IMG/VR virus record: IMGVR_UViG_3300050343_000191
Location: 124,001-188,000 of that record
Strand: one strand, 5' to 3'
Length of the DNA stretch: 64,000 nucleotides
In this document: one piece after another, positions 1 through 64,000 of the stretch
Layout of the letters: each line of letters opens with the position of its first letter
Position numbering within the stretch: position 1 is the first letter of the stretch
Translations under genes and position numbers: made by a program
Notes under the pieces: model-generated
The model's input: the letters and a program-made list of their open reading frames with translations, nothing else
Told to the model about the DNA's origin: nothing
The model's database searches: none

Positions 1-1276
1 ATCCAATTGGTTGTGTAGAACCAATACTTACATTAGAAATCTTAAGAATGTGAGTGTCTTGATCATATTCCTTGACTCTTGCTCGTATCATAGACCTAGA
101 TCCCATAACAATTTCATTAAAGAGATATGTTCCAAGACCTGCTAAAGTTTCTGGGTCTGCAATTGTAACTGTTGGTGCGTTACTATATCCTCTTCCAGGA
201 TCTTTGACGTAAATTGATTTGAGAATACGACTGGATCCATCAATACCAATAGAAGCGATACCAACTGCAGTATGTGCAATACCACTTGCTGGTGGACCTG
301 TAATGGTTACGGTTGGTGCAGTGCCGTAACCAACGCCACCATCTTGAATACTAAATCTAATTACACCTTGACCACTAGTTTCAATGGATGCAGTTGCTGC
401 TGCTCCAACACCACCACCTCCAGTAATCGTAATTGATGGTGGTGTTGTATATCCTGCACCAGCATTTGTCATCAAAATCTTTTCAATCGAGGTAACTCTA
501 CCTCTTGTTGTCAAGAATCCAACAGCAGTAGCATTATCACCAATTTGTCCTGTTGGTGAAGATGATATTCCGATGATCGGAACTGAGGTAAATCCACTTC
601 CATCATTATCTAGATGAATTGTTCTTAGATAACCACTTGGAGTTGAACCACTAATTAATGCTGTTGCAGTAGCAGTTCTACCAACCCCAATTAATTGAAG
701 TGTAGTAATATATCCTTCATCCTGAACCTGAGTATCGATTGTTTCAATAGTTGTATCGATAACTTCGTCTTCATATTCAAAGAGTTCACATTTGAGTTGA
801 TAAACGTAGTTCTTTCCTAATTGAAAGAATGGATCTTCATGCTCAACAAATTTTACTTCAAATAATCTTTGACCTAATGGAAAATATACTAAATCTCCCT
901 CTCTGGGGCGAGTAGGAGTAGGCATAATGGAATCATCAGTTCCATCATCTTGTCCTGCCATAAATGGCGCAATAAAATCTTCAAATCTTTCTTTAGATAG
1001 TGTAATGATTAACTCATCTCTTACACTTACCCCAAATTTTGTTAGGATATCTCCTGCTCCACCATATCCTTCAAAAGTATTGACATATGCTTCAATAGAA
1101 AAATTATCATCAAACTTTGATGTCTGTACTTCTTCAATAACTGTCTTTGTATTGACGTATTTTCTTGGAATATAAGTTACTTCAACACCATGAAAAGACA
1201 GATGCTCGTTTATTAGATCTTGGACTAATCTCTGTTCAGATGCAGTCCCTTGTAAGAAAAAAGGATTAAGTGCCAT
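1..1276 (-). CDS. gp14: Neck protein gp14 (3' end runs off the window)
   Basis: Not in the ORF track. ATG at 1276 overlaps the gp13 stop (TAATG) and reads MALNPFFLQGTASEQRLVQDLINEHLSFHGVEVTYIPRKYVN. The frame stays open where checked toward position 1. T4 gene order is 13-14. Confidence 0.9.
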   Translation of the reverse strand, partial: MALNPFFLQGTASEQRLVQDLINEHLSFHGVEVTYIPRKYVNTKTVIEEVQTSKFDDNFSIEAYVNTFEGYGGAGDILTKFGVSVRDELIITLSKERFEDFIAPFMAGQDDGTDDSIMPTPTRPREGDLVYFPLGQRLFEVKFVEHEDPFFQLGKNYVYQLKCELFEYEDEVIDTTIETIDTQVQDEGYITTLQLIGVGRTATATALISGSTPSGYLRTIHLDNDGSGFTSVPIIGISSSPTGQIGDNATAVGFLTTRGRVTSIEKILMTNAGAGYTTPPSITITGGGGVGAAATASIETSGQGVIRFSIQDGGVGYGTAPTVTITGPPASGIAHTAVGIASIGIDGSSRILKSIYVKDPGRGYSNAPTVTIADPETLAGLGTYLFNEIVMGSRSMIRARVKEYDQDTHILKISNVSIGSTQPIG

Positions 1277-2139
1277 TATCCAATAAAGTCGAGAGGTGGC
1301 ATTTCATATTCCATAGTCATACGAGATTTAATATCACTTAATTCTTGTTCTGCTTGCTGTAAAATTTCACCACCATTTAGTTCAATTCCACCAGGAAGTT
1401 TTACTCCTCGGAACTTACTAAGATTTCTTCCCCACTGACGCTTAATAACTGCTGTCAAATATCTCTTGACAAAACTATCATTATAAACTTGTGAGAATGA
1501 TTCTGGATCAAGTGCTCTATAGCACTCAAGTACAATAAAATTACCTGCACTCTGCGATCCCCAATCTATATCCAAATATAATCTATCTTGCCTCTTATTA
1601 AATCTGATCTGTTTGTCTGTCGTTAATAAATGATCTATAGATTCAAGATATGATTTCGTCATAGAATATTGAAGAAGTTCAACTGAATTGAAATAATAAA
1701 GATCATTCAGGAACATTTGATACTTGATACTAAACATCCCACCAGAGATTGAACTAGTATCAAATTTAAAAAGTCTTTCTACTCCAATTACGGAATCTGG
1801 AACTTGTATGAAATTTGAGTTTTCATAGAAGTTGAAAGTAGTTGCAGCAATTCCAGTAGAAGTTGCTGTAGTAGTTACAATACCAACTCCAGTTTTACCA
1901 TTTACTTGATTGCCAGATGCAATATCTACACCTTTTCCTCTATCAATATCATCTTGAGAAATTTCGTACTTGAGGTACATTTTCTCAACACCGTCATAAT
2001 GACGCTCATTAAAATATTGAATGGTATCATCAACCAGATCATCAATTTGATCATCATCCACGTTGATTTCCAACACTGGAGCACCAAGTTGACGCAAACA
2101 ATAATCTATTAATCCTTGTCTAGTTGACGGTTTTGCCAT
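1276..2139 (-). CDS. gp13: Neck protein gp13
   Basis: N-terminus MAKPSTRQGLIDYCLRQLGAPVLEINVDDDQIDD and C-terminal KRQWGRNLSKF...GGIELNG are typical of T4-like gp13. Confidence 0.92.
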   Translation of the reverse strand: MAKPSTRQGLIDYCLRQLGAPVLEINVDDDQIDDLVDDTIQYFNERHYDGVEKMYLKYEISQDDIDRGKGVDIASGNQVNGKTGVGIVTTTATSTGIAATTFNFYENSNFIQVPDSVIGVERLFKFDTSSISGGMFSIKYQMFLNDLYYFNSVELLQYSMTKSYLESIDHLLTTDKQIRFNKRQDRLYLDIDWGSQSAGNFIVLECYRALDPESFSQVYNDSFVKRYLTAVIKRQWGRNLSKFRGVKLPGGIELNGGEILQQAEQELSDIKSRMTMEYEMPPLDFIG

Positions 2140-2140
2140 A

Positions 2141-2326
2141 TTAACCTTCTAATTTTGCTTTGAGGTCTGCATTTTCTTCAAGCAAAGCATCAGTTTGTTC
2201 CTTAAAATCTTGTGCCAAAGTTGCTAACTTTGCTTCAAGAAGAACGTTTTGATTTGATACTGCTGCTAATTTAGAATTGTATATTTTAATGAGAACATTA
2301 ACATCCACTTCACTTTGATTTTCCAT
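2141..2326 (-). CDS. Small coiled-coil hypothetical protein
   Basis: 61-aa ORF tightly packed in the structural operon; heptad-like L/A pattern. Confidence 0.75.
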   Translation of the reverse strand: MENQSEVDVNVLIKIYNSKLAAVSNQNVLLEAKLATLAQDFKEQTDALLEENADLKAKLEG

Positions 2327-2334
2327 TAACTACC

Positions 2335-4050
2335 TCAGAATGTGCCCCCATCAAGTGTTGAAGTCCAATGAGGTTTATTAGTATATATGGGAGTAACTGA
2401 GTTTGGAACTGAGGAAAGATTTGCAATAAATCCATTCGCACCTTCCTTTCTTAGATTCTGCCCTGCTTGGAATCCACCACCCTCTACACCAATCAGACTT
2501 ACTGTTGTTGCACCAGAAACACCAGTCTCAACAACACCATATGCATTTGAAGTATCTTGTCTGATAATATCACCAGCAGATACTGTAATTGCAACTGATA
2601 ACACTAAAGTTTCTTTTGTAATAGCAGTTAGAATCTGCTTAGAGGTTGCTACTGGGGTCGCTACTGCATTTGTAGACCTTTGAAGTCCAGTACTATCAAA
2701 ATATGCAACACCACCAGTTGCATAATCTCCAGACTGATAGTAGAGACCTTTAATATCAAGGAAACCTTTAGTTCCACTTACAACACTATTTGCAATACTT
2801 GCATCAGGAACATAAACCCATCTTCTACTATCATCTGCGTGAGTTCCGTGATTATTAACCCCTGCAGTGCTAGTGGCAATGGAGTCATCCTCCATACCAA
2901 AGAATCCAACTTTGTTGTTAGATGCTCCAGAACTTGTATTGAAGGCGAATGAAATACCTCTATCAGTGTTACTATCGTATGCGTGGGTGATAGTTACCTG
3001 AGTTGTGGTACTGATACCAGCGTTTGTAGCATTACTGATAGTAATTGCTTTGGTACCAGGATTATATGCAGTAACTGTGGTACTATTTGGAATACCTGCA
3101 GCAGCAGTAATTCCATCACCAGTATTGATACCAACAATAGAATCAAGAATCAGTGAAGTTGCACCACTGCTGGCTTCTGCCATAACAGTTCTAGTGCTAG
3201 TTACATCACCAATATGGAAGATTGGATCATTGAGGGTAGAAGTTGTTGAGTTAACAGTAGTTGTTGTACCATCAACTTGAAGATTTCCCTTAACAATAAC
3301 AGTACCTTCATTACTTAACCCATCAGGATATGGATCAATGTAAATGGTATCACTACTACCTGGTGTACTAGAAATAATATTATCTTCAATTTTAATTTGA
3401 TCAAAGGTTGAGTTACCAGCAACGCTGAAGTTTCCACCAACGTTTAAGTTTTTCTCAATACCTACACCACCTTCTACAATTAATGCACCAGTATCCTTAT
3501 CAATAGAATCTGTAGTAACATTAATTCGGAGATCTGCACCAGTATAAGTTAACTGGTTAACTCCGTTTTCATCATATTCAAATTTTGCATCTTTATCGTC
3601 GCCAAATGATAGGAAAGTATCATCTGGAATATGAATTTCACCAGAACCGTGAGGATCTAGTTTAATATCTCCATCAGTATCGGTTGATGAAATTATATTT
3701 CCATCAATTCTAATATTATCTACGTTCCACTGGTCAACCTTAAGTGATTCTGCACCACTTAATCCAGAGTTAGTTGCAGGTGCCATAATGGCAACAACAC
3801 CTCTGTCTTGGTTTCTTGTGTTATGAGAAGCAGCTGGAATATTTCCAGGAGCGTGCTCCATCATTGAGGTATAGTAAAAACCACCAACTGCATTGGAGTT
3901 TGTACCATCGTCTCCAAGGAATATCCTATCTTTGTATTGGTTGATTCCCCCGTAACTACCAATACCAGTTACGTATCCAAGTTCACCCCATTGTAAACTG
4001 GCTGGTTTGCTAGTACCTGAGGATCTTTTAATCCTAATAATACTTGCCAT
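2335..4050 (-). CDS. Fibre/whisker-like virion structural protein
   Basis: N-terminus IRIKRSSGTSKPASLQWGELGY resembles an Mtd_N-like fibre head. It has GALIVEGGVGIEKNLNVGG fibre repeats and a C-terminal LDGGTF. Confidence 0.75.
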   Translation of the reverse strand: MASIIRIKRSSGTSKPASLQWGELGYVTGIGSYGGINQYKDRIFLGDDGTNSNAVGGFYYTSMMEHAPGNIPAASHNTRNQDRGVVAIMAPATNSGLSGAESLKVDQWNVDNIRIDGNIISSTDTDGDIKLDPHGSGEIHIPDDTFLSFGDDKDAKFEYDENGVNQLTYTGADLRINVTTDSIDKDTGALIVEGGVGIEKNLNVGGNFSVAGNSTFDQIKIEDNIISSTPGSSDTIYIDPYPDGLSNEGTVIVKGNLQVDGTTTTVNSTTSTLNDPIFHIGDVTSTRTVMAEASSGATSLILDSIVGINTGDGITAAAGIPNSTTVTAYNPGTKAITISNATNAGISTTTQVTITHAYDSNTDRGISFAFNTSSGASNNKVGFFGMEDDSIATSTAGVNNHGTHADDSRRWVYVPDASIANSVVSGTKGFLDIKGLYYQSGDYATGGVAYFDSTGLQRSTNAVATPVATSKQILTAITKETLVLSVAITVSAGDIIRQDTSNAYGVVETGVSGATTVSLIGVEGGGFQAGQNLRKEGANGFIANLSSVPNSVTPIYTNKPHWTSTLDGGTF

Positions 4051-4051
4051 G

Positions 4052-4279
4052 TCAGAAATTGCCTCCGTTGATGTCTAAATTCTGCGTTGCGCCCGGTGTC
4101 AGGGTAAGAGTTGCTTCCCATTTTCTGATGCTGCTGTTATACACAAGCACCATACCATTCTGCAAGTTTGAAGCACTAACATCACTGAGTTCTGCCAAAG
4201 AAAGTCCTTGAGCACCTGCAAGAGAAGATATTACCTTTACTGCTGGTTGTTGACCTACTCTGACTTTAATTTCAGCCAT
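4052..4279 (-). CDS. Small structural hypothetical protein
   Basis: 75 aa; LAELSDV...GMVLVYNSS...KWEA fibre-type repeat; ends LDINGGNF; late promoter just upstream. Confidence 0.75.
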   Translation of the reverse strand: MAEIKVRVGQQPAVKVISSLAGAQGLSLAELSDVSASNLQNGMVLVYNSSIRKWEATLTLTPGATQNLDINGGNF

Positions 4280-4307
4280 TGATTATATACAGATCAGAAT
4301 GTAAATA

Positions 4308-4315
4308 TATTTATA
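4308..4315 (-). promoter_or_regulatory. T4-type late promoter TATAAATA
   Basis: Exact gp55 consensus about 30 nt upstream of the ATG at 4279. Confidence 0.8.
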
Positions 4316-4490
4316 TTCCTTGAAGTCCCAATCCACTCACAACTTCTTGTTGCTTTAGATATAGTTTTGCATATGATTTTGCAATATCTCTCAAAGTATC
4401 ATTATCATCGCAGGAATCAATCTCTCTGGATAATTTTGCATATTCAAAATTTTTAGAAACTTTATCTAATATAATATCATTTGGGTCCAT
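4311..4490 (-). CDS. 59-aa NblA-like helix-loop-helix protein (candidate)
   Basis: Below the track cutoff. Hand translation: MDPNDIILDKVSKNFEYAKLSREIDSCDDNDTLRDIAKSYAKLYLKQQEVVSGLGLQGI. It fills the gap between its neighbours. The size and hydrophobic pattern resemble NblA. Confidence 0.45.
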   Translation of the reverse strand: MDPNDIILDKVSKNFEYAKLSREIDSCDDNDTLRDIAKSYAKLYLKQQEVVSGLGLQGI

Positions 4491-4692
4491 TTGCTATCTC
4501 CCTTAGTAGTGATTTAATTTCTTCAATATCATCTTTAATTGTATCAAGTTCCTCTCTTTCTGTCTGCCTTCTTTTTTTCATTCTCATATATTGAGAATAA
4601 CCGGCACTATCGGTATTAATGATAGCGCCAGTGCTTTTATCTCTGAAGAGATTCTGCTCATTTTCAACCTGTATTAGATCTTTATCTTCCAT
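4477..4692 (-). CDS. Hypothetical protein (likely start MEDKDLIQV)
   Basis: ATG at 4692 lies directly after the upstream stop at 4694; C-terminal coiled coil. Confidence 0.75.
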   Translation of the reverse strand: MEDKDLIQVENEQNLFRDKSTGAIINTDSAGYSQYMRMKKRRQTEREELDTIKDDIEEIKSLLREIANGPK

Positions 4693-4693
4693 A

Positions 4694-7600
4694 TTATGCA
4701 AGAGCAATTGCTCTGAAATCTTTCAATTGTACTGGTGTTGATTCATTAGTAGACGACATAACAACTTTAATTGCAAATGCCGTAAACTGATCAACATTAT
4801 TTACACTGAATTGATATTCACTAAATCCTTCTTTATCATCTGCAGCAACAAAAGCATCTGCTCTTCCGCTACTCTTTTCAGGATCAATTATGCGATCTCC
4901 AAATCCATCACCATCATCATCAATTAGATTATCATATCCAGGGAATGGGATAAACTTCTGGTCAATTTCGCTAGAATCTGCTTTAATTAATTGATAAAGA
5001 ACGCGGAAATCTGCATCCTCTTGTCTATTTGCTGCAATATAAATCTTGAGACTTGTTGCAGGTTGTGCAAGAGAAATTTGTTTGGTTACAAATACTGCTC
5101 CGTGAGGATCATTTTCAATTAGATTTGCTCTAGAATCATCAACATAATCTTTTACCGGTGCATTGGATTTGTTTCTACCAAGTATAAATGTTGCATTCTG
5201 AATATCCATTACAGGAGATAGATTTTCATCTTCACTTGTAAATTCAACTCTCATAGATAGTGACTTATTACTTGGAAGCACTCCAAGTCGTTCAATTTCA
5301 TTAACTTTTGAAGCAACCATCCTAGGTGTATCGAAATGTATAACCTTGTTTAAAGTTATTGGTTCAAATCCTTGATCAATAAAGGAAACCTCATTTCCGC
5401 CAGCACTTGTTCCAGATACAGTTCTGATCAAGGAACTTGATTTAGTTCCTTTACCTGGAGTGATAATATTAAACATTGCTTCAATATTACTGAACTGATA
5501 ATTCTGGGAGATTCCAACCGTGTTTCCACCAAATCCTTTTCTAGACTCGAAGTTAATCATTCCAGATCCAGAACCTCTTGAAGTCGGAGATGCTGTGGTT
5601 CTATCAAATTCAATATAATAATTATCTAGATTTGAATTTTCATCAGTATAATATGTTGCTGGGATGTTATGTGAAGTATTAATTCTTGTTAAAGATACTC
5701 CATTAACCTCATAAGGTTGGATGAATTCTCCCGTAGTATGTGAAGACTTAACAGAATTTCCTATTGCTCTGGCATCAATCGATAAAGTGCCCGCATCTCC
5801 TGCTCCAGCACTAATACTATTATAGGAAATGATTTCATTATTAAGAAGTGCATAACCACGACTTGTACTGATTCCTTCAAAGGTTCCAAACAGTGACGTA
5901 TTAGCAACAGCAACTACACCATCAGTTTCTCCGAAAGTTCCTGTGATGGTAGTTTTTCCAGTATCTGGAAGAATGTCCTCAATTGAGATCTTATTATTTC
6001 CACCATGATGTGCATGATTATGTTGCTTGATTCTGAAAATATTTCCACTGTAAATATCATCAATTAAAGTGGATGATCCATTAACAGTAACATCAGCAGT
6101 TACTCTTGTTGCTTCGTTTGAGGGATCTCCATAGTAGAAGAGATTTAGAGTATTTGTGAAGTTTTCTCCTTGAACATTGGTTAAGTAGAGAGTATCTGCA
6201 TTTCCAATTCCAGTAAGAGTAAATCTAGCACCTTTACCTGCTCGTTTTGTTACTGCCATAGTTGACGTAACAATTCCAACAGTTTCACCTTCAACATATC
6301 CAGTACCAACAGTGGTAATATTTACACCTTCAACACTACCAAAAGAGTTAATGGTTAATGTTGCTTTGGCACCAGTTCCTTTACCAGTCAAAGATACTAA
6401 ATCAACATTGGCAATTGATGCACTAGGTTTATAACCAGTACCACTACTTGCAATTGAAACATTCCCTGTTCCAGAAACTGATGGACCACCAAGATTTTCA
6501 ACGATTCCATTAACACTTGGTGCTGTCGCACCTTCAGCAACTTTTACACCAGATATAACACCTGCGTTAAGTGTTCCAGAAACTGGAAGTTTTAATTTTC
6601 TAGGCAAACCTTCGATTGGATTGTCCTCAAGAATAGCAGAGTTATCACCCTTTGGAAGTATGTCACTATTGTAGAAGGTAAGTGCTCCAGAAGGAACAAA
6701 CTTTGCTTTATACAGTTTGAATGTTAAATCTTGATACTGACTTGCAGTCCAAATTGTACCATTCTGAGATTTAAACAGAGAACCGCCAATATATTGCTTA
6801 GTAACAACCACATTTTGAACATCTGGAAGATTTGTTGTTCTAACAGTCTTCTTGCCCATGGTTGCTGTCCACATTTCATATCCATCAGATGCAGGGGATA
6901 AAATAACAATAGCATATTCAGTATCTGCTTCCAGATAAACTGGTGATGGGAATCTTACTCTTGTAGCAACAGGTTCAAATGGATTTGCTTCATTGATATT
7001 AATCTGTTCAGGATTCAATGCAACCTGGGTATAGTCTTGAACCAGGAAAGATGTTGGCGTACCTAACTCCATAGTTCTGAGTTCAACAAAGATTTTTGCG
7101 CCAGGATCTTTTACTGCGAAAAATAGATCAAATGATGTTAGGAAACATCCCTTTCCATCTACAGTAAAGGATTGTGCAAGTGGATCTCTATGCGGTGCCT
7201 TAACTTTAACCTCAACTTCAGTCTTCCTTCTCTTTGGTTTGGGTGGATTTCTAACAGAAACCCGACTAGTCTCTTGTGTCAAGATAGTTCCAGATCCGCT
7301 GTAAGATCCAATTGCCTCAGAAGCAAATACTGTAGATCCAGGAAGAACTACCGTATTTGGTGGAACTGCAGTAACCTTAACTGTTTTAGTTCCACTCTTA
7401 ACTCTTATTGCTGGTCTTGGATTTGAATTTGGATTCCTGAAGAAAAAGTTTGCAATAATATCTCCCCAGTTATCAGAAACTAACTCTGCCCTAGTAATAG
7501 TGCAAACTGCTCCACTAGTCTTTCCAACTACTTTAGCGCCCTTTTCAACGTAACCATAGAATGGTGCGGTTGGGTTTGCAAGCCATCTTACGCCAAAGTT

Positions 7601-10600
7601 AATGAGTTTAGATGTTGGAGAATATGTATCTCCTGGTCCAGGTCTATTTCTATCATATGGATCAACCTGATATTCTTCAACATAAACTGCAGGAGAACCC
7701 AATCCAGCACCAATGTCTGGTCTCGATTTATCACCAAACTTGTGGTTTGGTTTTTGGATTCTCATCACACCAATCTTTCTGCCAGTAGAATCAAAAACAT
7801 CTGCATGTTCATAGATTCTGAAGGTTCCGGATTGCATTTCAATTTCACATACCTTCGGAATAATATCGACTTGCTGACTATCAAGATACAAATAGTGCTT
7901 AGAGTATGGTCTCAGACCATTAGCAGCAAAGAAAACATTTCTTGAGCGCATCCAAGGATCTGCTTCACCAGAAATTTTTACATCTTCAACATAATTAAAC
8001 TCTCTTGCAGGTCCTTTAAGTTTTGGTTTAAACTTAGTTTTGGTTGTAATTGTTGTAGTAGTAAATGCTCTCTTCTTCTTTTCTCCTCTACCACCACCTT
8101 TTTTGTAAGTAACATATTCAGTTTTCTTATCAACATCTCTAGTTACTGTTGCCTCTTGCTTCCACTGAGCACCTGTTGATTCAGTTCTATGATCATCAAG
8201 ATATATTGTTCTGACCCAGTTATCAGATGCTGGATCCAAAACAACACCACCAACAAAAACAATAACATTAAATGGGTTTACATTTTCAACATTAGTAGCA
8301 TGTGGTTGATTTAACCAATCTACTTCTTCATACTTAAGTGTAAGAAGATCTCCAGTTTTCTGAATGTTTGGATCTAATAATTTAAGATTTTGACTAAGAT
8401 CGGTTGTTGTAACATCAATTCCTGGATCTAATGCCAATTCTGCTGCCATAGACCAGAAATCAACAGGTGCAATACACATAGCACCTTCTTTGGATATATC
8501 CACTGTTGACAAACGTGGATCCATCAATGACTTATCTCTAAAGTCACTAACAATAAATCCACTCTTAAATCTACTAAGACCGTTAGCATCTGTTACATCT
8601 AATGTCTTAGTACTCAGTTCGAGAAGAGATAGACTGGTTACTTCTTCTAGGTTTTCAATTCTATCTTCAAGTTTTCCAATATCACGCATCGTGAATCTTC
8701 TATTATCACGAAGAAGAATTTTAGGATCCTTGGTTGCACTATACAAATATGGAGGTAACAGAATTTGTGCAACTTCCATTGCATCATCGGTAAGAACTGG
8801 TGCCTGAGGAGTATCAGCAGGTTCTCCTTTAATAACTTCAATTTCACCCAGACGATTGATGCTAACTAAATCAATTCTAGGTAGATAGTAACTATACCCT
8901 AAGAATGAAGTTTCATCTGGCGAAACAACGTACTTATAATTGTATTCATACTGTCTAATATTAAATGCAAATGGAGACGCATTTGTAGAAGGATCAAACT
9001 CTTTGACTCTAGGTCTGAAGTCTAAGAGATCGGAACATCGTAAACCATTTGGCAATGTTGGGATATCACTGGTAAATCTATCCTGCGAATAGGAATTTAC
9101 AGTGAAAATATCGCCAGTATTATTTGATCCAACTTTATATGAATCAAATACAATTAGCAGTTGTCTAGAAGGTACTGCACTACCCTTTCTTCTAATAATT
9201 CTAGAATAGTCGCAGAATTGATGACGATGACCCTTATCTAATCTATAATTTGCAGTTCTGTCACTGTAACTACCTGGTGTTATTTCTTGAATTACACTCT
9301 CGATGGCAGAATTTTTAAACTTGACGGATTCTCCAACAGAGAAATTATTAGTATTCAGTTTTACATATTCAATACCATTTGCAGTCGTATTTACAACTTG
9401 TGCTACTGCTCTACTATCCTGTCCTACAATTTTTTCACCCACAATCGCATTCTGATCCAAAGAAAGACCAGTTGCAAAAGTCAACTTATCAAGAACAGGT
9501 GCTGCAGTATTAGTTGATTCATAAATTGCACGTACATTTACAACATCAGGTACGTTCAGTGAAATTTCATTATCTTCAATTCTAGTTCCATAGAACTTAG
9601 AAGTTGTAAGACCAACTGTTGAAGTTGCTCCAGTAGTTCTGACAATTGATACCTTATTTGATCTTGCAAAGTCCTTCGTCTTGTTAGTTACACCTCTTTT
9701 CTTTAGAGTTGCCTGGACAGTAACTGCACCATTAGCAAGACCACTGAAAGTTACAGAGTTGCCGTTAGCACCTAATGCAAAGTTTCCACTATTAAGTGCA
9801 ATTGGAGATCCATTATTGTCAGTAATTGTATATCTCTCAGCATCAAATGATTCAAAGAATACACTAGTAATTCCTGCACTTACATCTACAGCATCAGCAA
9901 CTTGCAAAGTGAGAGTACCACCTGCAACAGTCTGACCTGTAATCTGTTTCGTAATTGTAAGATCAGCATTTGCTAAGTCAACAGTTGCAGTATTCTCTAC
10001 TGGCATTGTTGCGTAGAGACCATTTGATCCGTATTGGCGGATTCTTGGAACCATCAATGAGAAATTATATTGACCATTATCTACACTGCTTTTGTTTACA
10101 CCACCAACAGCTGTTGGTGCTGCTCCTAAAGTTACTGCAGTTCCATCAGCACGGATTGCATTGACAACATTAAAGTTTGGATCTCCACCTGTTTGGTACT
10201 TAATTATACTACCAAGTTTAATACCACCCTCACCATCTTGGAAGTTTCTTCCAGAAACTTTACCAGTATTACTGCCACTGATAACTAACTGATCCTTTAC
10301 ACCAAATCTTTCAAGCTCTTGCTCATAAAGAACAGTATCTGCAACGAAATTTGTAAGTAAAGCACTATTTAATCCGTTAGAATCTTGGAATACTGATTTA
10401 ATATCTGAAGTATCATAGATTGCCATCCCTGTGATACCAGTCTTAAATTTAGGATTCTCATTGATGATTACTTGCTCACCAATTAAAAATCTTCCCGAAG
10501 TCTGAGTAAGACTATAATCATTGGTTGCAATAACTGAAACATACCCAGTTGCACCACTAGACAAACCTCTAATATATGAAGTGACAGGTACGTCACCAGT

Positions 10601-12103
10601 GGTATATGCGTTTGCTAAAGTTAATTTTGTATATGTTTGAATATCATAGAGATAGAGATCCCAATTAGTTGATCCATCTTTATAAGAATCATCCGTCACA
10701 CCCCACCAGTAAACTCTTGCCTCACCAACCTTAGTTGATAATCCGGCACCAGATGCATTACCAGTGTTGGTATTTCCTGATGCATTTCTCCTTTCAGAGT
10801 ATAATTCAATAATATTAGTGTTAGTAGTATTTGCACCACCTGCTGCAGCGTCACCAATATTTAAATATGGTGTTCCATGAACATTGTTTACTCTTACTAA
10901 ACTTCCAAGAGCAAATGGAATCAGCGCACCACCTACTGTTTTAGTAGTTCTTGGTTTTTCTACATCAATTATACTAGAACCAACAAGATCAATATCATAT
11001 CCTTTAACGTAGGCAGTGCCAGCAGACACTCTAACACCCATCAAATTGTCGCTAGGTGTATTCCCTTCATCAGTTACTTCATCCTCTCTGAAGAGACCTC
11101 CGTTGCCAGTCTCATTGTTTAAAGTGTCAACAACATCTACAATAAAACTATCAACAGCATAATTGCCAGATTCTTCGTAAGTTCTCTTTGCAAAGTAATC
11201 TCTAATCAAATTATAATTTGATTTATTCTGTAACTTTTTAATTTCACCTTCATCAATTCTTACCAACTCAACAAAACTAGTGTCTTCATTATCAGTGAGT
11301 TGTTTTTTAGTTAATTTAAGTTGAATTTTTAATCTATCTGCACCTGGTGCAGCATAGTTAGTAAAACCTTTTGCATTATCATTTAGTTTTGGATCTTGAT
11401 CTGCATTTACAATTTCCTCAATAATATCATATCCAACTCTGAACGATGGTTTATTATCAAAAGGATCAAGAACAATCTGTTCATTTGGAACATCAACAAA
11501 AGTTCCTCTAATAAAATATACACCTTCTGCTACACCGACAGAATAACCTGTATTTGTTGCATTTACTGAATTAATGGTAAAAACAGTATCGCCAGAGACA
11601 ATAGAAGTATTTCCATACGTTATATTCTCTTGAAGAATTAGAGTTTCACTATCTTCAAACTCAAAACTTGTACCATCGACGCCACCATCTTGATACTTAA
11701 CAAATAGTGTAATTTCTTCAACACCTTCTTCAGGAGGAAGTAAATATCCTTTGATTGTTCCGACAATCTCCGAGTTTTCCCCCTTTACCTTGGATCCCTT
11801 ACCATTATTTGCATTTATAACAGCATCCAAATATACTGTAATATCAATTCCTAAGTGGTCTCCATTAACCTTAACCGTAGTAAAGGCATTATCACAAGTG
11901 ATTCCTCCAGGAATCACCATGGAACCTTCTTTGAACATATGACTGCCAAAGGATTCTATCTGATTTTGCAGAATCGACTGAAGACCCGATAATTCTCTAG
12001 CCTGAACAGGATACCCAGGTTTAAACAGAACTTTGTAAAAATTATCTGCCTTATCAAAATCATCATAATAAGGACTTACGTTTAAATTCGTCTTTTGTGG
12101 CAT
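4694..12103 (-). CDS. Large virion structural protein, DUF4815/VrlC-like (2469 aa)
   Basis: N-terminus MPQKTNLNVSPYYDDFD...YKVLFKPGYPVQARELSGLQSILQNQI; internal DFRP, LPRID and RFKSGFIVSDF motifs; HRDPLAQSF; lies downstream of gp8. Confidence 0.85.
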   Translation of the reverse strand: MPQKTNLNVSPYYDDFDKADNFYKVLFKPGYPVQARELSGLQSILQNQIESFGSHMFKEGSMVIPGGITCDNAFTTVKVNGDHLGIDITVYLDAVINANNGKGSKVKGENSEIVGTIKGYLLPPEEGVEEITLFVKYQDGGVDGTSFEFEDSETLILQENITYGNTSIVSGDTVFTINSVNATNTGYSVGVAEGVYFIRGTFVDVPNEQIVLDPFDNKPSFRVGYDIIEEIVNADQDPKLNDNAKGFTNYAAPGADRLKIQLKLTKKQLTDNEDTSFVELVRIDEGEIKKLQNKSNYNLIRDYFAKRTYEESGNYAVDSFIVDVVDTLNNETGNGGLFREDEVTDEGNTPSDNLMGVRVSAGTAYVKGYDIDLVGSSIIDVEKPRTTKTVGGALIPFALGSLVRVNNVHGTPYLNIGDAAAGGANTTNTNIIELYSERRNASGNTNTGNASGAGLSTKVGEARVYWWGVTDDSYKDGSTNWDLYLYDIQTYTKLTLANAYTTGDVPVTSYIRGLSSGATGYVSVIATNDYSLTQTSGRFLIGEQVIINENPKFKTGITGMAIYDTSDIKSVFQDSNGLNSALLTNFVADTVLYEQELERFGVKDQLVISGSNTGKVSGRNFQDGEGGIKLGSIIKYQTGGDPNFNVVNAIRADGTAVTLGAAPTAVGGVNKSSVDNGQYNFSLMVPRIRQYGSNGLYATMPVENTATVDLANADLTITKQITGQTVAGGTLTLQVADAVDVSAGITSVFFESFDAERYTITDNNGSPIALNSGNFALGANGNSVTFSGLANGAVTVQATLKKRGVTNKTKDFARSNKVSIVRTTGATSTVGLTTSKFYGTRIEDNEISLNVPDVVNVRAIYESTNTAAPVLDKLTFATGLSLDQNAIVGEKIVGQDSRAVAQVVNTTANGIEYVKLNTNNFSVGESVKFKNSAIESVIQEITPGSYSDRTANYRLDKGHRHQFCDYSRIIRRKGSAVPSRQLLIVFDSYKVGSNNTGDIFTVNSYSQDRFTSDIPTLPNGLRCSDLLDFRPRVKEFDPSTNASPFAFNIRQYEYNYKYVVSPDETSFLGYSYYLPRIDLVSINRLGEIEVIKGEPADTPQAPVLTDDAMEVAQILLPPYLYSATKDPKILLRDNRRFTMRDIGKLEDRIENLEEVTSLSLLELSTKTLDVTDANGLSRFKSGFIVSDFRDKSLMDPRLSTVDISKEGAMCIAPVDFWSMAAELALDPGIDVTTTDLSQNLKLLDPNIQKTGDLLTLKYEEVDWLNQPHATNVENVNPFNVIVFVGGVVLDPASDNWVRTIYLDDHRTESTGAQWKQEATVTRDVDKKTEYVTYKKGGGRGEKKKRAFTTTTITTKTKFKPKLKGPAREFNYVEDVKISGEADPWMRSRNVFFAANGLRPYSKHYLYLDSQQVDIIPKVCEIEMQSGTFRIYEHADVFDSTGRKIGVMRIQKPNHKFGDKSRPDIGAGLGSPAVYVEEYQVDPYDRNRPGPGDTYSPTSKLINFGVRWLANPTAPFYGYVEKGAKVVGKTSGAVCTITRAELVSDNWGDIIANFFFRNPNSNPRPAIRVKSGTKTVKVTAVPPNTVVLPGSTVFASEAIGSYSGSGTILTQETSRVSVRNPPKPKRRKTEVEVKVKAPHRDPLAQSFTVDGKGCFLTSFDLFFAVKDPGAKIFVELRTMELGTPTSFLVQDYTQVALNPEQININEANPFEPVATRVRFPSPVYLEADTEYAIVILSPASDGYEMWTATMGKKTVRTTNLPDVQNVVVTKQYIGGSLFKSQNGTIWTASQYQDLTFKLYKAKFVPSGALTFYNSDILPKGDNSAILEDNPIEGLPRKLKLPVSGTLNAGVISGVKVAEGATAPSVNGIVENLGGPSVSGTGNVSIASSGTGYKPSASIANVDLVSLTGKGTGAKATLTINSFGSVEGVNITTVGTGYVEGETVGIVTSTMAVTKRAGKGARFTLTGIGNADTLYLTNVQGENFTNTLNLFYYGDPSNEATRVTADVTVNGSSTLIDDIYSGNIFRIKQHNHAHHGGNNKISIEDILPDTGKTTITGTFGETDGVVAVANTSLFGTFEGISTSRGYALLNNEIISYNSISAGAGDAGTLSIDARAIGNSVKSSHTTGEFIQPYEVNGVSLTRINTSHNIPATYYTDENSNLDNYYIEFDRTTASPTSRGSGSGMINFESRKGFGGNTVGISQNYQFSNIEAMFNIITPGKGTKSSSLIRTVSGTSAGGNEVSFIDQGFEPITLNKVIHFDTPRMVASKVNEIERLGVLPSNKSLSMRVEFTSEDENLSPVMDIQNATFILGRNKSNAPVKDYVDDSRANLIENDPHGAVFVTKQISLAQPATSLKIYIAANRQEDADFRVLYQLIKADSSEIDQKFIPFPGYDNLIDDDGDGFGDRIIDPEKSSGRADAFVAADDKEGFSEYQFSVNNVDQFTAFAIKVVMSSTNESTPVQLKDFRAIALA

Positions 12104-12106
12104 TTT

Positions 12107-13666
12107 TTAAAATTCCAGTATAATTTTGAGGTCTTCTTTTTGGCGGGCATTTCTAGCAATGCTAGATCTGTTGTCAAGATAAATTAATTCTCCTGACCCT
12201 TTATTTATTTCAGGAACTGCCATGCCACTGGTGAAGTCAACACCAAGATTAATTAACTTTGTTCCTGTTGGGTTTGTTGTGATTCCTGCAAATCCAGTAT
12301 CGATGGAAGCGGAAAAATTAGATACATTACCACTGATTACATTTGATGATGCTTCAAAATCATATGGTCTACCATTTGTAGATATACCCGCATAATCTCT
12401 TTGATTAAAGGTTGTCTGGTTATAGAAGAGAGATCTGTCTCTAAAATACTTTAAAACCTTTGTCTCAAGATCATATGATGCAACATAACCAAATGCCTTT
12501 CCAGTTCCACTAGAAACAATCTGTTCAATCTTCTCTCCAATTTTTGGTGTTCCTGTAATTGAAGAAAATTTGAAAGAACTTAATCCGGAGAAAGTATTTT
12601 CTTGATATACATCACTAGTTCCAACTTTTGTTGGATTCTTTACGATACCAACTTGTGCAAAACTTGTATCAACTGGGAAATCTTTTGTGGAATCGTCAAA
12701 TCTTGCATAAACAAGAACTTTATCAGTACCCAATTCAGTGTACACATCAAATCCATGACCCTTTGATGGGGGAATAATGGGTATTAAATGTGCCGGAGTA
12801 CCAGTACTGCCTGAATTAATTGATCCCAAGTCAACTAATGCATAACTATAGTCTTTTCCCCCAGAAGTAACTGTAGTATTTGTAATGCGTGTACCTTCTA
12901 CATCAACTCTAACTTTTGCTCCAGTACCATCACCAATAATATCAAACTCTTGTCCCAAACCATTTGCATATCCTTTACCAGATGCTTGAATATAAACAGT
13001 CTTAATCTGATTTTCATTAATACTTGAGTCGGCAGATTCCCTAATAGTTCTTATTTGAGATTCTGTACTAGTTTGCCACTCATTGGGTACTGTGAGATAT
13101 TCTGTAGAATCAAATTTAATAATGTCACTTGGAGGAATAGTAAATAGATATTTCCAAATATATCCGTCTCCACTATCACCAGCTCTAGTTGGTTCTAGAT
13201 CTGTAAATTTTGGTTGATCCTGAGAAACATTTCCTTTTGGATTATCACCACTAGATCCATTTTCAATACAAATATAAACTCTATAGTCTTCATTCATCAC
13301 ATAATAATTTGCATCATATAATCTAGATGCATTAGTTATGGGTGCTGGACTAGTAATGCTATAGTCATCACGATATATTTCATATCTGCTTCCAGAGACC
13401 CAATTAATACGTCGGACTAATCGTCTTACATTGGCAGAAGTTACCTTCTTACCATATAAAACAAGATCACCTGCATGGTTGTTATAAGCAACACTATCAA
13501 TTGGGGATGGTGGATTGGTATTCCAAGCAACTGTCCTACCAAAACCAACATTAGTTGGGTTGGGTAGACCAACTGTGATATAGTAAGAGTTACTCGTGGA
13601 TTCAACAGAATCCACAAAGTTACTGGCATTCAAAATTCTAAATTGATCAGTAACAATTGCTGACAT
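12107..13666 (-). CDS. gp8: Baseplate wedge subunit gp8
   Basis: MSAIVTDQFRILNA; W..G..Y..Y; YRVYICIENG; DGYIWKYLFTI; C-terminal ELIYLDNR...RQKEDLKIILEF. Confidence 0.9.
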   Translation of the reverse strand: MSAIVTDQFRILNASNFVDSVESTSNSYYITVGLPNPTNVGFGRTVAWNTNPPSPIDSVAYNNHAGDLVLYGKKVTSANVRRLVRRINWVSGSRYEIYRDDYSITSPAPITNASRLYDANYYVMNEDYRVYICIENGSSGDNPKGNVSQDQPKFTDLEPTRAGDSGDGYIWKYLFTIPPSDIIKFDSTEYLTVPNEWQTSTESQIRTIRESADSSINENQIKTVYIQASGKGYANGLGQEFDIIGDGTGAKVRVDVEGTRITNTTVTSGGKDYSYALVDLGSINSGSTGTPAHLIPIIPPSKGHGFDVYTELGTDKVLVYARFDDSTKDFPVDTSFAQVGIVKNPTKVGTSDVYQENTFSGLSSFKFSSITGTPKIGEKIEQIVSSGTGKAFGYVASYDLETKVLKYFRDRSLFYNQTTFNQRDYAGISTNGRPYDFEASSNVISGNVSNFSASIDTGFAGITTNPTGTKLINLGVDFTSGMAVPEINKGSGELIYLDNRSSIARNARQKEDLKIILEF

Positions 13667-13683
13667 CTTTATCTTTTTTTATA

Positions 13684-13691
13684 TATTTATA
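13684..13691 (-). promoter_or_regulatory. T4-type late promoter TATAAATA
   Basis: Exact consensus 18 nt upstream of the gp8 ATG. Confidence 0.8.
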
Positions 13692-13696
13692 GGAGA

Positions 13697-16600
13697 TTAC
13701 TGAATGTAAAATGACAAGTTGTTATCGGCTTCCAGACTTACACCATCAGCGCGTGGTTTTCTGGAACGTATTGCTCCAGTTTTGCCTTCACCAAAGTTTC
13801 CTCTCCTTTGGATAGTTGGGAAGGTTGATAATCCAGCATCAACAGTCAAACCAGTCACCCCAATAGAAATTCCATTAGTTCTATTGTCATAGTTATATAT
13901 TCTTCCCCAAGAAAGTTTTCCAAGAGAAGTTGTTAATCCTGCCTGAAGATCATCAAAAGTGCCGCTTTCGAGTATTCCAATTACAGGACTACCGGAATCA
14001 ATATTACAAATAATTTCTGCATTCGATGCAAGACTTGTTATTGAGTTGACAACATAAACGTTATCAAGGAATGACGTACCAATACCAACAACTGCAGAAT
14101 CACTACTATTTACAGAAGTAACTCCATTACCAACTGTGGTATCATAAATCATAATGGGATATCCCGCTACCAAATCCAGTGCATCAGAAGCAACATTTGC
14201 TTCACCATTTTCACCATAGTCTTTCATTGCGCGGAAGTTAAACTTCAATGCAAGTGGATGTCCACCTGTACCAGTTGTTGTACTGATTCCAGTAATAATT
14301 CCACTAAATCCTTGAACATTTTGAACTGTATTGATAGTTTCATATAGAGGTGTGGGAAGTTCTGCAATAATTCTTGGTGGATTTGTATTTGTATATCCAA
14401 ATCCAGGATTGATAACTGTAACTGAAGAAACTTGACCATTTGAAATATTGGCAGTTCCAGTTGCAGTGATTCCAATACCAACACCTATTTCTTTGGGTGC
14501 CGAGAACTTAATATCAATTGTAGAAGTTGTATATCCAAATCCGACATTATCAATGGTTACTGCGGAGACAGTGCCTGCAATGGAAACTGTAGAAGTAAAC
14601 GCAGCAGAAACTGGTTCATTTGAAGTTTCCATCATAAATGCATCGAATGTAAATGTATTCTGATTAAGATCCAGAATAATTTCGTCGTAATCAAAGAATT
14701 GTGCATTATCTACAAAGATATCACTTGAAGTTGGAGTAACATCACCAATGATTTTTGCAGTTGGGAAGATCTTAGTTTCTAAGACTGGTCTTACCTTACT
14801 AACAATATCACCCTTTACATAGATATCTTTCTTCTGTTTAATCCAATCAAATGGTCTGAAGTTAGTATCATCAACACCTGGACCACTATAGATGTTAGTT
14901 TCTACAATATCAGAACCTACAATTTCGGTGATTGCCCTATCATTAATTTGTCTTTGAGATGTTGAAATTAGTGGTTGTCTCAACATTCTTACATCATCAC
15001 CAATCTTGAGAGTCTCAGTGGTTTCTACCTGAAGAACATCAACACCATCTTGACCAATGTAGAAGAAAATATCAACTTTATCATTGACCTTAGGTGCTTC
15101 CATAAACAAGAATGAAGTTCCACCAGTAAACTGATATGCATAACCAGGTGTCTGCAATACACCATTAATGAAGATGACAAGAACTGAGTCAAGATCAATA
15201 TTTGCAGAAAGAGGGTTATTTGGATCTAATTCAAAACTTAGAAGTTCGCCATTATAGTAAAGTGGGAATCTCTTTCTAGTACCGTTTTGATATCCAAAGA
15301 TGCTGTCAATATAATCCATTTCACCAAAGGACCAGGAAGAGAACCTATCAGTAAATGTTTCAACAACTTCAAGTTGGAAAGGTGCTATTGGTTGTGTATA
15401 ATTTTTTGCTGTTACTAGACCAACAGCTTCAAGAATATCGCCAGGTTTGAATGCATATCCAGATCTTGCAACCTTAAAAGTATCAATTAAGAATAATGTA
15501 GATCCAATACCAACATTACTTGTTCCTGCTGCACCCACAGTAAGATTTAACAGTAGATTTCTACCAGTTTCAGTTGTTGCACCAATACCCAGTCTAGAAA
15601 CGCCAACAACTTCTACATTCTCATAGTTTGGTTCGGGAATGATCAATGCTGGATTGATATATCCCTGACCAGGATTTGTGATTGAAAATGCTAAAGTTCC
15701 ACCAATACCAACGGTCGCATCAACTACTGCACCAGTTCCACTACCACCAGCAGATCCAACACCAACACTAATTGTATTAGTGGTGAATGATGTAATTCCT
15801 AGAGTTGCTCCTGCAGCAGGATCAGTTGCTCTTGGATATGGTTGCTCAGTAAAGAAATCATCATCAGAGCAAGTAAAGATCAAACCATCTGTTGCAATCT
15901 GAACAGTATCCGTAGTATCCAAACCGTGACTTGGAATAGTAAGTCTCAATACGCCTGTATGAGAAGTGTAATCTGCTTTAGTTGGTGTAAATGGTCCACC
16001 ACTACTTGCAGTAACACTATTGTTCACAGATCTGATGAACTTGTGTTCGTATGCTAGATCTGTAATACCGATAGAAACTGGTTCTCTATATCCAGATCCA
16101 AAATTATTGGTAAAGTATCTTCTAACGGTACCACCAGTCTCATAAGTATGTGGAATTGTAGATGGACCCACTCTGATTGAAACTCTGGTTGCAGAAATTA
16201 CCTGAACAACATCAACAGGATAATCATAATCTGGGAAGATAGTTGTTGTACCATATCCAGTGCTACCACAACTAAATTCCAAATTATCCAGTTTTACAAA
16301 ATCTCCACCTAAGATGTTGTGAGAGTCATTGGTTTCAATTTCAAGGATTCCTGTAATATTGTTATAAAGTGCTGTAGAGATAGCAACTGTAGATCCAACT
16401 GTATTAATACCGATGAGGTCAGTAAGTTGACCTGTAGAATTTTTCAGAACTTTAATTTCTGCACCAAGCAAGGGTGCATATCCAAGACCAGGAGTAGAAC
16501 CTAAAGAAACAATCAGACCACCTCTTGGGAGTTGATTTTGATTAATATCAAAATCAGATTGAATAAATGATCCATCTACAGAAGTAATACCTGTGTAAAT

Positions 16601-19600
16601 TACACTCGTGACTCCTACTGCACTATCATTATCAATTTCATAGTTATTTCCTGCATTATTTTCAGTGGTGGGAGTTTGGAATACGCCATTAATAAACAGA
16701 ATACCATTACCAGCATCGATACCAGTAGTATTAGCACCGCCAACTTTCAATGTATATGTCTTACCAATTCCTGTGAAGGAATCTGAAATATCATCAAATA
16801 CCATATTGGTGTCATAATCAGATCTTAGGAAAGTTCTTCCAGAGAATTGTGCAGTTACATATGGGAGATTACTTTCATTTCTTCTTGCTCTATTATTACC
16901 TTTTGGTGGATCAATGAAGTGAACTTCGTTTCCAACAATATTGAGAGCACCCCTGTAGATTTGAATAGTTGATCCATCAATGTGTGATGTTGCTGCAGAT
17001 CCAACAGCACCTCTCTGTACAGCGACTGTTGGGAATGTTGCAGCAACACCAGCAGCAATAAGACCGTTAATAGGACCAAGAATTTGACCACCAATATTTG
17101 TGCTAAGACCAACCTCAACAACCTTCATATACTCATCATCAACTCTCAAAAGGTCTCTTGGTTGGACGGAAGAAATGCCAGTAACATTAAATGTCGAAAT
17201 ACCTACAGAGATTCCTCCACTATTAAAATCAAGTTTATGATTAATTGGGGTAAATGTTATTGGTTGTTGTACAATACCATCAATAGCAATGACAGTTTTA
17301 CTCAACTTCTTAGTAAATTCTAGTTCATGAGCATTTCCGATTCCCGCATCAGTGAAGGTAACGGATATACCTGCAGTAGCGAACTGTGGCGTTGTCGATA
17401 ATTTAAATGTATCTGGAGTTAGGGCAATTGGATAAACTCTATCTGGTAGTTTATCTGTTACAATACCAAGATGGTTTACAGTTGCACCAATTCCCATCGG
17501 TTGTGTTCCAATGCCAATAAAGGTTGAAGTTGGTCTGTAAATTAATTCTTCTCCAGTATTAAAGAAATGATCTCTTAATGTGAATACACCTGTTGAATAA
17601 TTGATATTAACAGTATCTGTAGGATCAAATGTCTTCACATAAATTGGTTTACCTTCATGAGTCAATGTAAAGTTGGTTCTATTTGCTCTTAGACCATTAA
17701 GTCCATCAAATGCAGAGAGGAATACCAACTGATCAGTTGGACCGTATGAAAGTGAATTTGCTTGGTTATCAAAGTCCATCTCTCTGTAGAAGACTTCACT
17801 AAATGCTTGTGCCTCTACATTGTATCCCAAGTCTGGATAGAAATTGAGATAGAACTGATTACCACTGATCTCTCCACCAAATGTACCAAGACCAGTAACA
17901 TTATTAACTGGTGCAAATGGTCCAGGAGTGACAGTAACTTCACTAGTTCTTGAATTTGAAAGAATGTTGACTTGATGGATTGCTGATGTTGTTCCTGCAG
18001 AAACACGAACGACTGCTGCTGCAGCAGAAATGAATCTGCTATCAAAAGTTCCAACTCTTACTATATCAGTACCAAATCCAATAGTTGATTCTAATCTTGC
18101 ACTTCTTTCTGTTCCTGCAGGTTGATTGTTAAGAAGGAATCTATATGTTCCGATTCCAGTTGTGGTATTTCCAAATCCAACAATATGTGTTCTATAATCA
18201 AAAGCATCAACCTGATCAAAATTACGACCACGTACAGAAACAATACCTGAATTAGCATCATAAATTGCACTAACAAGTCCAACATTTGATGCACTATAAG
18301 ACTGTGTAGTATGATCAAAATAATACTCACTTACATAAGTATTAGTTCCATCAAAATCAATTGCAGCTTCAACATAGTTAGTTTCTCCACTAAATCTATT
18401 GGAAATCTCAATGTTTGCAAATAATCCATTGAAATCAGTACCATTGAATTCTGCAAGTGTTCCAATATTATTACCACCGGATACACTAGAGAGACCAACA
18501 AAAGAACTGACAAGATTTACAGAACCGATTGCTTGAGTACCAATACCAGAATTTCCGGGAGGAAGTGCTTGGAAAAGATAGGATTTTTTGAGTACTTTGA
18601 TATCATGATCAGTTTCAAAGGCATCTGTTGGAGTAAAGACAAGAGTCTTTCTTCCAAAACTATCAATATTTGCACTAAAGTCCCCAAGTTTAATATTTGT
18701 AAACGAATTATATTTTTCAAATATAAAAATATCATTGGTAGTTGATTGAACAACTAATTCGGATAACTGAACATCTTTACTGTCTGGATCAGCAATTTGT
18801 ATGACATATCTTACATGATTATCTACAAAATCGATCTCTTCAATTTCAACGAAAGTATCCTTAAATCCTCTACTAGAGAACTTATTACTAATATCATCAT
18901 GAATGAGAACCCTATTAGTTCTACACTCAATATAATCCGTCAACTTTCTATTCTGAATCTGTAGAGCGTTTGATTGCGTAAGACCAGTAACAGGACTTAC
19001 TCTTGGATCAACATCTACTGCATTATCGAAGTTGTTGATAATATCAACTCTTCTTTCACTAACAACATCAAGAATTACAATTGCCGTAGTTGTTCCACCA
19101 AGACCAATACCACTTCTACCAACAGAAGTTACACCAACATCAGCAAAGTTCTTAAGACCTGCTGGGTGAACAATACTGTTTACTGGGGTAGAAAGTTCAT
19201 CCCAAGTTATGGGACTCTTAATAGAGTATGAAAGATTCTGATAATAGTCATTGTTAGGAGTTACTTGATAATCTTCACTAATTTTGCCAACATCATCACT
19301 CCAACCAAGTTCCATTCTTGAGGAGTAATCAACTACAAATTTTGCCCTCTTTCTATCAATATTAGTTACTTCTGCAATTACACCACTAATAATCCCTTTA
19401 ATAATATCACCTTTATTAAGATTATATTTTCCAGTATATTTGATGTAATCATCTCTCACTAGAGAAATAAATGCATCTTCAGAACGGAATCCATTGCCAT
19501 CACTATTAACAAATAGTCTTTCATTCTTAGTGAATGTTCCCCTTTTTTGTTTGATATCAATGCGTGGATAGATGTTCTCATTGATAAGAGTTGCATATCC

Positions 19601-22600
19601 TGATTGATATGTCTTAGCAATACCTGCGTTGGTTGTAAGTCCAACACCCGATGCATCAATTAATTGAAAAGTCAACGTTGCTGGACTGGTATTTGCAAAC
19701 TGTATTACTTTGAATAATTGATAGTCATAGTCACTAGAATTGAATCCAGATCCATCTGGAGAGGACATTTCAATGCCTTCAACAAATACTTTATCATCAA
19801 CAGAAAATGGTGCTTGATTATATCCAAGAATTGGTGTCTTAAGCACACAAGTTGCAATTCCAGTTGGTCCACTAACCATTGAAACGATACCCACACCATT
19901 TGAATTATTGATTGTAATAATCTTATGTGGTTCAGAATCTAATCCAAATATTGGTGCTAATTGAACAATTTCGGAAATAGATCCATTCGGCGCTTTTGCA
20001 ACAAGAGTTGTTGTATCAACAATACTCTTAGTCGTATCATTCCAGAGAATAACATCTGGATCAGCAAGATATTTTGCACCGGCAAACTGAATATCAATTT
20101 CTTGAATCGTATCTAAATTGTCAACAGTGACAATTGGTGGTACAAATGCTTCTGGTCTAAGAGTCTTATCTGAAGGATAGTCATATCCAATATCACGAAG
20201 TCTAGTCTTTTTGATTCTACCAATAGAAGTAGATATTCCAATAATATTAGCATTTCTACCATTTACAGATGTAACATCTTCAAATGATGGGAGTTTATCA
20301 AAATTAAATCCTTCTGAAATAACTCTTACTTTAGAAATACTTCCATTAAGTGCGTTTGAGGATTTAGTGCTATATTCTAAAGTATCACATTCAGCACTGA
20401 TGTACGATAATATATTTGGATATCTGAATGGAGAAATCTTGAACTCAGTTGTTGAAGATGTTGTTGAAATTCCAAATACAGAGTACGTTCCGTTATATTC
20501 ACTATTTTCATATCTAATTTCTGAATATGCTTTGACTTCAGTATCCGCAGTGCTGATGTATCCACCTTTTTCTAAACCATAGTAAAGTCTTGATGGAATA
20601 TTATTAGAGTAATTCAGAGTCAATGAAGAATCAGAGTCAGTGCCAAAACCAACACTACCAAGACCAACTACGTTGAAGTCTCTAGAATCTCCTGAACTGA
20701 TATATTCATTATTGAAATTCTTGTCTCTGTAAATCTTTAATTGATATCCTCTTAGTGAAGTATCCTGAAGATTAAACTTCAAGTCACTATTTCTTATAAC
20801 ATCAATTGGTGGATTGACAGCAGAAATATAATGATTAACTCCACCAGTTGCACTAATACTTACTCCATTCTCTGTTTTTGGATTAGATTCATATAAAGTC
20901 TCTGCAAGTCTGAATTTATCAATACTATCTTGAATTATATAATAAATGCCAGTTGTTATACCAGAAGCAACTTCTGCTGCTTCATAAAATACTTTATCAC
21001 CAGTTTTATATCCATGATCTTGATAGGTAAACGATCCGTCAGAGAGAGTAATACCCGTCGAATTGATACCAATTGTATTGACAAGAATTTTCTTCTCATC
21101 TAAATTCAATTTTATATTCAATGCTCCAGTTGTTCCAAAACCAACAACAGTATTTGGAACTACATTTAGTTTGATAACGTCTTTATTGAGTAGACCATGA
21201 GTTGACGAAGTACTAACAATGGTTGTAATTCTGTCAACATTTCCAAGAATTTGTCCTTTATTAGTTTCTAAAAGATATTCTGAATTATTAGATCCATCAC
21301 TATAGAAGAACAATCCTTCAGATGCAGTGGTTAAACCAACTTGTGTTGTTAATCCAATGAGATTTTCGCCTTTGTTTATAACAAATACATCACTTGATAA
21401 TGTATTTGTATCTGGAATAAAGAATGTTCCTTGGTTAAGGGAGTTATCCCCCACAATAAGAGAATCAACGCCAGCAAGAGTACTCTTAGTAAAAGTAATT
21501 CTTTCTCCTGTCCTTAATCCATGATTGGGTATATAAATTGCTCTACAGGGAACAGAAACGCTAGATGTAGTGACTCCAACTGTTCTTACTTTCTTTTGAG
21601 CTCCACCTGCAGTAGTTCCAACACCAACGGATGTTACTGCATTAAAATAAATTAGTTTATTTCTTTCAGAATTAAACTTTGTGGTTTTTACTGGAAGTTT
21701 GACTCTATCAGAACTCAAACTAAGATCACTTCCAAAGGAGTGTGCTACACCAGTAGATCCAAATCTCTTAACAGTAAGTACGCCGTTTGAATAGTCATTG
21801 AGAACTCTTACAGTCTCAGTACCATCAGAGGATGTAATTGTTATAGAATTGCCAATTGATACTTCTCTAAATCTTCTAGAAACAAAAATATCCTCAAATT
21901 TACCGCCAGGAAGACCTGAGTAATTGGACATTGTTCCAGCAAGACCAACGGACTCTGTAGTAAATCCTATTCTCTTAGGTCCACTAAGGAATGGTATAGA
22001 GGTCGAAAGACCACTCACAAGAACGGTATCGTTATTATTTAAATCATATCCATCGCGATTGTAAGCAGAAACTTGATTATCATTGTCCCAAACAAATACA
22101 CAGTTTACATTTCTTTCCAATTCAGTTCTAATAGAAGATATACCAGCACCCTTTAATTCTTGAACTTCTCCCCTAAGACCAGCACCGCCTGTACCTTCAA
22201 AATTAAAGTTAACTCTATCGCCAATAGAGTAACCAACTCCACCATCAATGACTCTAATTTCATCAACAGATCCCTTTGTAACTGACTCTACATTACAGCG
22301 TTGTTGGAAAGTTTCATAAGATTCGTTGATAAAGTCATAATCTGCATATGGATCACTGACTTTATATGGAAAGGTATTTCTAACAAGATTATTTCCATTG
22401 AAATCAAATGTCTGATCTAAAATTAGATTTTCACCTATTACTTGTGACTTAAATTCATTTCCAACAAAATATGGGTATGCTGGTGCAAATTTCGCAGAGT
22501 TTTGCCCACTGGTTGTAACTCCAACAAAGTATGCATAAACTCCATTTGGAAACTCTGGAGTTTTACAGAATCTACCATTATGCAAATCAAGATCACCACT

Positions 22601-25600
22601 ATTATTGTATAAGTAATCTTCTTTGAAGAATCCTGGTTCAAAAGTAGGTGGTCTATCAACAATAGAATTAGTGCTTAATTCATATCCAGTTTCAAGTCTA
22701 GCAACACCTGACTGAACATTATCTGCCGTTTGATATCCAAAGGGACCATAAATTGGATTTCCGTCATATGCCCATCCAATAATGGGTGAGTGAGATCCAT
22801 TTAAAGATTCAAAGTTCGATGCAAGATCTTGGGAGTATCCATATATTCCATAAACCAAAGAATCCTGCTTCTCATCCTTGTAAAGACTAGAATAAATTTC
22901 TGGACTTCTTGTTGCGGAAATTTTTCCAAATCTAAACGCATCGTTTATTGTTAAATCTCTAATTCTAGTATCAAAAATTGCACCAGATCCTCTAGAATCT
23001 ACAAATATTGAAGTAGAAGATGTGCTATACCCAATACCCGGATTAATGACAATAACATCATCAATCTTTCCATTTAAAAGTACGGGTCTGAGAATTGCAC
23101 CTACTCCACCAGAAGGATCTTCAATTTTAAGTTCTGGGATTGACTTATATTCAGATCCTTTGTTTAATACTTGAACATCAACAATTCTTCCATTAGAAAT
23201 AATTGGTGCAAGTTGAGAATTTTTACCTTTACTTATTGAAATTCTTGGTTTTGTATGTAAATTGAATACAGTAGATCCATATCCAGTTCCAGATTCATAC
23301 AAATAGGCATCAGTAATCTCACCAGTTACGATTGGTGTAAAGGTAAAGGTTCCAATACCAGATGCTCCAAAAGAAACATTAGCATTAACTTTAATCTCTG
23401 GATATTGGAAAATATGGTAACCACTTCCAATAGAATCAAATTTATTAAACTTTGATTTTTTGAGATCATCGGTAAATGTTCCAGCAATACCAACATTTAC
23501 AAGTCTAAATTGATCTGAATCTACAAATTGAATAGAATAACTATTTGAAGTAGAAAGACCAACAATGGGATTGCCTGTTGATTTATATGTAACTATTTCT
23601 CCATCCTTAAATCCATGATTATTAAAGTATACTGAATTATACTCTGTAGAAATACCACTAGATTTTACGCTTAATTTTCTGTAAGCATAACCAGATCCAC
23701 TATTGAGAACAGTAATAGATCTTACATTTTTTTGCGATAGAGTTCTAAATTTATGAATACCAGATGCTGATGTAGCAGCTGAAAGACCAATAGTATTGAT
23801 ACCAGTACTTATAGTGGTAATACCTGATGCAGAAGGTGCAAATGCATCATTATCATTTTTAAATAATCTAATAGTGGAAGTATTTACAATTCTAATTACA
23901 TATTCATCACCACTACTCAAACCTCCTGTTGAGATATTATTTGGATCGTATGCTTGTCCAATCTCAATAGGATTATTACCATTTTGATTGTAGATAATAT
24001 GCTCACCATCTGCAAGATTATGTGCCTTTGTAAATGTAATGGTTTCATTACTAGGATCAATTCCGCCACCAACATCTAGTCTACGACTGTCAAAAGATAT
24101 CTCTCTAAATCTTGTTCCAATAACTGGTTCCAAGGAACAACCAGATCCATTACCACCTATCAAATCTAGAGATAGGAATTCATCAAATCCAAATTCTTGA
24201 GGGTCAACAATAACTTGTTTAACATTACCAATAACAACTGGTTCAACCTTTGCACCAGTTCCAAGAGGAAGACCAGATCCAACCTCTGCAACATCTTCAA
24301 TATTTAATTCTGGTGGATTTATAACATCATATCCTTTACCACCATTAAGAACTTCAAATTCCTCTACAGGTCCATAATAAATTTTATCCCTGGAATCAGG
24401 ACTTACAATCTCTACACCATCAATCAATACTCCAACATTACTTACAGTCCTATCAACACTTTTACTACCTTGTAGTTGCTGTGATAATGGGAACTTTCTA
24501 AGAATTTTTTTACTTGAAAGAGTTCTATTTTCATGTCTCTTTAAAGTAAAATTATGTGCTCCAGCACCAAAGTTTGGATTAAATCTAGCAATATCATCAA
24601 AGTTTGCAATAGTTTTGGCGTTATTGGCAAGTTGAGACTTTGAAGCGTATAGTTTAATTTCGTTTGCAGCAACGAGTTTTACAAAATAACTTTCTCCAGA
24701 TGAAAGTCCAATTAAAGGACTTTCTGCGGTGTAGACTATTTCATCACCATCTCTAAAATCGACTGGTGTTGAAAATACAATTGTTCCATAAGTCTTATAA
24801 TAAGAATTGTAACCACCCAATCCTTGAGTATTGTTTGAGCCTACTGTTTTAATATATCCATCTGGAAGTATAGACTCAATAATATCATCTTTAATAGTAT
24901 ATCCTGGAAGAGAATTTGATGCCAAATACCCAAAGATTGCGAAATCGTCTACGTAAATATTGGATGTATTTGCAAGATATACTTCATTACCTACAGTAAG
25001 AACTACTCCAGAACTCTTTGCCTTTACAATCTTTCGTCTAATACTGTAATCTTTATTAGGATCTGGTGTAAAAGTACCAATATTGGATAGAGTAACTTCT
25101 TTGGTTAATGTGTTTATTGAAGACACTGTTGCAAATGATGCATTAGCAACATTTGGATCAGGTACAACTACTTGTTGACTATCGCCAATGAGAACCTCAA
25201 CAGAATCTCCTAGTTTAAGAAATGCCTTATCAATATCAGAAAATAGTGTGAATACAGAAGAATTTACTTCCTCCACTTTAAATCTTGGACTGGTATTATA
25301 AATCCAAGAATTAGCAAACATTTGCTTATAAGTCCTATCAACGACAGGATTCTCAATAACCTCACCAACATTTCTTGTAGTTATTTCCTCATCTTCTTCC
25401 ATCAGAGGAATATCTACCAAAGGTTTTAATTCTGATAGAACTCCAGTGATTCTCATATCACATCTATTTTCAATATCACCATCCTCATAACCAAAAATGG
25501 TTTCATCTGCTCTTACAACATCAGAGATATTAATTTTTGACGTGACACCAGTACAACCATAAAACTGATTAATACTCTTTGAAGTATAATCAATTCTATT

Positions 25601-26644
25601 ATTTCCAGAAATAATGGTCCCTGTTTGACCAAATCCAATTGTAGAGTCAACACTAATAACTGACGCATTTACTTCAACTGGTTCTAATGATCTAGATGCT
25701 CCAGGAATAGTAAAAATACCCTCTACAAGGTCTCTATCATTATATCCAACAAATACCCCAAGTTTATAAAAAGTTTGAGTGTCTCTTGTAAAAATCTCAA
25801 CATCAGAAACTGATGCATTTGTATCAAGATCATTTGACTTAAATACTGTCTGACCTTCTAATCCAAAAGGATTACCCGAAATATTTTCCGCTACGATAAC
25901 TTCTCTTCTGATATATTCGGCAGAAGATGGTTTAATTAGTCTACCTTCAAGATCTAATACTTCAGCATGAACACCATAAAGAACTTTGAAAAGAATTCTA
26001 ATAGATTCTGCAATACCCTTTGATTGATAAAAGTTTCTTGCATGCTTGATAAAGTTTCCAACATCTAAATCAGAAACAAAATCATACTCTTCCAGACCCG
26101 GAGTAAAGGTTTTTTTTAATTTTTTATAAAATTCTTGTAAGAAAACAACACTTAAGTTCTTTACTACTGATCCATTGGCCGCGGCGGATGCAGAAGTTTC
26201 ACTAAAAACAATATTCTGACTGTTTACATTGCTGAGAATATTAGAAATTCCTATATCATATCCAGAGATTCCACTGAATCCGCGAACACAACTATTGAAA
26301 GAAGTAGTAGTCTTTGATTTATAGGTGATAATTTCATCACCAATTTGTAAAAGACCATACTCGTCAGGAAATCCTTTTGTGGAAGTTACCTGAATAGTAT
26401 CTTGAGAAGATGTAATATCTCCTGTAAGCGATGTCTCACCTACAACAACCTCTGGAACGAGATTATCTACTCTGATATATCGATCAAGATTATCGACAAG
26501 ATCTACACTACCGCCCTGATGTTCTAAAGACAAATAGTATTGTCTAAAAAATTCTATGGCGTTTGGAAAATCAGCAACTAAAAACTCTGGAAGTTGGCTC
26601 TCAATAATTTTATTGAGTTGCACTCTCTTCTCAAATTGCGACAT
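13697..26644 (-). CDS. gp7: Baseplate wedge initiator gp7-like giant protein (4315 aa)
   Basis: N-terminus IIESQLPEFL...FFRQYY; FYQSKGIAESIRILFKVLYG; YYQNLSYSIKS...VHPAGLKNF; sits between gp6 and gp8. Confidence 0.85.
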   Translation of the reverse strand: MSQFEKRVQLNKIIESQLPEFLVADFPNAIEFFRQYYLSLEHQGGSVDLVDNLDRYIRVDNLVPEVVVGETSLTGDITSSQDTIQVTSTKGFPDEYGLLQIGDEIITYKSKTTTSFNSCVRGFSGISGYDIGISNILSNVNSQNIVFSETSASAAANGSVVKNLSVVFLQEFYKKLKKTFTPGLEEYDFVSDLDVGNFIKHARNFYQSKGIAESIRILFKVLYGVHAEVLDLEGRLIKPSSAEYIRREVIVAENISGNPFGLEGQTVFKSNDLDTNASVSDVEIFTRDTQTFYKLGVFVGYNDRDLVEGIFTIPGASRSLEPVEVNASVISVDSTIGFGQTGTIISGNNRIDYTSKSINQFYGCTGVTSKINISDVVRADETIFGYEDGDIENRCDMRITGVLSELKPLVDIPLMEEDEEITTRNVGEVIENPVVDRTYKQMFANSWIYNTSPRFKVEEVNSSVFTLFSDIDKAFLKLGDSVEVLIGDSQQVVVPDPNVANASFATVSSINTLTKEVTLSNIGTFTPDPNKDYSIRRKIVKAKSSGVVLTVGNEVYLANTSNIYVDDFAIFGYLASNSLPGYTIKDDIIESILPDGYIKTVGSNNTQGLGGYNSYYKTYGTIVFSTPVDFRDGDEIVYTAESPLIGLSSGESYFVKLVAANEIKLYASKSQLANNAKTIANFDDIARFNPNFGAGAHNFTLKRHENRTLSSKKILRKFPLSQQLQGSKSVDRTVSNVGVLIDGVEIVSPDSRDKIYYGPVEEFEVLNGGKGYDVINPPELNIEDVAEVGSGLPLGTGAKVEPVVIGNVKQVIVDPQEFGFDEFLSLDLIGGNGSGCSLEPVIGTRFREISFDSRRLDVGGGIDPSNETITFTKAHNLADGEHIIYNQNGNNPIEIGQAYDPNNISTGGLSSGDEYVIRIVNTSTIRLFKNDNDAFAPSASGITTISTGINTIGLSAATSASGIHKFRTLSQKNVRSITVLNSGSGYAYRKLSVKSSGISTEYNSVYFNNHGFKDGEIVTYKSTGNPIVGLSTSNSYSIQFVDSDQFRLVNVGIAGTFTDDLKKSKFNKFDSIGSGYHIFQYPEIKVNANVSFGASGIGTFTFTPIVTGEITDAYLYESGTGYGSTVFNLHTKPRISISKGKNSQLAPIISNGRIVDVQVLNKGSEYKSIPELKIEDPSGGVGAILRPVLLNGKIDDVIVINPGIGYSTSSTSIFVDSRGSGAIFDTRIRDLTINDAFRFGKISATRSPEIYSSLYKDEKQDSLVYGIYGYSQDLASNFESLNGSHSPIIGWAYDGNPIYGPFGYQTADNVQSGVARLETGYELSTNSIVDRPPTFEPGFFKEDYLYNNSGDLDLHNGRFCKTPEFPNGVYAYFVGVTTSGQNSAKFAPAYPYFVGNEFKSQVIGENLILDQTFDFNGNNLVRNTFPYKVSDPYADYDFINESYETFQQRCNVESVTKGSVDEIRVIDGGVGYSIGDRVNFNFEGTGGAGLRGEVQELKGAGISSIRTELERNVNCVFVWDNDNQVSAYNRDGYDLNNNDTVLVSGLSTSIPFLSGPKRIGFTTESVGLAGTMSNYSGLPGGKFEDIFVSRRFREVSIGNSITITSSDGTETVRVLNDYSNGVLTVKRFGSTGVAHSFGSDLSLSSDRVKLPVKTTKFNSERNKLIYFNAVTSVGVGTTAGGAQKKVRTVGVTTSSVSVPCRAIYIPNHGLRTGERITFTKSTLAGVDSLIVGDNSLNQGTFFIPDTNTLSSDVFVINKGENLIGLTTQVGLTTASEGLFFYSDGSNNSEYLLETNKGQILGNVDRITTIVSTSSTHGLLNKDVIKLNVVPNTVVGFGTTGALNIKLNLDEKKILVNTIGINSTGITLSDGSFTYQDHGYKTGDKVFYEAAEVASGITTGIYYIIQDSIDKFRLAETLYESNPKTENGVSISATGGVNHYISAVNPPIDVIRNSDLKFNLQDTSLRGYQLKIYRDKNFNNEYISSGDSRDFNVVGLGSVGFGTDSDSSLTLNYSNNIPSRLYYGLEKGGYISTADTEVKAYSEIRYENSEYNGTYSVFGISTTSSTTEFKISPFRYPNILSYISAECDTLEYSTKSSNALNGSISKVRVISEGFNFDKLPSFEDVTSVNGRNANIIGISTSIGRIKKTRLRDIGYDYPSDKTLRPEAFVPPIVTVDNLDTIQEIDIQFAGAKYLADPDVILWNDTTKSIVDTTTLVAKAPNGSISEIVQLAPIFGLDSEPHKIITINNSNGVGIVSMVSGPTGIATCVLKTPILGYNQAPFSVDDKVFVEGIEMSSPDGSGFNSSDYDYQLFKVIQFANTSPATLTFQLIDASGVGLTTNAGIAKTYQSGYATLINENIYPRIDIKQKRGTFTKNERLFVNSDGNGFRSEDAFISLVRDDYIKYTGKYNLNKGDIIKGIISGVIAEVTNIDRKRAKFVVDYSSRMELGWSDDVGKISEDYQVTPNNDYYQNLSYSIKSPITWDELSTPVNSIVHPAGLKNFADVGVTSVGRSGIGLGGTTTAIVILDVVSERRVDIINNFDNAVDVDPRVSPVTGLTQSNALQIQNRKLTDYIECRTNRVLIHDDISNKFSSRGFKDTFVEIEEIDFVDNHVRYVIQIADPDSKDVQLSELVVQSTTNDIFIFEKYNSFTNIKLGDFSANIDSFGRKTLVFTPTDAFETDHDIKVLKKSYLFQALPPGNSGIGTQAIGSVNLVSSFVGLSSVSGGNNIGTLAEFNGTDFNGLFANIEISNRFSGETNYVEAAIDFDGTNTYVSEYYFDHTTQSYSASNVGLVSAIYDANSGIVSVRGRNFDQVDAFDYRTHIVGFGNTTTGIGTYRFLLNNQPAGTERSARLESTIGFGTDIVRVGTFDSRFISAAAAVVRVSAGTTSAIHQVNILSNSRTSEVTVTPGPFAPVNNVTGLGTFGGEISGNQFYLNFYPDLGYNVEAQAFSEVFYREMDFDNQANSLSYGPTDQLVFLSAFDGLNGLRANRTNFTLTHEGKPIYVKTFDPTDTVNINYSTGVFTLRDHFFNTGEELIYRPTSTFIGIGTQPMGIGATVNHLGIVTDKLPDRVYPIALTPDTFKLSTTPQFATAGISVTFTDAGIGNAHELEFTKKLSKTVIAIDGIVQQPITFTPINHKLDFNSGGISVGISTFNVTGISSVQPRDLLRVDDEYMKVVEVGLSTNIGGQILGPINGLIAAGVAATFPTVAVQRGAVGSAATSHIDGSTIQIYRGALNIVGNEVHFIDPPKGNNRARRNESNLPYVTAQFSGRTFLRSDYDTNMVFDDISDSFTGIGKTYTLKVGGANTTGIDAGNGILFINGVFQTPTTENNAGNNYEIDNDSAVGVTSVIYTGITSVDGSFIQSDFDINQNQLPRGGLIVSLGSTPGLGYAPLLGAEIKVLKNSTGQLTDLIGINTVGSTVAISTALYNNITGILEIETNDSHNILGGDFVKLDNLEFSCGSTGYGTTTIFPDYDYPVDVVQVISATRVSIRVGPSTIPHTYETGGTVRRYFTNNFGSGYREPVSIGITDLAYEHKFIRSVNNSVTASSGGPFTPTKADYTSHTGVLRLTIPSHGLDTTDTVQIATDGLIFTCSDDDFFTEQPYPRATDPAAGATLGITSFTTNTISVGVGSAGGSGTGAVVDATVGIGGTLAFSITNPGQGYINPALIIPEPNYENVEVVGVSRLGIGATTETGRNLLLNLTVGAAGTSNVGIGSTLFLIDTFKVARSGYAFKPGDILEAVGLVTAKNYTQPIAPFQLEVVETFTDRFSSWSFGEMDYIDSIFGYQNGTRKRFPLYYNGELLSFELDPNNPLSANIDLDSVLVIFINGVLQTPGYAYQFTGGTSFLFMEAPKVNDKVDIFFYIGQDGVDVLQVETTETLKIGDDVRMLRQPLISTSQRQINDRAITEIVGSDIVETNIYSGPGVDDTNFRPFDWIKQKKDIYVKGDIVSKVRPVLETKIFPTAKIIGDVTPTSSDIFVDNAQFFDYDEIILDLNQNTFTFDAFMMETSNEPVSAAFTSTVSIAGTVSAVTIDNVGFGYTTSTIDIKFSAPKEIGVGIGITATGTANISNGQVSSVTVINPGFGYTNTNPPRIIAELPTPLYETINTVQNVQGFSGIITGISTTTGTGGHPLALKFNFRAMKDYGENGEANVASDALDLVAGYPIMIYDTTVGNGVTSVNSSDSAVVGIGTSFLDNVYVVNSITSLASNAEIICNIDSGSPVIGILESGTFDDLQAGLTTSLGKLSWGRIYNYDNRTNGISIGVTGLTVDAGLSTFPTIQRRGNFGEGKTGAIRSRKPRADGVSLEADNNLSFYIQ

Positions 26645-26647
26645 ATT

Positions 26648-28552
26648 TTATTTCCTCTCTAGATCTCCGTTGGAATAACTTGAAGTATAATAGTCTCTTG
26701 TGAAAGACACGCCAGAAATATCTTCACCAGATGCAATAACATCTTTAACCATATTTATTGTACTACTTGAAACGCTAAAACTGAGGTAAAGATCTTTTAA
26801 ACCAACCACATCATTGGATTCTGGGAAAGCTTGAATCTCAACAATATTATTTGGTTTTTCAGTTTCAACAATATTGATAGTATTAAGAATAACCTCCCCC
26901 TTTATGTAATCAACTACACCTGCTTCTTTGGCAACAACAGTTTTTATTCCATTAGCGCCAATCTTAACTATGGAAACAACTCCACTCTTAAGGTCTGCAT
27001 TTGGTAAATCTGTGATATACACCGTTGAAGTATCACCAACAATTTTAAATCCTGTAGATTTAATATTCAGTCCATTTGGTTTTACATTAAATCTATTACC
27101 AAAGCAAATTTCGTATTGAGCAAACTGATTAACCAATACTTTCATATCTCTTCTAATTTTCACCTTAGTGATGTTAGAAGTAATGGCAGTATCAACGCGA
27201 TCAATTAGTTGAAGAACCTTACTATACTTAAATCTTCCACCAAAACGATTCATATCAACATCTTTAGAGTATTTTGTAAGACTATCAATAATATTAGTCC
27301 TTAAACCATCAACAGTAGCAACCTGTGAGGAGTTATAATAGATATTAGATTCAATTTCAACATAAAGAACCTTAAGATCAATAATTTTTTGATTAATACC
27401 TGCAATTGAGTACTGCTTAATCTTATTCAGAATATTTCTCTTATCAAAATCAGAGACATATGTGCCATTCTTGGGTTTTATGCTGATTTGAACGGTACCA
27501 AACTGTGGTGGTACTAATTCTTCACCACCAACAACTGCAACAGACTCTGTATTTGGGTAAATCGAAGCAATAATTGCCTCATAATCTCTTGATGTAACCG
27601 CTCTATATTGCGCTGAGTACAGTCTTGGGGCGAAATACTTAATAGAAGACACATCTTCAATTCCGCCACCGTTCATCGCCTTCTGGATGGTTGTAACGGG
27701 TACTGATCCACTAGGAATTACCCTCTTACCTTCCTGATCTTGGAGATTTGCTTGAAATTCAAAGACGGAAGGTCCATTTCCTGCTTCACCATCAGTAACA
27801 ATGTAACTTACAGAGATAAGTTTGCCATTTTCCAACTTTTTACCAAAATATCCATCACCAAACAGTAATTCATACCTCTCATCTTGAACTTCCTGGAGCA
27901 AATAGATCTCTGAGTTCTTATCAATGTTTAAAATATTGTCAACTCTACTAAAATCTCTACCAGTGCCTGCTTCACCAACATTAGAAACGTTTACTCTAAT
28001 GGTTGAAGCATCAATATTTGGATTATCAAGGATAAAACGCTGATCTATAGATGTATCAGTGACAAATTGACGTGTAAGAAGAGTTCCTTGAAAAAGTTCT
28101 ATTGGTTTTTGTTCTGTTCCGAACTGTGCTACACCATTAACCACTGCTGCAGTGACTTTTTCGGGTAGTGAAAAGCGATATGAACTATTATCTTGCCCTC
28201 CAACACACACCAGACCTGCTTCAACGGTGATAAAACCGCTACTGGTAGTGGTAGGGACTGAAAAGGTTACGTTTGCCTTAGCGGCGCTTGCAGAGCGAGG
28301 CACGTAACCAATGTTTCGTGCTAGTGATACGACATTTTCGCGTACTGTTGCACCATCTAGGAATGATTCATTGACTACAAGGTTAGCATTGAACGCATTA
28401 ATGTACGTATTATATGCTAAGGTGTCAATTAATATCGAAAAATTAGATCCCTCAAAGTCAAAATCCGTAAAATTTGAATTAGAACGGAGATATGCTTTGA
28501 TTTCTGATTTAATTTGATCGAAATCTAAGTTAGTAAACTGAGTAAAAGGCAT
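26648..28552 (-). CDS. gp6: Baseplate wedge subunit gp6
   Basis: LDFDQIKSEIKAYL...FTDFDFEGSNFSILIDTLAYNTY; RAVTSRDYEAII. Confidence 0.95.
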   Translation of the reverse strand: MPFTQFTNLDFDQIKSEIKAYLRSNSNFTDFDFEGSNFSILIDTLAYNTYINAFNANLVVNESFLDGATVRENVVSLARNIGYVPRSASAAKANVTFSVPTTTSSGFITVEAGLVCVGGQDNSSYRFSLPEKVTAAVVNGVAQFGTEQKPIELFQGTLLTRQFVTDTSIDQRFILDNPNIDASTIRVNVSNVGEAGTGRDFSRVDNILNIDKNSEIYLLQEVQDERYELLFGDGYFGKKLENGKLISVSYIVTDGEAGNGPSVFEFQANLQDQEGKRVIPSGSVPVTTIQKAMNGGGIEDVSSIKYFAPRLYSAQYRAVTSRDYEAIIASIYPNTESVAVVGGEELVPPQFGTVQISIKPKNGTYVSDFDKRNILNKIKQYSIAGINQKIIDLKVLYVEIESNIYYNSSQVATVDGLRTNIIDSLTKYSKDVDMNRFGGRFKYSKVLQLIDRVDTAITSNITKVKIRRDMKVLVNQFAQYEICFGNRFNVKPNGLNIKSTGFKIVGDTSTVYITDLPNADLKSGVVSIVKIGANGIKTVVAKEAGVVDYIKGEVILNTINIVETEKPNNIVEIQAFPESNDVVGLKDLYLSFSVSSSTINMVKDVIASGEDISGVSFTRDYYTSSYSNGDLERK

Positions 28553-28555
28553 TGT

Positions 28556-28957
28556 TTATCGTGTTGCCTCTAATATGAATGAGAATGACTGGGTTGGATA
28601 ATCTAAACCTACAATATCAAAGAAAACATTTACATCAAAACTGTTATCATCAGGTTGTGGATTGACTTGAACCTTTAAGTTTTCAATTCTATCCTCATAA
28701 AACAAGATTGTTTCACGTATTTGATCCCTAATAACACGACTTGAGGCGACATCGACGAACTCAAAGAGACTTCTGCGAATATCAGACCCCAAGTCAGAGT
28801 TAAAAAAGCGTTCTGTAGGTATTGTTTCGACTAAATTGCGTATAGATCTAATGATTGCACGCTCATTAATGAGTACAGGAAGGTCTTTCGTCACAGGATG
28901 TGGATCAAATGCGAAACTAATATCCTTAAATGCTCTGGAAACCCTCTTGCTAGGCAT
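28556..28957 (-). CDS. gp25: Baseplate wedge subunit gp25
   Basis: FKDISFAF..HPVT.DL; AIIRSIRNLVETIPTERFFNSDLGS; precedes gp6. Confidence 0.93.
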   Translation of the reverse strand: MPSKRVSRAFKDISFAFDPHPVTKDLPVLINERAIIRSIRNLVETIPTERFFNSDLGSDIRRSLFEFVDVASSRVIRDQIRETILFYEDRIENLKVQVNPQPDDNSFDVNVFFDIVGLDYPTQSFSFILEATR

Positions 28958-28981
28958 TGAAATGGTTTATTTTTCTGAATT

Positions 28982-28989
28982 TATTTATA
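28982..28989 (-). promoter_or_regulatory. T4-type late promoter TATAAATA
   Basis: Exact consensus about 25 nt upstream of gp25. Confidence 0.8.
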
Positions 28990-28993
28990 TCCA

Positions 28994-29272
28994 CTATTCA
29001 GAAATTTGACCATAGGTAGGTTCTATTTCATCATTATGAATTTTTTCATATAATTCACTCTGTTGCTTAGAATCGTGCTTTTTAGGCGTCATATCATCAT
29101 TAGCAATTTCACGAAGCATCTTTTGATGCTGATGATTACCTAGATTGTCAAGAAAATCGTTCATTTTTTCACTTTGGTGGTAGTCAGTAATAAGTCTTGT
29201 GGTACCCCACATTTCTTTCATGTAGTTGGAATTTCTATCGACAGGTGAATTGCCCATATTGATCATCCTCAC
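28994..29272 (-). CDS. Hypothetical protein
   Basis: 92-aa ORF downstream of the AATAAATA at 29290-29297. Confidence 0.7.
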   Translation of the reverse strand: MRMINMGNSPVDRNSNYMKEMWGTTRLITDYHQSEKMNDFLDNLGNHQHQKMLREIANDDMTPKKHDSKQQSELYEKIHNDEIEPTYGQISE

Positions 29273-29289
29273 ATCAATCTGATTTTAGG

Positions 29290-29320
29290 TATTTATTAAA
29301 AAAGAGGGGTCGTGCCCCTC
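29290..29320 (-). terminator. Intrinsic terminator followed by a late promoter
   Basis: Minus strand GAGGGG-CACGA-CCCCTC-TTTTTT (29298-29320), immediately followed by AATAAATA (29290-29297). Confidence 0.8.
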
Positions 29321-29326
29321 AATGTA

Positions 29327-29476
29327 TTAACCTCTGCCTTGTCCGCGATAGACTTTTTTAGCAGTGTTGCGAGACGACGCGGCGTACTTCGTGTTTTTTC
29401 CGGATCCTTGACGAGTTTTCTTCGGTTGGGATTCAACGAATGTTTGCCCATTAAGACCAGTTCTAGAGCGTGCCAT
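29327..29476 (-). CDS. 49-aa very basic small protein (YRGQG C-terminus)
   Basis: Hand translation MARSRTGLNGQTFVESQPKKTRQGSGKNTKYAASSRNTAKKVYRGQGRG; followed by the terminator. Confidence 0.75.
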   Translation of the reverse strand: MARSRTGLNGQTFVESQPKKTRQGSGKNTKYAASSRNTAKKVYRGQGRG

Positions 29477-29478
29477 AA

Positions 29479-29640
29479 TTAACCTGTAGTAATTTTAGTA
29501 TCAAGTTCCGAAGGATTCGGAGACCCAGTAGAGTAGAAGTCCTCTGCTAGGTCTGTAAGTTTATCAAAGTATTCAGTTTCGGTCAAGTCCTTATAAAGAA
29601 CTTCACCCCTATGGAGAATTGTATAATACTCCTGTGTCAT
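29479..29640 (-). CDS. 53-aa hypothetical protein
   Basis: Hand translation MTQEYYTILHRGEVLYKDLTETEYFDKLTDLAEDFYSTGSPNPSELDTKITTG; abuts both neighbours. Confidence 0.7.
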   Translation of the reverse strand: MTQEYYTILHRGEVLYKDLTETEYFDKLTDLAEDFYSTGSPNPSELDTKITTG

Positions 29641-29641
29641 A

Positions 29642-30403
29642 TCAGATTACGCGAGTCTTTTCGTGACCAACTCTGACGCGAGGATCACACCAAATCTCAA
29701 ATCCTGCTTCCTTTGCGTCCAGACAGAATGATACATCCTCTCCACACATATCCTGTACTTCACCAGATTCAAAGACTTGCATCTTCGGGGCAAACCAAGG
29801 ATACTTAATCTCTTCGTGCTCAAAGACTCCATTCTTGATCAGCAACCATCCAAATCCTGCATAGTCTACAGTGAATGGTTTCTTACGCTTAGCAATACTC
29901 TCAAGTGTTTCGTGATTCATAACACCACCATTATTACGGAAGTCATCTTCTTCCATCCAATGTGCAACTGAGGTGGTCTGACCGTCTTCGGTACAATACC
30001 AACCACTTGCAATATCTTGGTCCATCAATACTAACTGATAGAACTTCTCAGTGTTAAACACAATATCACTATCAATCCATAACTGATAATCATACTGTAA
30101 CTTACCATCCCAAGGTTTCTGATCAGGTCCACGAAGAACATTAGCACCTAAACACTTGCAACGGGCGAAGTTCACCATTGAACTATAATCTTGGGAGATC
30201 TGAATCGATGCTCCGTTCTGTACTAGATCAAAACATAATTGTACAAAATTCTTCAGATACGTGTATGATACACCGCGACCTGGTAAACAGAATACAATGG
30301 TCTTTCCTTTAACCATCTCTCTTGCCTTTGTAAAATCCCATTCTGTCTCTACGGGTTTTTTTACAACGGGCGATTTTGCTTTTACTGTAAATCCTTTTGC
30401 CAT
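29642..30403 (-). CDS. GT-A fold glycosyltransferase-like protein
   Basis: IVFCLPG; FARCKC; YDYQLWIDSDIVF (DxD); GFGWLLIKNGVFE; GEDVSFC; D..V..GH. Confidence 0.75.
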   Translation of the reverse strand: MAKGFTVKAKSPVVKKPVETEWDFTKAREMVKGKTIVFCLPGRGVSYTYLKNFVQLCFDLVQNGASIQISQDYSSMVNFARCKCLGANVLRGPDQKPWDGKLQYDYQLWIDSDIVFNTEKFYQLVLMDQDIASGWYCTEDGQTTSVAHWMEEDDFRNNGGVMNHETLESIAKRKKPFTVDYAGFGWLLIKNGVFEHEEIKYPWFAPKMQVFESGEVQDMCGEDVSFCLDAKEAGFEIWCDPRVRVGHEKTRVI

Positions 30404-30441
30404 AATTAGGTCAAATTAAAATGTGAATGCATTCAAATGTA

Positions 30442-30470
30442 ATTATACTCCATTATAAGGAGCACGTCAA
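30442..30470 (-). promoter_or_regulatory. Sigma70-type promoter TTGACG-N17-TATAAT
   Basis: -35 at 30465-30470, -10 at 30442-30447, 17-nt spacer; upstream of the glycosyltransferase-like gene. Confidence 0.8.
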
Positions 30471-30661
30471 TCTTTTAGTTCGGTTATCAGTATAGAATCT
30501 CCATCAACCTCCAAATTTAACTGTGTACCTTCATACCACCCAAATTCAGAGATAATCCACTCCGGTACTTGAACGACATATTCACCTGTTACGGGATCGA
30601 CCTCTACAGTCGAAAAATTTTTGCCGGGATTTTTTTGCATAAGAGGTATTTCGTTTTCCAT
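30467..30661 (-). CDS. AbrB/MazE/SpoVT-type DNA-binding domain protein
   Basis: YVVQVPEWIISEFGWYEGTQLNLEVDGDSILI matches the swapped-hairpin pattern xPxxIxxxxGWxxGxxL. Confidence 0.65.
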   Translation of the reverse strand: MENEIPLMQKNPGKNFSTVEVDPVTGEYVVQVPEWIISEFGWYEGTQLNLEVDGDSILITELKD

Positions 30662-30749
30662 TTTTGTTTTATATAGAAAAGTGTAGAGTTCTATAAAGAG
30701 GTCGCGAAAGCAAGACTTTGTAGCCTAATGGTACCTTAGCGTTTTAGCC

Positions 30750-30800
30750 ACACGCGCACGGCGCGGCGCACGCGGGGGGCGGGGGCACTGCCCGACACCC
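30750..30800. other. Non-coding G/C-run element at the early/structural junction
   Basis: cacgcgcacggcgcggcgcacgcggggggcgggggcactgcccgacaccc is almost pure GC in an AT-rich genome. Confidence 0.7.
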
Positions 30801-30821
30801 ACCCACTGTGTGCCACTTAAC

Positions 30822-31121
30822 TCACTGCCACAACCAACGGGCGATGCGCTCTCTGTTGCGTAGGGGCATCAGGCGGGTGTACTCTACCCAACGCTTGCCC
30901 AGTTCGTGACGCTTGATCAGTCCCTGCTCTGCCATCACTTTGAGTAGCATTGAAAGACCCGTCCGCGCTTCATTAGGCAAACCCAGAGCGGCGTTGATGT
31001 CAGTGGGGCGCATTCCATCCTGAGTCATGCCATCGTCGCCGTCATCCATAGGAAGGACTGAAAGGATCGCCCACTGATACGTAGCACCGAAGGACTGACG
31101 ACTTGTGATTGAGGTGAACAT
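30822..31121 (-). CDS. Winged-helix DNA-binding protein (putative)
   Basis: MRPTDINAALGL...LSMLLKVMAEQGLIKRHELGKRWVEY follows the wHTH helix-helix-wing pattern; dyad promoter upstream. Confidence 0.55.
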   Translation of the reverse strand: MFTSITSRQSFGATYQWAILSVLPMDDGDDGMTQDGMRPTDINAALGLPNEARTGLSMLLKVMAEQGLIKRHELGKRWVEYTRLMPLRNRERIARWLWQ

Positions 31122-31193
31122 GGTTGGTTTGTTTGCTTGTGTTTATTGTACAGGGTCAGAAGGGAGAATCGCTATCTCCCTTGTGCCAGTTAT

Positions 31194-31421
31194 TCAACCG
31201 AACATCGCTTCCGCTAGTTCCTCCCATGTGTGGTACTGGGTAGGGTTGCCGGGTTCGGGGTTTGCCTTTGGAGCATCAGACAACATGCACGCCCAAGCGT
31301 TGACGTGGTAGGTGTAAGGTTGAAACGTATTGTCATCCTCACAGTATGCAAGACCCTGACGGGGGATAAGATCGCCGTGATGGGATGCGTAGTTTAGGTG
31401 ATCCATTGTGTGGGGTTCCAA
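31194..31421 (-). CDS. Hypothetical early protein
   Basis: 75-aa ORF with its own leader and -10. Confidence 0.65.
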   Translation of the reverse strand: MEPHTMDHLNYASHHGDLIPRQGLAYCEDDNTFQPYTYHVNAWACMLSDAPKANPEPGNPTQYHTWEELAEAMFG

Positions 31422-31475
31422 CTGAGTTAATTCTACAGGGTGAAGGGACCGAATCGCGATCCCTTTACAATTGTT

Positions 31476-31703
31476 TTAGAATGCGACCAGTTGATCGATG
31501 TCCCACTGATCCACTTCGGTTGCTGTTGATTGGATCCACTGATTGACGTGCTTCGTTGTGGTGACACTGTAGCGGGTGCTGCTGCGTATCCATCCCTTAC
31601 CAGGCACCAGAGCAGCGACAGGGGTCTTGTATGAGAAGAACACCGACGTACCGTCTGCCAGGTCAACTTGAGTTTTGTTTGCGCCGAGTGATTGAACTTG
31701 CAT
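31476..31703 (-). CDS. Conserved-type phage early protein (start MQVQSLG)
   Basis: VFFSYKTPVAA...YSVTTTKHVNQW; ATG follows the AACAACCAACC leader. Confidence 0.7.
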   Translation of the reverse strand: MQVQSLGANKTQVDLADGTSVFFSYKTPVAALVPGKGWIRSSTRYSVTTTKHVNQWIQSTATEVDQWDIDQLVAF

Positions 31704-31887
31704 GGTTGGTTGTTTCAACTGAGATAACAATAGGGCATCTGGTGCGTTGTGCCTATTTCATGTGCCACCTGTCAAACTGGCACACAATCCAAATTCAACC
31801 CCCCTAGCGTGCTAGGATGAAGGTAGACTCTAAAATTGGTTGAGTTAGTATTAATTAAAGGGGAGAATCATCCCCCCCTAAGTGTTA

Positions 31888-32370
31888 TCAGAAGTTGGTG
31901 CAGAAAATATATCCGTCCTGCTCAATGTAGTCGTGGCGGAGATTATCCCATGTGTCTTCCCAATCAACAGAAACAAAGGAAGGAATATCGAGTGAGTAAC
32001 AATCAGAAACTAACTGTTCTGCAAACTCAGCGCCTGACATTTCGCCCTGATAAGAGTCAGAAATGTCAGAGATACAATCCTCTCCAAAGTATTCAATAAA
32101 AGCACGGATTGCATCAGCAGGATAATCCTCTAATGCTTCATTGATTGCCTCTTGATTATCACTATCCTCTGCCTCAATCGTTTCTTCTTCGATGTCATCA
32201 ACTGTTTCGCCCTTTACCTCTAACAATGCCATGTAAAAATCGGTAAAGTGAACTTTAGTATTTGAACCTTCGACGGTACAATAACCACAAGCGATGGCGA
32301 TCTCTGTAGGTTTCTTGCCTTCCGCTTGCATTGCGGCGACGGTTTCTTTGAGAGCGGTTCCAGTGAGCAT
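31888..32370 (-). CDS. Fusion of a cyanobacterial AbrB N-terminal domain with an ArdA-like acidic domain
   Basis: Residues 1-54 LTG.AL..V...E.A.ACGY...V.FTDFY.ALL..KG match the cyAbrB (Sll0359-type) N-domain. The C-terminal DSYQGE...EFAEQLV...DIPSFVSVDWE...DY...GYIF matches the ArdA C-terminal domain. Confidence 0.65.
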   Translation of the reverse strand: MLTGTALKETVAAMQAEGKKPTEIAIACGYCTVEGSNTKVHFTDFYMALLEVKGETVDDIEEETIEAEDSDNQEAINEALEDYPADAIRAFIEYFGEDCISDISDSYQGEMSGAEFAEQLVSDCYSLDIPSFVSVDWEDTWDNLRHDYIEQDGYIFCTNF

Positions 32371-32457
32371 GGTTCTGTGTGAGAGTGCGGGGTGGTCCCG
32401 CTTGTGTTTATTGTAGACCCTAGGGGGGAGTTTGTGAACCCCCCCAGTGGACGCTTA

Positions 32458-32664
32458 TCAGACCGCCACAGTCTGAAGGGTTTCGTTGCGGATCTGCTGA
32501 TTCATGAACTTACCTTTGGATTCAGCAGTATTGAACCCCAGAGCGAAACGCTGAACGTCTGCCACTGTGTAAGTGTAAGCACGCCCGCCGTTAAATGTAA
32601 CGGTCACGCGGTCGCCGTCAAGAGCGACTGAATCAAGAGCGGATGAGTTGAAAGCGTTGATCAT
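32458..32664 (-). CDS. KTSC-domain protein (start MINAFNSSAL)
   Basis: SSALDSV...VTFNGGRAYTY...AESKGKFMNQQIR. Confidence 0.65.
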   Translation of the reverse strand: MINAFNSSALDSVALDGDRVTVTFNGGRAYTYTVADVQRFALGFNTAESKGKFMNQQIRNETLQTVAV

Positions 32665-32739
32665 GATTTTGTAGAGTTTGTTTTGTGGAGTCTTTAGGGC
32701 GCTGCCGTTCCCGTGTTTCAATTATAAGGGATGAACGGA

Positions 32740-32928
32740 TCAGTCGCGGTCGCTGATGTTCCAGGTTCCGAACTGTCCACTAGGACGGGAGTCGTTCCAC
32801 TTGCTGAACCATTCCTGGCGTGCTGCTGCCCGTGCTTGTGCCTGTTGGCGTTCTTGCTCCAGACACTTCAGACCAATCGCTGCGAGGCGGTCATCTGATG
32901 CGAAGATCCCGTTTCCGTAGTTTTTCAT
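32740..32928 (-). CDS. Hypothetical early protein
   Basis: 62 aa; dyad at 32989, TATAAT at 32954-32959 and leader upstream. Confidence 0.7.
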   Translation of the reverse strand: MKNYGNGIFASDDRLAAIGLKCLEQERQQAQARAAARQEWFSKWNDSRPSGQFGTWNISDRD

Positions 32929-33006
32929 GGCGTTGGTTTGTTTGCTTGAATTAATTATAGGGCATCGAGTGCCCTATGGTTCAGTTGGTGGACACTTCGG
33001 AAAGTG

Positions 33007-33183
33007 TCACAGGGTGTCCTCTCCGTACTCCATGTATGTCCATCCTAACCAGTCCTCAACGAAAGCATAGGATCCCGACTCGCTGTGCATACTGTAGCAT
33101 AAATCTGCTGCTGTGTAAGGATCGCTTACGATTTCCCGCTCACCGAGAGCAGGGCAGGCAACGAGGTAAGATCCAGTCGTCAT
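33007..33183 (-). CDS. 58-aa hypothetical early protein
   Basis: Hand translation MTTGSYLVACPALGEREIVSDPYTAADLCYSMHSESGSYAFVEDWLGWTYMEYGEDTL; AAACAAACCAACC leader. Confidence 0.7.
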   Translation of the reverse strand: MTTGSYLVACPALGEREIVSDPYTAADLCYSMHSESGSYAFVEDWLGWTYMEYGEDTL

Positions 33184-33379
33184 CGGTTGGTTTGTTTGAC
33201 TTGTGCCAATGATGCCCCAGATTTCGACTCAGCGCAAGGGGTAAGGGACAGTTCAGAAAGTGGCACAAGGTAGCAGTTTTATTGGTGTGGGGGTGTTATC
33301 TTATAAGAAATCAGACGAGGCGGGGGGTACCGCTGTTGACGAAAATACATCGCCACTGATCCTGCCATGAAATAATCAT

Positions 33380-33404
33380 AAAAAAACCGCCCCATAAGAG
33401 CGGT
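33380..33404 (-). terminator. Intrinsic terminator
   Basis: Minus strand ACCGCTC-TTATG-GGGCGGT-TTTTTT, downstream of the 33427-33579 gene. Confidence 0.7.
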
Positions 33405-33426
33405 GGACGGTTTTCAAACTGGCACA

Positions 33427-33579
33427 CTACCAGCGGTCGAACTGTTCTTCTGTGCTAACTTGCACCTGTTCATCACCTTCCAGACCTAGAACCTCATTCC
33501 AATCATAAGATTCTAACTCTAGGTCATCATAACACTCTATGTCAAGTGTGACTCGGACAGTTCGCTTAGTGGCATACAT
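33427..33579 (-). CDS. 50-aa acidic hypothetical protein
   Basis: Hand translation MYATKRTVRVTLDIECYDDLELESYDWNEVLGLEGDEQVQVSTEEQFDRW. Confidence 0.65.
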   Translation of the reverse strand: MYATKRTVRVTLDIECYDDLELESYDWNEVLGLEGDEQVQVSTEEQFDRW

Positions 33580-33611
33580 GGCGTGTGTGGTGTGAGTGTG
33601 TGCGTATTATA

Positions 33612-33845
33612 TCATGCGTAATGCTTATATGCAAGCGCATCATAATCTTGTGTGTCGCGTGTGTATTCTTCATCCAGATCTTCATCTAGATGTGTATGTG
33701 CATACGATTGCACACACATCTCATAAGACTCGTCGAGATCGTATTCATATGCTGGTGCATAGGTATAGTCGAGATCGTAATCGTCGTACATAATTCTCGT
33801 CGAGATTGCCATGTTTATTATACCGATAACTCGTCTAGATGTCAA
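33612..33845 (-). CDS. Asp/Tyr-rich hypothetical protein (start uncertain)
   Basis: YDDYDLDYTYAPAYEYDLDE; overlaps the palindrome array; TATAAATA at 33886-33893 upstream. Confidence 0.55.
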   Translation of the reverse strand: MTSRRVIGIINMAISTRIMYDDYDLDYTYAPAYEYDLDESYEMCVQSYAHTHLDEDLDEEYTRDTQDYDALAYKHYA

Positions 33846-33940
33846 CTAGAAGGATCTAGTGCGTCTCGTCGAGATTCATAACATTTATTTATAAGGTTTA
33901 GTCGAGATTGTGTAGTTATCATAACATAAGTCTCGACGAG
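33671..33940. repeat. Array of (T)CTCGTCGAGA(T) / CATCTAGATG palindromes (iteron-like)
   Basis: Copies at 33683, 33729, 33766, 33795, 33830, 33864, 33899 and an inverted copy at 33931; AT-rich late-promoter segment at 33878-33898. Confidence 0.8.
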
Positions 33941-33978
33941 TTATTGTGTCCTTCTGTGAATTTTTTCCGCCCGGTGGG

Positions 33979-34007
33979 TTGACAAGTCGCCCGTCTTATG
34001 ATACGCT
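33979..34007 (+). promoter_or_regulatory. Antisense sigma70-type promoter TTGACA-N17-TACGCT with extended -10 TG
   Basis: Perfect -35, 17-nt spacer and TGnTACGCT; points against the local direction of transcription. Confidence 0.55.
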
Positions 34008-34046
34008 CGCTAAACTATACTTCCATACACGAAGAAACTCTTTCAT

Positions 34047-34229
34047 TTATGGAGCACTAAAAGGATAAACCATCTTACCTGTCTGAGTTGCATTATTAAC
34101 TGATGGACGATTGACAAGTCTTCTTATATCATTCATCTTCTCCTTACCAGTCTTTAAGTTCAAACCACTGGGATTTGAATAGATTTTAAGTGGTGCAATC
34201 TGTTCTACAAAGGTCTTATAAGTCTTCAT
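34047..34229 (-). CDS. 60-aa late protein with a T4 internal-protein-like N-terminus
   Basis: Starts MKTYKTFVEQ; CATAAATA at 34260-34267 upstream. Confidence 0.6.
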   Translation of the reverse strand: MKTYKTFVEQIAPLKIYSNPSGLNLKTGKEKMNDIRRLVNRPSVNNATQTGKMVYPFSAP

Positions 34230-34262
34230 TTTTTAGGGCGCTATCCGTCTCGTAAATGATAT

Positions 34263-35924
34263 TTATGAATCACTGAAACGATTGTAAGTATCCATATCTT
34301 CTAAAGTCTTACCATACTTATTCTTTCTTGTATGAACATACTCTAAGTCTTTCCAATACTGTGGATGACATAGTAAGAGTGTATGAATATATTTGTGTCT
34401 TTCATTCTTTGTATATTGACAATTAGGTTTAGGTTTAATACCTGTCTCTATCGTAATATACTTTTCATCAACAAAGTACACCCAACCCTTATGAATTAAA
34501 CCATTATGATGCCAGATAACATAATCATCTATTTTAGGAGTATAGTGCATATTCAAGGGGATTAAGATTGAGTTGCATTGCAGAGTAAGGAGTCGTATCG
34601 TTAATTGATACTTCCTTTCCTATTTTATTTGAGTTGATGGGGGCATAGTAAGTGTACGAACTGCCTCTCTTTGCTGTTGTCTTTGTTTTACAGAATCCCC
34701 AGATACAATAACACTCATCACCGCTATTGTAATTAAACTCAGACTCACATACAGTCCAAATTGAAAGTACATTAGACGTTTTACGAATAACTTCGTATCT
34801 GTATCCTTTTGGTGGTTCATGAATAAAATCAGGTGGTAAGTTACACGCCAGTGGTTCCATCGGGGATTGCTCTAAGTGCGTTAGGATTGTGTCCATCTTC
34901 AATCAATTGATTCAATGCTTTTGTTGCTTCTTCTTTATTCAAATGCTGATTCTTATCATCAGTCATTTCCCAACCAGTAGTGCAAAGTTCTTCGATTCGA
35001 TAGGTTTTGTTATCAGTCATTTTTGTTTAAGTTGTAAAGGCATCGATGATAGAAGATTCATACTCATCAACTAAAGAGAACTTTTGTGCTTTTAGAATGT
35101 TTGGCATAATACGATCCTCATATCCAGGATGATTAAGTCCATCTTCCTCAGCACATAATTCAAATGCTTCAGTATCAGATTCTGCAATTAAGTTTACCAC
35201 TCCACCATACTCTGATTGTGGAAACGGCACCCAGTAATCAACAATGTAAAGTGACTTCATTTGTGCTTTGTGGATTTAACCATTTTAATCGCTTTTAATC
35301 TGTTTGTCAACTACAGAAACTCCTGCATATAATAATCAACTGTCACCTCTAACTCTGCTGCTTTACGCTCAAAGAACTTGTTTGTATAATCTTCTGCTTC
35401 TTTTCGCTTCTTATATGAATCAATCTCAGTTTCAGCGTGATTCATAAAATCATCAAATGCTTTGATAAACATATCAATATCATCATTGTTCATTTCAGAA
35501 AGAGGGTTCACAGATTGGGTCATTTTGTTCTCCGATTGTTGATTGGTCCATTCCATCGTAAATTTCCTTGAGTCGATTGTAGAGTGTTGGTGCTGATCCA
35601 TAATACTGTGCAATTTGCCATTCCTCTGCTACATCCAATACTTGCAATGCAGCAAGAATAATTCCTAACTCTTGCACGTTGATTGGTATATTATGCTCAG
35701 TTTTCATCTTTGTCTCCTTGACTACAATCCTAATTATATTACATCAATTGTCGTAAATTGTCTACTGCTTGTATCATCGCAATACGACTATATCCTGCCG
35801 CATAAGGATAACTCCTTGCATCACCATCATTTGTACCATCACACTCAGTACAAACATTGATCGCAGTCTCTAACCTTTCAATGATACTTTCGATTTCAGA
35901 CTTGGTAGACTTGAGATCACACAC
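34263..35924 (-). other. Run of small hypothetical early CDSs
   Basis: Abutting ORFs 34263-34556, 34534-34860, 34841-35020 (59 aa, hand-found), 35027-35260, 35311-35523, 35495-35707 and 35739-35924; no family recognised. Confidence 0.65.
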
Positions 35925-36075
35925 TGTAAAGATCCTCCTGTTGTTGGCGAAGAAAAGAAATAGTCTGATTGATGTTCTCTACCTCTTGCAATAGTTTTAA
36001 CTTACGCTTTGACATAGCAATAATACTTTTGTCAAGTTCTCCAATGTGCATCTCACGTTGCATTGGTAGTTTCAT
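35917..36075 (-). CDS. 52-aa coiled-coil hypothetical protein (start MKLPMQRE)
   Basis: ATG at 36075 overlaps a TAA (TAATG) of the frame-corrected upstream gene. Confidence 0.6.
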   Translation of the reverse strand: MKLPMQREMHIGELDKSIIAMSKRKLKLLQEVENINQTISFLRQQQEDLYSV

Positions 36076-36358
36076 TAGACTAACTCCTGTTGATACTGCA
36101 TGAACTTGCTCTTCTGTAACCTCATCCACACAGTCTTGAATCACAGTGTAGATGTAATCTATCTGCCCAACATCATCAAAGATACGTGCAATCAAGTGCA
36201 GGATCTTCTACCTCAATATCATAATCAACCTCACCGTTTTCATCCTTCATATGAATATCTTCCTTGGTGTAGATCCACGCAGCACATTCTGCATCTTCAC
36301 CCTGTTCTTTGATCATACTTGATACTCGGTCTTGAAGTTGCTTGAGAGTGTAGTTCAT
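36075..36358 (-). pseudogene. Hypothetical gene apparently broken by two 1-bp insertions (or sequencing errors)
   Basis: Removing one base near 36195 and one near 36106 gives a 93-aa ORF MNYTLKQL...EDPALIARIFDDVG...EEQFMQYQQELV* that ends in a TAATG overlap. Confidence 0.5.
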
Positions 36359-36749
36359 CAGATGAGTGCCTCTAGTGTGATACCTTTGTCTGCAAATGCG
36401 TCAGAAACAATGCCACAGAGTGCATTTTCTTCAAAGTCACTCAGTTCCCAAAGTTCAGCGGCAATGCTGATCATTTCCTGAATGTTCTCACTTAGAGTGA
36501 GCATTTCGGTCAGTTGATCTTGATTCATCATTGGTCGCACTCCATTAGGTTAGGACACCAAGCAGTGTCATAGGTTTCAGATGATTTAGCAACACCATTG
36601 TAGGTGTCCAACCATTCTCCATACTCTTCATAGAGAGCACGGATGTTACCAACATCTTCGAGCAAGTCACCCTCAACGTAGGTCTCACACAATGCGATAA
36701 CGTGTTCGCATTGATCCTCAATCATTGTGATCCGTTCTTGGTCAGTCAT
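36358..36749 (-). other. Two small hypothetical early CDSs
   Basis: 36358-36540 (60 aa) and 36528-36749 (start MTDQERI); dyad at 36812 with TACAAT at 36775-36780. Confidence 0.65.
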
Positions 36750-36823
36750 TGAGATCCTTTGGTTGAACAATGTAATTGTAGCAGTGATTGCCGCGATCGC
36801 CGCGGCCAAGTGTACCAGTTAGT

Positions 36824-37066
36824 CTACTGGCACACTTCATAAACCGAACGCCGCGCAGTTTTCCTCAGAATCTTAGAATCCTTGGCACGGCGCACTGCCC
36901 AGCGTACAGAGGTTTTCTCTGCCTTGGTTTCAGCACCCAGTGTGGTGTAAAGTTCACAGAGAGTGATATACTCTCTGCCCTGATTCACCAGGGCACGGAT
37001 CAGAACCTGAGTGGCAACATCAAATGCAGAGGCGTATTCGCCAGATTCAGAGAGAGTGAAGTTCAT
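36824..37066 (-). CDS. Winged-helix-like early protein (start MNFTLSES)
   Basis: YITLCELYTTLG...VRWAVRRAKDSKILRKTARRSVYEV; basic recognition helix plus wing. Confidence 0.5.
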   Translation of the reverse strand: MNFTLSESGEYASAFDVATQVLIRALVNQGREYITLCELYTTLGAETKAEKTSVRWAVRRAKDSKILRKTARRSVYEVCQ

Positions 37067-37131
37067 TGCCTTTGTTTGAACTGAAGTCAGTATAGAGCAG
37101 ATCAAGTGATCGCCGCGGCCAAGGTGGACAC

Positions 37132-38034
37132 TTACTCAACTGGCACAGAGAACCTACCATATTTGAAGTTATATCGGGAGAATAACTCTCTTTTCACCAG
37201 TTTATATGAACCAAAGTCATTTGTTAGTACATAACCCTCAGCATCAATGAATCGTTTGCCTAAGTATGCAGCAGGACCACCAGATGTGGCACAAATTGAT
37301 AATTTATCCTCCTTAATCGTCTTTACAAGTTTCCATAAACGCATTAAGTTCAAATCACACTCGGCAACGTCCGCCAATGCCTCTGGATCAAGCACAGCAC
37401 CAGTTTTAATGAAAGTATTCAAAACCTTCTCAATCTTTCGTGCGTGTGTCTTAGTTTTGGCGTATTCTACCGTAGTTGACATTTGACGTGCAAATCGCAC
37501 AATATCATCAAATTTATCATCTTCTTGCCATCCTTCAGGTTGAACAAACAACACATCTTTAGTGCTCTTAGGTGTAAGAATCATACAAGATCCTATAGCA
37601 TCACGAAGATCACTCTCAGCAACATAGATTGTATGTGGAGCAACAATGATACTCTGAATTACAAGATCAGGGAAAACATAAGTGATTGCATTAGGTGTGT
37701 AAGTGTCATCACCACCAAAACCAATAAAGTCACCCTGAAAGATACAATCAGTTCGTGGCAGACAATCAAAACAAGCGTGGAGAATGTCTGCTACTTCACC
37801 CTCATAATGTAGATCAATCTCATCGTGAGAGTGTGCAATTCGCAGTTTCTTTTTGTTGAATACTGCTTTAGTACCTACGAAAAATGTTTTTGTAGCAGGA
37901 TCAGTACCCCATACAATTGCAGGAGCACCATCAATCTTCACAGAAACATTTGCAGGTTGAGTGAACCAATCAAGTACACTCAGATCACCCATTAGAATAG
38001 AATCTTCAGGATGTTGCAGATGAGTATTTTTCAT
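37132..38034 (-). CDS. DUF6267-like protein with a KxDG nucleotidyltransferase-like motif
   Basis: MKNTHLQHPEDS; VSVKIDGAPAIVWG; IFQGDFIG; AEGYVL; YKLVKRE.FS..NF. Confidence 0.6.
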   Translation of the reverse strand: MKNTHLQHPEDSILMGDLSVLDWFTQPANVSVKIDGAPAIVWGTDPATKTFFVGTKAVFNKKKLRIAHSHDEIDLHYEGEVADILHACFDCLPRTDCIFQGDFIGFGGDDTYTPNAITYVFPDLVIQSIIVAPHTIYVAESDLRDAIGSCMILTPKSTKDVLFVQPEGWQEDDKFDDIVRFARQMSTTVEYAKTKTHARKIEKVLNTFIKTGAVLDPEALADVAECDLNLMRLWKLVKTIKEDKLSICATSGGPAAYLGKRFIDAEGYVLTNDFGSYKLVKRELFSRYNFKYGRFSVPVE

Positions 38035-38715
38035 TTCGGTTGCACAAAATCAGCAGTTTGATAAAGTCCGTCAGCAATAAATTGACGAGCAGATGTGTTA
38101 GTCCAGAGAAGAATACCGACACCAACGATAATTAAGGTTTTCACTTACCAACTCCATAATCAGGGGCAGTTGCTTCCAATTCACTGATGCTATATTGACC
38201 ACTTTTAGTAGAAAAGTTGCTCATATCATTCCAAGTGTCTTCACCATAAAAATCCATAATCTCACTCTTTACATCATTTTCAGTCCAATTTTTCATATTC
38301 TCCTCCACCATCTCTATAGCAAATTGCTCAAGAGATGTCATATCCATACCATCAACAATGAGAGAGGCATAGTTTGCTTTGAGTTCGTCAAGTTGCTTTG
38401 AGTTCATAACTGAAAATGAAGTGAAATGAAATGATGAATGGAATTAGTAGTCGTAATCCGAGTTTAGATACTCTTCAAGATCAAACTTTTTCTCATTGTA
38501 AAGATCTTGCATTTCAGGAATGTCAAAGATCTCACCAGGAGTGTCTTGGATTTCAGTCAGAAGGTCGTTCATTAGTTTTCTTGAATTTGAAGAGGAATAA
38601 TTTCATAATCTACAATGTCCTCACCAGGGTTGAGAACCTCACCAATTGCTTCAGCAATCCATTTTCGTGGATGCGTTTCGCTTTTGACTGTTAGTGTGAT
38701 CTGGTAGGTTTCCAT
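38031..38715 (-). other. Run of small early CDSs
   Basis: 38031-38144 (37 aa, one hydrophobic helix), 38141-38407, 38444-38572 (42 aa) and 38572-38715 (47 aa); overlapping stop/start codons. Confidence 0.65.
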
Positions 38716-38738
38716 TACCTTTGTTTGAACTGAAGTAA

Positions 38739-39302
38739 TCATACAGGCAATACTGCCTCACTCCGTGTCTTCTGTGCCAGTTTGCTCTTTGGCACATTCA
38801 ACTCCTCCATTATAATTTGTTTTGGTAGAAAGTCCCAGCAATAGTATGAACTACTAAACGTGATCTTATCATTCGATCTACCATCAGGACTATGAAACTT
38901 CATTCGCTTGTCAAACATCAACAATTGCAGATCCTTGTCCTTGAACAACTGCTTTGGTGCAGAATCATTCAACCAAGTGTTAGTCATAATCAACGCAAAT
39001 GGTTTGTTGAATGACAATGCCCGCTCAAAGAACTTACGCTTGTTTGTAAATGGAGGATTTGATACAATTACATCAAAGTGAACAGGTTCATAGGCAAAGA
39101 AGTCTTTACCCTCATCAATATGAGAGTATTCAACACTATGAGTCTGTGAAATTTGCTTAACAAATTCACTCTCTGCCTTATCAAATGGACACCATACTTT
39201 TGCATCCGTTGGAATATACTTCAGGATGGGAGTAACAGCGTAATCTGGCGTATAGCACTCATCATTGTTACCTGATGAGTACATAAGTTCTTTAGAGTCC
39301 AT
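38739..39302 (-). CDS. Amino (N6-adenine type) DNA methyltransferase
   Basis: DECYTP (motif X), VWCPFD (I), DFF and VSNPPF (IV); likely start MDSKELMYS. Confidence 0.8.
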   Translation of the reverse strand: MDSKELMYSSGNNDECYTPDYAVTPILKYIPTDAKVWCPFDKAESEFVKQISQTHSVEYSHIDEGKDFFAYEPVHFDVIVSNPPFTNKRKFFERALSFNKPFALIMTNTWLNDSAPKQLFKDKDLQLLMFDKRMKFHSPDGRSNDKITFSSSYYCWDFLPKQIIMEELNVPKSKLAQKTRSEAVLPV

Positions 39303-39304
39303 AA

Positions 39305-39805
39305 TTATCCTAGAATACAAGTACCAACGGCATAAATCTCCTTCTTAGATATTGTAACACCAATACGGGGATCTTTGGCATTACCTGATTTCTTTTTAGG
39401 ATATTGTTTCTTTGCTTTTGGAATCAAAATACACAATACATCATCACAATTAAGTTTCCATACTTCTGCAATCTTAGCACCTTCATATCGTGCATAATAG
39501 TGATTCTTATACTTACCAATCTTATCTTCTACTAAGTATCGTTCTTGCTCTTCCCAAGTGTCTTGAACACTGATACCATTATACGTTGCATTGATAGAAT
39601 TTGCAATAGTTGATTTATACTCAGCGCCACCATCTTGATCGAAAGCATCAGCACCACTGTAATCATCAGCGATACGATGCCCTAGAATCCCTGCCATATA
39701 AATTTCACGCGAACGTGCATAACTGAAAGGATCTCCCCACCCTTGTTTTTCACAAAGGCAGTACATATCCTCGTAAAGTGAGCGATACTGTTCTTCAGGT
39801 GTCAT
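39305..39805 (-). CDS. PvuII-like PD-(D/E)XK restriction endonuclease (putative)
   Basis: GADAFDQDGGAEYKS parallels PvuII GNDAVDNAGQEYELKS; IGKYK..YYARYEG..IAEVWKL parallels [25 protein letters not shown]; similar length; adjacent to the MTase. Confidence 0.65.
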   Translation of the reverse strand: MTPEEQYRSLYEDMYCLCEKQGWGDPFSYARSREIYMAGILGHRIADDYSGADAFDQDGGAEYKSTIANSINATYNGISVQDTWEEQERYLVEDKIGKYKNHYYARYEGAKIAEVWKLNCDDVLCILIPKAKKQYPKKKSGNAKDPRIGVTISKKEIYAVGTCILG

Positions 39806-39972
39806 CAGAAAACCTCCGTCCAGGCAAGATGTTGTGCTGTGGTGATTCTACCATCGTCCAGTAGACCATCACAGACTCGGCAAAAAACTTCAAACTTCTC
39901 CATACGGTTTAGTTTGTTGTCAACCCCCATTGCGGTTTCACCCACAACTTTTAGAACTTGCTTTTTGAGCAT
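39805..39972 (-). CDS. 55-aa hypothetical protein, first gene of the R-M unit
   Basis: Hand translation MLKKQVLKVVGETAMGVDNKLNRMEKFEVFCRVCDGLLDDGRITTAQHLAWTEVF; its stop overlaps the endonuclease ATG; dyad at 40032 with TATGAT at 39996-40001. Confidence 0.7.
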   Translation of the reverse strand: MLKKQVLKVVGETAMGVDNKLNRMEKFEVFCRVCDGLLDDGRITTAQHLAWTEVF

Positions 39973-39996
39973 TGGTCTCTTGCGATTACTCCGTAA

Positions 39997-40494
39997 TCAT
40001 ACAGCAGCACAGAGGCGATTGGAGAACCTCTGCGCCACTTTCCCAACTGGCACACCAAAAGTATCACTCATATACCAATCATATAACCTTAATTCTTCTT
40101 CTCTTGCCTCAATTTCGTGTGGTTGATCTTCATAAGACCAATTTTCCACTGGTTCTGTAGAATAACACAATTTTCCCCTCCGAAAATGCAAAGAACCCTC
40201 TACCCATTGCTTCAGATGCGTCAATTCGTGTAAAAGTGTCTTAATATAAACTTCCTTACTCATATCAGTCTGAAGTTCGATCATAAAATGACGAGGGCGA
40301 TAGTTATGACCCACAACATCACAATAACCAACAACTTGTTCACTTTTCAATCCACGATGAATAATATCAACGGAGATTTTGTGGCGTGGGAAAAAGTTAT
40401 TCAGAAACCAAGAGGTAACATCCTCGCAGATGATCTTAGAATAACCGTATCCAGAATGGTAGATGCTAGACATGTGCTCCAGTGTAGAAACCAA
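39997..40494 (-). CDS. HExxH zinc metallopeptidase (SprT/zincin-like)
   Basis: TLLHELTHLKQW plus QPHEIEA (third ligand E). Confidence 0.7.
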   Translation of the reverse strand: MVSTLEHMSSIYHSGYGYSKIICEDVTSWFLNNFFPRHKISVDIIHRGLKSEQVVGYCDVVGHNYRPRHFMIELQTDMSKEVYIKTLLHELTHLKQWVEGSLHFRRGKLCYSTEPVENWSYEDQPHEIEAREEELRLYDWYMSDTFGVPVGKVAQRFSNRLCAAV

Positions 40495-40531
40495 ATGAAC
40501 GATGATACAAATAAAAGTTTTTCTTTAGCAG

Positions 40532-41421
40532 TCATACTACTAATTCAGGTGCATATTGTTCAACTTCCTCAACTAATTCTTCATCATCAAGATCACCCAG
40601 TTCCCTATTCTGTGTGTCAATGAAGAATCTCTTCAAGTCTTCAACGGTCATCTGATTAAGATCCCATTGAATGTATCGTTCTTGGAGTTGATCGCGGTTC
40701 ATAATGTTTCTATGCTGGTGTTACGTTCCATTCATCTGTCGGAACCATTGTGTTGATAACGTGCTCAACATTTTCAATTCCATAAACTACAACTTGTTGA
40801 GTTGAAGAGTAACCATTTTTCTTCTCACGTTTCCATGAGACAACCCATCGATCACAAGATACATTCATACCCAATTCCCCATAAACTCTTCAAGAGTGTA
40901 TCCCTCTCCAGTTGATGTTTCTTCAATCAATTGCTCGATTGTAAGTTCTTCCATCTCTTTACGATATTCTTCTGGTGTTGGATCTTGTGGATCATAATCA
41001 TCATGGCAGAGATAGTCCCACTCTGCCACAAGTGCATCAATCAGTTGCTCTTTAGTGTAATCCATAATCAGCGAACATAAAGATAAGAACCTGCCCAATC
41101 TGCGCGATTGAAGCACTCTTGACGCGATGCAATCTCAAGCAAACGATAGCGCACAATCTTAGCAGGTGCCTTGTAAGATGCTGGTTTGTAAACTTCACCG
41201 GTCTTCTTATCAATGAAAGCGTGGCAGGAACCTTCATGCCAAATTTTATGGTACTTACGACCAGAAGAATCCAATTCAAACTTCATTGATCGTGAAGGGT
41301 AACGCTTCTGAAAATCTTCTATCAGTTTGTCGCACAATGTGAGACAATGCTCAGTGATCTTCAGTTGAATATCGTTGCGTGCCTGTTGTGTGGCAGCGAA
41401 GTCAGCGAAGGTGGTTTCCAT
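40532..41421 (-). other. Run of small early CDSs
   Basis: 40532-40702 (56 aa), a 52-aa ORF near 40710-40868, 40865-41116 and 41068-41421; dyad at 41479. Confidence 0.65.
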
Positions 41422-41489
41422 TGCTTGGTTGCGTATGAACGTATTGTAAGGGCATATAGGGACGTTTTAGCGTCCCTTGTGCCAGTTAT

Positions 41490-41900
41490 TCAACTGTCCG
41501 TGACAGATCCAGCAGGGATTTCAGTCAGTTTTGCGGAGATATCGTGCAAATCGTAGCAGATCCACTCATCAGCACGAGTGAAGATGTAAGCATACTCTTC
41601 ACCATTGTCCAGAAATTCAGTAATGTCATCATCAATTCGTGGTTCATTCTCTCTGATAGATTCTCCACGCGAAGTGTAGTATTGGGGACCAGTTTCAGGC
41701 AGAGTTTCATTCTTCCAACCCACATTAGTATGCAGAGAGGAAATGTTACCACCATCGATCAATTCGTGGACTTTCTCAACAGTAGTATAATGCTCACGAA
41801 GAACACGACCATTGAAGGAAGGATAACCATCCCAGTGACAGTAGACAGACATAATGCTGTCACCTTTGAGTTGGATACCAATGCGAGAGCGAGTGCCCAT
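41490..41900 (-). CDS. Conserved-type phage hypothetical protein (start MGTRSRIG)
   Basis: MGTRSRIGI...SVYCHWDGYP...EEYAYIF; dyad at 42039. Confidence 0.75.
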   Translation of the reverse strand: MGTRSRIGIQLKGDSIMSVYCHWDGYPSFNGRVLREHYTTVEKVHELIDGGNISSLHTNVGWKNETLPETGPQYYTSRGESIRENEPRIDDDITEFLDNGEEYAYIFTRADEWICYDLHDISAKLTEIPAGSVTDS

Positions 41901-42062
41901 TTTAAGAGAGAAAATGAATGGTGGGTAGTGACCAGCGTACCCGATTGGTTTAGTCACTTTAAGTGAGGTCAGTGTTGTGTTAGGTCTCCCCTCCACTCAT
42001 CTAATATCGCATAAAAAAAGCACCCCGTCAAGGATGCTGTGCCACTTATGGGAGTGTCACAT

Positions 42063-42296
42063 TCAATCGTCATAAACCAAGCATTCGGGTTCTGATGGGT
42101 TAGCATCACAATATAGTTCAAGTGCAGTGGGATCGTGATGATCACCTGCTTCAATATCTGCCTTATGATGTTCGGCATAATCTTCTAATTCTTGCAGTTC
42201 TCCTTCAATATGACGACGTTGGTTAGGAGAAATCATTGGATTGTCAAGGATTTCTTTATCCTTTTCTATATGTTGTTCGATGCTATCCATTAGCAT
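42063..42296 (-). CDS. cp12: CP12 Calvin-cycle inhibitor (cyanophage type)
   Basis: C-terminal DPTALELYCDANPSEPECLVYDD with the C-terminal Cys pair; no N-terminal Cys pair; AATAAATA at 42316-42323 upstream. Confidence 0.85.
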   Translation of the reverse strand: MLMDSIEQHIEKDKEILDNPMISPNQRRHIEGELQELEDYAEHHKADIEAGDHHDPTALELYCDANPSEPECLVYDD

Positions 42297-42334
42297 ATTT
42301 GTAAAGCGATGTTACTATTTATTACATTATTGCT

Positions 42335-43333
42335 CTAAGAGGACACATTTTCGTGCGTACTTTTTAATTTATTAACTAAATGTTCGGCAAATGCTTCCAT
42401 TTTTTCTGGATGAATCTGTTGGATTCCTGCATCTTTTATTGCACTATTGATGCTAGAAATCTCACTTTGATCAAGTTTTTTACCTTTTGATGGAAGAGTC
42501 ATAGATAGTTTCCTTTGCTAACCTATTTTAGCATTTCAACACAAATTAGTTAGGAATTTTAGATTTTCTTTAACATTATGTTATAGACTCTAATTACCAT
42601 TAAAAAAGGGTCCGAACCTACCACTGCTACCATCTTCACGATCCTGTAATAGATCCATAATTTCATCAAATTTCTTACACTGCTCCATATCCATTAGAAG
42701 TTGCGAAAGTTGTTTAACAACTAAAGGAGTTTCATTCATAGCAGCAGATTTAATTGCAGCACGAATGTGTGATTCTGCTTCTAAAAGATTATCCAATGTT
42801 TGTTTAGAGAGTGCCATTATCCAATAAGATCAAGGGGAGGAAGTTCTGTATAGTCTGGAATTGCAAATGGATTTTTACGATTTGGATCATTACGGGTGTA
42901 ATCATAATAATGAACAGAATAACCATCTGCTTTTACAACTTTTTTATCTGAAGATACATCTGACCAAAATTGATTCCAATCTTCAGGAGTTGTTTCACGT
43001 TGATTACAACGAGCAACATCAAGTTTACTTAGAAGAGTTTTTGCTTTGAATACCTCCTCTTGATGTTCTAAAATATGATTTTGGATTACCTCTTCAACTT
43101 TTTTATAGAGATCCATTGTCTTCTATTTTAATTGCTTGTTCAATGATAGCAGTAATTTCTTTACTTGTCAATCCATTTAGAAATTTCCAAGTAGGATCAT
43201 TTTTATCCCATTCAAGGGTAAATGTACCATCTTTATTTTGCTCAACTTTGAGAGAATCACTAATTGCTAAGTTAGTATCCATACCGTCAGTCATCGAATA
43301 CCTTGCACATAGGGGAACCGGGGTGATCATCAC
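42335..43333 (-). other. Small hypothetical CDSs
   Basis: 42335-42502 (55 aa), 42590-42817, 42817-43116 and 43103-43333. Confidence 0.65.
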
Positions 43334-43517
43334 AGAACTTATCTAAAACTTTATCCTGATGACGATTCTCTGGATTAGCAATCTTACCTTCTGTAGTAGG
43401 ATCCCACTCATCAGGTGAGTGTGTCTCATTACAGTGCAAATCTACCTTGTACTCATTCCACTTATCATTAGGATCATAAAGTGGATCGGATGGATCTTTT
43501 TGGCGTGGTTGTGACAT
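43287..43517 (-). CDS. Protein with a CP12-like C-terminal motif
   Basis: Ends DKVLDKFCDDHPGSPMCKVFDD (C-x8-C-x-V-F/Y-D-D). Confidence 0.6.
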   Translation of the reverse strand: MSQPRQKDPSDPLYDPNDKWNEYKVDLHCNETHSPDEWDPTTEGKIANPENRHQDKVLDKFCDDHPGSPMCKVFDD

Positions 43518-43520
43518 AGT

Positions 43521-46220
43521 TTAACAGTCCTTATCTTTTTTGAATTGTTTACGGCACCCCTTAAGTACCTTGAGTTCTTCTTTGATAGTTTTGTAGGCAT
43601 CTTCGGCAGATAGTTTTCTTCCCATCTCCAGAGCAATTGTTAATTCTACCCTAGTTCCAAAATGTTTAAGTGCCTCCTCAAAACAATTTAAGTCTTCATA
43701 CATTACTTATAAGTTCAGTTTTCAATTTATGTATTTCATCAAAAGCAAGAATCATATTTTCCTCAAGTTTATTGAGTTTTTCGTCGTGAGACTTCAACCA
43801 ATCAAAATGTAAATCATTATCAAAATTAGGATCATCATAAAGGGTATTGGCATCAACACCATACCTTTCTGCTGCCCAAGAGGGGGGAGTAGATGATTTC
43901 CAAGGATAAAGTATATGCTCTAACTCAGCAATCATCCCCCACAACCAAATATGCAATGTACGAATCATAACTTTCCACTAACAACACCAGAATTTACCAC
44001 ACGAGTATAATTTTGAAGTGTACCATCTTGAAGACATTTGAGATGCCATCTTGACATTTCGATGATACCATTCTCAGTTGCACCAGTAAGAAAGTGTGCT
44101 CCAAGTGGTTCTTTTAGAATAGATGTAAAAAGACCGAATATACTTTTTTTAATATAGAAAGCATCATCAATCCACACAACATCCTCTGGGATATTCTTTT
44201 CAATAGTATTGTTTGGACCCAGTGTTGATGCTAGTGTAGGTTTTTTGACTTCAGTCTCCGAGTTCATAACATCCCCACTTTCCAGACTCTTCATCAAAGA
44301 TTGCTACTGTGTTTGGATATACATCCTCTGGTTTATCAACAAGAGGAACACCATCCTTATTAGTTTCAATCTGATCACGAATAAAACCGAAAGGTCCAAT
44401 TTTACCTTCAGATTCTAATCGTTTCTTCATAACAACAGAACCAAGAGACTCCATAATTTTCAGGATGTCTTCTGCTTTAGCACCTTCACCTAGTTGTTTT
44501 GCAACGTAAAAGTATTTGTCGAAGAATTCTCCGCTATACTTTTCGTAGTCTTCAACCGTTATTGATTTGTCTTTCATGAGGTCTTTTCAGTTTAAGTTCA
44601 GCAAGTTTGTGTGCAGTGTCTAGAGAGGATATACTCAATTTTTTTACTGCGGCAATAAGTTCGGGAGTTTCTTCCCATTCCCATATATCACCTTTAGGTG
44701 ATGTAAATTGTCTGGTTGTCATAATGCCTCCCTAGCATTTTTAAGTGTGGTAAGCAAGTGCATATTGCCTTTCAAGTATCCTAACACAATGATACCCAAT
44801 ATGGCAAGTAGAGTAATACCTAACATTATTATATTAGGTAAGGGTGTCGATAAAGTAACTTCCTTTTCGGAGTTTGTATCTTTGGATGTGTTTTGTTCTG
44901 TGTTCTTCACATTCAAAGTGGCAGATTCTGTTTTCTTTTCCATCAGTGTATTCTAATCTAAAAGGAAAACTTGAAAAAGGATGTCTATCTTTAATAGGAA
45001 GTTCTTTCCTTTTTACCTTTGCTTTGGGTTTTGTTTTAGGTTTTGTTTTAGGTTTAGGAGTTGTAGTGACTTTCTTTTTTGCAGTCATTTGAAACCTTTG
45101 CTCTGCTGCTTTCTATCCAAGACTTCAATGTGTGAAATATATTTTCCACGTCCACGAGTCCACCAAATTTCTTGTGCTAGCATATAGTCATCAACTACAA
45201 TACTTTCACCAGTTTTTGAAACAACTTTGTATTGATGACGACCATAATCTCCATCAGATGTCTCGGTGAAGTATTGAGGGTCTTCAGGTTGGATCAATTC
45301 CATCGGTTGCTTTTCGGTGATTGTATTCTATCACATATTTTTCACAAACGGTGGTGTCATCTGTTACCACATAATGTTTTAAGATGTAGTGTGGATCCAG
45401 TTTTTGCCCTATAGAATGGAGTTGCCACAAAATTTCATTCTTCTCTTTCCCATCCATCTTATGCTTTTTTCTTAGACCTTTTTGATGTCATCATAAAAAT
45501 GGCAAGAACAGATAAAGTAACTGCCGAAAAAGAAATTAATCCAAAAACAGGATCATAAGGATTAGTGCTTACACTTTCCCAAGTTCCTGGCAAAAAATAA
45601 ACTGATGGAGTTGAAAGAAAAATCATTCTGTTATCTCATTTTAACTATCTATTAAATTTTAGACTAATCATTTAGAGATTGTGCTAATTTGTTTACACGA
45701 TTATACTCTTCATATGCTTCATTTGCGCGGGAATGAAGAATATCATAGATGTCTTCACGGATAGTTTCAATATCCACATAATCATCAAAATACTTATCTA
45801 ACGCTTCTTTAAGGTACCTCTTCCGGTGCCATTCAATCGAATAGGGTTTGTAATCCATAATGTGAGGTTCTTATGAACGTATTATACCACTATCTATTGT
45901 TAGGGTCAATACCCAATTCCTTAAGATATTCTGTCCACCAGTCTGGATCTCTCTTACACTTCCAATCAGGAACTGGTAAGTTATGAAGCGAATACCACTC
46001 GTTAATCGCTTCATCGATAGTCTGTGCGATCTGTAAATTCTTCTTCCTCTTTATCAAGGTCTGCATACGGATTGTCCACGTATGGTCCTCGTTTTCGTAA
46101 AGGTTCTTTTCCGACATAAGAGTTTTCTGTGTTGATTGCAGATACCCATACGGCAAGTTTCATTACTATAAAAATTAAAACCAGTGGTGTAAAGCAACCG
46201 ATTAAAATTATTGGATTCAT
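43521..46220 (-). other. Run of small hypothetical CDSs
   Basis: 43521-43703, 43696-43968, 43965-44297, 44251-44577, 44834-45088 (PKPKTKPKTKPK low-complexity N-terminus), 45085-45303, 45664-45858 and 46011-46220, plus several ORFs under 60 aa. Confidence 0.6.
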
Positions 46221-46453
46221 AGTAGATTATTCTCTTGAAAATAGTGTAATGTATCTTTGAGTCCACCAATATGCTTATATCCAATAGAAACTTGTGGATA
46301 CTCCGCACCTTCACCAAACTCAGAAACAAATGCTCTCTGAGTAAAATGGTTATTTAATTTATATTCCTGTATTTGACTATTAAGTTTTTCTAAAAGCATT
46401 CTAGCACGTTCACATTCTTGATTTCCGTTCGTGTATAACACTATTGAGTTCAT
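46217..46453 (-). CDS. Glutaredoxin-like protein with a degenerate active site
   Basis: IVLYT..NQECERARMLL...YPQVSIGYKHIGGLKD; thioredoxin-fold cis-Pro and GG; only the second Cys of CxxC is present. Confidence 0.7.
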   Translation of the reverse strand: MNSIVLYTNGNQECERARMLLEKLNSQIQEYKLNNHFTQRAFVSEFGEGAEYPQVSIGYKHIGGLKDTLHYFQENNLL

Positions 46454-46470
46454 TATTTCTCCTAAGTTGG

Positions 46471-47987
46471 TTACAATGTTCTTTCTAATCTACTTGTTGC
46501 TTGATCGGGAAAGTCTCTAGGACGACTATCTGTTGCGTTATCGGTTCTAGGTGAACCTTCATTTGCCTTCATTGTATGCTGATAGTTAGGTCGTGGATAT
46601 CTAATGCAAAATGGATCAGGCATCCAATATGTTACTTGCCATTCTTGATCAGGACATAACTCAAGATGTTTTTCTACAGTGTGAGAGAAACTACCCAATT
46701 GTATGTATCCATCATGACTAATACATCTACCATTACCAACATCAACCAAGAACATCATCTTACTACTCATAGTATTTTTTGTTCTGGGTTGAGGTTCTTT
46801 ACAAATTGCACGGGATCTTTTTCTGATTTATGAACCCAATGATACCGAATACATTCAAACTCAGGATCCCAAGTCTGAACGCAGATATAATCAGTCACGT
46901 TGCCTCCAATCATCAGGTTTATCCTGCTGGAACCAATCTTTGATGTCATCAGCACTATTGAACCCCGTTTTGTGATTGGATGGATCGGGGTCTCCTAAAC
47001 CCATCCTATTCAGAAAATCGTCGGTACTGCCTTCTTCAATTTCTTGAGAAGATTGTCGTCGTGCTTTTTGTAACCAATCACGAGCAGTAGTGTGACTTTT
47101 TGCCAACTTCTCTGCCCAGATCATATCGTCTAATTTTACCTCTTCGCCATTTGCAATACATTTACAAATAAACTCCAGTCTCAGACGGTATTGAGTAGAT
47201 AACATAAAGTTACGCTTCGTTACTTTTATTTATTTTCTTCCATCAATCTCTTCGACAAACTAAGAGAGCGACGGTATATCATATATTTTACCACAGGATT
47301 TCTAGGATTGTTAGTCAACCACCAGATTTGGCGTCTTATGTAAGTATTTGCTAACTTAAATCCATAATAAAAAATGGCAGCAGCACCTTCATCTGTAAGG
47401 ATAAAGTATGCTACTACCACAAATAGTATGAATAATAGAGTCACTTAGACTCCTCATATCTTCTTTTTTCAAGATATTCAATCATCTCTTGCCTCCACTC
47501 CATCAGTTCATAAAAACACTCTTGATTGTGAGCACAACCGCGAAGACGACTATCAGGTTTGATTACACTTTCAAGCATTAAACCAAGTGCATCACGTCTT
47601 TTTTGTTCTTTGGCGCAACTCATTGTTTTCTTTTTCGTTTAGTGGTTTTTAATTGGTTTTTGATGAAGTCTACTGATTGTTTGTAGGTGCTCAGGATTTT
47701 AATTTGTTTACAGTTATGTATGATGACAAATTTTTTCCCAATAGGAATTGCTGCCCACATACCATCGTTAGTACAATAACCCAGAGGATTGCCAGGTTTA
47801 GGATTAAGAATCCCAGGACGTTCGATATGTGGTTTAAGAAATCCCATTAGAAAGTAGCAGTGACACCCATAACTGTTGCATTAGGATTGCGTGCAAGTGC
47901 TACCTCGCGTGCTTCCTTGTAATCGCGTGCCTCAACCATTTCGTTGAAGACTTTACCAGCGACGTAGAGTTGAACTTTGCAGCGCAT
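46471..47987 (-). other. Run of small hypothetical CDSs
   Basis: 46471-46770, 46891-47205, 47226-47444, 47441-47623, 47620-47847 and 47847-47987 (46 aa). Confidence 0.65.
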
Positions 47988-48021
47988 AATCAGTTTGTTT
48001 CGACGTTCTTAGTATAGCACA

Positions 48022-48513
48022 TCAGATCGATCTGATGAAGGACAGATCAAAATCTTCAGATTCTCTAAAGTAATCACGTACTTGCTCACGCTCCTCTAAG
48101 CAGTTATAACCAGTGAGAAAGAAGTCAGAAATTTCAGGGTCTGCAATCGCATTTACACAAGCACCGTTGTCTTTGATGTTCTTTAATTTTGACTTAGGAA
48201 TACAACATCCCTTCCCCTTCTTTACATCAGTTATGATAAAATAATCGGCAAGTTTGTCCACATAATTTCCTGCCTGACGACGATTCTTAAGAATCAATCC
48301 TCTCACCGCCATCTGCGATTTGTTCTTAAATTGAGTTACTTTTGATTCATAAGTTGTTCCATTGGGACCAATCAAATCAATGCCAGGAAGATTTACTCTA
48401 GTGAGAAGACCATTACTATACTCAGCAAGTGCTTTCTCTACAAGTTCTCCTGCTTTGGGGTACCTTAGATTGTTGTCAGTGTAATCGTGAATCGTTTCTA
48501 AAAGTTTAGTCAT
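48022..48513 (-). CDS. PD-(D/E)XK nuclease-like protein
   Basis: GELVEKAL...PGIDLIGPNGTTYESKV (E...D...ExK); ADYFIITD; start overlaps the helicase stop. Confidence 0.55.
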   Translation of the reverse strand: MTKLLETIHDYTDNNLRYPKAGELVEKALAEYSNGLLTRVNLPGIDLIGPNGTTYESKVTQFKNKSQMAVRGLILKNRRQAGNYVDKLADYFIITDVKKGKGCCIPKSKLKNIKDNGACVNAIADPEISDFFLTGYNCLEEREQVRDYFRESEDFDLSFIRSI

Positions 48514-49473
48514 CGACGAATCTCACTGATAGCGGGTTGACCTTGATTAAACACAACATCAACAACTGCCTGAACTTTCTTGGCAGTGCTGATACCAACT
48601 CTATCATAAGTTGGAATACAAACTAAACCAAACGTCTTCTCAGTGCTACCCAGACGGATCACACGACCGATAGACTGACTGATACCAATGTAATCCATAT
48701 TACGCATAAAGATGACTGCCTCAAGTCCACTGACGTTGATACCCTCAGACAGAATAGAGTGGTGAAGAACAACAAATCTTATTGATTGCATTGTCATCGA
48801 TGGTTTCCAACAAATTCTGTGAATCTGTGAGTCTAAAGTCCCCTTGTGGCAATTGTTTAACAACCACTTTTGGAGGAAGAATATACCCTTCATTGACAAG
48901 CAAAGGAGCAGGAACATTACATAAAACTTGACCATATACTGACCCATCATTCATCCCTGGTTTGAAAATAGTAACACTATGCTTAGGAGTAGCAGTGAAG
49001 AAGTAGCAGCGATCAGAATCAGAAGCAAAGTGTTCCGTAGCAGGGAAAAAGTTTCTTTGAACCGAATTATGCGCTTCGTCAAAGTAAATGGTATCGATTT
49101 CAATTCCTGCCTCCTGAATACGGTGCAACGAATGATATGTAGTAAAAATCAGTTGATTTCGATACGCTTGTTTACACCACCGCTCAATATATGCAGGTTT
49201 TGTGCTACTGAAGTGCTCAGTTTCTCCACTGTGAACGTGAAACACGGCAGCATTGTCAATAACTTCCAAAAACTCTTTACAGAGTTGTGCTGCCAAAAGA
49301 ATACGAGGAGCAACTACAACAATCCTTGTAGGACCATCAGAATCGAATCGTACTTTAGCGTCTTCAATCATACAAATAGTCTTGCCACCACCAGTAGGGA
49401 TGATAACCTGACCTTTAGTATGTTTCTGCATCGCTTCCAAAGCATTCTGCTGATGGGGGCGAAGGGTGATCAC
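48510..49473 (-). pseudogene. SF2 (DEAH, ResIII/UvsW-like) helicase split by an internal deletion and frameshift
   Basis: Motifs Q (LRPHQ), I (PTGGGKT), II (DEAH) and III (TATP) are in one frame; V (LSEGINV) and VI (QSIGRVIR) are in another. The frames join at AAGATTTGTTG (48770-48780) with the motif IV region missing. Confidence 0.75.
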
Positions 49474-49556
49474 GGGTTTCCTGTTTGGTATGGAATTATT
49501 ATAGCAGAAGATCACCTACTAAGATACCTTGCAGACAGTCTAAGAACTGGAACAAG

Positions 49557-50171
49557 TCAGTAAACCCTACGCTCTTCTCCATATAGTGTTACGATTGCGT
49601 TGAATGAAATTGTTATTCGTGGTTTTTCAGTTGCCTTGCCAGGTGGTACACAATGCTGCAAATATGAAGGAAACATCAACAAATCTCCCTCTTCAATTTT
49701 TGGAACATATACCTCACCACAATTGTTTGAGTTCATCTCCAAACTCAAATACCTCATAGATCTCAGAGGATCCCAAAATTCAGGTGGTTGGTGCTCATCT
49801 TTATCATAAGATAAAAAATGAATGAACGAGAAATGAGAATGGTTTATCTTAGAGTACAGATGATCGTGAATTTCTTGGTACTCACCATCTCGATACACAT
49901 TATACCAAAGATCAGTGAAGTGCAATCCATATTGATCATCAAAAAATTCATCAATCGTATTGTGATAGATGTTCAACAAGATATCTTTATCTTTCTCGAT
50001 GAAATCTTTTTCTTGATTAAAAGAAGTAAGAATTTTATTAGTGGTCCAGTCTTCAGGTATTTCTAGTTCATCTAGAGAATCTAGTATAGATTGAACTAGA
50101 TTTTGTTTTAGAATCTCGTTTCCATTTACTCTAGATTGAAATATAGTTACTGGAAATACTTCCGTTTTCAT
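49557..50171 (-). CDS. 2OG-Fe(II) oxygenase (TIGR02466-like)
   Basis: WYNVY...EIHDH; EGDLLMFPSYLQHCV; RITISFN. Confidence 0.85.
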   Translation of the reverse strand: MKTEVFPVTIFQSRVNGNEILKQNLVQSILDSLDELEIPEDWTTNKILTSFNQEKDFIEKDKDILLNIYHNTIDEFFDDQYGLHFTDLWYNVYRDGEYQEIHDHLYSKINHSHFSFIHFLSYDKDEHQPPEFWDPLRSMRYLSLEMNSNNCGEVYVPKIEEGDLLMFPSYLQHCVPPGKATEKPRITISFNAIVTLYGEERRVY

Positions 50172-51292
50172 GCACCACCAACATTATTATACCAACATTT
50201 ATAACTTGGAGGTTCCCAATAAGCATACTCTAAGTCTTCTTGATTTTCAGGGTTAAAAATATATGGGAGTTCTATACACTTTTGAATATGATCTATAAGT
50301 GCATTATTATTTGAATATGCTAAAGACTGTGCATAATTCCAGAATGGGGTATCATAAATTGATCCATTCTTATAGTGCCACAAAATAAAATCTTGAACTT
50401 GAAGTATCTCAGTATGAACTATATTATTCACTTCTTCTCTTGATTGAGCACCAATCATTACATCATACAAAGATTCGGATACATTATGATGAACAAGAGA
50501 TGCAATCGCTTCCATTGGTTCAATGAATGAATATGAGTTGCCATTCAAAATAGTTCTCTCACCTCTCCACATATCTTTAGCGATATAATTATCGAAAGAA
50601 AGATAACCATTAGGTTCTACATCAAATCTTTGAATAAAATCTTTCTCAGCATCTTCTCTAGTTGTAATTGTATTATTATACAAATAACCATAAGAAACAC
50701 TATCGTGATTTGGAATTACAAATACCCAACCATTTGGTGTCGCAATATGCTCTGTCCACAATAAATTTGGATCCGCACCTTCCTTTCTGGCAAGAATTAC
50801 AGAATTGATAGGATTTGTTAAAATGTCATAAGAATCATCTAACTTATCTGGTCTTCCTCTACAATCTATAATGTATGTTGCATCAATTTCATTTTCTGGA
50901 TCAGTGATGGTTTTTTCAACAACATTAAAAATACCAGATTCTAAAACCTGTTCAGAAAATAGTTTCGGTACATAGTGCATTGCAAATGAACCACTCCGAA
51001 AAGCGTGAAAGAAGTCATCAGTATTCTTTCCCCATCCCTTATATCGAATACCTTGCTTTATTGTTGCTTTAATATTATTTTTATTTACCCAATCCAAATC
51101 AAGGACATCAAAAATAGTTTCACGAATATTTAATTGTGTTCCTTGACCAACTTTCTCAATATTAATATTAGGATCGTGATAGATTTCAATTTCATCAATA
51201 TCATAATCTTCAGTTTCCCTCAAATAATGAAGATTTAATGCTGAAATACAACCTGCGTTTCCTGCACCAATGATAGCAATTTTTTCTGTCAT
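50168..51292 (-). CDS. Flavin-dependent halogenase (PrnA-like, short form)
   Basis: GAGNAG; ATIKQGIRY (catalytic Lys position); GWVFVIP (WxWxIP-like); FIEPME. Confidence 0.75.
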   Translation of the reverse strand: MTEKIAIIGAGNAGCISALNLHYLRETEDYDIDEIEIYHDPNINIEKVGQGTQLNIRETIFDVLDLDWVNKNNIKATIKQGIRYKGWGKNTDDFFHAFRSGSFAMHYVPKLFSEQVLESGIFNVVEKTITDPENEIDATYIIDCRGRPDKLDDSYDILTNPINSVILARKEGADPNLLWTEHIATPNGWVFVIPNHDSVSYGYLYNNTITTREDAEKDFIQRFDVEPNGYLSFDNYIAKDMWRGERTILNGNSYSFIEPMEAIASLVHHNVSESLYDVMIGAQSREEVNNIVHTEILQVQDFILWHYKNGSIYDTPFWNYAQSLAYSNNNALIDHIQKCIELPYIFNPENQEDLEYAYWEPPSYKCWYNNVGGA

Positions 51293-51861
51293 TCTTTTTC
51301 AGTAAAGTTGTATTTGATAGCAACAGTGAAACGATATCCATTTCGGTATGTTGTTGCTTTATGTAGGATGCTTGCGGGAAATCCAACTAATCGATTTTGA
51401 ATTGGAGGAATTCCATAAAAAGAACCATCTACAAGGAATTGTGTTTCTCCACCATTATCGATATCATATCCTGGTGTGGTGTAGAAAAGAAATGTTTTTG
51501 CATCTACACCTTCATCTTCATCAGTATGAAAATATGGATTCTCACTTGGAGCGAAACAATTAATATACAATCTTACAATATTTTTTTTATCACAATCGGA
51601 GAATTTTTCTACAATTTTATCAGCAAATATATTATAAAATCTTTTTGTGTCTATGGTTGAATCATCAACAGCATTTTTTGGAATTCTTTCACTGGTAAGA
51701 TCATCTTCCTCCATACCATCAAACCAGACATTATGAACTAATCCTGTTACTGGTGTATCAGAATTATCTGCCTCTCCATAGTAATAAGGAGCATCGACAC
51801 AATACTCAACTACAAAGTCAAGTTCTTCTTGTGTTAAAAAATCATCTACAACATCAATCAT
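51289..51861 (-). CDS. 2OG-Fe(II) oxygenase (prolyl-hydroxylase-like)
   Basis: YINCF...YFHTD; GGETQF; NRLVGFPASILHKA; RFTVAIK. Confidence 0.85.
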   Translation of the reverse strand: MIDVVDDFLTQEELDFVVEYCVDAPYYYGEADNSDTPVTGLVHNVWFDGMEEDDLTSERIPKNAVDDSTIDTKRFYNIFADKIVEKFSDCDKKNIVRLYINCFAPSENPYFHTDEDEGVDAKTFLFYTTPGYDIDNGGETQFLVDGSFYGIPPIQNRLVGFPASILHKATTYRNGYRFTVAIKYNFTEKE

Positions 51862-52579
51862 TATACATTTCTCCTTGATAATCTAAAACTCTAAAATTAA
51901 ATGCGATTGTAATTCTTGGATAGTCTGGGGTTGGTTTTCCTGGTTTAACAGAATGAGAAAGATAAGAAGGAAACATAATAAAGTCTCCTTCTTTAAGTTC
52001 TGGATACCAAGTGTGTGCATAATTGTTTCTATCTAATTCAACACTCAAATTACGAAGTTGTGAAAGTGGATCTCTAAATTCAACTGGTTGATGAATTTTT
52101 GGATCAAAAGATAAAAAATGAATGCAAGAATAATGCGAACCATGAGGACCACCAACGTGATCATGCTCCTCTTGCCATTCACCATTCATATAAACATTAT
52201 ACCATATTTCATCAATATCAATCTTATATGGTGCATCAAAAATTGCATTAATACAAGCACCATATCTTTTTTCTAATACCTTTTGATAAGTATCATCTTC
52301 ACCAAAAAATATTTCTTTCCCTCTTGGTTCTCCATCAAATGATGTCATTAACTTATTAGTGAACCAACCCTCTGGAATCTCTAAGTTTTTTGCATCTGCT
52401 ACAATCTTATCAATAAGTAAATCTTTTAATTTATCATTATCAGTCATTGACAAATGATAATATGTAATTGGAAATACTTTACAAACAAAGTCTACAGATT
52501 TTGATATTTCTAACAGAGTTTTATTAGAAGTATCATTTTTTATAAAATTTATAGGTCCTTTAATATCTTTAGAGCTCAT
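51854..52579 (-). CDS. 2OG-Fe(II) oxygenase (TIGR02466-like)
   Basis: WYNVY...EEHDH; SCIHFL; EGDFIMFPSYLSHSV; RITIAFN. Confidence 0.85.
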   Translation of the reverse strand: MSSKDIKGPINFIKNDTSNKTLLEISKSVDFVCKVFPITYYHLSMTDNDKLKDLLIDKIVADAKNLEIPEGWFTNKLMTSFDGEPRGKEIFFGEDDTYQKVLEKRYGACINAIFDAPYKIDIDEIWYNVYMNGEWQEEHDHVGGPHGSHYSCIHFLSFDPKIHQPVEFRDPLSQLRNLSVELDRNNYAHTWYPELKEGDFIMFPSYLSHSVKPGKPTPDYPRITIAFNFRVLDYQGEMYND

Positions 52580-52599
52580 TCTTCAAAAGCAACAAACAT

Positions 52600-52628
52600 A
52601 TTCTAATCATAATTTAGGTTATTGTCAA
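52600..52628 (-). promoter_or_regulatory. Sigma70-type promoter TTGACA-N17-TAGAAT
   Basis: -35 at 52623-52628 and -10 at 52600-52605, heading the oxygenase/halogenase operon. Confidence 0.85.
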
Positions 52629-52649
52629 GCCCCTCTTAATATGATAAGA

Positions 52650-54773
52650 TTAGAACAATGCGAGAGATGTAGTACCAACACCAGGAACAACGAATTGAAT
52701 TTCATTTCCAACTACATTCATTTTAATACCTGTTCCAATACCACTACTGAATCCATTCAAAGCAGTCATAATTCCTGTTGTACGAATATCTGCGCTAGGT
52801 GTTCCATCAGCAGTAGAATCGTCAAGAGCACCTTCACTAACAAAGACTGGTCCTTGAATATTAAGAGCACCAGTTGTCATTTGAGTTACCCCAACACCTA
52901 TCGCAAGGCGTTCAATAACAGCAGTTCCATAAACTGTGAGAGCAGTAAATTCATCTAATGCAGTGGTGCCAATTCCAACTTGACCACCGTCTAGTAGTGT
53001 AATATCACTTACAGATGTTTGATCAATAGTTCCACCAATACCAAGTTGATCCCCAGTAAATTGATCAAGAGGATGACCTATTTGTACTGCTGCAAATGGT
53101 GTTTCTGTATATGATATTGGATTTATAGAAAGACCGCCACCAGTCAAATGATCATCATCAATACTAAGTCTGCCATCTACAAATAGATCTCCAACAGTAG
53201 AGACACCTGTGATATTTAAACTATTGAAGTTTTGTCCTGGTGCTGGAATAATTTCTGTTCCATCAGGATTTAGAAGTCCTGCTGAACCATCTTCAATATA
53301 GATTGCTCTAGTAGTGATTGAAGAACCAGTTCCAGGTACGGAGATGTCACCATCTACTGCAATATTTCCACCAACTTCAACACTAGTCTGTACGAATAAG
53401 TCTGATGTACTAGTAAGTCCAGTAACTTCTAATCTTGCAGTTGGATCAGTTTTACCAATACCCAGACTACCACCATAAGTGAGAGTCATAAGGTTATTTG
53501 ATCCTGTATGATGCCAATGGAAATCTCCAGTTCCGACACCAGCAGTTCCTGCTTGAAGATAATAATTTACATTACCATTTCCAAAGTTGATAAGATCTAA
53601 TGACTCATAAAGACTGTATGGGAATGCTGTATTTGGATTATTATATCTAATTCCTCCACTATTTTCTGCTAAAGAAGTAGTCGAACCTAAAGAAACAAGA
53701 GATTCTATATTAGTTGTAGTGTTAATACCACTCGATAATTGGAGAATAGATGGAGAGTTAAATTTTCTAATTGTAATATCTGATGTTAATTCAGAATCTG
53801 TCCCAACACCAATTAAAGTTGCGCTTAAAATATTTGAAACAGTTGCAACACCGACTGTAAGATCATTAATATCTACATCAGCATCAGATGTTAAACTTCT
53901 TGCTGTTGTTGCTGTACCAGTAACATCTCCAGTGATTCCACCAATGAAACTTGATGCAGCAACTGCGGATGCTGTCAATATACCAACAATAATATCTGGA
54001 GTTCCAACTAATCCTTCTGCACCAGTTGCAATGCCAGTAACATTACCAGTAACATTACCAGTAACATCTCCAGTTAAAGGTCCACTGAATGTACCAGCAG
54101 TGATAATACCTGATAAATTAAGATTGCTTGGTATTCTATTATTTTCAAGAATGGGAAGTCTATCGTTAGAGATAGTTCCTAATTCAATATTTGTACCATC
54201 TAATAATGTTAATTCGGAACCAATACCTGCAAATGAATGTGCTGTTACAATTCCAGTTGCATAGATGTCTCCAGTTGAATTGATGCCGACACCGTTTCCA
54301 AAGTTGAGTGGGTCTGTAGTGCCACCAATTTGAAGTGTAAATCTAGGATCATCAGTTGCAACACCAACAAAACCTCTATTGTAGATGCTGGTAAATCCCA
54401 AACCAACATCTATATCTAACCACTGTGATGTTGGCATTCCTTGTAGGAATCTGGCATCACCATAATATGTGACAATTCCTGATGGATCTGTTGCAGTGAT
54501 GAAACCAGATTGAATACTAATTCCAGCACCAATTAAAGTATTCCCTACCTCTATATTTTCAATCGTCGCAGTATCAGAGACGGATAATGTTTGACCTCTT
54601 AGTTGAGATGCAGTTAAAAATCCTGTAACTCTTGCATTTCCGCCATTAACGTGCAAGAGTTCTGTTGGAACCGTAGTTCCAATTCCAACCAGTCCAGTAG
54701 GACTTACAACCAGATTGTCATCATCAACTTGAACGCCATTGCGAAAGTTGAATTGCTTTCTTATATTCGCCAT
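52650..54773 (-). CDS. Tail fibre-like structural protein (707 aa)
   Basis: VGIGTTxP repeats, GIVTA/GIITA repeats and GNVTGNVTG; GATAAATA at 54794-54801 upstream. Confidence 0.8.
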   Translation of the reverse strand: MANIRKQFNFRNGVQVDDDNLVVSPTGLVGIGTTVPTELLHVNGGNARVTGFLTASQLRGQTLSVSDTATIENIEVGNTLIGAGISIQSGFITATDPSGIVTYYGDARFLQGMPTSQWLDIDVGLGFTSIYNRGFVGVATDDPRFTLQIGGTTDPLNFGNGVGINSTGDIYATGIVTAHSFAGIGSELTLLDGTNIELGTISNDRLPILENNRIPSNLNLSGIITAGTFSGPLTGDVTGNVTGNVTGIATGAEGLVGTPDIIVGILTASAVAASSFIGGITGDVTGTATTARSLTSDADVDINDLTVGVATVSNILSATLIGVGTDSELTSDITIRKFNSPSILQLSSGINTTTNIESLVSLGSTTSLAENSGGIRYNNPNTAFPYSLYESLDLINFGNGNVNYYLQAGTAGVGTGDFHWHHTGSNNLMTLTYGGSLGIGKTDPTARLEVTGLTSTSDLFVQTSVEVGGNIAVDGDISVPGTGSSITTRAIYIEDGSAGLLNPDGTEIIPAPGQNFNSLNITGVSTVGDLFVDGRLSIDDDHLTGGGLSINPISYTETPFAAVQIGHPLDQFTGDQLGIGGTIDQTSVSDITLLDGGQVGIGTTALDEFTALTVYGTAVIERLAIGVGVTQMTTGALNIQGPVFVSEGALDDSTADGTPSADIRTTGIMTALNGFSSGIGTGIKMNVVGNEIQFVVPGVGTTSLALF

Positions 54774-54799
54774 CGTATATGGTGATTTTTATCTATTTA

Positions 54800-55822
54800 T
54801 CAAAAGACTCCACCATTAAATGTTGGACCGTATATAGTCCCAGATACGACATAATTTACACTTCCACTACCTGAGATAACAATAGATCTACCTTTGCCAC
54901 CGCCACCACTATCACCACTACTACCATTACTACCATAACTTCCACCATTGCCGCCGCTACGAGCGCCATCGCCGCCGCCACCACCGCCGCCTCCAGGACC
55001 GCCTTGACTACCATCACCACCTCTACTACCGCCGTTGCCGCCTCCAGAACCACCTGCACCGCCTGGAAATCCTTGACCGCCGCCTCCGCCGCCGCCACCT
55101 TTTCTTCTTCTATCCTTCCTTCTATTTCTACCTCTGGAATCACACCACCATCCACATCTCCTATAATCACGGGATCGTTTGTGCCTATCCTTTCTTTTAC
55201 CAGCACCGCCGCCTCCTCCACCGCCGCCACCAGCGATGAATCCATAGTTAGTAATATCGAGAGGATATTCAACACCTAATCCAGAAGATCCCCTCTTACC
55301 ACCACTAGGACCTCCACTTCTATTTCCACCTTTTCCACCAGCACCAGCGGCACCAATAATTGCACCAGAACCACCAATATTCAAATCAAGATTGGTATTA
55401 CTATTCCAACTACCAGTTCTTAATGCACACTTTAGTCCACGACTACCATCATACTCTGATCCAATTCTCTTATTGACGTGGATAATAACTCTAGTTCCAT
55501 TAGTATTACTCGGTCTTCCCCTAAAACCACCAATTGTTTGAACTCTATTGGAACTACCATTATTATATCTGTTTCTAGCAGTAGCTCTTCTTATATTACT
55601 ACCATCATAATAATTTACAACACAATTAAGTTGTTTGCTGTAAAAATTACTTATACGGATAGTTCCACTCTGTGGAACACCAGTGTCAAGGGGCAGATTG
55701 GACATTGCCCCAAAAGTTTCACTAACTCGATATCTACCTAAACTAACCCCACCTCCACCATCAGCGCGACCAAACTCACTAATGATATTAGAGAACCTTA
55801 TTGTTCCAGAACCCTGTAACAT
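54800..55822 (-). CDS. Glycine-rich tail-fibre adhesin (gp38-like)
   Basis: N-terminal GTIRFSNIISEFG cap; glycine-rich motifs (ITNYGFIAGGGGGGGGG); follows a chaperone-bearing fibre; AATAAATA at 55836-55843. Confidence 0.65.
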   Translation of the reverse strand: MLQGSGTIRFSNIISEFGRADGGGGVSLGRYRVSETFGAMSNLPLDTGVPQSGTIRISNFYSKQLNCVVNYYDGSNIRRATARNRYNNGSSNRVQTIGGFRGRPSNTNGTRVIIHVNKRIGSEYDGSRGLKCALRTGSWNSNTNLDLNIGGSGAIIGAAGAGGKGGNRSGGPSGGKRGSSGLGVEYPLDITNYGFIAGGGGGGGGGAGKRKDRHKRSRDYRRCGWWCDSRGRNRRKDRRRKGGGGGGGGQGFPGGAGGSGGGNGGSRGGDGSQGGPGGGGGGGGDGARSGGNGGSYGSNGSSGDSGGGGKGRSIVISGSGSVNYVVSGTIYGPTFNGGVF

Positions 55823-55834
55823 ATCTCTTTTTGA

Positions 55835-58800
55835 TTATTTATTGAGTTTATCTTCAAGAGTAGAAACTTTATCAGAAAGTTCCTTAATTGCCTCAATCAA
55901 AAGTGGGACAATTTTTTCATATTGAACAGTAATGTAATCATCATCACGAGTCTTAACTGCTTCCGGAAGAACTTTTTGAATTTCTTGTGCAGAAACACCT
56001 ACGTTTCTTACATCAGTTGGGAAACCAAGTTCAGCACCTTTTTCATTGAAGTTGTACGTAAATCCACTTAGAGAGCAAACTTTAGCGAGAGCATCATCTA
56101 GTGGTGCCTTGTCGGTCTTAACACGATCATCAGATATGAAAGCGACAAGATCTCCAAGCAATCTTAAAGTATTGCTTGATGAGTCATAGGATATTCCAGA
56201 ATCAACTCTTGCTGTTGTATAATGATTTCCAGGTGCGGTCCCTTCTTGTAGTAAGAGATAATGCGGACCAAAGGAATTTCCTAATCCATTAACTCTGATT
56301 TGATTAGACTTATCAGCAGTTCCTGCAAATCTGGATGCAGTAACAGTGTTGCCACCAAAGTTTCCAGATCCATTTACAGTTAATGTTCCATCAATAGTAG
56401 TAGCATCAAGTGTTGTGTTTCCAGCAACATTAAGTCCATCAAGTTCTGTAGTACCATCAACATCAAGGTTGCCTGTAACAACTAAGTTATCATCAACTCT
56501 TGTTGTTCCACTAGCAGAGTCGAGTTCTAAGTTTCCTGTTGCTGTATCAATTTCATTGTCACCACTTACACCAATTCTAATTTCATCAATGTGTGCCTCA
56601 GAGAATGGTTTTGCTGCTGTACCAAGATATGCACCCTCATCAGTATCGGGAACAATACCAGTATCAACAGTGACTTCTCCAGTTAATTTGGAAGATCCAT
56701 TAACAGTAAGGGTTCCATCAAGTTGTAAGTTACCACCAAAATCAACATCACCACAAACAAATAGTTTCTTGCCGATTGCAACACCACCTTGAACTCTCAG
56801 TGCAGCATTTGCATCTGTGCAAGAAGTTGCATCATTAGTATTTTGAAAGTCAACTCTACCAATAACTCTCAAATCATTATTGAGAACCAGTTTCTTGTTC
56901 ATTCTCACATCACCGTTGAAGGTGATAGGACCATCAAACTGTGAAAGAATTTGCTTAGACTTACCACCCTCAACCAAGATTCTTTCTTTGACAATAACCT
57001 CATCAAATACAACAGAGAGTCTATTGGGATCTTCACCAGTTACGGTTGGTGTTGGAACATCAAATGTGGTTTGCTCACCAGACTGTGCCGAATACTTAGT
57101 GTTTCCAATGTAGAAATCACCATCACTGTCCATACCAGTGTAAAGAACAGTACCACAAGAGGTTTCTTGTGCTTGAGACAAGAACTCTTCCTTTTCACTA
57201 AGAGTCTTAACTTGGACTTGTGGGAGACCAGTAGAGTAGTTACCAGGACCATAACCAAGATATTCAAAGGTATGACCAGAAGCACGAAGGATTGAAGGTC
57301 TACGAAGTTCAATAGGTGCTAACTTAATTTTCTTAATCTGAGCACCGTTTGCGTGCGGTTCAATAATGGTTCCCATAGAACCGCGAATGACCTGAATCTC
57401 ATTATTACCACCACCAATGAGAGTTGTAGACTTAAGTCTCATAATCTCATTGCCAATCTGGAGGTAAGAACCAAGTGGGAATCTTGCGATTACTTCACTT
57501 GCACCAGTTGGAAGATTGGCAATAAAGTTCTCTTCAGTTGTAATTGATTGACCCAAGAACAACACTTCATTATCATAATTTGGAATACCTCTAGTTCCAA
57601 GATTTTCACCTAGAGAGTCGGCACTTGCATTGTTAGCAGAAAATCCGTGCTTCAGTACGTGCTTAGTAGTAGAAAGTGATGTAGTGGAGGAAACTTGGAA
57701 AGTATTGTATGTGGCATTATTGACAATAAAATCACCAACAAGACCATTTGAAGCATCAGTAAGTCTTACTTTGTTACCAACAACGAGTCCGTGTCCTTCA
57801 GTTGTGACAATTTGTTCAATCCCAGTAGTAGGTGTAGTTACACCATTAGCAGCAACGATACCAACTCTGCCAATAACCATTGCATACTGACCTGAGATAA
57901 TAACAGGATCATTTGCAGTTTTTGCAATCGTTAATTGTTTTTTGGAACTAGAATCACTAATTCTATAGTAACCATCAGTTGCAGTACCAATACCAGTAAT
58001 TTGAACATAGTCTGCTGTTGCTGTTGAAATGCCAGATAATGTGGTTACAATATTTGCAGATGGTGTTCCACCAATAGTGCTAGAATCAAAGTAAAGTGTT
58101 TCTGAAGGGGTATATCCAGATCCAGGTTCTTTAATAGTTGCAATAGTAACAGCACCACTACTAACTGTAACGTCAGCAGTAGCACCATCCCACATAGCAT
58201 TACTTGGTGCGGCATTATTATTAAACAGTCTTACATTAAAGTAATCTCCATCAATATGACCTGATCCACCATTTAATGTTGTATAGGAATTTAATCCATT
58301 CAGTTGGTGCTCGTCGTCAAATACGATTACCGCAGAAGCACCACTATCAACAACACTAGTAATCTTATTACCAAGAGAGAATGAATCGACAAACTTGTCA
58401 AGAGTTTCTCTAGTAATACTTCTCTTCAGATCATTAGTGACAACCTCACCAATTGGATTTCTCTTAGCAAGACTAACTGCCGATGTTGGGTTATCGTCTA
58501 CATTATCTCTATCTAACTGTGGGTATAGATTTGTTACCTTTTGACTATACTTAGAATTTACAAATTCACTACCAATAGCATTTCCACTGTTAAGAACATA
58601 CAGATAATAAACACCATCTTGAACATTTTGGATGTATGGTTTAATAACTTCTGTACGATAGAGATAGAAGTTTTCATTATTATTGTTTCTCTTGAATCTT
58701 GGAAGTACTTTATTTCTGACGTTGGTATCATTCAGAATATTACCAGGATCATGAGTAACACCAGAAATATCTACATCATTAACTGTAAATGTCTTATCAT

Positions 58801-61606
58801 CTACAATATCCTCAACATTGAATGTACCATTAAATCCAAAGTCTTTACTTGCTGCACCATTTGTACTGCTAACTACATCAGAAATAATAACAACATCTTC
58901 ATTCTTTAGATTGTGTGGTTTATCTGCTCTAATTGTGATTAAGTTTGCACCATTGTCGTAAGTGCAAGTAGTAATAAATCTAGGATTACGATCAAAATCA
59001 TAATCTGATCTACCAATATCAGTAAGATTAAAGTCAGAAGTCTCTCTTACATTGACAGTGCTTGAATCTTGTAAAATAAATCCATTGACTGGATCTCTGG
59101 TATTGTCAAGTTCCTTAGGAACAACATAACGCATTCTATAGAGTTTTTCATCCAAACTTCTATCATCTGCCTTTCTCTTGACATATGTGATTTCACTATC
59201 GTTATTGGAAAGAGTAATAACGTGCTGGAAAAGTGGGCTGTTGTTCTCACAGTGAATGAACCATCCAGCAGTTTCATTTGTTACTACACTAGTTTCTACA
59301 TTGGTGATAGATCTAGTTGCAGAGTCATATTGAATTGGATGTCCAAGTTCACCTGCTTCTTTATCTGAAACTCTACTCTCTACTCTAATTTCAGATCCAA
59401 GATAGACTGGAATGTATATGGGAGTCTGTGCTTCAGCATTAGTTTTAGAAGAAGCAACTTGGAACTGAGTACCATTGAGAGACATTCCATCTGCTCTAGT
59501 ACCATTCTTTTCAAGGGTGATCGCAAAATATACACTTTCTTCTTCTAAACCTTCAGGAAGATCGCCATTTTCACTGAAAATACGAATCGATTCACCATTT
59601 TTTAGATCGTGAGATGCTGTACAATTAAACACCATTTGAGTTGGTGATTGTGCAACAGGAGTTGTGATAGTTACATCTCTATAGATCTTTGCAGAAGTAT
59701 CAGTTCCAGAGATGGTATTTGTATTAAGATCTAATGGACCATTGGTCATTAAAATCTTACCGGCATTAGTATCAGCGTCTAAGAAAACTTCATCATCGAC
59801 TTTAGCACCAATCCTAAAACCCTGAGAAATAATTGGAGGTGGTACATCCTCTGCAGTGTATCCTAACAGATAGATTCTATTCGCTCTATTAATACTCTTA
59901 GTTCTAGAAACATCAAACTGAACCCACTCAACCTCAAATTCAGAATTAGAAACTGATCTAGGAGCAATAATATTGGTAATATAACCTTTATCATCTTTGG
60001 TGAATGCATCTCTCTTAAATCCTTCCGCGCCAAGAGAGAACTGACCAAAGTTGGAGTTGGAGTTAGTAATTGATGCGTCACCACCACTATCTGCAAGGAA
60101 GTGTAAGTGGAAACCAATAGCAAAAACAGAAACAACCTGAACAACCGAATCGTTGCTCATTTTAATGTGAACTGTCTTCCAACCTTCTCTATAAACAGCG
60201 TCAGAACTTAAGTGTAAGACTTGATTTGAGTTTGAAGACTCTGCAGATAGTTCATCTCCAGATCTAGTTTTATAGTTGATACCCTGCCACTGACGGTTAC
60301 TCTTATTGTACTTAACAAAAGCACGATCATCTTTCTGCAGAGATACAGCAGTAAATTGTGCAACAACCATTGAGCGGAAACCATCCGCCTTAGAACCATC
60401 AGCATGCATACCCTGCATACCATAAACAGAACGCAATGATACGTTAAAGATATATGGAGATGCACCAGAAACTGTATCAGTCTCAATAGTTACGCTGGCA
60501 TTTGATCCAATACTTAATCCCGCAGGTTGACCAGCAGGAAGGTTTGCCCTTACAAATGGGAGTGCATACGTAAATCTAGTTTCATCAAGAACTTGAACAA
60601 CTTTTGTTGAGATATTATAGTCAGGTTCACTGATTCCACGAATCTTAACAGGTGTGCCTGCACTCAGTTCGTGAGCAATCTGAGTTGTAACTGTAACGAT
60701 AGTTCCAGGAGTTGCACCATCACCAGAGATAATATTGGAGATCCTTACTGGGTCAGCACCAAATGCACCAACAATTTCCCATTCTGGACGCTGCTTAGAG
60801 AAAGATTCTGCCTGTGATGGATACTTCTGATCAATTTCTCTACCAGATGCTCTGTTGAAAGCATTACTGATCTTGCTATAGTACATATCAAGATCAGTGA
60901 GTTGATACCCACCAACCAAGTTAACACCATCAGCATACTCAAAGCAGGTAACTTTGTGGTGTGAAAATACAGGTTTTGATCTATTATTCTCAGAGAAATC
61001 TTTGGGGTCCGTGTAAACTAACCCACTTTCATCACCATCAAAGAAGGTAAACTGCCAGAAATAGCAAGCACCAGTAATTCTAAAGATTGCAGACTGCCTT
61101 ACAGTATCGTCTGTTGGATTTGGAACATATTTTGGTCTAACTTTAGTCTTTCTTAAATCTAGACCAACGATAGAAGTACCACGAGGAATAATGATACCAC
61201 CATACACACTATTAAACTTATACAGGATATTATTTTCCTGTGTAAGGTCAAAGTTGGAGTTGAGAGTGAGAGTTAATTCTGATTGAGCATTTGTTTGTGC
61301 TCCATTTGGTGCAACGGAAATTGCATTATTGCCAATATCCTGAATTGCATATCCAGGTCTATTATCAATTAAGTGCTCACCAGGAAACACTAGAATTGTG
61401 GTCTTCTCTACAATATCGTTGTCTTCACCTCTAAGATATGAAAATCTTGCCGACTCAATCAGAGCACGTTGAATTGTTTTAAAGGGTTTTGTTAATGAAT
61501 TTCCTTGATTTTCAACACCATCAGTGGAATCAAGGTCATTAGGATTAACATACAGAATGCGACCTTCAGCATTCTTGATAAAATTCTCAAGCTTATTAAG
61601 AGGCAT
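55835..61606 (-). CDS. Long tail fibre with a C-terminal intramolecular chaperone (peptidase S74-like)
   Basis: N-terminal ILYV...NQGNSLTKPFKTIQRA beta-helix start; C-terminal SDDRVKTD...GVSAQEIQKVLPEAV...VQYEKIVPLLIEAIKEL; AATAAATA at 61639-61646. Confidence 0.85.
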   Translation of the reverse strand: MPLNKLENFIKNAEGRILYVNPNDLDSTDGVENQGNSLTKPFKTIQRALIESARFSYLRGEDNDIVEKTTILVFPGEHLIDNRPGYAIQDIGNNAISVAPNGAQTNAQSELTLTLNSNFDLTQENNILYKFNSVYGGIIIPRGTSIVGLDLRKTKVRPKYVPNPTDDTVRQSAIFRITGACYFWQFTFFDGDESGLVYTDPKDFSENNRSKPVFSHHKVTCFEYADGVNLVGGYQLTDLDMYYSKISNAFNRASGREIDQKYPSQAESFSKQRPEWEIVGAFGADPVRISNIISGDGATPGTIVTVTTQIAHELSAGTPVKIRGISEPDYNISTKVVQVLDETRFTYALPFVRANLPAGQPAGLSIGSNASVTIETDTVSGASPYIFNVSLRSVYGMQGMHADGSKADGFRSMVVAQFTAVSLQKDDRAFVKYNKSNRQWQGINYKTRSGDELSAESSNSNQVLHLSSDAVYREGWKTVHIKMSNDSVVQVVSVFAIGFHLHFLADSGGDASITNSNSNFGQFSLGAEGFKRDAFTKDDKGYITNIIAPRSVSNSEFEVEWVQFDVSRTKSINRANRIYLLGYTAEDVPPPIISQGFRIGAKVDDEVFLDADTNAGKILMTNGPLDLNTNTISGTDTSAKIYRDVTITTPVAQSPTQMVFNCTASHDLKNGESIRIFSENGDLPEGLEEESVYFAITLEKNGTRADGMSLNGTQFQVASSKTNAEAQTPIYIPVYLGSEIRVESRVSDKEAGELGHPIQYDSATRSITNVETSVVTNETAGWFIHCENNSPLFQHVITLSNNDSEITYVKRKADDRSLDEKLYRMRYVVPKELDNTRDPVNGFILQDSSTVNVRETSDFNLTDIGRSDYDFDRNPRFITTCTYDNGANLITIRADKPHNLKNEDVVIISDVVSSTNGAASKDFGFNGTFNVEDIVDDKTFTVNDVDISGVTHDPGNILNDTNVRNKVLPRFKRNNNNENFYLYRTEVIKPYIQNVQDGVYYLYVLNSGNAIGSEFVNSKYSQKVTNLYPQLDRDNVDDNPTSAVSLAKRNPIGEVVTNDLKRSITRETLDKFVDSFSLGNKITSVVDSGASAVIVFDDEHQLNGLNSYTTLNGGSGHIDGDYFNVRLFNNNAAPSNAMWDGATADVTVSSGAVTIATIKEPGSGYTPSETLYFDSSTIGGTPSANIVTTLSGISTATADYVQITGIGTATDGYYRISDSSSKKQLTIAKTANDPVIISGQYAMVIGRVGIVAANGVTTPTTGIEQIVTTEGHGLVVGNKVRLTDASNGLVGDFIVNNATYNTFQVSSTTSLSTTKHVLKHGFSANNASADSLGENLGTRGIPNYDNEVLFLGQSITTEENFIANLPTGASEVIARFPLGSYLQIGNEIMRLKSTTLIGGGNNEIQVIRGSMGTIIEPHANGAQIKKIKLAPIELRRPSILRASGHTFEYLGYGPGNYSTGLPQVQVKTLSEKEEFLSQAQETSCGTVLYTGMDSDGDFYIGNTKYSAQSGEQTTFDVPTPTVTGEDPNRLSVVFDEVIVKERILVEGGKSKQILSQFDGPITFNGDVRMNKKLVLNNDLRVIGRVDFQNTNDATSCTDANAALRVQGGVAIGKKLFVCGDVDFGGNLQLDGTLTVNGSSKLTGEVTVDTGIVPDTDEGAYLGTAAKPFSEAHIDEIRIGVSGDNEIDTATGNLELDSASGTTRVDDNLVVTGNLDVDGTTELDGLNVAGNTTLDATTIDGTLTVNGSGNFGGNTVTASRFAGTADKSNQIRVNGLGNSFGPHYLLLQEGTAPGNHYTTARVDSGISYDSSSNTLRLLGDLVAFISDDRVKTDKAPLDDALAKVCSLSGFTYNFNEKGAELGFPTDVRNVGVSAQEIQKVLPEAVKTRDDDYITVQYEKIVPLLIEAIKELSDKVSTLEDKLNK

Positions 61607-61644
61607 CTTATTTTGACAACTATTAGATTTCTATGTTTTATTTA

Positions 61645-61953
61645 TTAACCCATAAAATCTTCTTCATCATAGTATGGAATTAAATCTTCAGGTAATTCTT
61701 TTGCGTTTGAAATTTTAATAGGATCAAAGCATGGATGCATTTCTTCCATCATTAGATAATTAGATCCTTGATAGACATCTTTTATTTCATAACTCCAATG
61801 TTTATTTGCCTCTTCTACTAAATCTCTATCCCAAAGATGACCCTCAGGCATTTCGTCGAAGGTGAATGGTATTCCTTCTAAAAAATACATTTTGACAATT
61901 TCTCTCTCATCGTTATACCAACAATGCTTCGTAGTTATCTTAAATGACGACAT
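61645..61953 (-). CDS. Hypothetical protein
   Basis: 102 aa; AATAAATA at 61974-61981 upstream. Confidence 0.7.
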   Translation of the reverse strand: MSSFKITTKHCWYNDEREIVKMYFLEGIPFTFDEMPEGHLWDRDLVEEANKHWSYEIKDVYQGSNYLMMEEMHPCFDPIKISNAKELPEDLIPYYDEEDFMG

Positions 61954-61985
61954 AAAAACTATGCAAGTGGTTTTATTTATTTTGA

Positions 61986-62070
61986 TGCGAGTAGGGAGAC
62001 TTGAACTCCCACGAGATTAATTCTCAACAGATTTTAAGTCTGGTGCGTCTACCGATTCCGCCATACTCGC
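61986..62070 (-). tRNA. trnL: tRNA-Leu(UAA)
   Basis: GCGAGTA acceptor; GGCGGAATCGGTAGACGC D-arm; CCAGA-CTTAAAA-TCTGT anticodon arm; long variable arm; GTTCAAG T-loop; no encoded CCA. Confidence 0.95.
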
Positions 62071-62074
62071 TTAG

Positions 62075-62147
62075 TGCTTCCTGTGAGGATCGAACTCACC
62101 TTAGGCAAATTATGAGTTTGCTGCATTCACCAGATTGCTAAGGAAGC
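62075..62147 (-). tRNA. tRNA with CAU anticodon, probably Ile2 (lysidine type) rather than Met
   Basis: GCTTCCT/AGGAAGC acceptor; GCAAA-CTCATAA-TTTGC; lacks initiator features; resembles plastid trnI-CAU. Confidence 0.85.
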
Positions 62148-62150
62148 AGA

Positions 62151-62222
62151 TAGGAATGCCGAGAATTGAACTCGGATGACCCCGTTATAAGCAGGGCGCA
62201 TTAACCATTATGCGACACTCCC
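62151..62222 (-). tRNA. trnI: tRNA-Ile(UAU)
   Basis: GGGAGTG/CATTCCT acceptor; CCCTG-CTTATAA-CGGGG anticodon arm; GTTCAAT T-loop. Confidence 0.85.
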
Positions 62223-62232
62223 TGATGATGAA

Positions 62233-62406
62233 TTACTGAGCGTCATTATTGCTCTCAGTGTGTATTCGTATTAGTTCATCATCAGCAGGCATCATTACTG
62301 CTGCCTTACCATCTTCTCTCACAATACCTATGGTTTCACCGTTTTCGACTCTTTCCATAAGTTTATCAAAATTATCTTCCCATTCTTTTAGAGTAAAAAT
62401 TTCCAT
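62233..62406 (-). CDS. 57-aa Phd/YefM antitoxin-like protein
   Basis: Hand translation MEIFTLKEWEDNFDKLMERVENGETIGIVREDGKAAVMMPADDELIRIHTESNNDAQ fits the Phd pattern E.K.NF..L...V..GE.I.I.R.G...V++P. Confidence 0.6.
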   Translation of the reverse strand: MEIFTLKEWEDNFDKLMERVENGETIGIVREDGKAAVMMPADDELIRIHTESNNDAQ

Positions 62407-62609
62407 TAAACTTTATTTCCTTTAACTGAAAGATCTGCATATTGAATTTGATCATCATTAAGATGTGAAGTACATACTTCCATGACGTTCATAAACTCTT
62501 CAGGACTATCACATTGAATTAAACGTTCTTCTTCTTGATCACTAATGAGAAGAAAGGAGCGAGAACAAATATCTATCACTACACCTTCAACGTATGCCTC
62601 AGTGTTCAT
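62406..62609 (-). CDS. Hypothetical protein
   Basis: 67 aa; first gene after the sigma70 promoter. Confidence 0.7.
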   Translation of the reverse strand: MNTEAYVEGVVIDICSRSFLLISDQEEERLIQCDSPEEFMNVMEVCTSHLNDDQIQYADLSVKGNKV

Positions 62610-62632
62610 AGTGGTTTTTTGATTACCTTGAT

Positions 62633-62661
62633 ATTATAACGGATTCTAGTCGGAGCGTCAA
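62633..62661 (-). promoter_or_regulatory. Sigma70-type promoter TTGACG-N17-TATAAT
   Basis: -35 at 62656-62661 and -10 at 62633-62638; would drive two ORFs and the tRNA cluster. Confidence 0.85.
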
Positions 62662-62662
62662 G

Positions 62663-64000
62663 TCATTCAAAGGTGATAATCACCAATCCACTCTGACTAC
62701 TTCCACCATATCCCGCAATATAATCAGGATCACCAGTGTCTTGAGCACTCCTACCTCCTGCTTGTCCAGTCTGTCCTGATTGACTTACAGTATTTGTCCA
62801 GTTACCAGTGATGATACCTGAACCACCGCCACCACCGCCGCCAGTACAGTCACTATCATATCCACCGCCGCCACCGCCGCCATAGTATCCAGCACCACCG
62901 CCACCACCACGTTTTCCCTGATAGGTTCCGTGACCACCAGAGTCTCCGCCATTATTGCGGTAGAAAGCATTATATCCAGAGGAACTAAAATATGTTCCAG
63001 AATTAGCAGTATTTCCACTACTGGAACCTGCTCCTCCGCCACTACTTTGGCTGGCACCTCCACCACTATTTGGTCCACCAAGACCACCTGATCCTCCACC
63101 ACCAGAACCATTCCCCCCACCATATCCACCATTAGATGCCTGACCAGCACCACCTCCACCGCCTGCGATCATAAGGTTAGTGCCATTATAAACAACACCT
63201 GTTAATCCACCACCATCACCAGCACCAGAATCTGCCATACTGTCTGGTTGTGAACCTGCATTTGTTCCACCAACCCACACAACTACCTGACTTCCACCTG
63301 TTACAGGTATTGTTCCCTCAACGTGACCACCTGAACCACCACTAAAGTTTCCACCATCAAGACCAGTTCCAGAGGCAGGACACTCACCATTTCCATAACC
63401 ACCAGCACCCCAGACTTTAGCAGTCATTGATGTTGAGTTAGCAGGAACATTTACAGTATATGTATCGTTATCATTACCCGTGCCTACATACGCAAAAGAA
63501 TTAATACCTTCAAATACTACCTTCGCATCTTCTCCAGGATCACCAGCATCTTCCCTATCTGGATGTGAAGAACCTGAAGAAAATGCACCAGTAAATCCAT
63601 TAGATACGGAAGAATGAACATAACCTGAACCACCACCGCCGCCGCTACCAGCACGGGTAGCATCACCAAAATCATTACCACCTGCTCCACCACCACCGCC
63701 ATAGTATCCAGCACCGCCTCCACCACCCCCAGCAGCGTTATTGCCACCAAAACCTGTTGCTGCATTACCACCATTGCCACCTTGTAATGCTGCGCCACCA
63801 GAACCATTGGCACTTACTGATACAGTCTGAGAGGTGGTTTCATTTCTTCCACCAGTACAAACAATGGTGTGGTATTTAACGTTGACCTGTGTATTATTAT
63901 CATTTCTATACCACCTGACTCTGAAACTATTATTACTCTTATTATCAACTACAGCATAAAATCCTTGAGGTTGATATGTTCCATTTGATTGATAGTTTAA
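62663..64000 (-). CDS. Glycine-rich repeat-domain virion protein (5' end outside the window)
   Basis: The frame of track ORF 62663-63427 stays open upstream to 64000 (at least 445 aa). It has two copies of GGGGGAGYYGGGGG...GGGGGSG followed by a G.V...F strand. Confidence 0.8.
   Translation of the reverse strand, partial: LNYQSNGTYQPQGFYAVVDNKSNNSFRVRWYRNDNNTQVNVKYHTIVCTGGRNETTSQTVSVSANGSGGAALQGGNGGNAATGFGGNNAAGGGGGGAGYYGGGGGAGGNDFGDATRAGSGGGGGSGYVHSSVSNGFTGAFSSGSSHPDREDAGDPGEDAKVVFEGINSFAYVGTGNDNDTYTVNVPANSTSMTAKVWGAGGYGNGECPASGTGLDGGNFSGGSGGHVEGTIPVTGGSQVVVWVGGTNAGSQPDSMADSGAGDGGGLTGVVYNGTNLMIAGGGGGAGQASNGGYGGGNGSGGGGSGGLGGPNSGGGASQSSGGGAGSSSGNTANSGTYFSSSGYNAFYRNNGGDSGGHGTYQGKRGGGGGAGYYGGGGGGGYDSDCTGGGGGGGSGIITGNWTNTVSQSGQTGQAGGRSAQDTGDPDYIAGYGGSSQSGLVIITFE

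What the first reader, a model, noticed from the sequence alone, without database searches (positions are those of the whole stretch)
4311..4490. Unannotated NblA-like ORF embedded in the late structural operon
This 59-aa ORF was missed by the track. Its pattern L-x5-F...helix...L-x-D-I...Y-L-K-Q-Q-E-V aligns by eye with S. elongatus NblA (LSVEQQFDLQKYRQQVRDISREDLEDLFIEVVRQKMAHENIF). NblA is the adaptor that targets phycobilisomes for proteolysis. A copy among baseplate and neck genes would mean antenna dismantling is timed with virion assembly, possibly to supply amino acids.
Basis: partly seen in the sequence, partly recalled or inferred. Interest (0 to 1): 0.65.

Follow-up and report, generated by a model that had tools for sequence, protein, structure and literature searches.

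The report
Cyanophage NblA-type gene in structural operon
The 59-codon gene is real and belongs to the NblA family of small adaptors that mark the cyanobacterial light-harvesting antenna for degradation, but this myovirus branch has already been predicted in print, so it is a new member of a known kind.

Summary
The ORF at 4311-4490 (minus strand, 59 aa) exists and is a conserved gene. It matches PHROG 27081 (E 5e-29), has 224 clusters of relatives at 50% identity, and shows dN/dS of about 0.22.

Pfam PF04485 gives no hit, and a direct profile-profile comparison with canonical NblA gives only P 0.007.

A bridge settles the homology:
- The phage family profile finds small multi-copy ORFs in 95 of 121 picocyanobacterial genomes.
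- That host family matches the phage family at 98.4% probability (E 7e-15).
- The host family matches canonical NblA at 94.8% (E 5e-8), as strong as the validated T7-like cyanophage NblA control.

The predicted fold is a short-long helix hairpin. The three solved NblA chains rank 2, 3 and 7 among 48,161 chains. A homodimer is predicted (0.48 against 0.00 in controls).

The gene sits between the GC112 and GC113 genes of the neck and baseplate module. The Prochlorococcus phage P-SSM2 has the same array without it. It overlaps its upstream gene by 14 nt, has its own ribosome-binding site, and ends in a late-promoter-like TATAAATA.

Homologues in S-SM2, Bellamy and S-SCSM1 were published as predicted NblA in 2022. 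Activity and late timing remain inferred.

The parts
4311..4490 (-). NblA-type CDS, 59 aa plus TAA stop. Predicted helix 1 spans residues 11-25 and helix 2 spans residues 30-54.
   Evidence: ORF; family; fold; dN/dS 0.22; homology to picocyanobacterial NblA paralogues and through them to canonical NblA
4498..4504 (-). Shine-Dalgarno-like AAGGGAG, 7 nt upstream of the ATG, inside the 3' end of the upstream gene
   Evidence: read directly from the sequence
4477..4490 (-). 14-nt overlap between the start of the ORF and the end of the upstream GC112 gene (TGA at 4477-4479). The same overlap is seen in S-SM2, Bellamy and S-SRM01. In 19 of 26 IMG/VR loci a stop codon lies at nt 12-14 of the ORF in the upstream gene's frame. 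Some loci whose upstream gene is a different one show the overlap too.
4308..4315 (-). TATAAATA, the T4-type late-promoter consensus. It overlaps the stop codon of the ORF and lies 29 nt upstream of the GC113 start. An NATAAATA motif lies near the stop in 22 of 26 related loci. In P-SSM2 the equivalent motif sits at the end of GC112.
   Evidence: motif identity from PMC2984593
4477..4707 (-). Upstream gene GC112, a small virion structural protein homologue (phrog_473, E 1.5e-19; 52% identical to P-SSM2 PSSM2_116). Its true start is probably the ATG at 4692.
4052..4279 (-). Downstream gene GC113 (75 aa; 79% identical to P-SSM2 PSSM2_117). In P-SSM2 it follows GC112 directly.
4694..12103 (-). 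VrlC-like 2469-aa structural protein, further upstream in the same gene string
13684..13691 (-). TATAAATA 18 nt upstream of the 519-aa ORF. It is the nearest strong late-promoter-like motif upstream. With AATAAATA at 12202-12209 it is the likely start of the transcription unit that ends with the NblA-type gene.

Best explanation
The ORF encodes a phage copy of NblA, the small proteolysis adaptor for the phycobilisome. It belongs to the divergent branch of the family that marine picocyanobacteria (Synechococcus, Cyanobium, Prochlorococcus) carry in several copies per genome.

Shown here:
- It is a conserved gene under purifying selection.
- It is homologous to these host paralogues and, through them, to canonical NblA.
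- It is predicted to fold as a short-long helix hairpin and to form a symmetric homodimer through helix 2. This is the four-helix-bundle arrangement described for solved NblA.
- It is an accessory insertion between two conserved structural genes.

Inferred, not shown:
- Like cellular NblA and the validated S-TIP37 phage NblA, the dimer binds phycobiliprotein subunits and the ClpC chaperone. The host Clp protease would then strip the antenna, freeing amino acids and cutting light harvesting.
- In this phage it is made late. It has no promoter motif of its own, overlaps the upstream structural gene, has its own ribosome-binding site, and is the last gene before the next late promoter. It would therefore be co-transcribed with the 519-aa, VrlC-like and GC112 structural genes.

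I put homology to NblA at about 0.93. The confidence below is for the whole statement, activity included.
For: Real gene:
- phrog_27081 at E 5e-29.
- 224 representative clusters.
- dN/dS 0.22.

Homology:
- The phage-family profile A3 hits 52-85-aa ORFs, 1-7 per genome, in 95 of 121 picocyanobacterial genomes. Per-genome E-values go down to 5e-10.
- A3 against the host family A5: 98.4%, E 6.9e-15.
- A5 against canonical Pfam-positive NblA (A2): 94.8%, E 5.1e-8 over 64 columns.
- Positive control: the validated T7-like cyanophage NblA family against A2 gives 95.7%, E 8.4e-9.
- BLASTP of the ORF against a Synechococcus WH7803 ORF: 40% identity, E 2e-10.
- The host profile finds only this ORF in the phage genome, at E 5.8e-13.
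- 2 of 30 host members hit PF04485 directly, and the host profile hits PDB 1ojh (NblA) at E 0.02.
- Direct A3 against A2 is collinear over 48 columns at P 0.007. Only 1 of 200 column shuffles reaches that score.

Structure:
- AF2 model with pLDDT 83.6, helices 11-25 and 30-54.
- The nearest Pfam-bearing cluster by language-model features is NblA.
- Homodimer ipSAE 0.48 against a best control of 0.00. The three runs agree in at least 97% of their contacts, and the partner's pLDDT is at least 74. That mark is reached by 20 of 30 proteins solved as pairs of one chain and 1 of 23 solved as single chains. The interface pairs residues 33/37/40/44 with themselves.

Literature:
- HHpred gives 95-97% to NblA for the S-SCSM1, S-SM2 and Bellamy homologues.
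- Picocyanobacterial NblAs are known to escape general profiles (PMC12695635).
- NblA is about 60 aa, a helix-loop-helix, a four-helix bundle of dimers, and a ClpC adaptor (PMC7966870).
- Deleting nblA in S-TIP37 lengthens the latent period and lowers production of morphogenesis proteins.

Accessory character:
- P-SSM2 has GC112 and GC113 adjacent, without the gene.
- Other phages carry it elsewhere.
Against: - Pfam PF04485 does not match the ORF, any of 60+82 family members scanned, or the whole phage genome.
- The family profile does not hit NblA chains in the PDB by sequence.
- Foldseek finds nothing.
- The family shows no detectable similarity to the validated T7-like phage NblA family (P 0.6).
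- The invariant E-Q of the canonical LEQQF motif is S-K here.
- No member of this myoviral branch, and no individual picocyanobacterial paralogue of this type, has been shown here to degrade phycobilisomes. One marine phage NblA (G1b) failed to complement.
- Transcription and timing are not shown. RNA-library contigs cover 4134-4450 at 100% identity, but this may be carried-over DNA.
- The absence from Prochlorococcus-phage records is not statistically meaningful (0 of 24 at a 5% background rate).
Confidence: 0.62

Rival explanations
1. It is an NblA homologue with a diverged role. The phage protein would pair with one of the host's several NblA paralogues, or compete with them. This would redirect, delay or block antenna degradation, or retarget it to particular rods, rather than acting as a self-sufficient adaptor.
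For: - The family derives from the multi-copy picocyanobacterial paralogues, not from canonical NblA.
- NblA1/NblA2 heterodimers are essential in Synechocystis (reference).
- A marine phage NblA (G1b) did not complement alone and was suggested to need a partner.
- The same genome carries psbA and psbD, which sustain photosynthesis.
- The canonical E-Q motif is lost.
Against: - A confident homodimer is predicted.
- Every phage NblA tested so far promotes degradation.
- Nothing here specifically indicates antagonism.
Confidence: 0.2
2. It is a small helical assembly factor or minor component of the virion module. Its resemblance to NblA would reflect only a common two-helix hairpin.
For: - About 60 of the 80 best IMG/VR loci have it directly after GC112, a virion structural protein, with overlapping reading frames. 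Most of the rest lie between g16 and g17, also in the morphogenesis module.
Against: - Sequence homology to host chromosomal NblA-type genes is strong and does not depend on fold. Those genes match canonical NblA.
- The closely syntenic phage P-SSM2 builds virions without it.
- S-TIM5, S-SKS1 and S-B05 carry it among small accessory ORFs.
- The S-SCSM1 homologue is not among the virion proteins named from mass spectrometry, while its neighbours are flagged as virion proteins.
Confidence: 0.05
3. It is not a functional gene, but a chance ORF or a decaying remnant.
For: It is short, Pfam gives no hit, and one related locus (L161) has a premature stop three codons from the end.
Against: - dN/dS is 0.22.
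- There are hundreds of conserved relatives with 14 invariant positions.
- It has its own Shine-Dalgarno sequence and a conserved length.
Confidence: 0.01

Closest known systems
Predicted NblA of T4-like and related cyanomyoviruses: S-SCSM1 ORF237, S-SM2 SSM2_101, Bellamy gp115, S-SRM01 gp198, S-SKS1, S-B05/B43, S-TIM5, S-SCSM2R 'NblA'
   Same: It is the same protein family, at 43-61% identity over the full length. S-SM2, Bellamy and S-SRM01 have the same position after VrlC and GC112, with the same 14-nt overlap. These homologues were published as HHpred-level NblA homologues.
   Different: This copy comes from an uncultured 231-kb phage whose neck genes are closest to S-SKS1, S-SRM01 and P-SSM2. 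The downstream neighbour here is GC113, as in P-SSM2, rather than the GC211 tail-fibre assembly gene of S-SM2 and Bellamy. None of these proteins has been tested experimentally.
Picocyanobacterial NblA paralogues (small multi-copy ORFs of marine Synechococcus, Cyanobium and Prochlorococcus, for example four in WH7803)
   Same: Sequence homology is direct: 40% identity at E 2e-10, and profile-profile 98.4%. Six of the eight most conserved host positions (F, R, I, D, L, A) are identical in the ORF. The size is the same. In a quick tree the phage clade groups with them, apart from canonical NblA.
   Different: The phage sequences form one separate clade (SH-aLRT 99) with its own invariant K-L-Y-L-K-Q-Q-E stretch in helix 2. 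They are phage-borne, single-copy and in a structural operon.
S-TIP37 NblA (T7-like cyanophage), experimentally validated (Nature 2025, PMC12695635)
   Same: It is a phage-encoded NblA of a marine Synechococcus phage, and is the expected functional analogue: antenna degradation that speeds infection and supports synthesis of late proteins.
   Different: There is no detectable direct similarity. The T7-like family keeps LEQQF, matches canonical NblA strongly, and groups with canonical NblA in the tree. Its gene lies after the exonuclease gene in the DNA-metabolism region, not in a structural operon.
Canonical cyanobacterial NblA (Pfam PF04485; PDB 1OJH, 2Q8V, 3CS5) and freshwater phage NblA (Ma-LMM01)
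   Same: Both are about 60 aa and form a helix-loop-helix with a predicted dimer. The solved chains are among the top structural matches. The alignment is collinear, with the conserved F in register.
   Different: The ORF falls below every sequence threshold against the Pfam model. The E-Q of the N-terminal motif is replaced. The link is only transitive.

Membership tests
NblA (PF04485 sensu stricto) | Score above the Pfam gathering threshold (25 bits) for PF04485 | tested here: not met
   There is no hit for the ORF, for 60 and 82 family members, or for the six-frame phage genome at E<=10. This criterion is operational. The same model misses all NblA genes in Synechococcus WH7803 and many members of the validated T7-like phage family. 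The literature says marine NblAs escape it.
NblA (PF04485 sensu stricto) | N-terminal L-x-L-E-Q-x-F motif (L, E and Q invariant and F nearly invariant in 38 canonical sequences) | tested here: not met
   In the hhalign register, I6 aligns with the invariant L and F15 with the conserved F, but E-Q is S12-K13 (K13 is invariant in the phage family). The picocyanobacterial paralogues also vary at these positions.
NblA superfamily (broad sense, including picocyanobacterial paralogues) | Significant profile-level homology to bona fide NblA | tested here: met
   The link is transitive. Phage family to host family: 98.4%, E 6.9e-15. Host family to canonical NblA: 94.8%, E 5.1e-8. The positive control gives 95.7%. 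The direct comparison gives only P 0.007. Published HHpred values for orthologues are 95-97%.
NblA superfamily (broad sense, including picocyanobacterial paralogues) | A single domain of about 60 aa folding as a helix-loop-helix with a shorter first and a longer second helix | tested here: met
   The protein is 59 aa. The AF2 model has pLDDT 83.6 with helices of 15 and 25 residues. 1ojh_A, 2q8v_A and 3cs5_A rank 2, 3 and 7 of 48,161 chains, aligned over 48-52 residues at rmsd 2.7-3.2. No usable negative control was obtained.
NblA superfamily (broad sense, including picocyanobacterial paralogues) | A dimer forming a four-helix bundle | tested here: met
   This is a prediction only. ipSAE is 0.48 against a best control of 0.00. 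The three runs agree in at least 97% of their contacts, and the partner's pLDDT is at least 74. The interface is symmetric helix 2 to helix 2, plus helix 2 to helix 1. The mark is reached by 20 of 30 proteins solved as pairs of one chain and by 1 of 23 solved as single chains. The property is described for NblA in PMC7966870.
NblA superfamily (broad sense, including picocyanobacterial paralogues) | Binds phycobiliproteins and ClpC, and its expression causes phycobilisome loss (bleaching) | not testable with these tools
   This needs expression, complementation and pull-down experiments.
Cyanophage auxiliary metabolic gene of host origin | Homologues in host chromosomes, patchy presence among related phages, and a variable genomic position | tested here: met
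   Host homologues occur in 95 of 121 genomes. The gene is present in 25 of about 464 cyanomyovirus records. It is absent from the syntenic P-SSM2. At least four different contexts were seen.
Virion structural protein | Detected in purified particles, or conserved with the structural core | tested here: inconclusive
   It is not part of the conserved core, since P-SSM2 lacks it. The S-SCSM1 homologue is not among the named virion-proteome proteins, though small proteins are easily missed. No proteome exists for this phage.

The most novel reading that the evidence does not exclude
The myoviral NblA clade is an independent capture of the divergent picocyanobacterial NblA paralogue type, separate from the canonical-type NblA of T7-like cyanophages. 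It is wired into a late structural transcription unit. It would act at the end of infection with a different specificity or mode, for example on phycoerythrin rods or as a partner or competitor of host NblA paralogues. That would give T4-like cyanophages, which otherwise sustain photosynthesis through psbA and psbD, a timed switch from maintaining to dismantling the antenna.
Probability: 0.15. Interest if true: 0.6.

Novelty: new member of a known kind. Interest (0 to 1): 0.3.

Why it matters
Phage NblA has recently been shown to shorten infection and to lower light harvesting by oceanic cyanobacteria, but only for T7-like podoviruses. T4-like cyanomyoviruses are equally abundant, and their NblA-type genes rest on prediction alone.

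This window adds a well-supported member. It shows that the myoviral branch descends from the host's own divergent paralogues. It also points to a preferred insertion site behind GC112, with a conserved late promoter after it.

That gives a concrete, testable timing hypothesis in cultured carriers with the same layout (S-SM2, Bellamy, S-SRM01). It also serves as a caution for annotation, because standard Pfam scans miss the whole branch, and the host paralogues too.

Tried and rejected
- Pfam scans of the ORF, the family members and the whole genome gave no NblA hit.
- phmmer and hmmsearch of the ORF and the family profiles against PDB sequences gave nothing relevant.
- Foldseek against the PDB found nothing.
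- The ESM Atlas structure search returned only the family's own clusters, one auto-named after the S-SCSM1 annotation. That is not independent evidence.
- A direct hhalign against canonical NblA was weak. Merging canonical and T7-like NblA into one profile made it weaker. hmmsearch with canonical NblA HMMs against family members gave at most 12 bits.
- The phage family compared with the validated T7-like NblA family showed no similarity.
- A word search seeded with Ma-LMM01 NblA returned only close relatives. A scan of genome contigs with it found nothing. Canonical NblA sequences were instead collected through a psbA-anchored route.
- The phyletic argument that only Synechococcus phages carry the gene was rejected as underpowered (0 of 24 Prochlorococcus-phage records at a 5% background rate).
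- Expression could not be shown. RNA-library contigs cover part of the ORF at 100% identity, but they are scattered, shallow and could be DNA. They give no start, strand or timing.
- The sigma-70-like promoter scan around the ORF was at chance level, and no terminator was found.
- The negative structural control, the neighbouring 61-aa ORF, folded as one long helix and was unsuitable. It was not searched.
- A weak A3 match in P-SSM2 (14.5 bits) lies in the conserved DUF1825 gene between gp59 and gp32 and was judged not to be a family member.
- A borderline match of the host profile to PDB 9y6u 'Gp77' (E 0.019) could not be traced in the literature.
- Papers on NblA mutational analysis (Dines 2008, Baier 2014, Nguyen 2017) are not held, so no residue-level functional comparison was made.

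Full report
**What is there**

The minus strand of the window carries an ATG-to-TAA ORF at 4311-4490 that encodes 59 residues. The window is bases 124001-188000 of a 231,085-bp IMG/VR virus record judged complete. That genome also carries psbA and psbD, so it is a cyanophage. Its neck protein gp13 is closest to those of S-SKS1, S-SRM01, P-SSM2 and P-SSM5, at 70-76% identity.

All neighbouring genes are on the minus strand. In the direction of transcription the order is:
- a 4315-aa protein
- a 519-aa protein
- a VrlC-like 2469-aa protein
- a 76-aa homologue of a small virion structural protein (T4-like gene cluster GC112; phrog_473)
- the ORF
- a 75-aa protein (GC113)
- a 571-aa structural-like protein (GC114)
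- a 61-aa protein
- gp13 and gp14

This order rests.

**It is a real gene**

- The ORF matches phrog_27081 (function unknown) at E 5e-29.
- It has 145 relatives in the word search.
- It has 224 representative clusters at 50% identity in the exhaustive HMMER search.
- It has more than 420 relatives in IMG/VR.
- Fourteen positions are invariant among 60 relatives.
- Pairwise dN/dS among 26 full-length copies has a median of 0.22.
- An AAGGGAG ribosome-binding site lies 7 nt before the ATG.

**Direct tests of the NblA idea are negative or weak**

- Pfam PF04485 does not match the ORF, any scanned family member, or the six-frame genome.
- Sequence searches of the PDB find no NblA.
- Foldseek finds nothing.
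- I built a reference alignment of 38 Pfam-positive NblA sequences (A2) from cyanobacterial genomes and Ma-LMM01-type phages.
- hhalign of the phage family against A2 gave 3.5% probability with a shallow alignment.
- A more diverse alignment (A3) gave 5.3% probability and P 0.0073, now collinear over 48 columns.
- Only 1 of 200 column shuffles reaches that score, and reversed profiles score lower. For a single pre-stated hypothesis this is suggestive and no more.
- As calibration, the family of the experimentally validated S-TIP37 NblA (A4) matches A2 at 95.7%, E 8.4e-9. It shows nothing against the phage family under study.

**The bridge**

I searched the A3 profile against 121 genomes of the family of Synechococcus WH7803.
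- Matches appeared in 95 of the 121 genomes. There were one to seven per genome, in open frames of 52-85 aa, with per-genome E-values down to 5e-10.
- An alignment of 30 of these host ORFs (A5) matches the phage family at 98.4%, E 6.9e-15.
- Independently of how it was collected, A5 matches canonical NblA (A2) at 94.8%, E 5.1e-8 over 64 columns. This is as strong as the validated control.
- The ORF itself is 40% identical to a 58-aa WH7803 ORF (E 2e-10). It shares six of the eight most conserved host positions.
- The host profile finds exactly one place in the phage genome, this ORF, at E 5.8e-13.
- Two host members hit PF04485 directly, and the host profile ranks PDB 1ojh (NblA) second of 177,635 sequences.

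This agrees with the literature. Picocyanobacterial NblAs are so divergent that a dedicated profile was needed to find them (PMC12695635). Marine phage NblAs score poorly against Pfam. The ORF is therefore a member of the NblA superfamily, on its picocyanobacterial branch.

A quick maximum-likelihood tree on 68 columns places the phage sequences as one clade (support 99). That clade groups with the picocyanobacterial paralogues and lies apart from canonical NblA. The T7-like phage NblAs group with canonical sequences. This suggests two separate captures, but the alignment is short and the tree is unrooted.

**Structure**

- AlphaFold2 with the family alignment gives a confident hairpin: pLDDT 83.6, helices 11-25 and 30-54.
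- The nearest Pfam-bearing cluster by language-model features is also NblA. This is a lead only.
- A homodimer is predicted, with ipSAE 0.48 against 0.00 for the best of three controls. The runs agree in at least 97% of their contacts, and the partner's pLDDT is at least 74. That mark is reached by 20 of 30 proteins solved as pairs of one chain and by 1 of 23 solved as single chains. The interface is a symmetric pairing of helix 2 with helix 2.
- This matches the four-helix bundle of dimers described for NblA (PMC7966870). It supports dimerisation but does not show it.

**Context and likely timing**

- P-SSM2, a Prochlorococcus phage, has the same array: VrlC-like, then GC112, GC113, GC114, GC115, gp13 and gp14. 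There GC112 and GC113 are separated by only 28 nt, and a CATAAATA motif sits at the end of GC112. A profile search of the whole P-SSM2 genome finds no true member. The ORF is thus an insertion between two conserved structural genes.
- In the window it overlaps the end of GC112 by 14 nt. Its stop codon is embedded in TATAAATA, 29 nt before the GC113 start.
- NATAAATA is the accepted late-promoter motif of cyanomyoviruses (PMC2984593).
- Near the stop, 22 of 26 related loci have such a motif. In 19 of 26 a stop codon lies at nt 12-14 of the ORF in the upstream gene's frame, the same 14-nt overlap.
- On this strand no such motif lies between 12202 and the ORF. The next ones upstream are at 12202-12209 and 13684-13691, before VrlC and before the 519-aa gene.
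- The simplest reading is that the gene is the last cistron of a late transcription unit. This is an inference.
- Contigs from RNA libraries cover 4134-4450 at 100% identity, but they cannot prove transcription or timing.

Across the 80 best IMG/VR loci:
- about 60 share the position after GC112;
- 17 lie between g16 plus a variable gene and g17, as in S-SCSM2R. This is inside the g15-g18 hyper-variable region known to collect host-like genes.

In S-SCSM1 the gene precedes a helicase gene. In S-TIM5, S-SKS1 and S-B05 it lies among small accessory ORFs. Late co-expression may therefore hold for this layout but is not a property of the family.

**Comparison with what is known**

The tblastn hits of the ORF are the same genes that a 2022 paper lists as HHpred-level NblA homologues at 95-97% probability. 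They are in S-SCSM1, S-SM2, Bellamy, S-SKS1, S-B05, S-B43, S-SRM01 and SynMITS9220M01. The S-TIM5 gene was predicted earlier.

None of these has been tested. The experimental evidence for marine phage NblA concerns an uncultured lineage and T7-like phages. In S-SCSM1 the homologue is not among the named proteins of the virion proteome.

**Verdict**

The NblA reading is supported at the level of homology (about 0.93), predicted fold and predicted dimer. Activity as a phycobilisome proteolysis adaptor is the most likely function (about 0.6 for the whole statement) but is untested for this branch.

The main rival is a diverged role in concert or competition with host paralogues. A virion-assembly role is unlikely. 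The finding is a new member of a known, already published kind, and its interest is modest.

Noticed in passing
L239-L242 (Synechococcus WH7803, G001:C1 near 812 kb, 845 kb, 895 kb and 1540 kb) and L227-L258: Picocyanobacterial genomes carry one to seven small NblA-type ORFs each (95 of 121 genomes searched). These include genomes of 1.3-1.8 Mb, the size of Prochlorococcus, which lacks typical phycobilisomes. The Pfam NblA model misses all of them in WH7803.
   Followed up: partly
window 4308-4315, 13684-13691, 28982-28989, 33886-33893 (all minus strand): All four exact TATAAATA motifs in the window are on the gene-coding strand. Three were checked and lie 18-29 nt upstream of structural gene starts. 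The overall count is not above chance (4 found against 5.9 expected), but the placement looks like T4-type late promoters.
   Followed up: partly
window 13697-26644 (-) and 4694-12103 (-): Two giant ORFs of 4315 aa and 2469 aa (the latter VrlC-like) make up a third of the first 27 kb. They are presumably virion or fibre proteins.
   Followed up: no
window 2141-2326 (-): The 61-aa ORF between GC114 and gp13 (the GC115 position) is predicted, from a single sequence, as one continuous 59-residue helix with pLDDT 95. It looks like a coiled-coil element of the neck module.
   Followed up: partly
L146:3264-3677 (S-SKS1 SWZG_00226): The S-SKS1 homologue is annotated as a 137-aa protein, but only its C-terminal 52 residues match the family. 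This is either an N-terminal fusion or an over-extended start.
   Followed up: no
L262:344-676 (P-SSM2 PSSM2_007, DUF1825, between gp59 and gp32): The phage-family profile gives a weak match (14.5 bits, E 0.006) to this conserved cyanophage DUF1825 gene. It is probably chance, but DUF1825 is also a small helical protein shared by cyanobacteria and cyanophages.
   Followed up: no
PDB 9y6u chain IA 'Gp77', residues 133-177: The host NblA-type profile (A5) has its best PDB sequence hit (E 0.019) in this 227-aa multi-copy protein, just ahead of NblA 1ojh. I could not identify the entry in the literature.
   Followed up: partly
L161:132-308 (IMGVR_UViG_3300023170_000758): One relative has an in-frame stop three codons before the usual end. 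This fits the C-terminal tail (residues 55-59) being dispensable.
   Followed up: no
G000:C1:26808-29059 (outside the window): The same phage genome carries adjacent psbD and psbA genes. The phage would then both sustain photosystem II and, if the NblA reading is right, dismantle the antenna.
   Followed up: no

What the first reader, a model, noticed from the sequence alone, without database searches (positions are those of the whole stretch)
30810..49553. Early promoters use a 22-bp dyad at fixed spacing instead of a -35 box
About 16 copies of an 8-6-8 inverted repeat occur. Measured gaps to the -10 hexamer are 32 (31183), 29 (31762), 32 (32448), 31 (32758), 29 (32989), 31 (36812), 30 (37125), 30 (38774), 30 (40032), 30 (41479) and 28 (49532). 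This places the dyad centre near -53, the geometry of an activator site, and there is no TTGACA. The activator must be a host protein or one injected from the virion. I recall a palindromic early motif being reported for cyanophage Syn9 (this should be verified), but I do not know of an identified binding factor.
Basis: partly seen in the sequence, partly recalled or inferred. Interest (0 to 1): 0.7.

Follow-up and report, generated by a model that had tools for sequence, protein, structure and literature searches.

The report
Cyanophage early-promoter upstream dyad element
A 22–24 bp near-palindrome sits exactly 30–31 bases upstream of the −10 box of early-gene promoters in this T4-like cyanophage and in hundreds of related phages. 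It is most likely a docking site for an unidentified protein that recruits the host RNA polymerase, and an element of this kind was probably already reported for cyanophage Syn9.

Summary
Sixteen copies of TGTGCCAsTT-N4-AAsTGGCACA lie on the gene (minus) strand at 30.8–49.6 kb. Ten of 16 copies have a near-consensus −10 at 28–32 nt (chance p = 2e-11). −35 hexamers are mostly absent.

The element is not peculiar to this genome. At least 120 IMG/VR contigs, S-PM2, P-SSM2, Syn9, P-TIM40, S-SRM01 and S-SKS1 carry it with the same spacing (mode 30–31 nt). In 21% of sites it serves divergent promoters on both sides.

It is absent from T7-like, TIM5-like and sipho-cyanophages and from T4. It shows no enrichment in 251 host-family genomes.

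The arms do not covary, and one arm position is actively anti-palindromic. The dyad is therefore read as double-stranded DNA by a protein, not as a hairpin.

The best reading is an upstream activator-type site of a −35-poor, σ70-type early promoter. The factor is unidentified. The distribution leans towards a phage-borne factor over a host one.

From my memory, unverified here, Doron et al. 2016 described a "novel regulatory element" for early genes of Syn9 and P-TIM40. So this is a new instance of a probably known element whose reader protein is still an open question.

The parts
30810..30831 (-). Dyad copy 1 (GTGGCAGTGAGTTAAGTGGCAC). It has no -10 at 28-32 nt and is followed by a very GC-rich tract of about 60 nt.
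31145..31204 (-). Dyad 31183-31204, spacer hairpin, then -10 TACAAT at 31145-31150 (gap 32). Drives the 99-aa MarR-like wHTH gene at 30822-31121.
31727..31783 (-). Dyad 31762-31783 and -10 TATTGT at 31727-31732 (gap 29). Drives the 75-aa gene at 31476-31703.
32410..32469 (-). Degenerate dyad 32448-32469, G/C hairpin, then -10 TACAAT at 32410-32415 (gap 32; -35 TTCACA). Drives the 160-aa gene at 31888-32370.
32721..32779 (-). Degenerate dyad 32758-32779 and -10 TATAAT at 32721-32726 (gap 31).
32954..33010 (-). Dyad 32989-33010 (GTGACA / TGTCCA half-site variants), hairpin, then -10 TATAAT at 32954-32959 (gap 29). Drives the 62-aa gene at 32740-32928.
33209..33266 (-). Dyad 33245-33266 and a weak -10 CATCAT at 33209-33214 (gap 30). 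Drives the 58-aa gene at 33007-33183.
33386..33425 (-). Dyad 33404-33425 immediately followed by a terminator-like hairpin plus T7 (33386-33404): a composite dyad-terminator.
33516..33575 (-). Weak dyad-like copy 33554-33575 overlapping the start codon of ORF 33427-33579. It is followed by TTGACA at offset 8 and TAGAGT. Uncertain member.
36775..36833 (-). Dyad 36812-36833 (best stem in the window) and -10 TACAAT at 36775-36780 (gap 31). Drives the 73-aa gene at 36528-36749. The spacer contains GGCGATCGC.
37089..37146 (-). Dyad 37125-37146 and -10 TATACT at 37089-37094 (gap 30). Drives the 80-aa gene at 36824-37066.
38738..38795 (-). Dyad 38774-38795 and -10 TATGAT at 38738-38743 (gap 30). Drives genes 38572-38715 and downstream, including DUF6267 at 37132-38034.
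39996..40053 (-). Dyad 40032-40053 and -10 TATGAT at 39996-40001 (gap 30). Drives the 55-aa gene at 39805-39972.
41443..41500 (-). Dyad 41479-41500, hairpin, then -10 TACAAT at 41443-41448 (gap 30). Drives the DUF7717 gene at 41068-41421.
42003..42060 (-). Dyad 42039-42060, then a terminator hairpin plus T7 (42019-42038) whose loop holds TTGACG, then a weak -10 GATATT at 42003-42008. A composite terminator/promoter.
49498..49553 (-). Degenerate dyad 49532-49553 and -10 TATAAT at 49498-49503 (gap 28). Drives the UvsW-like helicase ORF at 48745-49515.
33817..33845 (-). Contrast class: a canonical TTGACA-17-TATAAT promoter with no dyad upstream. Similar ones lie at 35282-35310, 43143-43171 and 45881-45909.

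Best explanation
The dyad is the upstream module of the early-gene promoter type used by T4-like cyanophages (Kyanoviridae and the S-SKS1 lineage). This promoter has a sigma-70-type -10 box, usually no usable -35, and a 22-24 bp pseudo-palindrome about 30-31 nt upstream of the -10, roughly -43 to -64. I infer that a sequence-specific protein with two similar DNA-reading heads binds this double-stranded site. From there it would contact the host RNA polymerase (alpha C-terminal domain and/or sigma region 4) and so supply the recruitment that a -35 box normally gives. Because the site is nearly symmetric it can serve promoters on either side. Shown here: the motif, its spacing, its wide conservation, its restriction to certain phage lineages, the lack of base-pair covariation, and the -35-poor context. 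Inferred: protein binding, activation, and the polymerase contact. The reader protein is not identified. On the distribution data I lean towards a phage-borne factor, either delivered with the DNA or made first, rather than a host regulator.
For: (1) The motif is far above chance and clusters in the early small-gene region.
(2) In 138 unique perfect-pattern sites from at least 120 IMG/VR contigs, a -10-like hexamer starts 29-32 nt away in 123 sites, and on both sides in 29. In 647 relaxed sites the offsets are 30 (300 cases) and 31 (245 cases). The spacer sequence is free while its length is held. The length holds even when the spacer is an intrinsic terminator.
(3) When a -35 is present it sits exactly 8 nt after the dyad with a 16-17 bp spacer. 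It reaches at least 5 of 6 matches in 14% of sites against 2% in the control, and two thirds of sites have at most 3 of 6. In this window, canonical -35/-10 promoters carry no dyad and dyad promoters carry no -35.
(4) The element is not a hairpin. Positions 7/16 are 'paired' in only 11-31% of sites (Fisher 2e-22). Positions 4/19 show no compensatory change. This was checked in 259 sites chosen without reference to the distal arm.
(5) The dyad occurs in S-PM2, P-SSM2, S-SRM01, S-SKS1, Syn9 and P-TIM40, with reversed-pattern controls of 0-1. It is absent from P-SSP7, Syn5, S-TIM5, P-SS2 and T4.
(6) There is no excess in 251 host-family genomes, and the recurrent hits there are coding. All prokaryote genomes together give 63 hits in 596 Gb, about chance and partly mis-binned phage.
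(7) The first genes behind dyad promoters are typical early or takeover genes: ArdA-like, DUF7717, Kyano_Gp96, DUF6267 and tiny acidic proteins.
Against: No transcription start or expression data could be obtained for this phage; the RNA-library contigs were too sparse and mixed. No binding protein was identified. A site centred near -54 is not one of the classical Escherichia coli CRP class I positions (my own knowledge). Cyanobacterial promoters often lack a -35 anyway, so a missing -35 does not by itself prove dependence on an activator. The anti-palindromic position is unexpected for a simple homodimer. Absence of near-consensus sites in host genomes does not exclude a host factor whose own sites are much more degenerate. 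If early genes fire before any phage protein is made, a phage-encoded reader would have to travel in the virion, which is untested.
Confidence: 0.55

Rival explanations
1. The dyad is an operator for a phage-encoded repressor that shuts early promoters off at the early-to-middle switch. This would replace the AsiA-type shut-off that these phages lack. The promoters themselves would fire with host polymerase alone.
For: The distribution is phage-lineage-specific and there is no host regulon. The -10 boxes are near consensus, and a minority of sites have good -35 boxes. A MarR-like wHTH gene (30822-31121) sits directly behind one dyad promoter. T4-like cyanophages lack motA/asiA (PMC5780444).
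Against: The site ends 8 nt upstream of the -35 position and does not overlap the core promoter. A one-base-precise spacing and use on both sides are more typical of activators. The wHTH gene occurs in only 1 of 5 dyad-bearing isolates. Most dyad promoters have no -35, so they would be weak without help.
Confidence: 0.15
2. The reader is a conserved host protein of marine and freshwater picocyanobacteria, and the phage has evolved super-consensus sites for it. This is a sub-case of activation, and it is the first reader's first option.
For: Early genes must fire before phage proteins are made. The same element works in phages of Prochlorococcus, marine Synechococcus and freshwater Synechococcus. 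It also occurs in S-SKS1, which lies outside Kyanoviridae. Generalist cyanophages express early genes even in resistant strains (PMC6708340).
Against: With at most 2 mismatches the motif is rarer in 251 Cyanobiaceae genomes than its reversed control. The only recurrent host hits are a LysR coding sequence and one unrelated-looking intergenic palindrome. T7-like, TIM5-like and sipho-cyanophages, which infect the same hosts and also depend on host polymerase early, lack it. S-SKS1 shares the whole early gene module with this phage, so it is not independent evidence.
Confidence: 0.2
3. The dyad is the stem-loop of a PeSL-type mobile promoter-terminator cassette. It would act as an RNA or DNA hairpin (terminator, 3'-end protection or recombination point), and the fixed spacing would reflect only common descent of the cassettes.
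For: The copies lie between small genes of a hyperplastic region. Flanks of some copies are homologous (D9, D14, D16). Blocks are reshuffled relative to S-SKS1. Conserved genes have different neighbours in related phages. PeSLs are described as a stem-loop just upstream of an early promoter (PMC4122927).
Against: The arms do not covary, and perfect palindromes are depleted. Several copies do not fold at all. The orientation relative to transcription is random. The spacer sequence is not conserved while its length is. When there is a terminator hairpin it is a second, separate structure lying between the dyad and the -10. Rfam has no match.
Confidence: 0.07

Closest known systems
The 'novel regulatory element' of early genes of T4-like cyanophages Syn9 and P-TIM40 (Doron et al. 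2016, ISME J 10:1437). Its content is recalled from memory; only the reference was seen.
   Same: Both concern T4-like cyanophages, the early small-gene region, an element that is not host-like, and conservation across cyanomyoviruses and metagenomes. Syn9 and P-TIM40 both carry this dyad in their early regions. Host-like -35/-10 promoters form a second class in this window.
   Different: I could not read the paper, so I could not confirm that the published logo is this dyad. The anti-palindromic position, the dyad-terminator composites, the use on both sides and the occurrence in S-SKS1 may or may not be described there.
PeSL promoter-early stem-loop cassettes of T4-type phages (Arbiol 2010, PMC2839356; Comeau 2014, PMC4122927)
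   Same: Both are a repeated composite regulatory cassette between small ORFs of hyperplastic regions, made of an upstream dyad-like element, an early promoter, a leader and an ATG. Both are associated with module shuffling.
   Different: PeSLs have good -35/-10 boxes and a stem-loop defined by pairing. Here the -35 is mostly missing, and the dyad is conserved in sequence across genera without covariation. The terminator-like hairpin is a separate element inside the spacer.
T4 middle promoters (MotA box plus -10, sigma appropriation by MotA/AsiA)
   Same: Both have a sigma-70 -10 kept, the -35 replaced by a phage-specific sequence at fixed distance, and both lie in a T4-like phage.
   Different: The MotA box is a 9-bp asymmetric element centred at -30. 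Here the element is a 22-bp pseudo-dyad centred near -54. No MotA C-terminal-domain (MotCF) homologue was found in G000, Syn9, S-PM2 or S-SKS1, while the T4 control was found.
Class I activator sites (CRP-type) at bacterial promoters
   Same: Both are dyad sites upstream of the -35 at helically constrained distance, and both can serve divergent promoters.
   Different: The CRP consensus is TGTGA-N6-TCACA (16 bp). Here the TGTG and CACA ends are 24 bp apart. The position is near -54, not -61.5 or -41.5 (my own knowledge). No host regulon was found.

Membership tests
Kyanoviridae-type early promoter element | Conserved motif upstream of early-region genes across T4-like cyanophages | tested here: met
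   Present in S-PM2, P-SSM2, S-SRM01, Syn9, P-TIM40 and S-SKS1, and in at least 120 IMG/VR contigs. Reversed-pattern controls give 0-1.
Kyanoviridae-type early promoter element | Transcription starts just downstream, and expression is early in infection | not testable with these tools
   The RNA-library contigs are sparse and mixed, and no starts could be read. Early timing is inferred from gene content only.
Kyanoviridae-type early promoter element | Identity with the published Syn9 / P-TIM40 early motif | not testable with these tools
   Doron 2016, Weigele 2007, Mann 2005 and Dreher 2011 are not held.
PeSL cassette | Stem-loop defined by base pairing immediately upstream of the promoter | tested here: not met
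   The dyad arms do not covary, and palindromic combinations are depleted. A separate spacer hairpin exists in about half of the window copies.
PeSL cassette | Sigma-70 -35 and -10 boxes with a 17-bp spacer | tested here: not met
   The -10 is present. The -35 has at most 3 of 6 matches in two thirds of 647 sites and in most window copies.
PeSL cassette | Located in hyperplastic regions and at rearrangement points | tested here: inconclusive
   The copies lie in the early small-ORF region. Blocks are reshuffled relative to S-SKS1, but not every breakpoint has a dyad.
T4 middle (MotA-dependent) promoter | MotA box at -30, and motA/asiA genes present | tested here: not met
   The element has a different sequence and position. 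Pfam MotCF is absent from G000, Syn9, S-PM2 and S-SKS1, while the T4 control is found at 7e-71.
Intrinsic terminator / RNA hairpin | Stable stem with compensatory variation, followed by a T-run | tested here: not met
   Five of 16 window dyads fold at -0.5 kcal/mol or weaker. Pairing at positions 4/19 is 41% and at 7/16 is 29%. T-runs follow a different hairpin.
Host transcription-factor regulon site | Similar sites upstream of host genes | tested here: not met
   In 251 Cyanobiaceae genomes 31 have a hit, fewer than for the reversed control, and the recurrent hit is a LysR coding sequence. Sensitivity is limited to at most 2 mismatches.
Known RNA family (Rfam) | Match at gathering score | tested here: not met
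   No matches in 29000-51000.

The most novel reading that the evidence does not exclude
T4-like cyanophages, which lack MotA and AsiA, may use their own phage-borne DNA-binding factor. It would be packaged in the virion or be the first product made. It would read this 22-bp pseudo-dyad and stand in for -35 recognition, making it a functional analogue of sigma appropriation built from unrelated parts. The conserved early protein family DUF7717 (window 41068-41421) is one untested candidate. It is present in 5 of 5 dyad-bearing isolates and 0 of 5 isolates without the dyad, and is itself expressed from a dyad promoter. Its only hint of a DNA-binding fold is a noise-level structural match to the T4 MotA C-terminal domain (Z 4.4).
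Probability: 0.2. Interest if true: 0.75.

Novelty: new member of a known kind. Interest (0 to 1): 0.4.

Why it matters
T4-like cyanophages kill a large share of the ocean's Prochlorococcus and Synechococcus, yet how they switch on their first genes is not understood at the protein level. This element is among the most conserved non-coding sequences of these phages. It marks early promoters precisely enough to annotate them in metagenomes: the dyad followed by a −10 at 30–31 nt. It also gives a defined bait for finding the unknown factor. Whether that factor comes from the host, the virion or an early gene decides how host range and early takeover are controlled. For this window alone, the finding is a further instance of an element that was probably already reported.

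Tried and rejected
- **Hairpin or terminator reading of the dyad.** Rejected on the covariation counts and the folding energies.
- **Sigma-54 reading (TGGCAC-N5-TTGC).** The spacing does not fit, and cyanobacteria lack rpoN (my own knowledge).
- **CRP or NtcA site.** The half-site spacing is wrong.
- **Iterated PWM scan of the genome.** It drifted onto Gly-codon repeats, so only high scores were used.
- **Host regulon.** I scanned all prokaryote genomes and 251 host-family genomes. There was no excess. The recurrent hits are a LysR coding sequence and a Prochlorococcus palindrome next to a DUF3136 gene.
- **Transcription starts from public RNA runs.** Four RNA-library runs hold fragments only. 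Contig ends are not informative, and the high depth comes from related phages.
- **MarR-like wHTH (30822-31121) as binder.** It is present in only 1 of 5 dyad-bearing isolates.
- **84-aa basic protein (44834-45088) as binder.** It is present in 3 of 5.
- **DUF7717 as binder.**
  - Its distribution fits.
  - The AF2 model is confident, but Foldseek against PDB found nothing.
  - The VIA-align best Z was 5.2, with the MotA C-terminal domain at Z 4.4, inside the noise range.
  - hhalign against the MotA C-terminal domain gave probability 0.3%.
- **Complex prediction of DUF7717 ×2 with dyad DNA.** The job was not folded and gave no verdict, so it is not evidence either way.
- **PHROGs and Pfam on conserved early proteins.** All came back as unknown function.
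- **Literature.** Ten searches and several papers found no text describing this dyad. Sullivan 2010 searched only for BPROM, late, Pho and NtcA promoters.

Full report
**What the window is.** The window is bases 124001-188000 of a 231,085-bp IMG/VR virus record rated complete. blastn finds only Synechococcus and Prochlorococcus phages. Homologues of T4 baseplate genes gp6 and gp25 lie at 26.9-28.9 kb. Upstream of them on the minus strand is a long run of small genes at 29-50 kb. This is the layout of the early region of T4-like cyanophages such as Syn9. All genes there are on the minus strand, so the promoters must be read on that strand.

- The repeat consensus is TGTGCCAsTT-N4-AAsTGGCACA, with a common variant half-site GTGGACAsTT / GTGACAsTT.
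- With at most 4 mismatches there are 8 copies, against 0.12 expected in shuffles. Including degenerate copies there are 16.
- Genome-wide, the strong copies are confined to window 30.8-42.1 kb, with a few outliers.
- Ten of 16 copies have a hexamer within one mismatch of TATAAT at 28-32 nt (chance 3.6% each; p = 2e-11).
- The −35 position has 4-6 mismatches to TTGACA in most copies.
- A generic −35/−10 scan finds no more sites than shuffles do: 47 against 53 ± 8.
- Four canonical TTGACA-17-TATAAT promoters in front of genes (33845, 35310, 43171, 45909) have no dyad. The window therefore holds two promoter classes.

**The element is not peculiar to this genome.**
- Among 138 unique sites, a −10-like hexamer starts 29-32 nt from the dyad in 123, with the mode at 30 and then 31. 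In 29 sites this holds on both sides, meaning divergent promoters share one dyad.
- Relaxing the dyad to at most 3 mismatches gives 647 promoters, with offsets of 30 (300 cases) and 31 (245 cases).
- When a TTGACN box is present it sits exactly 8 nt after the dyad, leaving a 16-17 bp spacer. A −35 with at least 5 of 6 matches occurs in 14% of sites against 2% at control spacings. Two thirds have at most 3 of 6. There is no trade-off with dyad quality.
- 'Instead of a −35' is therefore mostly right, but not universal.

**Which phages carry it.**

| Phage | Copies | Where |
|---|---|---|
| S-PM2 | 7 | mainly the first 20 kb |
| P-SSM2 | 14 | 44.6-68.8 kb |
| S-SRM01 | 14 | 32-89 kb, one outlier at 190.6 kb |
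| S-SKS1 | 4 by the same pattern search; at least 9 dyad plus −10 promoters with a looser search | 143-166 kb |
| P-TIM40 | 6 clustered | 50.3-55.0 kb |
| Syn9 | at least 7 degenerate | upstream of gp63, gp68, gp73, gp75, gp78, gp79 and gp89/90 |

- Reversed-pattern controls give 0-1.
- P-SSP7, Syn5, S-TIM5, P-SS2 and T4 have none.
- S-SKS1 is classified outside Kyanoviridae. However, it shares almost the whole early gene set of window 29.3-46.4 kb, partly reshuffled, so it is not independent evidence.

**Hosts.**
- All 185,579 prokaryote species genomes together give 63 exact hits, which I estimate to be about the chance level. Several hits are obviously mis-binned phage contigs, and many others are ordinary terminators.
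- In 251 genomes of the host family, hits with at most 2 mismatches are rarer than for the reversed control. The recurrent hit encodes the peptide ASQTTGT of a LysR regulator.
- I found no host regulon. The limit of this test is that sites with more than 2 mismatches were not examined.

**Hairpin or protein site.**
- If the dyad acted as an RNA or DNA hairpin, its arms should covary. They do not.
- At positions 7/16 (the 's' bases), the combinations that would pair make up only 15 of 138 perfect-pattern sites. In relaxed sites they make up 186 of 609 (Fisher 2e-22).
- In 259 sites chosen only by the promoter-proximal arm plus a −10, pairing is 29% at positions 7/16 and 41% at 4/19. The A variant of the distal arm is no commoner when its partner is T (p = 0.19).
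- The G..G and C..C forms are equally frequent relative to promoter direction.
- Several window copies have essentially no predicted stem, and Rfam has no match.
- Each arm is thus conserved as sequence, which points to recognition of double-stranded DNA by a protein.
- The depletion of perfect palindromes is itself unexplained.

**A second structure.** In about half of the window copies the spacer between the dyad and the −10 forms its own G/C-rich hairpin. The mean z-score is −1.75, against −0.57 in the metagenomic set. At 33404 and 42039, at genome position 97998, and at S-SKS1 161421 and 152970, this hairpin is a full intrinsic terminator with a T-run. The 30-31 nt spacing is still kept in most of them. 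This is the PeSL idea of a composite terminator-promoter (PMC4122927), but there the stem-loop is the element itself. Here the dyad is an extra, sequence-conserved module upstream of it.

**What the promoters drive.** The first genes behind 647 dyad promoters fall into families typical of early or takeover functions. These are a weak ArdA-like antirestriction family, DUF7717, Kyano_Gp96, DUF7249, DUF6267, a HAD/PNKP-like phosphatase and many tiny acidic proteins. In the window they include a MarR-like wHTH protein, DUF7717 and a UvsW-like helicase.

**Who reads it.**
- No annotation points to a binder.
- The wHTH gene occurs in only 1 of 5 dyad-bearing isolates, and an 84-aa basic protein in 3 of 5.
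- DUF7717 occurs in 5 of 5 dyad-bearing isolates and 0 of 5 isolates without the dyad. Many early genes would show the same pattern.
- The confident DUF7717 model (pLDDT 93.8) has no significant structural neighbour. The T4 MotA C-terminal domain appears at Z 4.4, within the tool's stated noise range. Profile comparison with MotA is negative, and no MotCF homologue exists in these phages.
- The complex prediction was not run by the tool.
- The factor therefore remains unknown.
- Public RNA libraries holding this phage gave only fragments, and no start sites could be read.

**Mechanism I commit to.** The dyad is an upstream protein-binding module of a σ70-type, −35-poor early promoter.
- Supporting an activator contacting the polymerase rather than a repressor occluding it: the one-base-precise distance to the −10, its position immediately upstream of where σ region 4 would sit, its use on both sides, and the complementary distribution of dyads and −35 boxes in this window.
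- Favouring a phage-borne reader: restriction to one phage gene pool and the lack of host sites.
- Favouring a host or virion-delivered reader: the need to act at the very start of infection.
- These steps are inferred, not shown.

**Comparison with what is known.** From memory, the abstract of Doron et al. 2016 states three things. A novel regulatory element controls early-gene transcription in Syn9. Host-like promoters drive middle genes. These elements are abundant and conserved among T4-like cyanophages, with similar results for P-TIM40. That matches what I see: two promoter classes, and the dyad present in Syn9 and P-TIM40. The paper could not be opened, so the identity is not verified. 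Papers I could read do not describe the dyad. I therefore file this as a new instance of a probably known element, with an unidentified reader protein. A few details may be new: the anti-palindromic position, the half-site asymmetry, the dyad-terminator composites, the use on both sides, the presence in S-SKS1, and the absence from other cyanophage lineages and from hosts.

Noticed in passing
window 33386-33425 and 42003-42060; also genome position 97998 and S-SKS1 161421, 152970: Composite dyad, intrinsic terminator (hairpin plus T-run) and -10. The terminator occupies the -35 region, and the usual spacing is kept at 42039 and at the three sites outside the window. At 33404 the nearest -10-like hexamers lie closer, at 23-26 nt.
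   Followed up: partly
window 33817-33845, 35282-35310, 43143-43171, 45881-45909: Canonical TTGACA-17-TATAAT promoters in front of genes, without any dyad. This is a second promoter class in the same region, possibly the 'host-like' middle class.
   Followed up: partly
window 30822-31121 (minus): A 99-aa basic protein with a weak MarR-type winged-helix match. It is the first gene of a dyad promoter and lies in the 46-47% GC segment. Its only homologue among five isolates is in S-SRM01.
   Followed up: partly
window 30000-34000: GC content is 46-47% against about 35% for the rest of the phage, with nine dyad cassettes packed into 2.8 kb. This suggests recently acquired or reshuffled cassettes.
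   Followed up: no
window 29300-46400 versus L222 (S-SKS1 143.6-165.9 kb): More than 30 early proteins are shared with S-SKS1 at 37-90% identity. The order is largely the same, but several blocks are reshuffled.
   Followed up: partly
window 30740-30808 (minus strand, downstream of copy 30810): A very GC-rich tract of about 60 nt follows a dyad that has no -10. Its function is unknown.
   Followed up: no
window 48022-49515: The UvsW-like helicase ORF (ResIII/DEAD) is about half the length of Syn9 gp75 and is followed by a separate 163-aa ORF. The gene may be split or interrupted.
   Followed up: no
window 61986-62222: tRNA-Leu(TAA), tRNA-Met(CAT) and tRNA-Ile(TAT) cluster on the minus strand, about 85-96% identical to tRNA clusters of other cyanophages.
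   Followed up: no
window 36106-36358 and 40920-41061: Contigs from RNA libraries pile up on two conserved small genes and diverge exactly at the gene ends. The same genes therefore sit next to different neighbours in related phages.
   Followed up: partly
L189/L190 (Cyanobium sp. CH-040 chromosome, G001:C1:114042 and 128295): Two dyad matches lie 14 kb apart in a 47-54% GC stretch of a host chromosome. The one at 114042 has a phage-type flank and a -10-like hexamer at 30 nt. The stretch may be a phage-derived island.
   Followed up: no
L206-L210 (six Prochlorococcus-size genomes): A conserved intergenic palindrome GGGCCACTTAGCAAAGTGGCAA lies between a RidA-like gene and a DUF3136 gene. It resembles the dyad core, but the relation is unproven.
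   Followed up: partly
window leaders, e.g. 31122-31144, 31704-31726, 32929-32953: CA-rich 5' leaders without a Shine-Dalgarno sequence (CAAACAAACCAACC-ATG) recur behind the dyad promoters.
   Followed up: no

What the first reader, a model, noticed from the sequence alone, without database searches (positions are those of the whole stretch)
31888..32370. Chimera of a host-type cyAbrB N-domain and an ArdA-like DNA mimic
The first about 54 aa match the N-terminal domain of cyanobacterial AbrB regulators (LTG..L..V...ACGY...V..TDFY.A.L..KG). The host protein's DNA-binding domain is replaced by an Asp/Glu-rich linker and a domain matching the C-terminal part of ArdA, a DNA-mimic inhibitor of type I restriction enzymes. 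The gene has its own dyad promoter. Hypothesis 1: it co-assembles with host cyAbrB and poisons this global carbon/nitrogen and nucleoid regulator. Hypothesis 2: it uses the N-domain to oligomerise an elongated DNA mimic against host R-M or other DNA-sensing defences. I know of no description of this fusion.
Basis: partly seen in the sequence, partly recalled or inferred. Interest (0 to 1): 0.85.

Follow-up and report, generated by a model that had tools for sequence, protein, structure and literature searches.

The report
Cyanophage ArdA mimic with cyAbrB-type head
A cyanophage gene joins the N-terminal domain of the cyanobacterial regulator cyAbrB to a shortened ArdA-type DNA mimic; the fusion is real, conserved and common in ocean phages, is probably an anti-restriction decoy, and gives a way to test what the cyAbrB N-domain does.

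Summary
Window 31888-32370 (minus strand) is an intact 160-aa gene in a T4-like cyanomyovirus.

- **N-domain (residues 1-54):** homologous to the N-terminal region of genuine cyAbrB proteins (hhalign 99.3%, E 1e-20).
- **Linker (55-69):** disordered and acidic, net charge -9.
- **C-half (70-160):** net charge -21. It is a remote ArdA homologue covering most of domain 2 and all of domain 3, with the VF motif kept and domain 1 absent.

Both halves are under purifying selection (dN/dS 0.05-0.22). The architecture recurs in more than 260 protein clusters. It also occurs in T7-like cyanopodoviruses, where the gene sits in the early region upstream of the RNA polymerase.

The N-domain is not a one-off host capture. 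It is a promiscuous module that also occurs:
- alone (P-TIM68 gp074);
- on full-length ArdA;
- on HNH nucleases;
- on unknown acidic and basic domains;
- in tandem repeats.

Best reading: an ArdA-type DNA-mimic decoy whose dispensable domain 1 is replaced by a neutral protein-association domain. Whether that domain self-associates or docks onto host cyAbrB is untested.

I rate this a new variant of a known kind, of moderate to high interest.

The parts
31888..32370 (-). Complete CDS, 160 aa plus stop (stop codon at 31888-31890)
   Evidence: ORF list. More than 260 homologous clusters share the same two-domain layout. dN/dS is 0.05-0.22 in both halves.
32209..32370 (-). cyAbrB-N-type domain, residues 1-54 (helix 4-16, helix 21-27, beta-hairpin 31-40, helix 42-52); net charge -1
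   Evidence: hhalign against cyAbrB: 99.3%, E 9.6e-21. hmmsearch: 541 hits. AF2 of the domain alone: pLDDT 92.9. Charge. No solved structural relative.
32164..32208 (-). Acidic flexible linker, residues 55-69; net charge -9
   Evidence: Composition. pLDDT below 50 for residues 55-61, and pTM 0.57 for the whole protein.
31891..32163 (-). ArdA-like DNA-mimic module, residues 70-160 (about ArdA domain 2 in part plus domain 3); net charge -21; I155-F156 corresponds to the VF motif
   Evidence: PHROG 36653 E 6e-19. Pfam ArdA sub-threshold. hhalign against annotated ArdA: 92.7%, E 4.3e-7, residues 87-158. Foldseek BFVD probability 1.0. PDB top hit 2w82. Motif mapping through.
32410..32438 (-). Sigma-70-like promoter candidate, TTCACA-17-TACAAT (10 of 12)
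   Evidence: Consensus scan. A -10-like box lies at the same distance from the ATG in related loci. Not statistically distinguished from chance.
32423..32445 (.). G6/C7 stem-loop between the upstream KTSC gene's stop and the promoter candidate; the only such hairpin in the window
   Evidence: Sequence. Regex count over the window.
32387..32401 (.). Second short GC stem-loop in the 5' leader; present only in the closest relatives
   Evidence: Scan. In the upstream alignment it appears as an insertion shared with L004 and L005.
31861..31878 (-). Terminator-like hairpin followed by a T-rich tail, just after the stop codon
   Evidence: Scan.

Best explanation
**What it is.** The gene encodes a two-module cyanophage host-takeover protein.

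**C-terminal module (shown by homology).** This is an ArdA-family DNA mimic reduced to the parts that matter in ArdA: most of domain 2 and all of domain 3.

**What that module does (inferred).**
- It presents a strongly acidic, DNA-like surface.
- It sequesters a host DNA-binding enzyme soon after infection.
- The default target is the methyltransferase core of a type I restriction-modification enzyme. A related DNA-tracking defence is also possible.

**N-terminal module (shown by homology).** ArdA's dispensable domain 1 is replaced by a cyAbrB-N-type domain. It is charge-neutral and independently folded, and it hangs on a flexible acidic tether.

**What that domain does (inferred).** It is a protein-association module. 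It most likely self-associates, giving the mimic a second dimerisation or oligomerisation contact that raises avidity. This would matter because the tyrosine at the core of the ArdA dimer interface is not conserved in this family.
For: **Homology of both halves.** N-half. C-half.

**Charge pattern.** N-domain -1, linker -9, C-half -21. Family-wide the ranges are -3..+1, -3..-9 and -18..-25.

**Motif mapping.**
- The VF-motif equivalent I155-F156 is kept; F156 is invariant in the close family and nearly so across distant fusions.
- P130, D136 and W137 align with Tn916 P131, D139 and Y140.
- Tn916 Y137 aligns with a variable position.

**Published behaviour of ArdA.**
- ArdA domain 1 can be deleted, and domains 2+3 bind the MTase core (PMC2731889).
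- Small C-terminal ArdAs alone relieve type I restriction (PMC12548430).

**Conservation and spread.**
- Both halves are under purifying selection.
- The architecture is conserved in more than 260 clusters and in 27+ clusters at the 50% level.
- In T7-like cyanopodoviruses the homologue lies in the early region upstream of the RNA polymerase. It is the fifth gene from the left end in S-CBP1. My own knowledge: T7 ocr occupies a comparable position.

**Target availability.** Type I R-M exists in some marine Synechococcus, for example WH5701 (PMC11726456).

**N-domain as an interaction module.** It occurs in tandem repeats and with many unrelated partner domains, as such modules do.
Against: **No functional assay.** Nothing was tested at the bench.

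**Weak formal ArdA scores.**
- Pfam ArdA is below the gathering score.
- The Foldseek match to the ArdA crystal structure is weak (E=1, TM 0.41).

**Doubts about the target.**
- Some hosts of phages carrying ArdA-like genes have no recognisable defence system. Synechococcus WH8102 is one (PMC11726456), so type I R-M may not be the main target.
- ArdA-like proteins are reported to act on other DNA-binding proteins as well (abstracts of PMC13091555 and PMC13300388).

**N-domain role unknown.**
- Nothing shows that the N-domain self-associates.
- Its fold has no solved relative, and its role in cyAbrB itself is unknown.
Confidence: 0.5

Rival explanations
1. **Decoy aimed at host cyAbrB.** The N-domain co-assembles with the N-domain of host cyAbrB1/2. 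cyAbrB2 is a nucleoid-associated protein that coats long low-GC tracts. The tethered DNA mimic then occupies the AbrB DNA-binding domain. This would strip or block cyAbrB on the AT-rich phage genome and derail host carbon/nitrogen regulation.
For: - The N-domain is homologous to that of cyAbrB and has the same neutral charge.
- Phages also carry stand-alone N-domains (P-TIM68 gp074), which is the classic form of a dominant-negative subunit.
- cyAbrB2 binds long low-GC tracts and represses the genes in them; it is expected to oligomerise, and it interacts with cyAbrB1 (PMC11368403).
- The window is 37.6% GC, against 59.4% for Synechococcus WH8102.
- cyAbrB is present in every cyanobacterium, unlike type I R-M (PMC13249358).
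- DNA-mimic ArdAs can affect transcription-factor-controlled expression (PMC13300388 abstract).
Against: - No interaction data exist, and it is not known that the cyAbrB N-domain mediates oligomerisation.
- The ArdA-fused N-domains cluster apart from cellular cyAbrB, with about 34% identity at profile level. Tracking of a host interface is therefore not evident.
- The same N-domain is fused to HNH nucleases, to a basic domain (phage B23 gp246) and to a 1050-aa cellular protein. This fits a generic module better than a cyAbrB-specific hook.
Confidence: 0.25
2. **DNA mimic against another host DNA-binding target.** The target could be BREX-like methyltransferases, repair nucleases or other nucleoid proteins. 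The N-domain would bind a different partner or a small ligand, neither self nor cyAbrB.
For: - An ArdA-like phage protein is reported to suppress deoxyinosine repair (PMC13091555 abstract), and Ocr inhibits BREX (PMC7261183 abstract); both.
- The conserved Cys28-Gly-Tyr motif lies in the region of cyAbrB that is subject to modification; glutathionylation and phosphorylation of cyAbrB2 are mentioned in PMC11368403.
- The N-domain has many different partner domains.
Against: - No specific candidate target emerges from the locus. The neighbours are small genes of unknown function.
- The Cys is not conserved in distant fusions such as S-B28, S-CBP1 and P-TIM68 gp074.
Confidence: 0.2
3. **Artefact.** An assembly chimera or a decaying gene whose two halves are joined by chance.
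For: Several database relatives are visibly frameshifted or truncated assemblies.
Against: - The intact two-domain ORF recurs in 53 viral contigs with conserved synteny.
- It occurs in isolated phages: S-B28, S-CBP1, WH11-B and 7B11-B.
- dN/dS is 0.05-0.22 in both halves.
Confidence: 0.02

Closest known systems
ArdA (Tn916 ORF18, PDB 2w82; plasmid ArdAs; PF07275)
   Same: The C-half is homologous to the end of domain 2 and all of domain 3. It has the same extreme negative charge, a VF-motif equivalent, and the conserved Pro/Asp/aromatic residues of the antirestriction-motif region. ArdA domains 2+3 are the part that binds the type I methyltransferase core.
   Different: Domain 1 is absent and replaced by an unrelated neutral domain plus an acidic linker. 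The protein is below the Pfam gathering score. The dimer-core Tyr137 is not conserved. Activity is untested.
Short phage ArdA-like antirestriction proteins (P-TIM68 gp061, S-TIM5, S-TIM54, S-PM2; PHROG 36653) and bacterial sArdC
   Same: These are the closest sequence relatives of the C-half (53% identity to P-TIM68 gp061 over residues 79-160). They also lack ArdA domain 1. sArdC shows that such a fragment can relieve type I restriction by itself.
   Different: They have no cyAbrB-N-type domain. P-TIM68 carries that domain as a separate 52-aa gene 3.3 kb away.
cyAbrB1/cyAbrB2 (Sll0359/Sll0822 type cyanobacterial AbrB-like regulators)
   Same: Homologous N-terminal ~54-residue domain, with the same predicted helix-helix-hairpin-helix layout and the same Cys-Gly-Tyr and F-T-x-F-Y motifs.
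   Different: There is no AbrB/SpoVT DNA-binding domain, so the protein cannot bind DNA the way cyAbrB does. It carries a DNA mimic instead.
N-domain + full-length ArdA proteins (P0236, P0243)
   Same: The same N-domain is joined to an ArdA-family mimic through a linker.
   Different: They keep ArdA domain 1 and pass the Pfam threshold. They are 244-253 aa long. One comes from an NCBI genome assembly whose organism I could not identify, not from a phage contig.
T7 Ocr (gp0.3) and T4 Arn (my own knowledge)
   Same: These are functional analogues: acidic phage DNA mimics made early in infection. The podovirus homologues occupy an Ocr-like position upstream of the RNA polymerase. Arn is reported to bind the nucleoid protein H-NS, which is a precedent for a mimic aimed at a silencer.
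   Different: No sequence similarity; Pfam returns no Ocr match. They have different folds and no added interaction domain.

Membership tests
ArdA (PF07275) | Scores above the Pfam gathering cut-off (27 bits) | tested here: not met
   14.7 bits for the whole protein and 17.2 bits for the C-half. 10 of 24 diverse fusion members reach E<=0.01.
ArdA (PF07275) | Profile-level homology to annotated, structure-linked ArdAs | tested here: met
   hhalign of A1 against four plasmid ArdAs: 92.7%, E 4.3e-7, residues 87-158. Those ArdAs hit 2w82 at E 1.2e-14.
ArdA (PF07275) | Three-domain monomer (domains 1, 2, 3) | tested here: not met
   Only Pfam profile positions 57-154 are matched. The N-terminal 54 residues belong to a different family.
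ArdA (PF07275) | Essential VF motif in domain 3 (Tn916 I160-F161) | tested here: met
   I155-F156 aligns with it through. F156 is invariant in the close family and nearly invariant across distant fusions.
ArdA (PF07275) | Antirestriction motif / dimer interface (Tn916 126-140, with Y137-I138 at the core) | tested here: inconclusive
   P130, D136 and W137 align with P131, D139 and Y140. Y137 aligns with a variable position (Ser134), and there is a two-residue gap (hand mapping).
ArdA (PF07275) | Strongly acidic, DNA-like surface | tested here: met
   Net -21 over 91 residues plus -9 in the linker. The spatial pattern of the charges was not mapped.
ArdA (PF07275) | ArdA fold | tested here: inconclusive
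   2w82 is the top PDB hit, but with E=1, probability 0.57 and TM 0.41 over 111 columns. Predicted phage antirestriction structures match at probability 1.0.
ArdA (PF07275) | Inhibits type I restriction-modification | not testable with these tools
   Needs a plaque or in vitro binding assay.
cyAbrB regulators | Cyanobacteria-specific N-terminal domain | tested here: met
   hhalign 99.3%, E 9.6e-21. cyAbrB proteins match the N-domain profile at E 1e-9 to 1e-12 in a search of 1.84 billion proteins.
cyAbrB regulators | C-terminal AbrB/SpoVT DNA-binding domain (PF14250/PF04014) | tested here: not met
   No Pfam hit. The cyAbrB C-domain HMM finds nothing in the window. The protein is therefore not a cyAbrB.
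Ocr (T7 gp0.3) | Sequence membership | tested here: not met
   No Ocr family appears among the Pfam or PHROG hits. The resemblance is only in function and gene position.

The most novel reading that the evidence does not exclude
The fusion is a tethered anti-silencer. Its N-domain docks onto the N-domain of host cyAbrB, an essential H-NS-like nucleoid protein that coats low-GC DNA. The attached DNA mimic then plugs the AbrB DNA-binding domain. This would free the AT-rich phage genome from silencing and collapse host carbon/nitrogen control. The stand-alone phage N-domains would be simpler dominant-negative versions of the same trick.
Probability: 0.2. Interest if true: 0.85.

Novelty: new variant of a known kind. 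Interest (0 to 1): 0.6.

Why it matters
cyAbrB proteins are present in every cyanobacterium, and cyAbrB1 is essential. The role of their N-terminal domain is nevertheless unknown.

This work shows that ocean cyanophages have taken up that domain as a portable module. They carry it alone, on ArdA mimics (short and full-length), on nucleases and on other domains. That gives a direct experimental handle on what the domain binds.

It also widens the known architecture of ArdA-family DNA mimics. Here the dispensable domain 1 is swapped for a protein-association domain.

If the partner turns out to be host cyAbrB, this would be the first phage counter-measure against the cyanobacterial nucleoid protein. 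If not, it is still an abundant, unannotated anti-defence family in marine cyanophages, currently labelled 'hypothetical protein' or mislabelled.

Tried and rejected
**Searches that found nothing useful**
- Pfam and NCBIfam on the N-half alone found nothing. The reason is that PF14250 starts at the last helix of the N-domain.
- A word-indexed homologue search restricted to residues 1-58 returned only close family members and no cyAbrB. The exhaustive profile search was needed to reach them.
- PDB sequence searches with the family profiles (A1, A3) did not reach 2w82. The link had to go through annotated plasmid ArdAs.
- Foldseek of the isolated N-domain model against the PDB gave only noise (best E 2.7, TM below 0.4). 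The fold gives no clue to function.
It therefore says little about taxonomic spread.
- Contigs carrying the N-domain + full ArdA, N-domain + HNH and N-domain + unknown-domain proteins were too short to show context.

**Ideas tested and rejected**
- *The nearby 64-aa ORF (30467-30661) is the missing AbrB half of cyAbrB.* It has only a weak PF04014 match (E 0.027) and does not match the cyAbrB C-domain HMM.
- *'D-Y-I' at residues 147-149 is the Tn916 Y137-I138 pair.* Explicit mapping places Y137-I138 opposite Ser134-Val135.
- *The related 40-90 kb contigs are podoviruses.* They share the baseplate synteny of the window, so they are fragments of the same myovirus type.

**Low-resolution result**
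- The N-domain tree is too short to resolve origins. It shows only that the ArdA-fused copies cluster, with 3-4 label changes against about 21 in shuffles.

Full report
**1. What is there**

Window 31888-32370 on the minus strand is an uninterrupted 160-codon ORF. It has an ATG start and no earlier in-frame start codon.

The window itself is a T4-like cyanomyovirus:
- The 634-aa gene at 26648-28552 is a baseplate wedge subunit (phrog_219, E 2e-194).
- The 253-aa gene at 29642-30403 is a conserved cyanomyovirus protein.
- The only DNA-level relatives are Synechococcus and Prochlorococcus phages.
- The protein is 100% identical to one on a 231-kb IMG/VR contig (L003).

The gene sits in a run of small same-strand genes upstream of the baseplate module. 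This layout is shared by the related viral contigs.

**2. The gene is real and the architecture is conserved**

- A homologue search returned 267 protein clusters, nearly all 150-200 aa with both halves.
- 53 viral contigs carry the gene.
- In an alignment of 26 members, invariant positions lie in both halves.
- Pairwise dN/dS among close relatives is 0.10-0.22 for codons 1-54 and 0.05-0.15 for codons 70-160.
- Shorter database relatives are frameshifted or truncated assemblies, not alternative architectures.

**3. N-terminal half**

Pfam, NCBIfam and PHROGs do not recognise residues 1-60.

*Exhaustive profile search.* I built a 51-position profile of the domain from 25 viral loci (A2) and ran it against 1.84 billion representative proteins. 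It found 541 proteins at E<=1e-3 and 71 at E<=1e-10.

*The hits include genuine cyAbrB.*
- Many hits have the typical cyAbrB layout.
- Four that I tested pass PF14250 at E 1e-14 to 1e-23.
- hhalign of the phage family against 20 such proteins gives probability 99.3%, E 9.6e-21, over 62 columns.
- Two of the three confirmed genomic loci are cyAbrB genes of Vulcanococcus/Cyanobacteriota.

*Correction on PF14250.* The Pfam model starts at about residue 43 of cyAbrB. It covers the last N-domain helix and the AbrB domain, not the N-domain.

*Structure.* AF2 predicts helix-helix-hairpin-helix with pLDDT 92.9 when the domain is folded alone. Foldseek finds no solved relative.

*Charge.* The domain is close to neutral, at -1 (family range -3 to +1). 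cyAbrB N-domains are similar, at -1 to +4.

**4. Linker and C-terminal half**

*Linker.* Residues 55-69 carry nine acidic and no basic residues. Residues 55-61 are predicted disordered, and a pTM of 0.57 implies no fixed orientation between the two domains.

*C-half.* Residues 70-160 carry net charge -21.

*Evidence for ArdA homology:*
- PHROG 36653 'anti-restriction protein', E 6e-19.
- Pfam ArdA below threshold (E 0.05 whole protein, 0.008 C-half), matching profile positions 57-154 of 155.
- tblastn hits to annotated antirestriction genes of P-TIM68 (53% identity), S-TIM5, S-TIM54 and Streptomyces phages.
- hhalign against four annotated plasmid ArdAs: 92.7%, E 4.3e-7, for residues 87-158. 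Those four match the Tn916 ArdA structure 2w82 at E 1.2e-14.
- Foldseek of the full model finds phage antirestriction proteins in BFVD at probability 1.0. It ranks 2w82 first in the PDB, but only at E=1 and TM 0.41.

*Residue mapping.* Chaining by hand gives these correspondences:

| This protein | Tn916 ArdA |
|---|---|
| P130 | P131 |
| D136-W137 | D139-Y140 |
| I155-F156 | VF motif I160-F161 |
| Ser134 (variable position) | Y137 (dimer core) |

*Conclusion.* The C-half is ArdA domain 2 (in part) plus domain 3, and domain 1 is missing. According to the ArdA structure paper, domain 1 is dispensable and domains 2+3 bind the methyltransferase core (PMC2731889). Small proteins matching only the C-terminal part of ArdA relieve type I restriction on their own (PMC12548430).

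**5. The N-domain is a promiscuous module**

I sorted the best 150 representatives with local HMMs:

| Partner of the N-domain | Approximate count |
|---|---|
| AbrB domain (cyAbrB) | 31 |
| ArdA-like domain | 29 |
| None (N-domain with at most 25 further residues, or a truncated sequence) | 20 |
| Other or unknown (many are frameshifted cyAbrB) | 70 |

Specific cases:
- **N-domain + complete ArdA:** P0236 and P0243, PF07275 E 5e-26 and 2.5e-23.
- **N-domain + HNH_2 nuclease:** P0152.
- **N-domain + an unknown acidic domain:** P0161 type.
- **N-domain + a basic domain:** Synechococcus phage B23 gp246.
- **Tandem repeats** of two to four N-domains.
- **An internal copy** in a 1050-aa Vulcanococcus protein.
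- **A stand-alone copy:** the 52-aa P-TIM68 gp074, scoring 39 bits against the profile and TM 0.84 to the model. It lies 3.3 kb from that phage's separate ArdA-like gene gp061.

BFVD also holds a phage-encoded 'AbrB family transcriptional regulator' that matches the N-half.

A tree of the 55-column domain is poorly resolved. The ArdA-fused copies fall into about three clusters apart from cellular cyAbrB, needing 3-4 label changes against about 21 in shuffles. The fusion is therefore old and diversified, not a recent host capture.

**6. Position and expression**

Distant full-length homologues (about 28-31% identity) occur in the T7-like cyanopodoviruses S-B28, S-CBP1, WH11-B and 7B11-B.
- In S-CBP1 the homologue is the fifth gene from the left end, 2.6 kb upstream of the RNA polymerase.
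- In S-B28 it lies between the packaging gene and the RNA polymerase.
- This is the early region. My own knowledge: T7 keeps ocr in a comparable position.

In the window, a 10/12 sigma-70-like site (32438..32410) precedes the gene.
- Its -35 hexamer lies in the loop of the only G6/C7 hairpin in the window.
- A -10-like box recurs at the same distance from the ATG in relatives.
- The scan as a whole is not above the shuffled expectation.
- A terminator-like hairpin follows the stop codon.
- 'Own promoter' is therefore plausible but not shown.

**7. Mechanism**

*Shown:*
- The two homologies.
- The charge partition between the domains.
- The flexible tether.
- Purifying selection on both halves.
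- Modular reuse of the N-domain.
- Early-region placement in podoviruses.

*Inferred:* The C-half acts as an ArdA-type DNA mimic that sequesters a host DNA-binding enzyme. Type I R-M is the default target, and such a system exists in Synechococcus WH5701 (PMC11726456). The neutral N-domain is a protein-association module. I favour self-association, which would reinforce a mimic whose canonical dimer-core tyrosine is not conserved.

*Main rival (0.25):* The N-domain docks on host cyAbrB and the mimic blocks its DNA-binding domain. In its favour:
- cyAbrB2 coats long low-GC tracts, is expected to oligomerise, and binds cyAbrB1 (PMC11368403).
- The phage DNA is 37.6% GC, against 59.4% for a typical host.
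- Some hosts lack any known defence system, whereas cyAbrB is universal (PMC13249358).
- Phages also carry bare N-domains.

Against it:
- There are no interaction data.
- The phage and host N-domains are divergent.
- The domain has many unrelated partners.

**8. Comparison and novelty**

- The protein is not a cyAbrB, because it has no AbrB domain.
- It is an atypical, sub-threshold member of the ArdA superfamily that lacks domain 1.
- Its nearest relatives are the short cyanophage ArdA-like proteins and bacterial sArdC.
- The addition of the cyAbrB-type domain is undescribed in the literature I could search.
- It is also unannotated in databases.
- I rate it a new variant of a known kind, with interest 0.6.

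Noticed in passing
window 13697-26644 (-): A single 4315-aa ORF lies immediately downstream of the baseplate wedge gene (26648-28552). It is presumably a giant structural or fibre protein.
   Followed up: no
window 30467-30661 (-): A 64-aa ORF has a weak MazE/AbrB-fold match (PF04014, E 0.027) and a PHROG 661 match (E 1e-12). It does not match the cyAbrB C-domain HMM, so it is not the 'missing half' of cyAbrB.
   Followed up: partly
window 32458-32721 (-): The gene directly upstream encodes an 87-aa KTSC-domain protein (PF13619, 25.3 bits against a cut-off of 25).
   Followed up: no
window 38739-39320 (-): A 193-aa ORF matches only positions 200-387 of a 458-position DNA methyltransferase PHROG (E 8e-39). 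It may be a truncated or split methyltransferase.
   Followed up: no
window 33817-33845 (-): A perfect sigma-70 consensus (TTGACA-17-TATAAT). The window's only other near-perfect site (11/12) is at 30442-30470.
   Followed up: no
L066:9512-9670 (Prochlorococcus phage P-TIM68 gp074): A stand-alone 52-aa cyAbrB-N-type domain, annotated as hypothetical. It lies 3.3 kb from the phage's separate ArdA-like gene gp061 (L066:5839-6252).
   Followed up: partly
L068:2471-2899 (Synechococcus phage B23 gp246): The N-domain is fused to an ~80-residue basic domain of unknown family. This is the opposite charge to the ArdA fusions.
   Followed up: no
L067:1127-1693 (Synechococcus phage S-CBP1 gene 0005): A 188-aa N-domain + ArdA-like protein, annotated as hypothetical. 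It is the fifth gene from the left genome end, upstream of an integrase and the RNA polymerase.
   Followed up: partly
L061:2539-5691 (Vulcanococcus MAG): A 1050-aa cellular protein has an internal N-domain (about residues 155-207), followed by acidic repeats.
   Followed up: no
P0152, P0163, P0199, P0265 (metagenomic proteins): An N-domain is followed by a conserved 'LRK-AQRKL-DGK-LT-ELxALP' segment. In P0152 an HNH_2 nuclease domain follows as well (PF13391, E 1e-10).
   Followed up: partly
L062:73-822 (Nostoc punctiforme plasmid pNPUN03 ArdA): This annotated ArdA has an ~75-residue N-terminal extension that is not the cyAbrB-N-type domain. Extensions in front of ArdA domain 1 therefore occur in other forms too.
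   Followed up: no

What the first reader, a model, noticed from the sequence alone, without database searches (positions are those of the whole stretch)
33671..33940. Palindromic iteron-like array: candidate replication origin
Seven copies of a GTC(G/T)AGAT or inverted core fall within about 210 bp. They include two perfect TCTCGTCGAGA palindromes, plus CATCTAGATG and an ACTAGA-N4-TCTAGT hairpin. Spacing in the right half is close to 33-35 nt (33795, 33830, 33864, 33899, 33931), or about three helical turns. An AT-rich patch and divergent promoters are adjacent. Phased repeats, an AT-rich unwinding element and a nearby promoter are the hallmarks of T4 oriE-type and plasmid iteron origins. The D/Y-rich ORF over the left half may be partly a by-product.
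Basis: partly seen in the sequence, partly recalled or inferred. Interest (0 to 1): 0.7.

Follow-up and report, generated by a model that had tools for sequence, protein, structure and literature searches.

The report
Palindrome array around a cyanophage promoter
The repeats are real: a 12-13 bp palindrome kept at fixed places around the promoters and start codon of a small acidic gene in many T4-like cyanophages, which looks more like a protein-binding gene switch than a replication origin, though an origin is not excluded.

Summary
Seven copies of a palindrome lie in 33728-33941; read on the minus strand it is RATCTCGACGAGA. The 231-kb genome has no other cluster.

All genes here are on the minus strand. 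On that strand the sites interleave with a 12/12 consensus sigma-70 promoter (TTGACA 33845-33840, N17, TATAAT 33822-33817), a T4-late-type TATAAATA box (33893-33886) and the start codon (33791) of a 59-aa acidic gene. A 50-aa acidic gene and a terminator follow.

The layout recurs in about 44 distinct metagenomic viral loci and in isolates S-SRM01, S-SKS1, S-T4 and P-SSM2: a site upstream of -35, a site fused to -35 or in the spacer, and a site 2-5 nt before the ATG. The spacers between them are not conserved. Inside the gene, D-L-D is written GATCTCGAC in 85 of 100 cases, against a 9% genome share for CTC, so the constraint is on the DNA.

RNA-library contigs begin at 33880 and 33811, where the two promoters predict transcript starts.

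Best reading: an operator array for an unidentified DNA-binding dimer that controls this operon (about 0.5). An origin is possible (about 0.13). The tested origin features were mostly not met: no strand switch, only a trivial AT patch, no DnaA boxes and no initiator.

The parts
33930..33941 (+). Site S5: a full palindromic site in inverted orientation (GTCTCGACGAGT), the most upstream of the array.
33897..33908 (-). Site S4: a half or variant site (ATCTCGACTAAA), just upstream of the TATAAATA box.
33886..33893 (-). TATAAATA, a T4-late-type promoter box (P2). Relatives carry TATAAATAA or CATATATAC at this place.
   Evidence: The genome holds 18 TATAAATA, of which 10 lie within 60 nt upstream of a same-strand start, for example before the gp25-like gene at 28982. 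It is a conserved block in the alignment. RNA contigs end at 33880, 6 nt downstream of the box.
33864..33875 (-). Site S3: a full site (ATCTCGACGAGA) upstream of the -35 hexamer, centred at about -59 from the predicted P1 start.
33840..33845 (-). -35 hexamer TTGACA of the consensus sigma-70-type promoter P1.
   Evidence: 12 of 12 matches, 17-nt spacer
33829..33840 (-). Site S2: a variant site (ATCTAGACGAGT) fused to the -35 hexamer and filling the promoter spacer.
   Evidence: The place is conserved in relatives, in either orientation.
33817..33822 (-). -10 hexamer TATAAT of P1. The predicted transcript start is about 33810-33811.
   Evidence: An RNA contig ends at 33811.
33795..33806 (-). Site S1: a full site that ends 3 nt before the start codon, inside the short 5' leader. 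It is in sense orientation in 42 of 42 scored distinct upstream regions.
33612..33791 (-). Gene for a 59-aa acidic D/Y-rich protein (MYDDYDLDY...LAYKHYA). No Pfam or PHROG family. At least 205 protein clusters in public metagenomes.
33764..33775 (-). Internal half site inside the gene, read as D-L-D-Y.
33728..33739 (-). Internal full site inside the gene, read as D-L-D-E.
   Evidence: GATCTCGAC in 85 of 100 D-L-D
33427..33579 (-). Second gene of the operon: a 50-aa acidic protein (phrog_12516, function unknown). It lies next to the acidic gene in nearly all loci long enough to show it.
33386..33404 (-). Intrinsic-terminator-like hairpin plus T run that closes the two-gene unit.
33976..34010 (-). 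Conserved non-coding element (GCGAGCGTATCATAAGAC...TTGTCAACCC) upstream of the array. It is unique in the genome, present in most relatives, and of unknown role.
30822..31121 (-). Gene for a 99-aa winged-helix protein, the only plausible DNA binder in the neighbourhood. It is a candidate only and is not shown to bind the sites.

Best explanation
The array is a cis-regulatory operator region. A sequence-specific double-stranded-DNA-binding protein, most likely a dimer that reads the two half-sites ATCT(C/A)G and C(G/T)AGAT, would occupy sites that bracket and overlap two tandem promoters of a small operon. The promoters are a T4-late-type TATAAATA promoter and a consensus sigma-70 promoter. The operon encodes a 59-aa and a 50-aa acidic protein and ends in a terminator.

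Sites lie upstream of -35 (S3), on the -35 and spacer (S2), across the 5' leader up to the start codon (S1) and inside the first gene. A binder could therefore block or time transcription initiation and elongation, probably cooperatively between sites about three helical turns apart.

Shown: the sites, their statistical excess, their conserved register with the promoter elements and the ATG, the DNA-level constraint inside the gene, and RNA coverage that begins inside the array.

Inferred: that a protein binds, that the effect is repression or timing, and who the binder is. It could be a phage winged-helix protein in some lineages, another phage protein, or a host factor.
For: 1. Anatomy on the coding strand. 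A 12/12 sigma-70 promoter lies inside the array. Site S2 is fused to the -35 hexamer, S1 ends 3 nt before the ATG, and S3 is centred at about -59.

2. Conservation of layout. The same order is found in about 44 distinct IMG/VR loci and in S-SRM01, S-SKS1, S-T4 and P-SSM2. The order is site, AT box, site, -35 plus site, -10, site, ATG.

3. Footprint. In the alignment the sites are as conserved as the -10 hexamer, while the spacers between them carry almost no information.

4. Double-stranded recognition. S2 occurs in either orientation; upstream sites are 87 sense and 46 inverted. This fits a palindrome read on duplex DNA. Variants change the inner base of one half-site only (CTCGA to CTAGA).

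5. DNA-level constraint inside the gene. Leu in D-L-D is CTC in 86 of 100 cases against a genome share of 9%. GATCTCGAC is used in 85 of 100 cases against about 1% expected from codon usage.

6. Relatives with extra clusters place them in front of other genes, again with a site a few nt before the ATG and next to -10-like boxes. S-SRM01 has three clusters within 5.5 kb.

7. Transcripts. RNA-library contigs cover the acidic gene and stop at 33880 (two runs) and 33811, each 6 nt downstream of TATAAATA and TATAAT respectively. None of the 9 RNA runs covers 33881-34011.

8. Spacing of neighbouring sites across loci peaks at 31-35 bp, about three turns.
Against: - No binder is identified.
- The only local DNA-binding candidate is the 99-aa winged-helix protein. 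Its fold matches ArsR/MarR-type regulators only weakly (best Foldseek E about 0.01).
- That protein is absent from S-SKS1, S-T4 and P-SSM2, and from several motif-bearing metagenomic loci.
- The always-linked proteins (59 aa, 50 aa and the 64-aa AbrB-like protein) are strongly acidic and are poor DNA binders.
- In this genome, and in S-T4, S-SKS1 and P-SSM2, the motif occurs at this one locus only. That also fits a unique cis element such as an origin.
- The RNA evidence rests on a few low-depth assembled contigs, whose ends are not reliable 5' ends.
- There are no experimental data.
Confidence: 0.5

Rival explanations
1. Replication origin of the T4 oriE or iteron type. The repeated sites would bind an initiator, and a transcript from the strong early promoter would prime or open the DNA.
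For: - The cluster is unique per genome here and in S-T4, S-SKS1 and P-SSM2.
- There are 5-7 sites about three turns apart.
- A consensus early-type promoter lies inside the array. T4 oriE is reported to depend on an early promoter and has evenly spaced repeats (PMC3016281).
- As in T4 oriE, small early ORFs overlap the repeats, and the locus lies a few kb from the baseplate genes gp25 and gp6.
- In relatives, the non-coding region just upstream carries an AT-rich block, an inverted repeat and 11-22-bp tandem direct repeats. In S-SKS1 it also carries three DnaA-box-like 9-mers 21 bp apart.
Against: - The sites are palindromes in either orientation, not direct repeats.
- Their number and spacing vary among relatives (13-78 bp), while their register with -35, -10 and the ATG is fixed.
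- The window has no strand switch: 39 of 39 long ORFs are on the minus strand, and there is no skew inflection.
- The AT patch is 50 bp at 76%.
- There are no DnaA boxes within 5 kb.
- No RepEA or RepEB homologues were found, though these queries are too short for that to count as absence.
- The AT block, inverted repeat and tandem repeats of relatives are absent from this whole genome, so they are dispensable.
- S-SRM01 and several contigs have extra clusters in front of other genes.
- Even in T4, no link between the iterons and oriE activity has been established (PMC3016281).
Confidence: 0.13
2. RNA-level element. The motif in the 5' leader and inside the coding sequence would be a target for a translational repressor or a sequence-specific endoribonuclease that shuts off this early mRNA, by analogy with T4 RegA or RegB.
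For: - S1 is always in sense orientation, sits directly before the AUG, and replaces a Shine-Dalgarno sequence.
- The internal copies are in sense orientation.
- regA is present in the genome.
- All genes are co-oriented, so the upstream sites may also be transcribed.
Against: - S2 is fused to the -35 hexamer in every locus, and upstream sites occur in both orientations. This argues for duplex DNA recognition.
- As RNA the palindrome would form at best a 5-bp stem with a 3-nt loop, and the common variants break a pair without compensation. This is read from the sequence and was not folded.
- There is no Rfam match.
Confidence: 0.1
3. Recombination or packaging signal. The repeated sites would serve as a hotspot for cassette exchange in a hyperplastic region (as PeSLs do) or as a pac-like site for the terminase.
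For: - The array borders a GC-rich island that is absent between the same flanking genes in Sf-CH8.
- In relatives, arrays also lie downstream of the anti-restriction-like gene.
- Many metagenomic contigs end within a few kb of this region.
- The duplicated ends of the S-T4 record include the locus.
Against: - PeSLs are many per genome and consist of a terminator hairpin plus a promoter (PMC4122927). Here there is one cluster per genome.
- Contig ends near a hypervariable island are expected from assembly alone.
- The fixed register with the promoter elements and the ATG is not explained by this reading.
Confidence: 0.06
4. By-product of a repetitive coding sequence (DLDE repeats), or chance.
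For: Two sites lie in the ORF and encode D-L-D.
Against: - Five of the seven sites are non-coding.
- S1 is in a different frame from the internal copies.
- The non-coding copies are conserved in place across genera.
- Chance is excluded by the shuffles.
Confidence: 0.02

Closest known systems
T4 oriE region (iterons, repEA and repEB, early promoter)
   Same: A cluster of short repeats, unique in the genome, overlapping small early ORFs, next to an early-type promoter and near baseplate genes.
   Different: The T4 repeats are direct 12-mers (GTTGAAGGTAAT) with a strict 24-bp period. They lie antisense-embedded in gene 5. Here the sites are palindromes in both orientations, tied to -35, -10 and the ATG. 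No repEA or repEB homologues and no strand switch were found. The role of the T4 iterons is itself unproven (PMC3016281).
Iteron origins of plasmids (R6K gamma, pSC101, RK2 and P1 types)
   Same: Several copies of one protein-binding sequence within about 200 bp, with spacing close to whole helical turns.
   Different: From general knowledge, those origins have 17-22-bp direct repeats in one orientation, an adjacent Rep gene, DnaA boxes and a marked AT-rich unwinding element. None of these was found here.
Operator arrays of phage and bacterial repressors (lambda OR/OL, phi29 p4 sites at the A2c/A2b/A3 early-late switch, tandem NrdR boxes)
   Same: Palindromic sites of 12-17 bp that overlap -35, the spacer and the +1 region. 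There are several sites per promoter region, neighbours lie a whole number of turns apart, and adjacent early and late promoters share one set of sites. This comparison is from general knowledge.
   Different: The motif matches none of those operators. The binder is unknown. Extra copies are embedded in the coding sequence and dictate codon choice. The host phage is a strictly lytic T4-like phage.
PeSLs (promoter-early stem-loop cassettes) of T4-like phages
   Same: A near-consensus sigma-70 promoter in a hyperplastic region of small early ORFs (PMC4122927).
   Different: PeSLs are repeated many times per genome and are defined by a terminator hairpin plus a promoter. Here the repeated unit is a palindrome confined to one locus.
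T4 MotA-box middle promoters
   Same: A phage-specific DNA box next to the -35 position combined with a sigma-70-type -10 hexamer. Cyanomyoviruses lack motA and asiA (PMC5780444), so another factor would be needed.
   Different: The sequence is different and palindromic. It occurs at one promoter region rather than at dozens of promoters, and the -35 hexamer is kept.

Membership tests
T4 oriE-type origin | A cluster of evenly spaced direct repeats (12 nt, 24-bp period in T4). | tested here: not met
   T4 has 6 copies at exactly 24 bp. Here the sites are palindromes, with 87 sense and 46 inverted among upstream sites. Spacing is 31-36 bp in this window and 13-78 bp among relatives.
T4 oriE-type origin | A nearby early-mode (sigma-70) promoter. 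| tested here: met
   TTGACA-N17-TATAAT with 12 of 12 matches at 33845-33817 on the minus strand. This is a sequence match only.
T4 oriE-type origin | RepEA and RepEB proteins encoded at the origin. | tested here: inconclusive
   No match in the genome at E up to 1. The queries are only 45 and 50 aa, so absence is weak evidence.
T4 oriE-type origin | Location at a switch of transcribed strand or a nucleotide-skew shift (reported for oriE, oriF and oriG in PMC3016281). | tested here: not met
   All 39 ORFs of 90 aa or more in the 64-kb window are on the minus strand. Cumulative GC skew falls almost monotonically; its only rises are minor ones at the GC-rich blocks, and there is no sustained turning point at the locus.
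T4 oriE-type origin | Replication initiates there early in infection. | not testable with these tools
   The public runs are held only as assembled contigs, so no depth profile or infection time course is available.
Plasmid-type iteron origin | Adjacent initiator (Rep) gene. | tested here: not met
   Neighbouring ORFs have no Rep-like family. Hits were KTSC, an anti-restriction PHROG and unknown PHROGs.
Plasmid-type iteron origin | DnaA boxes and a marked AT-rich unwinding element beside the iterons. | tested here: not met
   No TTWTNCACA within 5 kb, and only 4 strict boxes scattered in the genome. The AT maximum is 76% over 50 bp. In the relative S-SKS1, three boxes 21 bp apart do occur upstream.
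Promoter-operator array of a dimeric DNA-binding regulator | Palindromic sites that overlap core promoter elements or the transcript start. | tested here: met
   S2 is fused to -35 and lies in the spacer, and S1 lies in the leader up to the ATG. This holds in about 44 loci and 4 isolates.
Promoter-operator array of a dimeric DNA-binding regulator | Sites conserved while the flanking non-coding DNA diverges. | tested here: met
   Per-column information is high at the sites and at -10, and near zero in the spacers.
Promoter-operator array of a dimeric DNA-binding regulator | An identified cognate binding protein. | tested here: inconclusive
   The winged-helix candidate is not universal. The DNA-protein complex job was not folded.
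Promoter-operator array of a dimeric DNA-binding regulator | Transcription actually starts at the predicted promoters. | tested here: inconclusive
   RNA-library contigs end at 33880 (two runs) and 33811, and none covers 33881-34011. Depth is low, and these are contig ends, not mapped 5' ends.
PeSL mobile regulatory cassette | Many copies per genome of a terminator hairpin plus an early promoter. | tested here: not met
   The motif occurs in one cluster in 231 kb.

The most novel reading that the evidence does not exclude
The locus is a transcription-coupled replication origin conserved across cyanomyoviruses. The palindrome array would bind an initiator, and the consensus promoter would supply the priming or opening transcript. 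In relatives the adjoining AT block, inverted repeat, tandem repeats and (in S-SKS1) DnaA-like boxes would form the rest of the origin. This would be the first mapped origin in T4-like cyanophages.
Probability: 0.13. Interest if true: 0.8.

Novelty: new variant of a known kind. Interest (0 to 1): 0.55.

Why it matters
T4-like cyanophages lack MotA and AsiA, and how they switch gene classes is poorly understood.

This is a sharply defined 12-13 bp site. It is conserved from Prochlorococcus phage P-SSM2 to freshwater Synechococcus phage S-SRM01, and it is wrapped around tandem early-type and late-type promoters. That gives a direct handle: the site can be used as bait to find the binder, and cultured phages carry it.

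The controlled genes are tiny, very acidic, widespread proteins next to an anti-restriction-like gene. The switch may therefore time a host-takeover or anti-defence function.

The locus also shows how a DNA-binding site can dictate the codons, and probably the peptide repeats, of an overlapping gene.

If the origin reading were right instead, it would locate the first replication origin in this ecologically important phage group.

Tried and rejected
- **Binder, 64-aa AbrB-like protein (30467-30661).** It co-occurs with the motif in S-SKS1, S-T4, S-SRM01 and P-SSM2. However, it is also in Sf-CH8, which has no site. It is strongly acidic (net -10), and by eye against an AbrB sequence recalled from memory it seems to lack AbrB's DNA-contacting arginines. 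Its family match is sub-threshold. Rejected as the binder.
- **Binder, 50-aa protein as a ribbon-helix-helix repressor.** Net charge about -10, and it is present in motif-less phages. Rejected.
- **Binder, winged-helix protein.** Kept only as a lineage-specific candidate.
- **Complex prediction** (two winged-helix copies plus a 25-bp site). Not folded by the tool. No evidence either way.
- **All-against-all comparison of neighbourhood ORFs in six phages**. No shared sequence-specific DNA-binding candidate. The only shared basic protein is a 49-aa, probably non-specific one.
- **Double-motif scan of prokaryote genomes**. Only chance hits in high-GC coding DNA. Nothing was learned about a host factor.
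- **BLASTN with the locus** found only S-SRM01. The other isolates had to be found through the linked proteins.
- **Rfam.** No match.
- **Literature.** No paper in the held library contains the motif in a phage context. The Syn9 transcriptome paper and the repEA/repEB paper are not held, so prior description elsewhere cannot be excluded.
- **The motif core as a -35 element.** No -10 at the right distance. Rejected by inspection.
- **The ACTAGA-N4-TCTAGT hairpin.** Not conserved; relatives have direct repeats there.

Full report
**1. Observation**

The window is part of a 231-kb T4-like cyanomyovirus contig from IMG/VR. The nearest named phages are S-SKS1 and S-SRM01.

- GTCGAGAT occurs five times in the window, all between 33732 and 33908. 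About 1.06 are expected, and 0 of 100 shuffles reach five.
- Five of the six copies in the whole genome are here.
- GTCTAGAT at 33833 and an inverted copy at 33930-33941 bring the count to seven sites.
- At up to two mismatches to the 12-mer, 10 of 15 genome-wide hits lie in these 210 bp. The rest are at the level expected by chance.
- Spacing is 31-36 bp.

The 'divergent promoters' are not there. All 39 long ORFs of the window are on the minus strand. The AT-rich patch is a single 50-bp stretch at 76% AT.

**2. Anatomy on the coding strand**

Read on the minus strand, the motif is RATCTCGACGAGA. A logo from 260 distinct contexts shows a strongly conserved AT on the 5' side and a weaker A(T) on the 3' side.

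Going downstream on the minus strand, the elements are:

| Element | Coordinates |
|---|---|
| Inverted site S5 | 33941-33930 |
| Half site S4 | 33908-33897 |
| TATAAATA box | 33893-33886 |
| Full site S3 | 33875-33864 |
| TTGACA (-35) | 33845-33840 |
| Variant site S2, fused to -35 and filling the 17-nt spacer | 33840-33829 |
| TATAAT (-10) | 33822-33817 |
| Full site S1 | 33806-33795 |
| ATG of the 59-aa gene, three bases after S1 | 33791 |

- The promoter matches the sigma-70 consensus at 12 of 12 positions.
- The gene encodes an acidic protein with 12 Asp, 12 Tyr and 6 Glu among the 58 residues after the initiator Met. It contains two more sites, read as D-L-D-Y and D-L-D-E.
- A 50-aa acidic protein gene (33579-33427) and a terminator-like hairpin (33404-33386) complete a compact unit.
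- TATAAATA is the T4 late-promoter consensus. In this genome, 10 of its 18 copies lie within 60 nt upstream of same-strand starts, for example before the gp25-like baseplate gene.

**3. Conservation**

A scan of IMG/VR for two motif copies brought in many cyanophage-like loci with 4-10 copies each.

Anchoring on the start of the acidic gene gave about 44 distinct upstream regions with the same order of elements:

- one or two distal sites;
- a CATATATAC or TATAAATAA box;
- TTATGA followed by a site;
- TTGCA or TTGACA fused to a site, in either orientation;
- GCTATAAT;
- about 20 nt;
- a site and then the ATG.

In a MAFFT alignment these blocks are about as conserved as the -10 hexamer, while the spacers carry almost no information.

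The same layout is present in several isolates:

- the freshwater phage S-SRM01, where the gene is unannotated;
- S-SKS1;
- S-T4, with the variant ATCTCGACTAGAT;
- Prochlorococcus phage P-SSM2, upstream of PSSM2_098.

Whole-genome counts show a single cluster in S-T4, S-SKS1 and P-SSM2. S-SRM01 has three clusters within 5.5 kb. Sf-CH8, S-CAM7, S-SCSM1 and DSL-LC03 have none above chance.

**4. DNA-level versus protein-level conservation**

Across 44 distinct acidic ORFs, the Leu of D-L-D is CTC in 86 of 100 cases, while CTC is 9% of Leu codons in the genome. The nine bases are GATCTCGAC in 85 of 100 cases, against about 1% expected from codon usage.

The site before the ATG is in a different frame from the internal copies. 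The constraint is therefore on the nucleic acid, and the DLDE repeats of the protein are probably shaped by it.

The ORF itself is real. Its N- and C-terminal motifs are conserved (MYDDYD..., LAY(R/K)HYA). At least 205 protein clusters exist in public data, all unnamed.

**5. Transcripts**

Nine RNA-library runs hold parts of the locus, as assembled contigs only.

- Contigs cover the acidic gene and end upstream at 33880 in two runs of different studies, and at 33811, 33856, 33839 and 33787 in others.
- None covers 33881-34011.
- 33880 lies 6 nt downstream of TATAAATA, and 33811 lies 6 nt downstream of TATAAT.

This agrees with both predicted promoters. However, depth is low and contig ends are not mapped 5' ends, so I count it as weak support.

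**6. Who binds?**

- The three proteins always or nearly always linked to the array (59 aa, 50 aa, and a 64-aa protein with an AbrB-like sequence pattern) have net charges of about -10 to -15 and are unlikely DNA binders.
- A 99-aa protein (31121-30822) is predicted to have a winged-helix fold (mean pLDDT 77). Its best structural matches are ArsR, MarR and PadR-type regulators, with weak E-values near 0.01. A sub-threshold ArsR match and occasional 'IclR family' labels agree.
- Among isolates, only S-SRM01 encodes this protein. It lies 3 kb downstream of the array in every metagenomic locus long enough to show both. It is missing from S-SKS1, S-T4, P-SSM2 and several motif-bearing loci. It cannot be the general binder.
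- A neighbourhood-wide comparison found no other shared candidate.
- The complex prediction with DNA was not run by the tool.
- S-CAM7 has a different repeat (CGCAGCATATA) at the analogous place. This hints at lineage-specific binder and site pairs. The near-invariance of the motif from P-SSM2 to S-SRM01 would instead fit a very conserved phage or host factor. This remains open.

**7. Origin hypothesis**

According to a review (PMC3016281):

[quoted passage not shown] - no link between the iterons and origin activity has been established.

In the T4 record, the repeats are GTTGAAGGTAAT at an exact 24-bp period inside gene 5, with repEA and repEB antisense to that gene.

Here the repeats are palindromes in both orientations, and spacing varies among relatives. 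There is no strand switch or skew turn, no DnaA box within 5 kb, no RepEA or RepEB match (weak test) and no Rep-like neighbour.

Points that keep the idea alive:

- the cluster is unique per genome in most phages;
- it lies about 5 kb upstream of the gp25 and gp6 baseplate genes, as in S-T4;
- in relatives, the 400-600 bp upstream of the array hold an AT-rich block, an inverted repeat and tandem 11-22-bp direct repeats;
- S-SKS1 also has three DnaA-box-like 9-mers 21 bp apart in that region.

Those extra modules are absent from this entire genome. They are therefore dispensable, and the conserved core is the array, the promoters and the acidic gene.

**8. Verdict**

The finding is a real, conserved and, as far as the held literature shows, undescribed cis element.

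The anatomy fits a promoter-operator array that controls a two-gene acidic operon in the early, host-takeover region. That region includes an anti-restriction-like gene, phrog_36653.

My estimates are:

| Reading | Probability |
|---|---|
| Promoter-operator array | about 0.5 |
| Origin | about 0.13 |
| RNA-level operator | about 0.1 |
| Recombination or packaging signal | about 0.06 |

The binder and the direction of the effect (repression or activation) are inferred, not shown.

Noticed in passing
window 30700-33420: A GC-rich block (44-49% GC against about 35% around it) lies between the 50-aa gene and the 64-aa AbrB-like gene. Those two genes are adjacent in Sf-CH8, so the block looks like an inserted island. 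It holds a KTSC-domain protein, a 160-aa acidic protein matching an anti-restriction PHROG (phrog_36653), the winged-helix gene and several small ORFs.
   Followed up: partly
window 33976-34010 (minus strand): A conserved non-coding element (GCGAGCGTATCATAAGAC...TTGTCAACCC). It is unique in the genome and recurs upstream of the array in most relatives, including Sf-CH8, which lacks the palindrome. Its role is unknown and it has no Rfam match.
   Followed up: partly
L166:700-1220 (S-SKS1); L095, L104, L114, L150, L010, L058 (800 nt upstream of the acidic gene): Relatives carry a 400-600-bp non-coding region with a fixed order of modules: an AT-rich block, the inverted repeat TTCTCAATAA/TTATTGAGAA, and lineage-specific tandem repeats of 11-22 bp that all contain CTTATAAA. 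After these come the conserved element and the palindrome array. S-SKS1 adds three DnaA-box-like 9-mers 21 bp apart. This genome lacks all of these modules.
   Followed up: partly
L170:1090-1370 (S-CAM7): A different repeated motif (CGCAGCATATA or CGCAGTATATA, at least 5 copies) occupies the analogous place upstream of the 50-aa gene homologue. It overlaps an annotated 99-aa CDS that may be spurious.
   Followed up: no
L294:5403-5570 (phage T4, gene 5): The oriE 'iterons' of T4 have an exact 24-nt period inside the gene 5 coding sequence, which equals eight codons. They may partly reflect a repeating peptide unit of the protein.
   Followed up: no
L008:2651-2788 and L008:7335-7637 (S-SRM01); L292:3089-3268 (P-SSM2): These are unannotated genes in published genomes: the acidic gene and the winged-helix gene in S-SRM01, and a 59-aa ORF in P-SSM2 with an HTH pattern like sigma region 4.
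   Followed up: partly
window 29327-29476 (minus strand): A 49-aa, very basic (net +11), Gly-rich protein conserved in S-SKS1, S-SRM01 and S-T4, just upstream of the gp25-like baseplate gene. Function unknown.
   Followed up: no
window 13697-26644 (minus strand): A single 4315-aa ORF directly downstream of the gp25-like and gp6-like baseplate genes. It is presumably a giant baseplate or fibre protein.
   Followed up: no
loci L130-L142, L159, L160 (IMG/VR contigs): Many long metagenomic contigs (34-93 kb) end within 0-10 kb of this region. Assembly breaks at a hypervariable island are the most likely cause, but a preferred physical end is not excluded. The S-T4 record also repeats about 9.5 kb at both ends, and that repeat includes the locus.
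   Followed up: no
window 33786-33806 and G000:C1:91268-91630: The start region of the acidic gene (AAUUAUGUAC) resembles, from memory, the T4 RegA RNA operator consensus. A regA homologue is present in the genome. Translational repression may add to the control.
   Followed up: partly
window 61986-62222 (minus strand): A cluster of three tRNA genes: Leu-TAA, Met-CAT and Ile-TAT.
   Followed up: no
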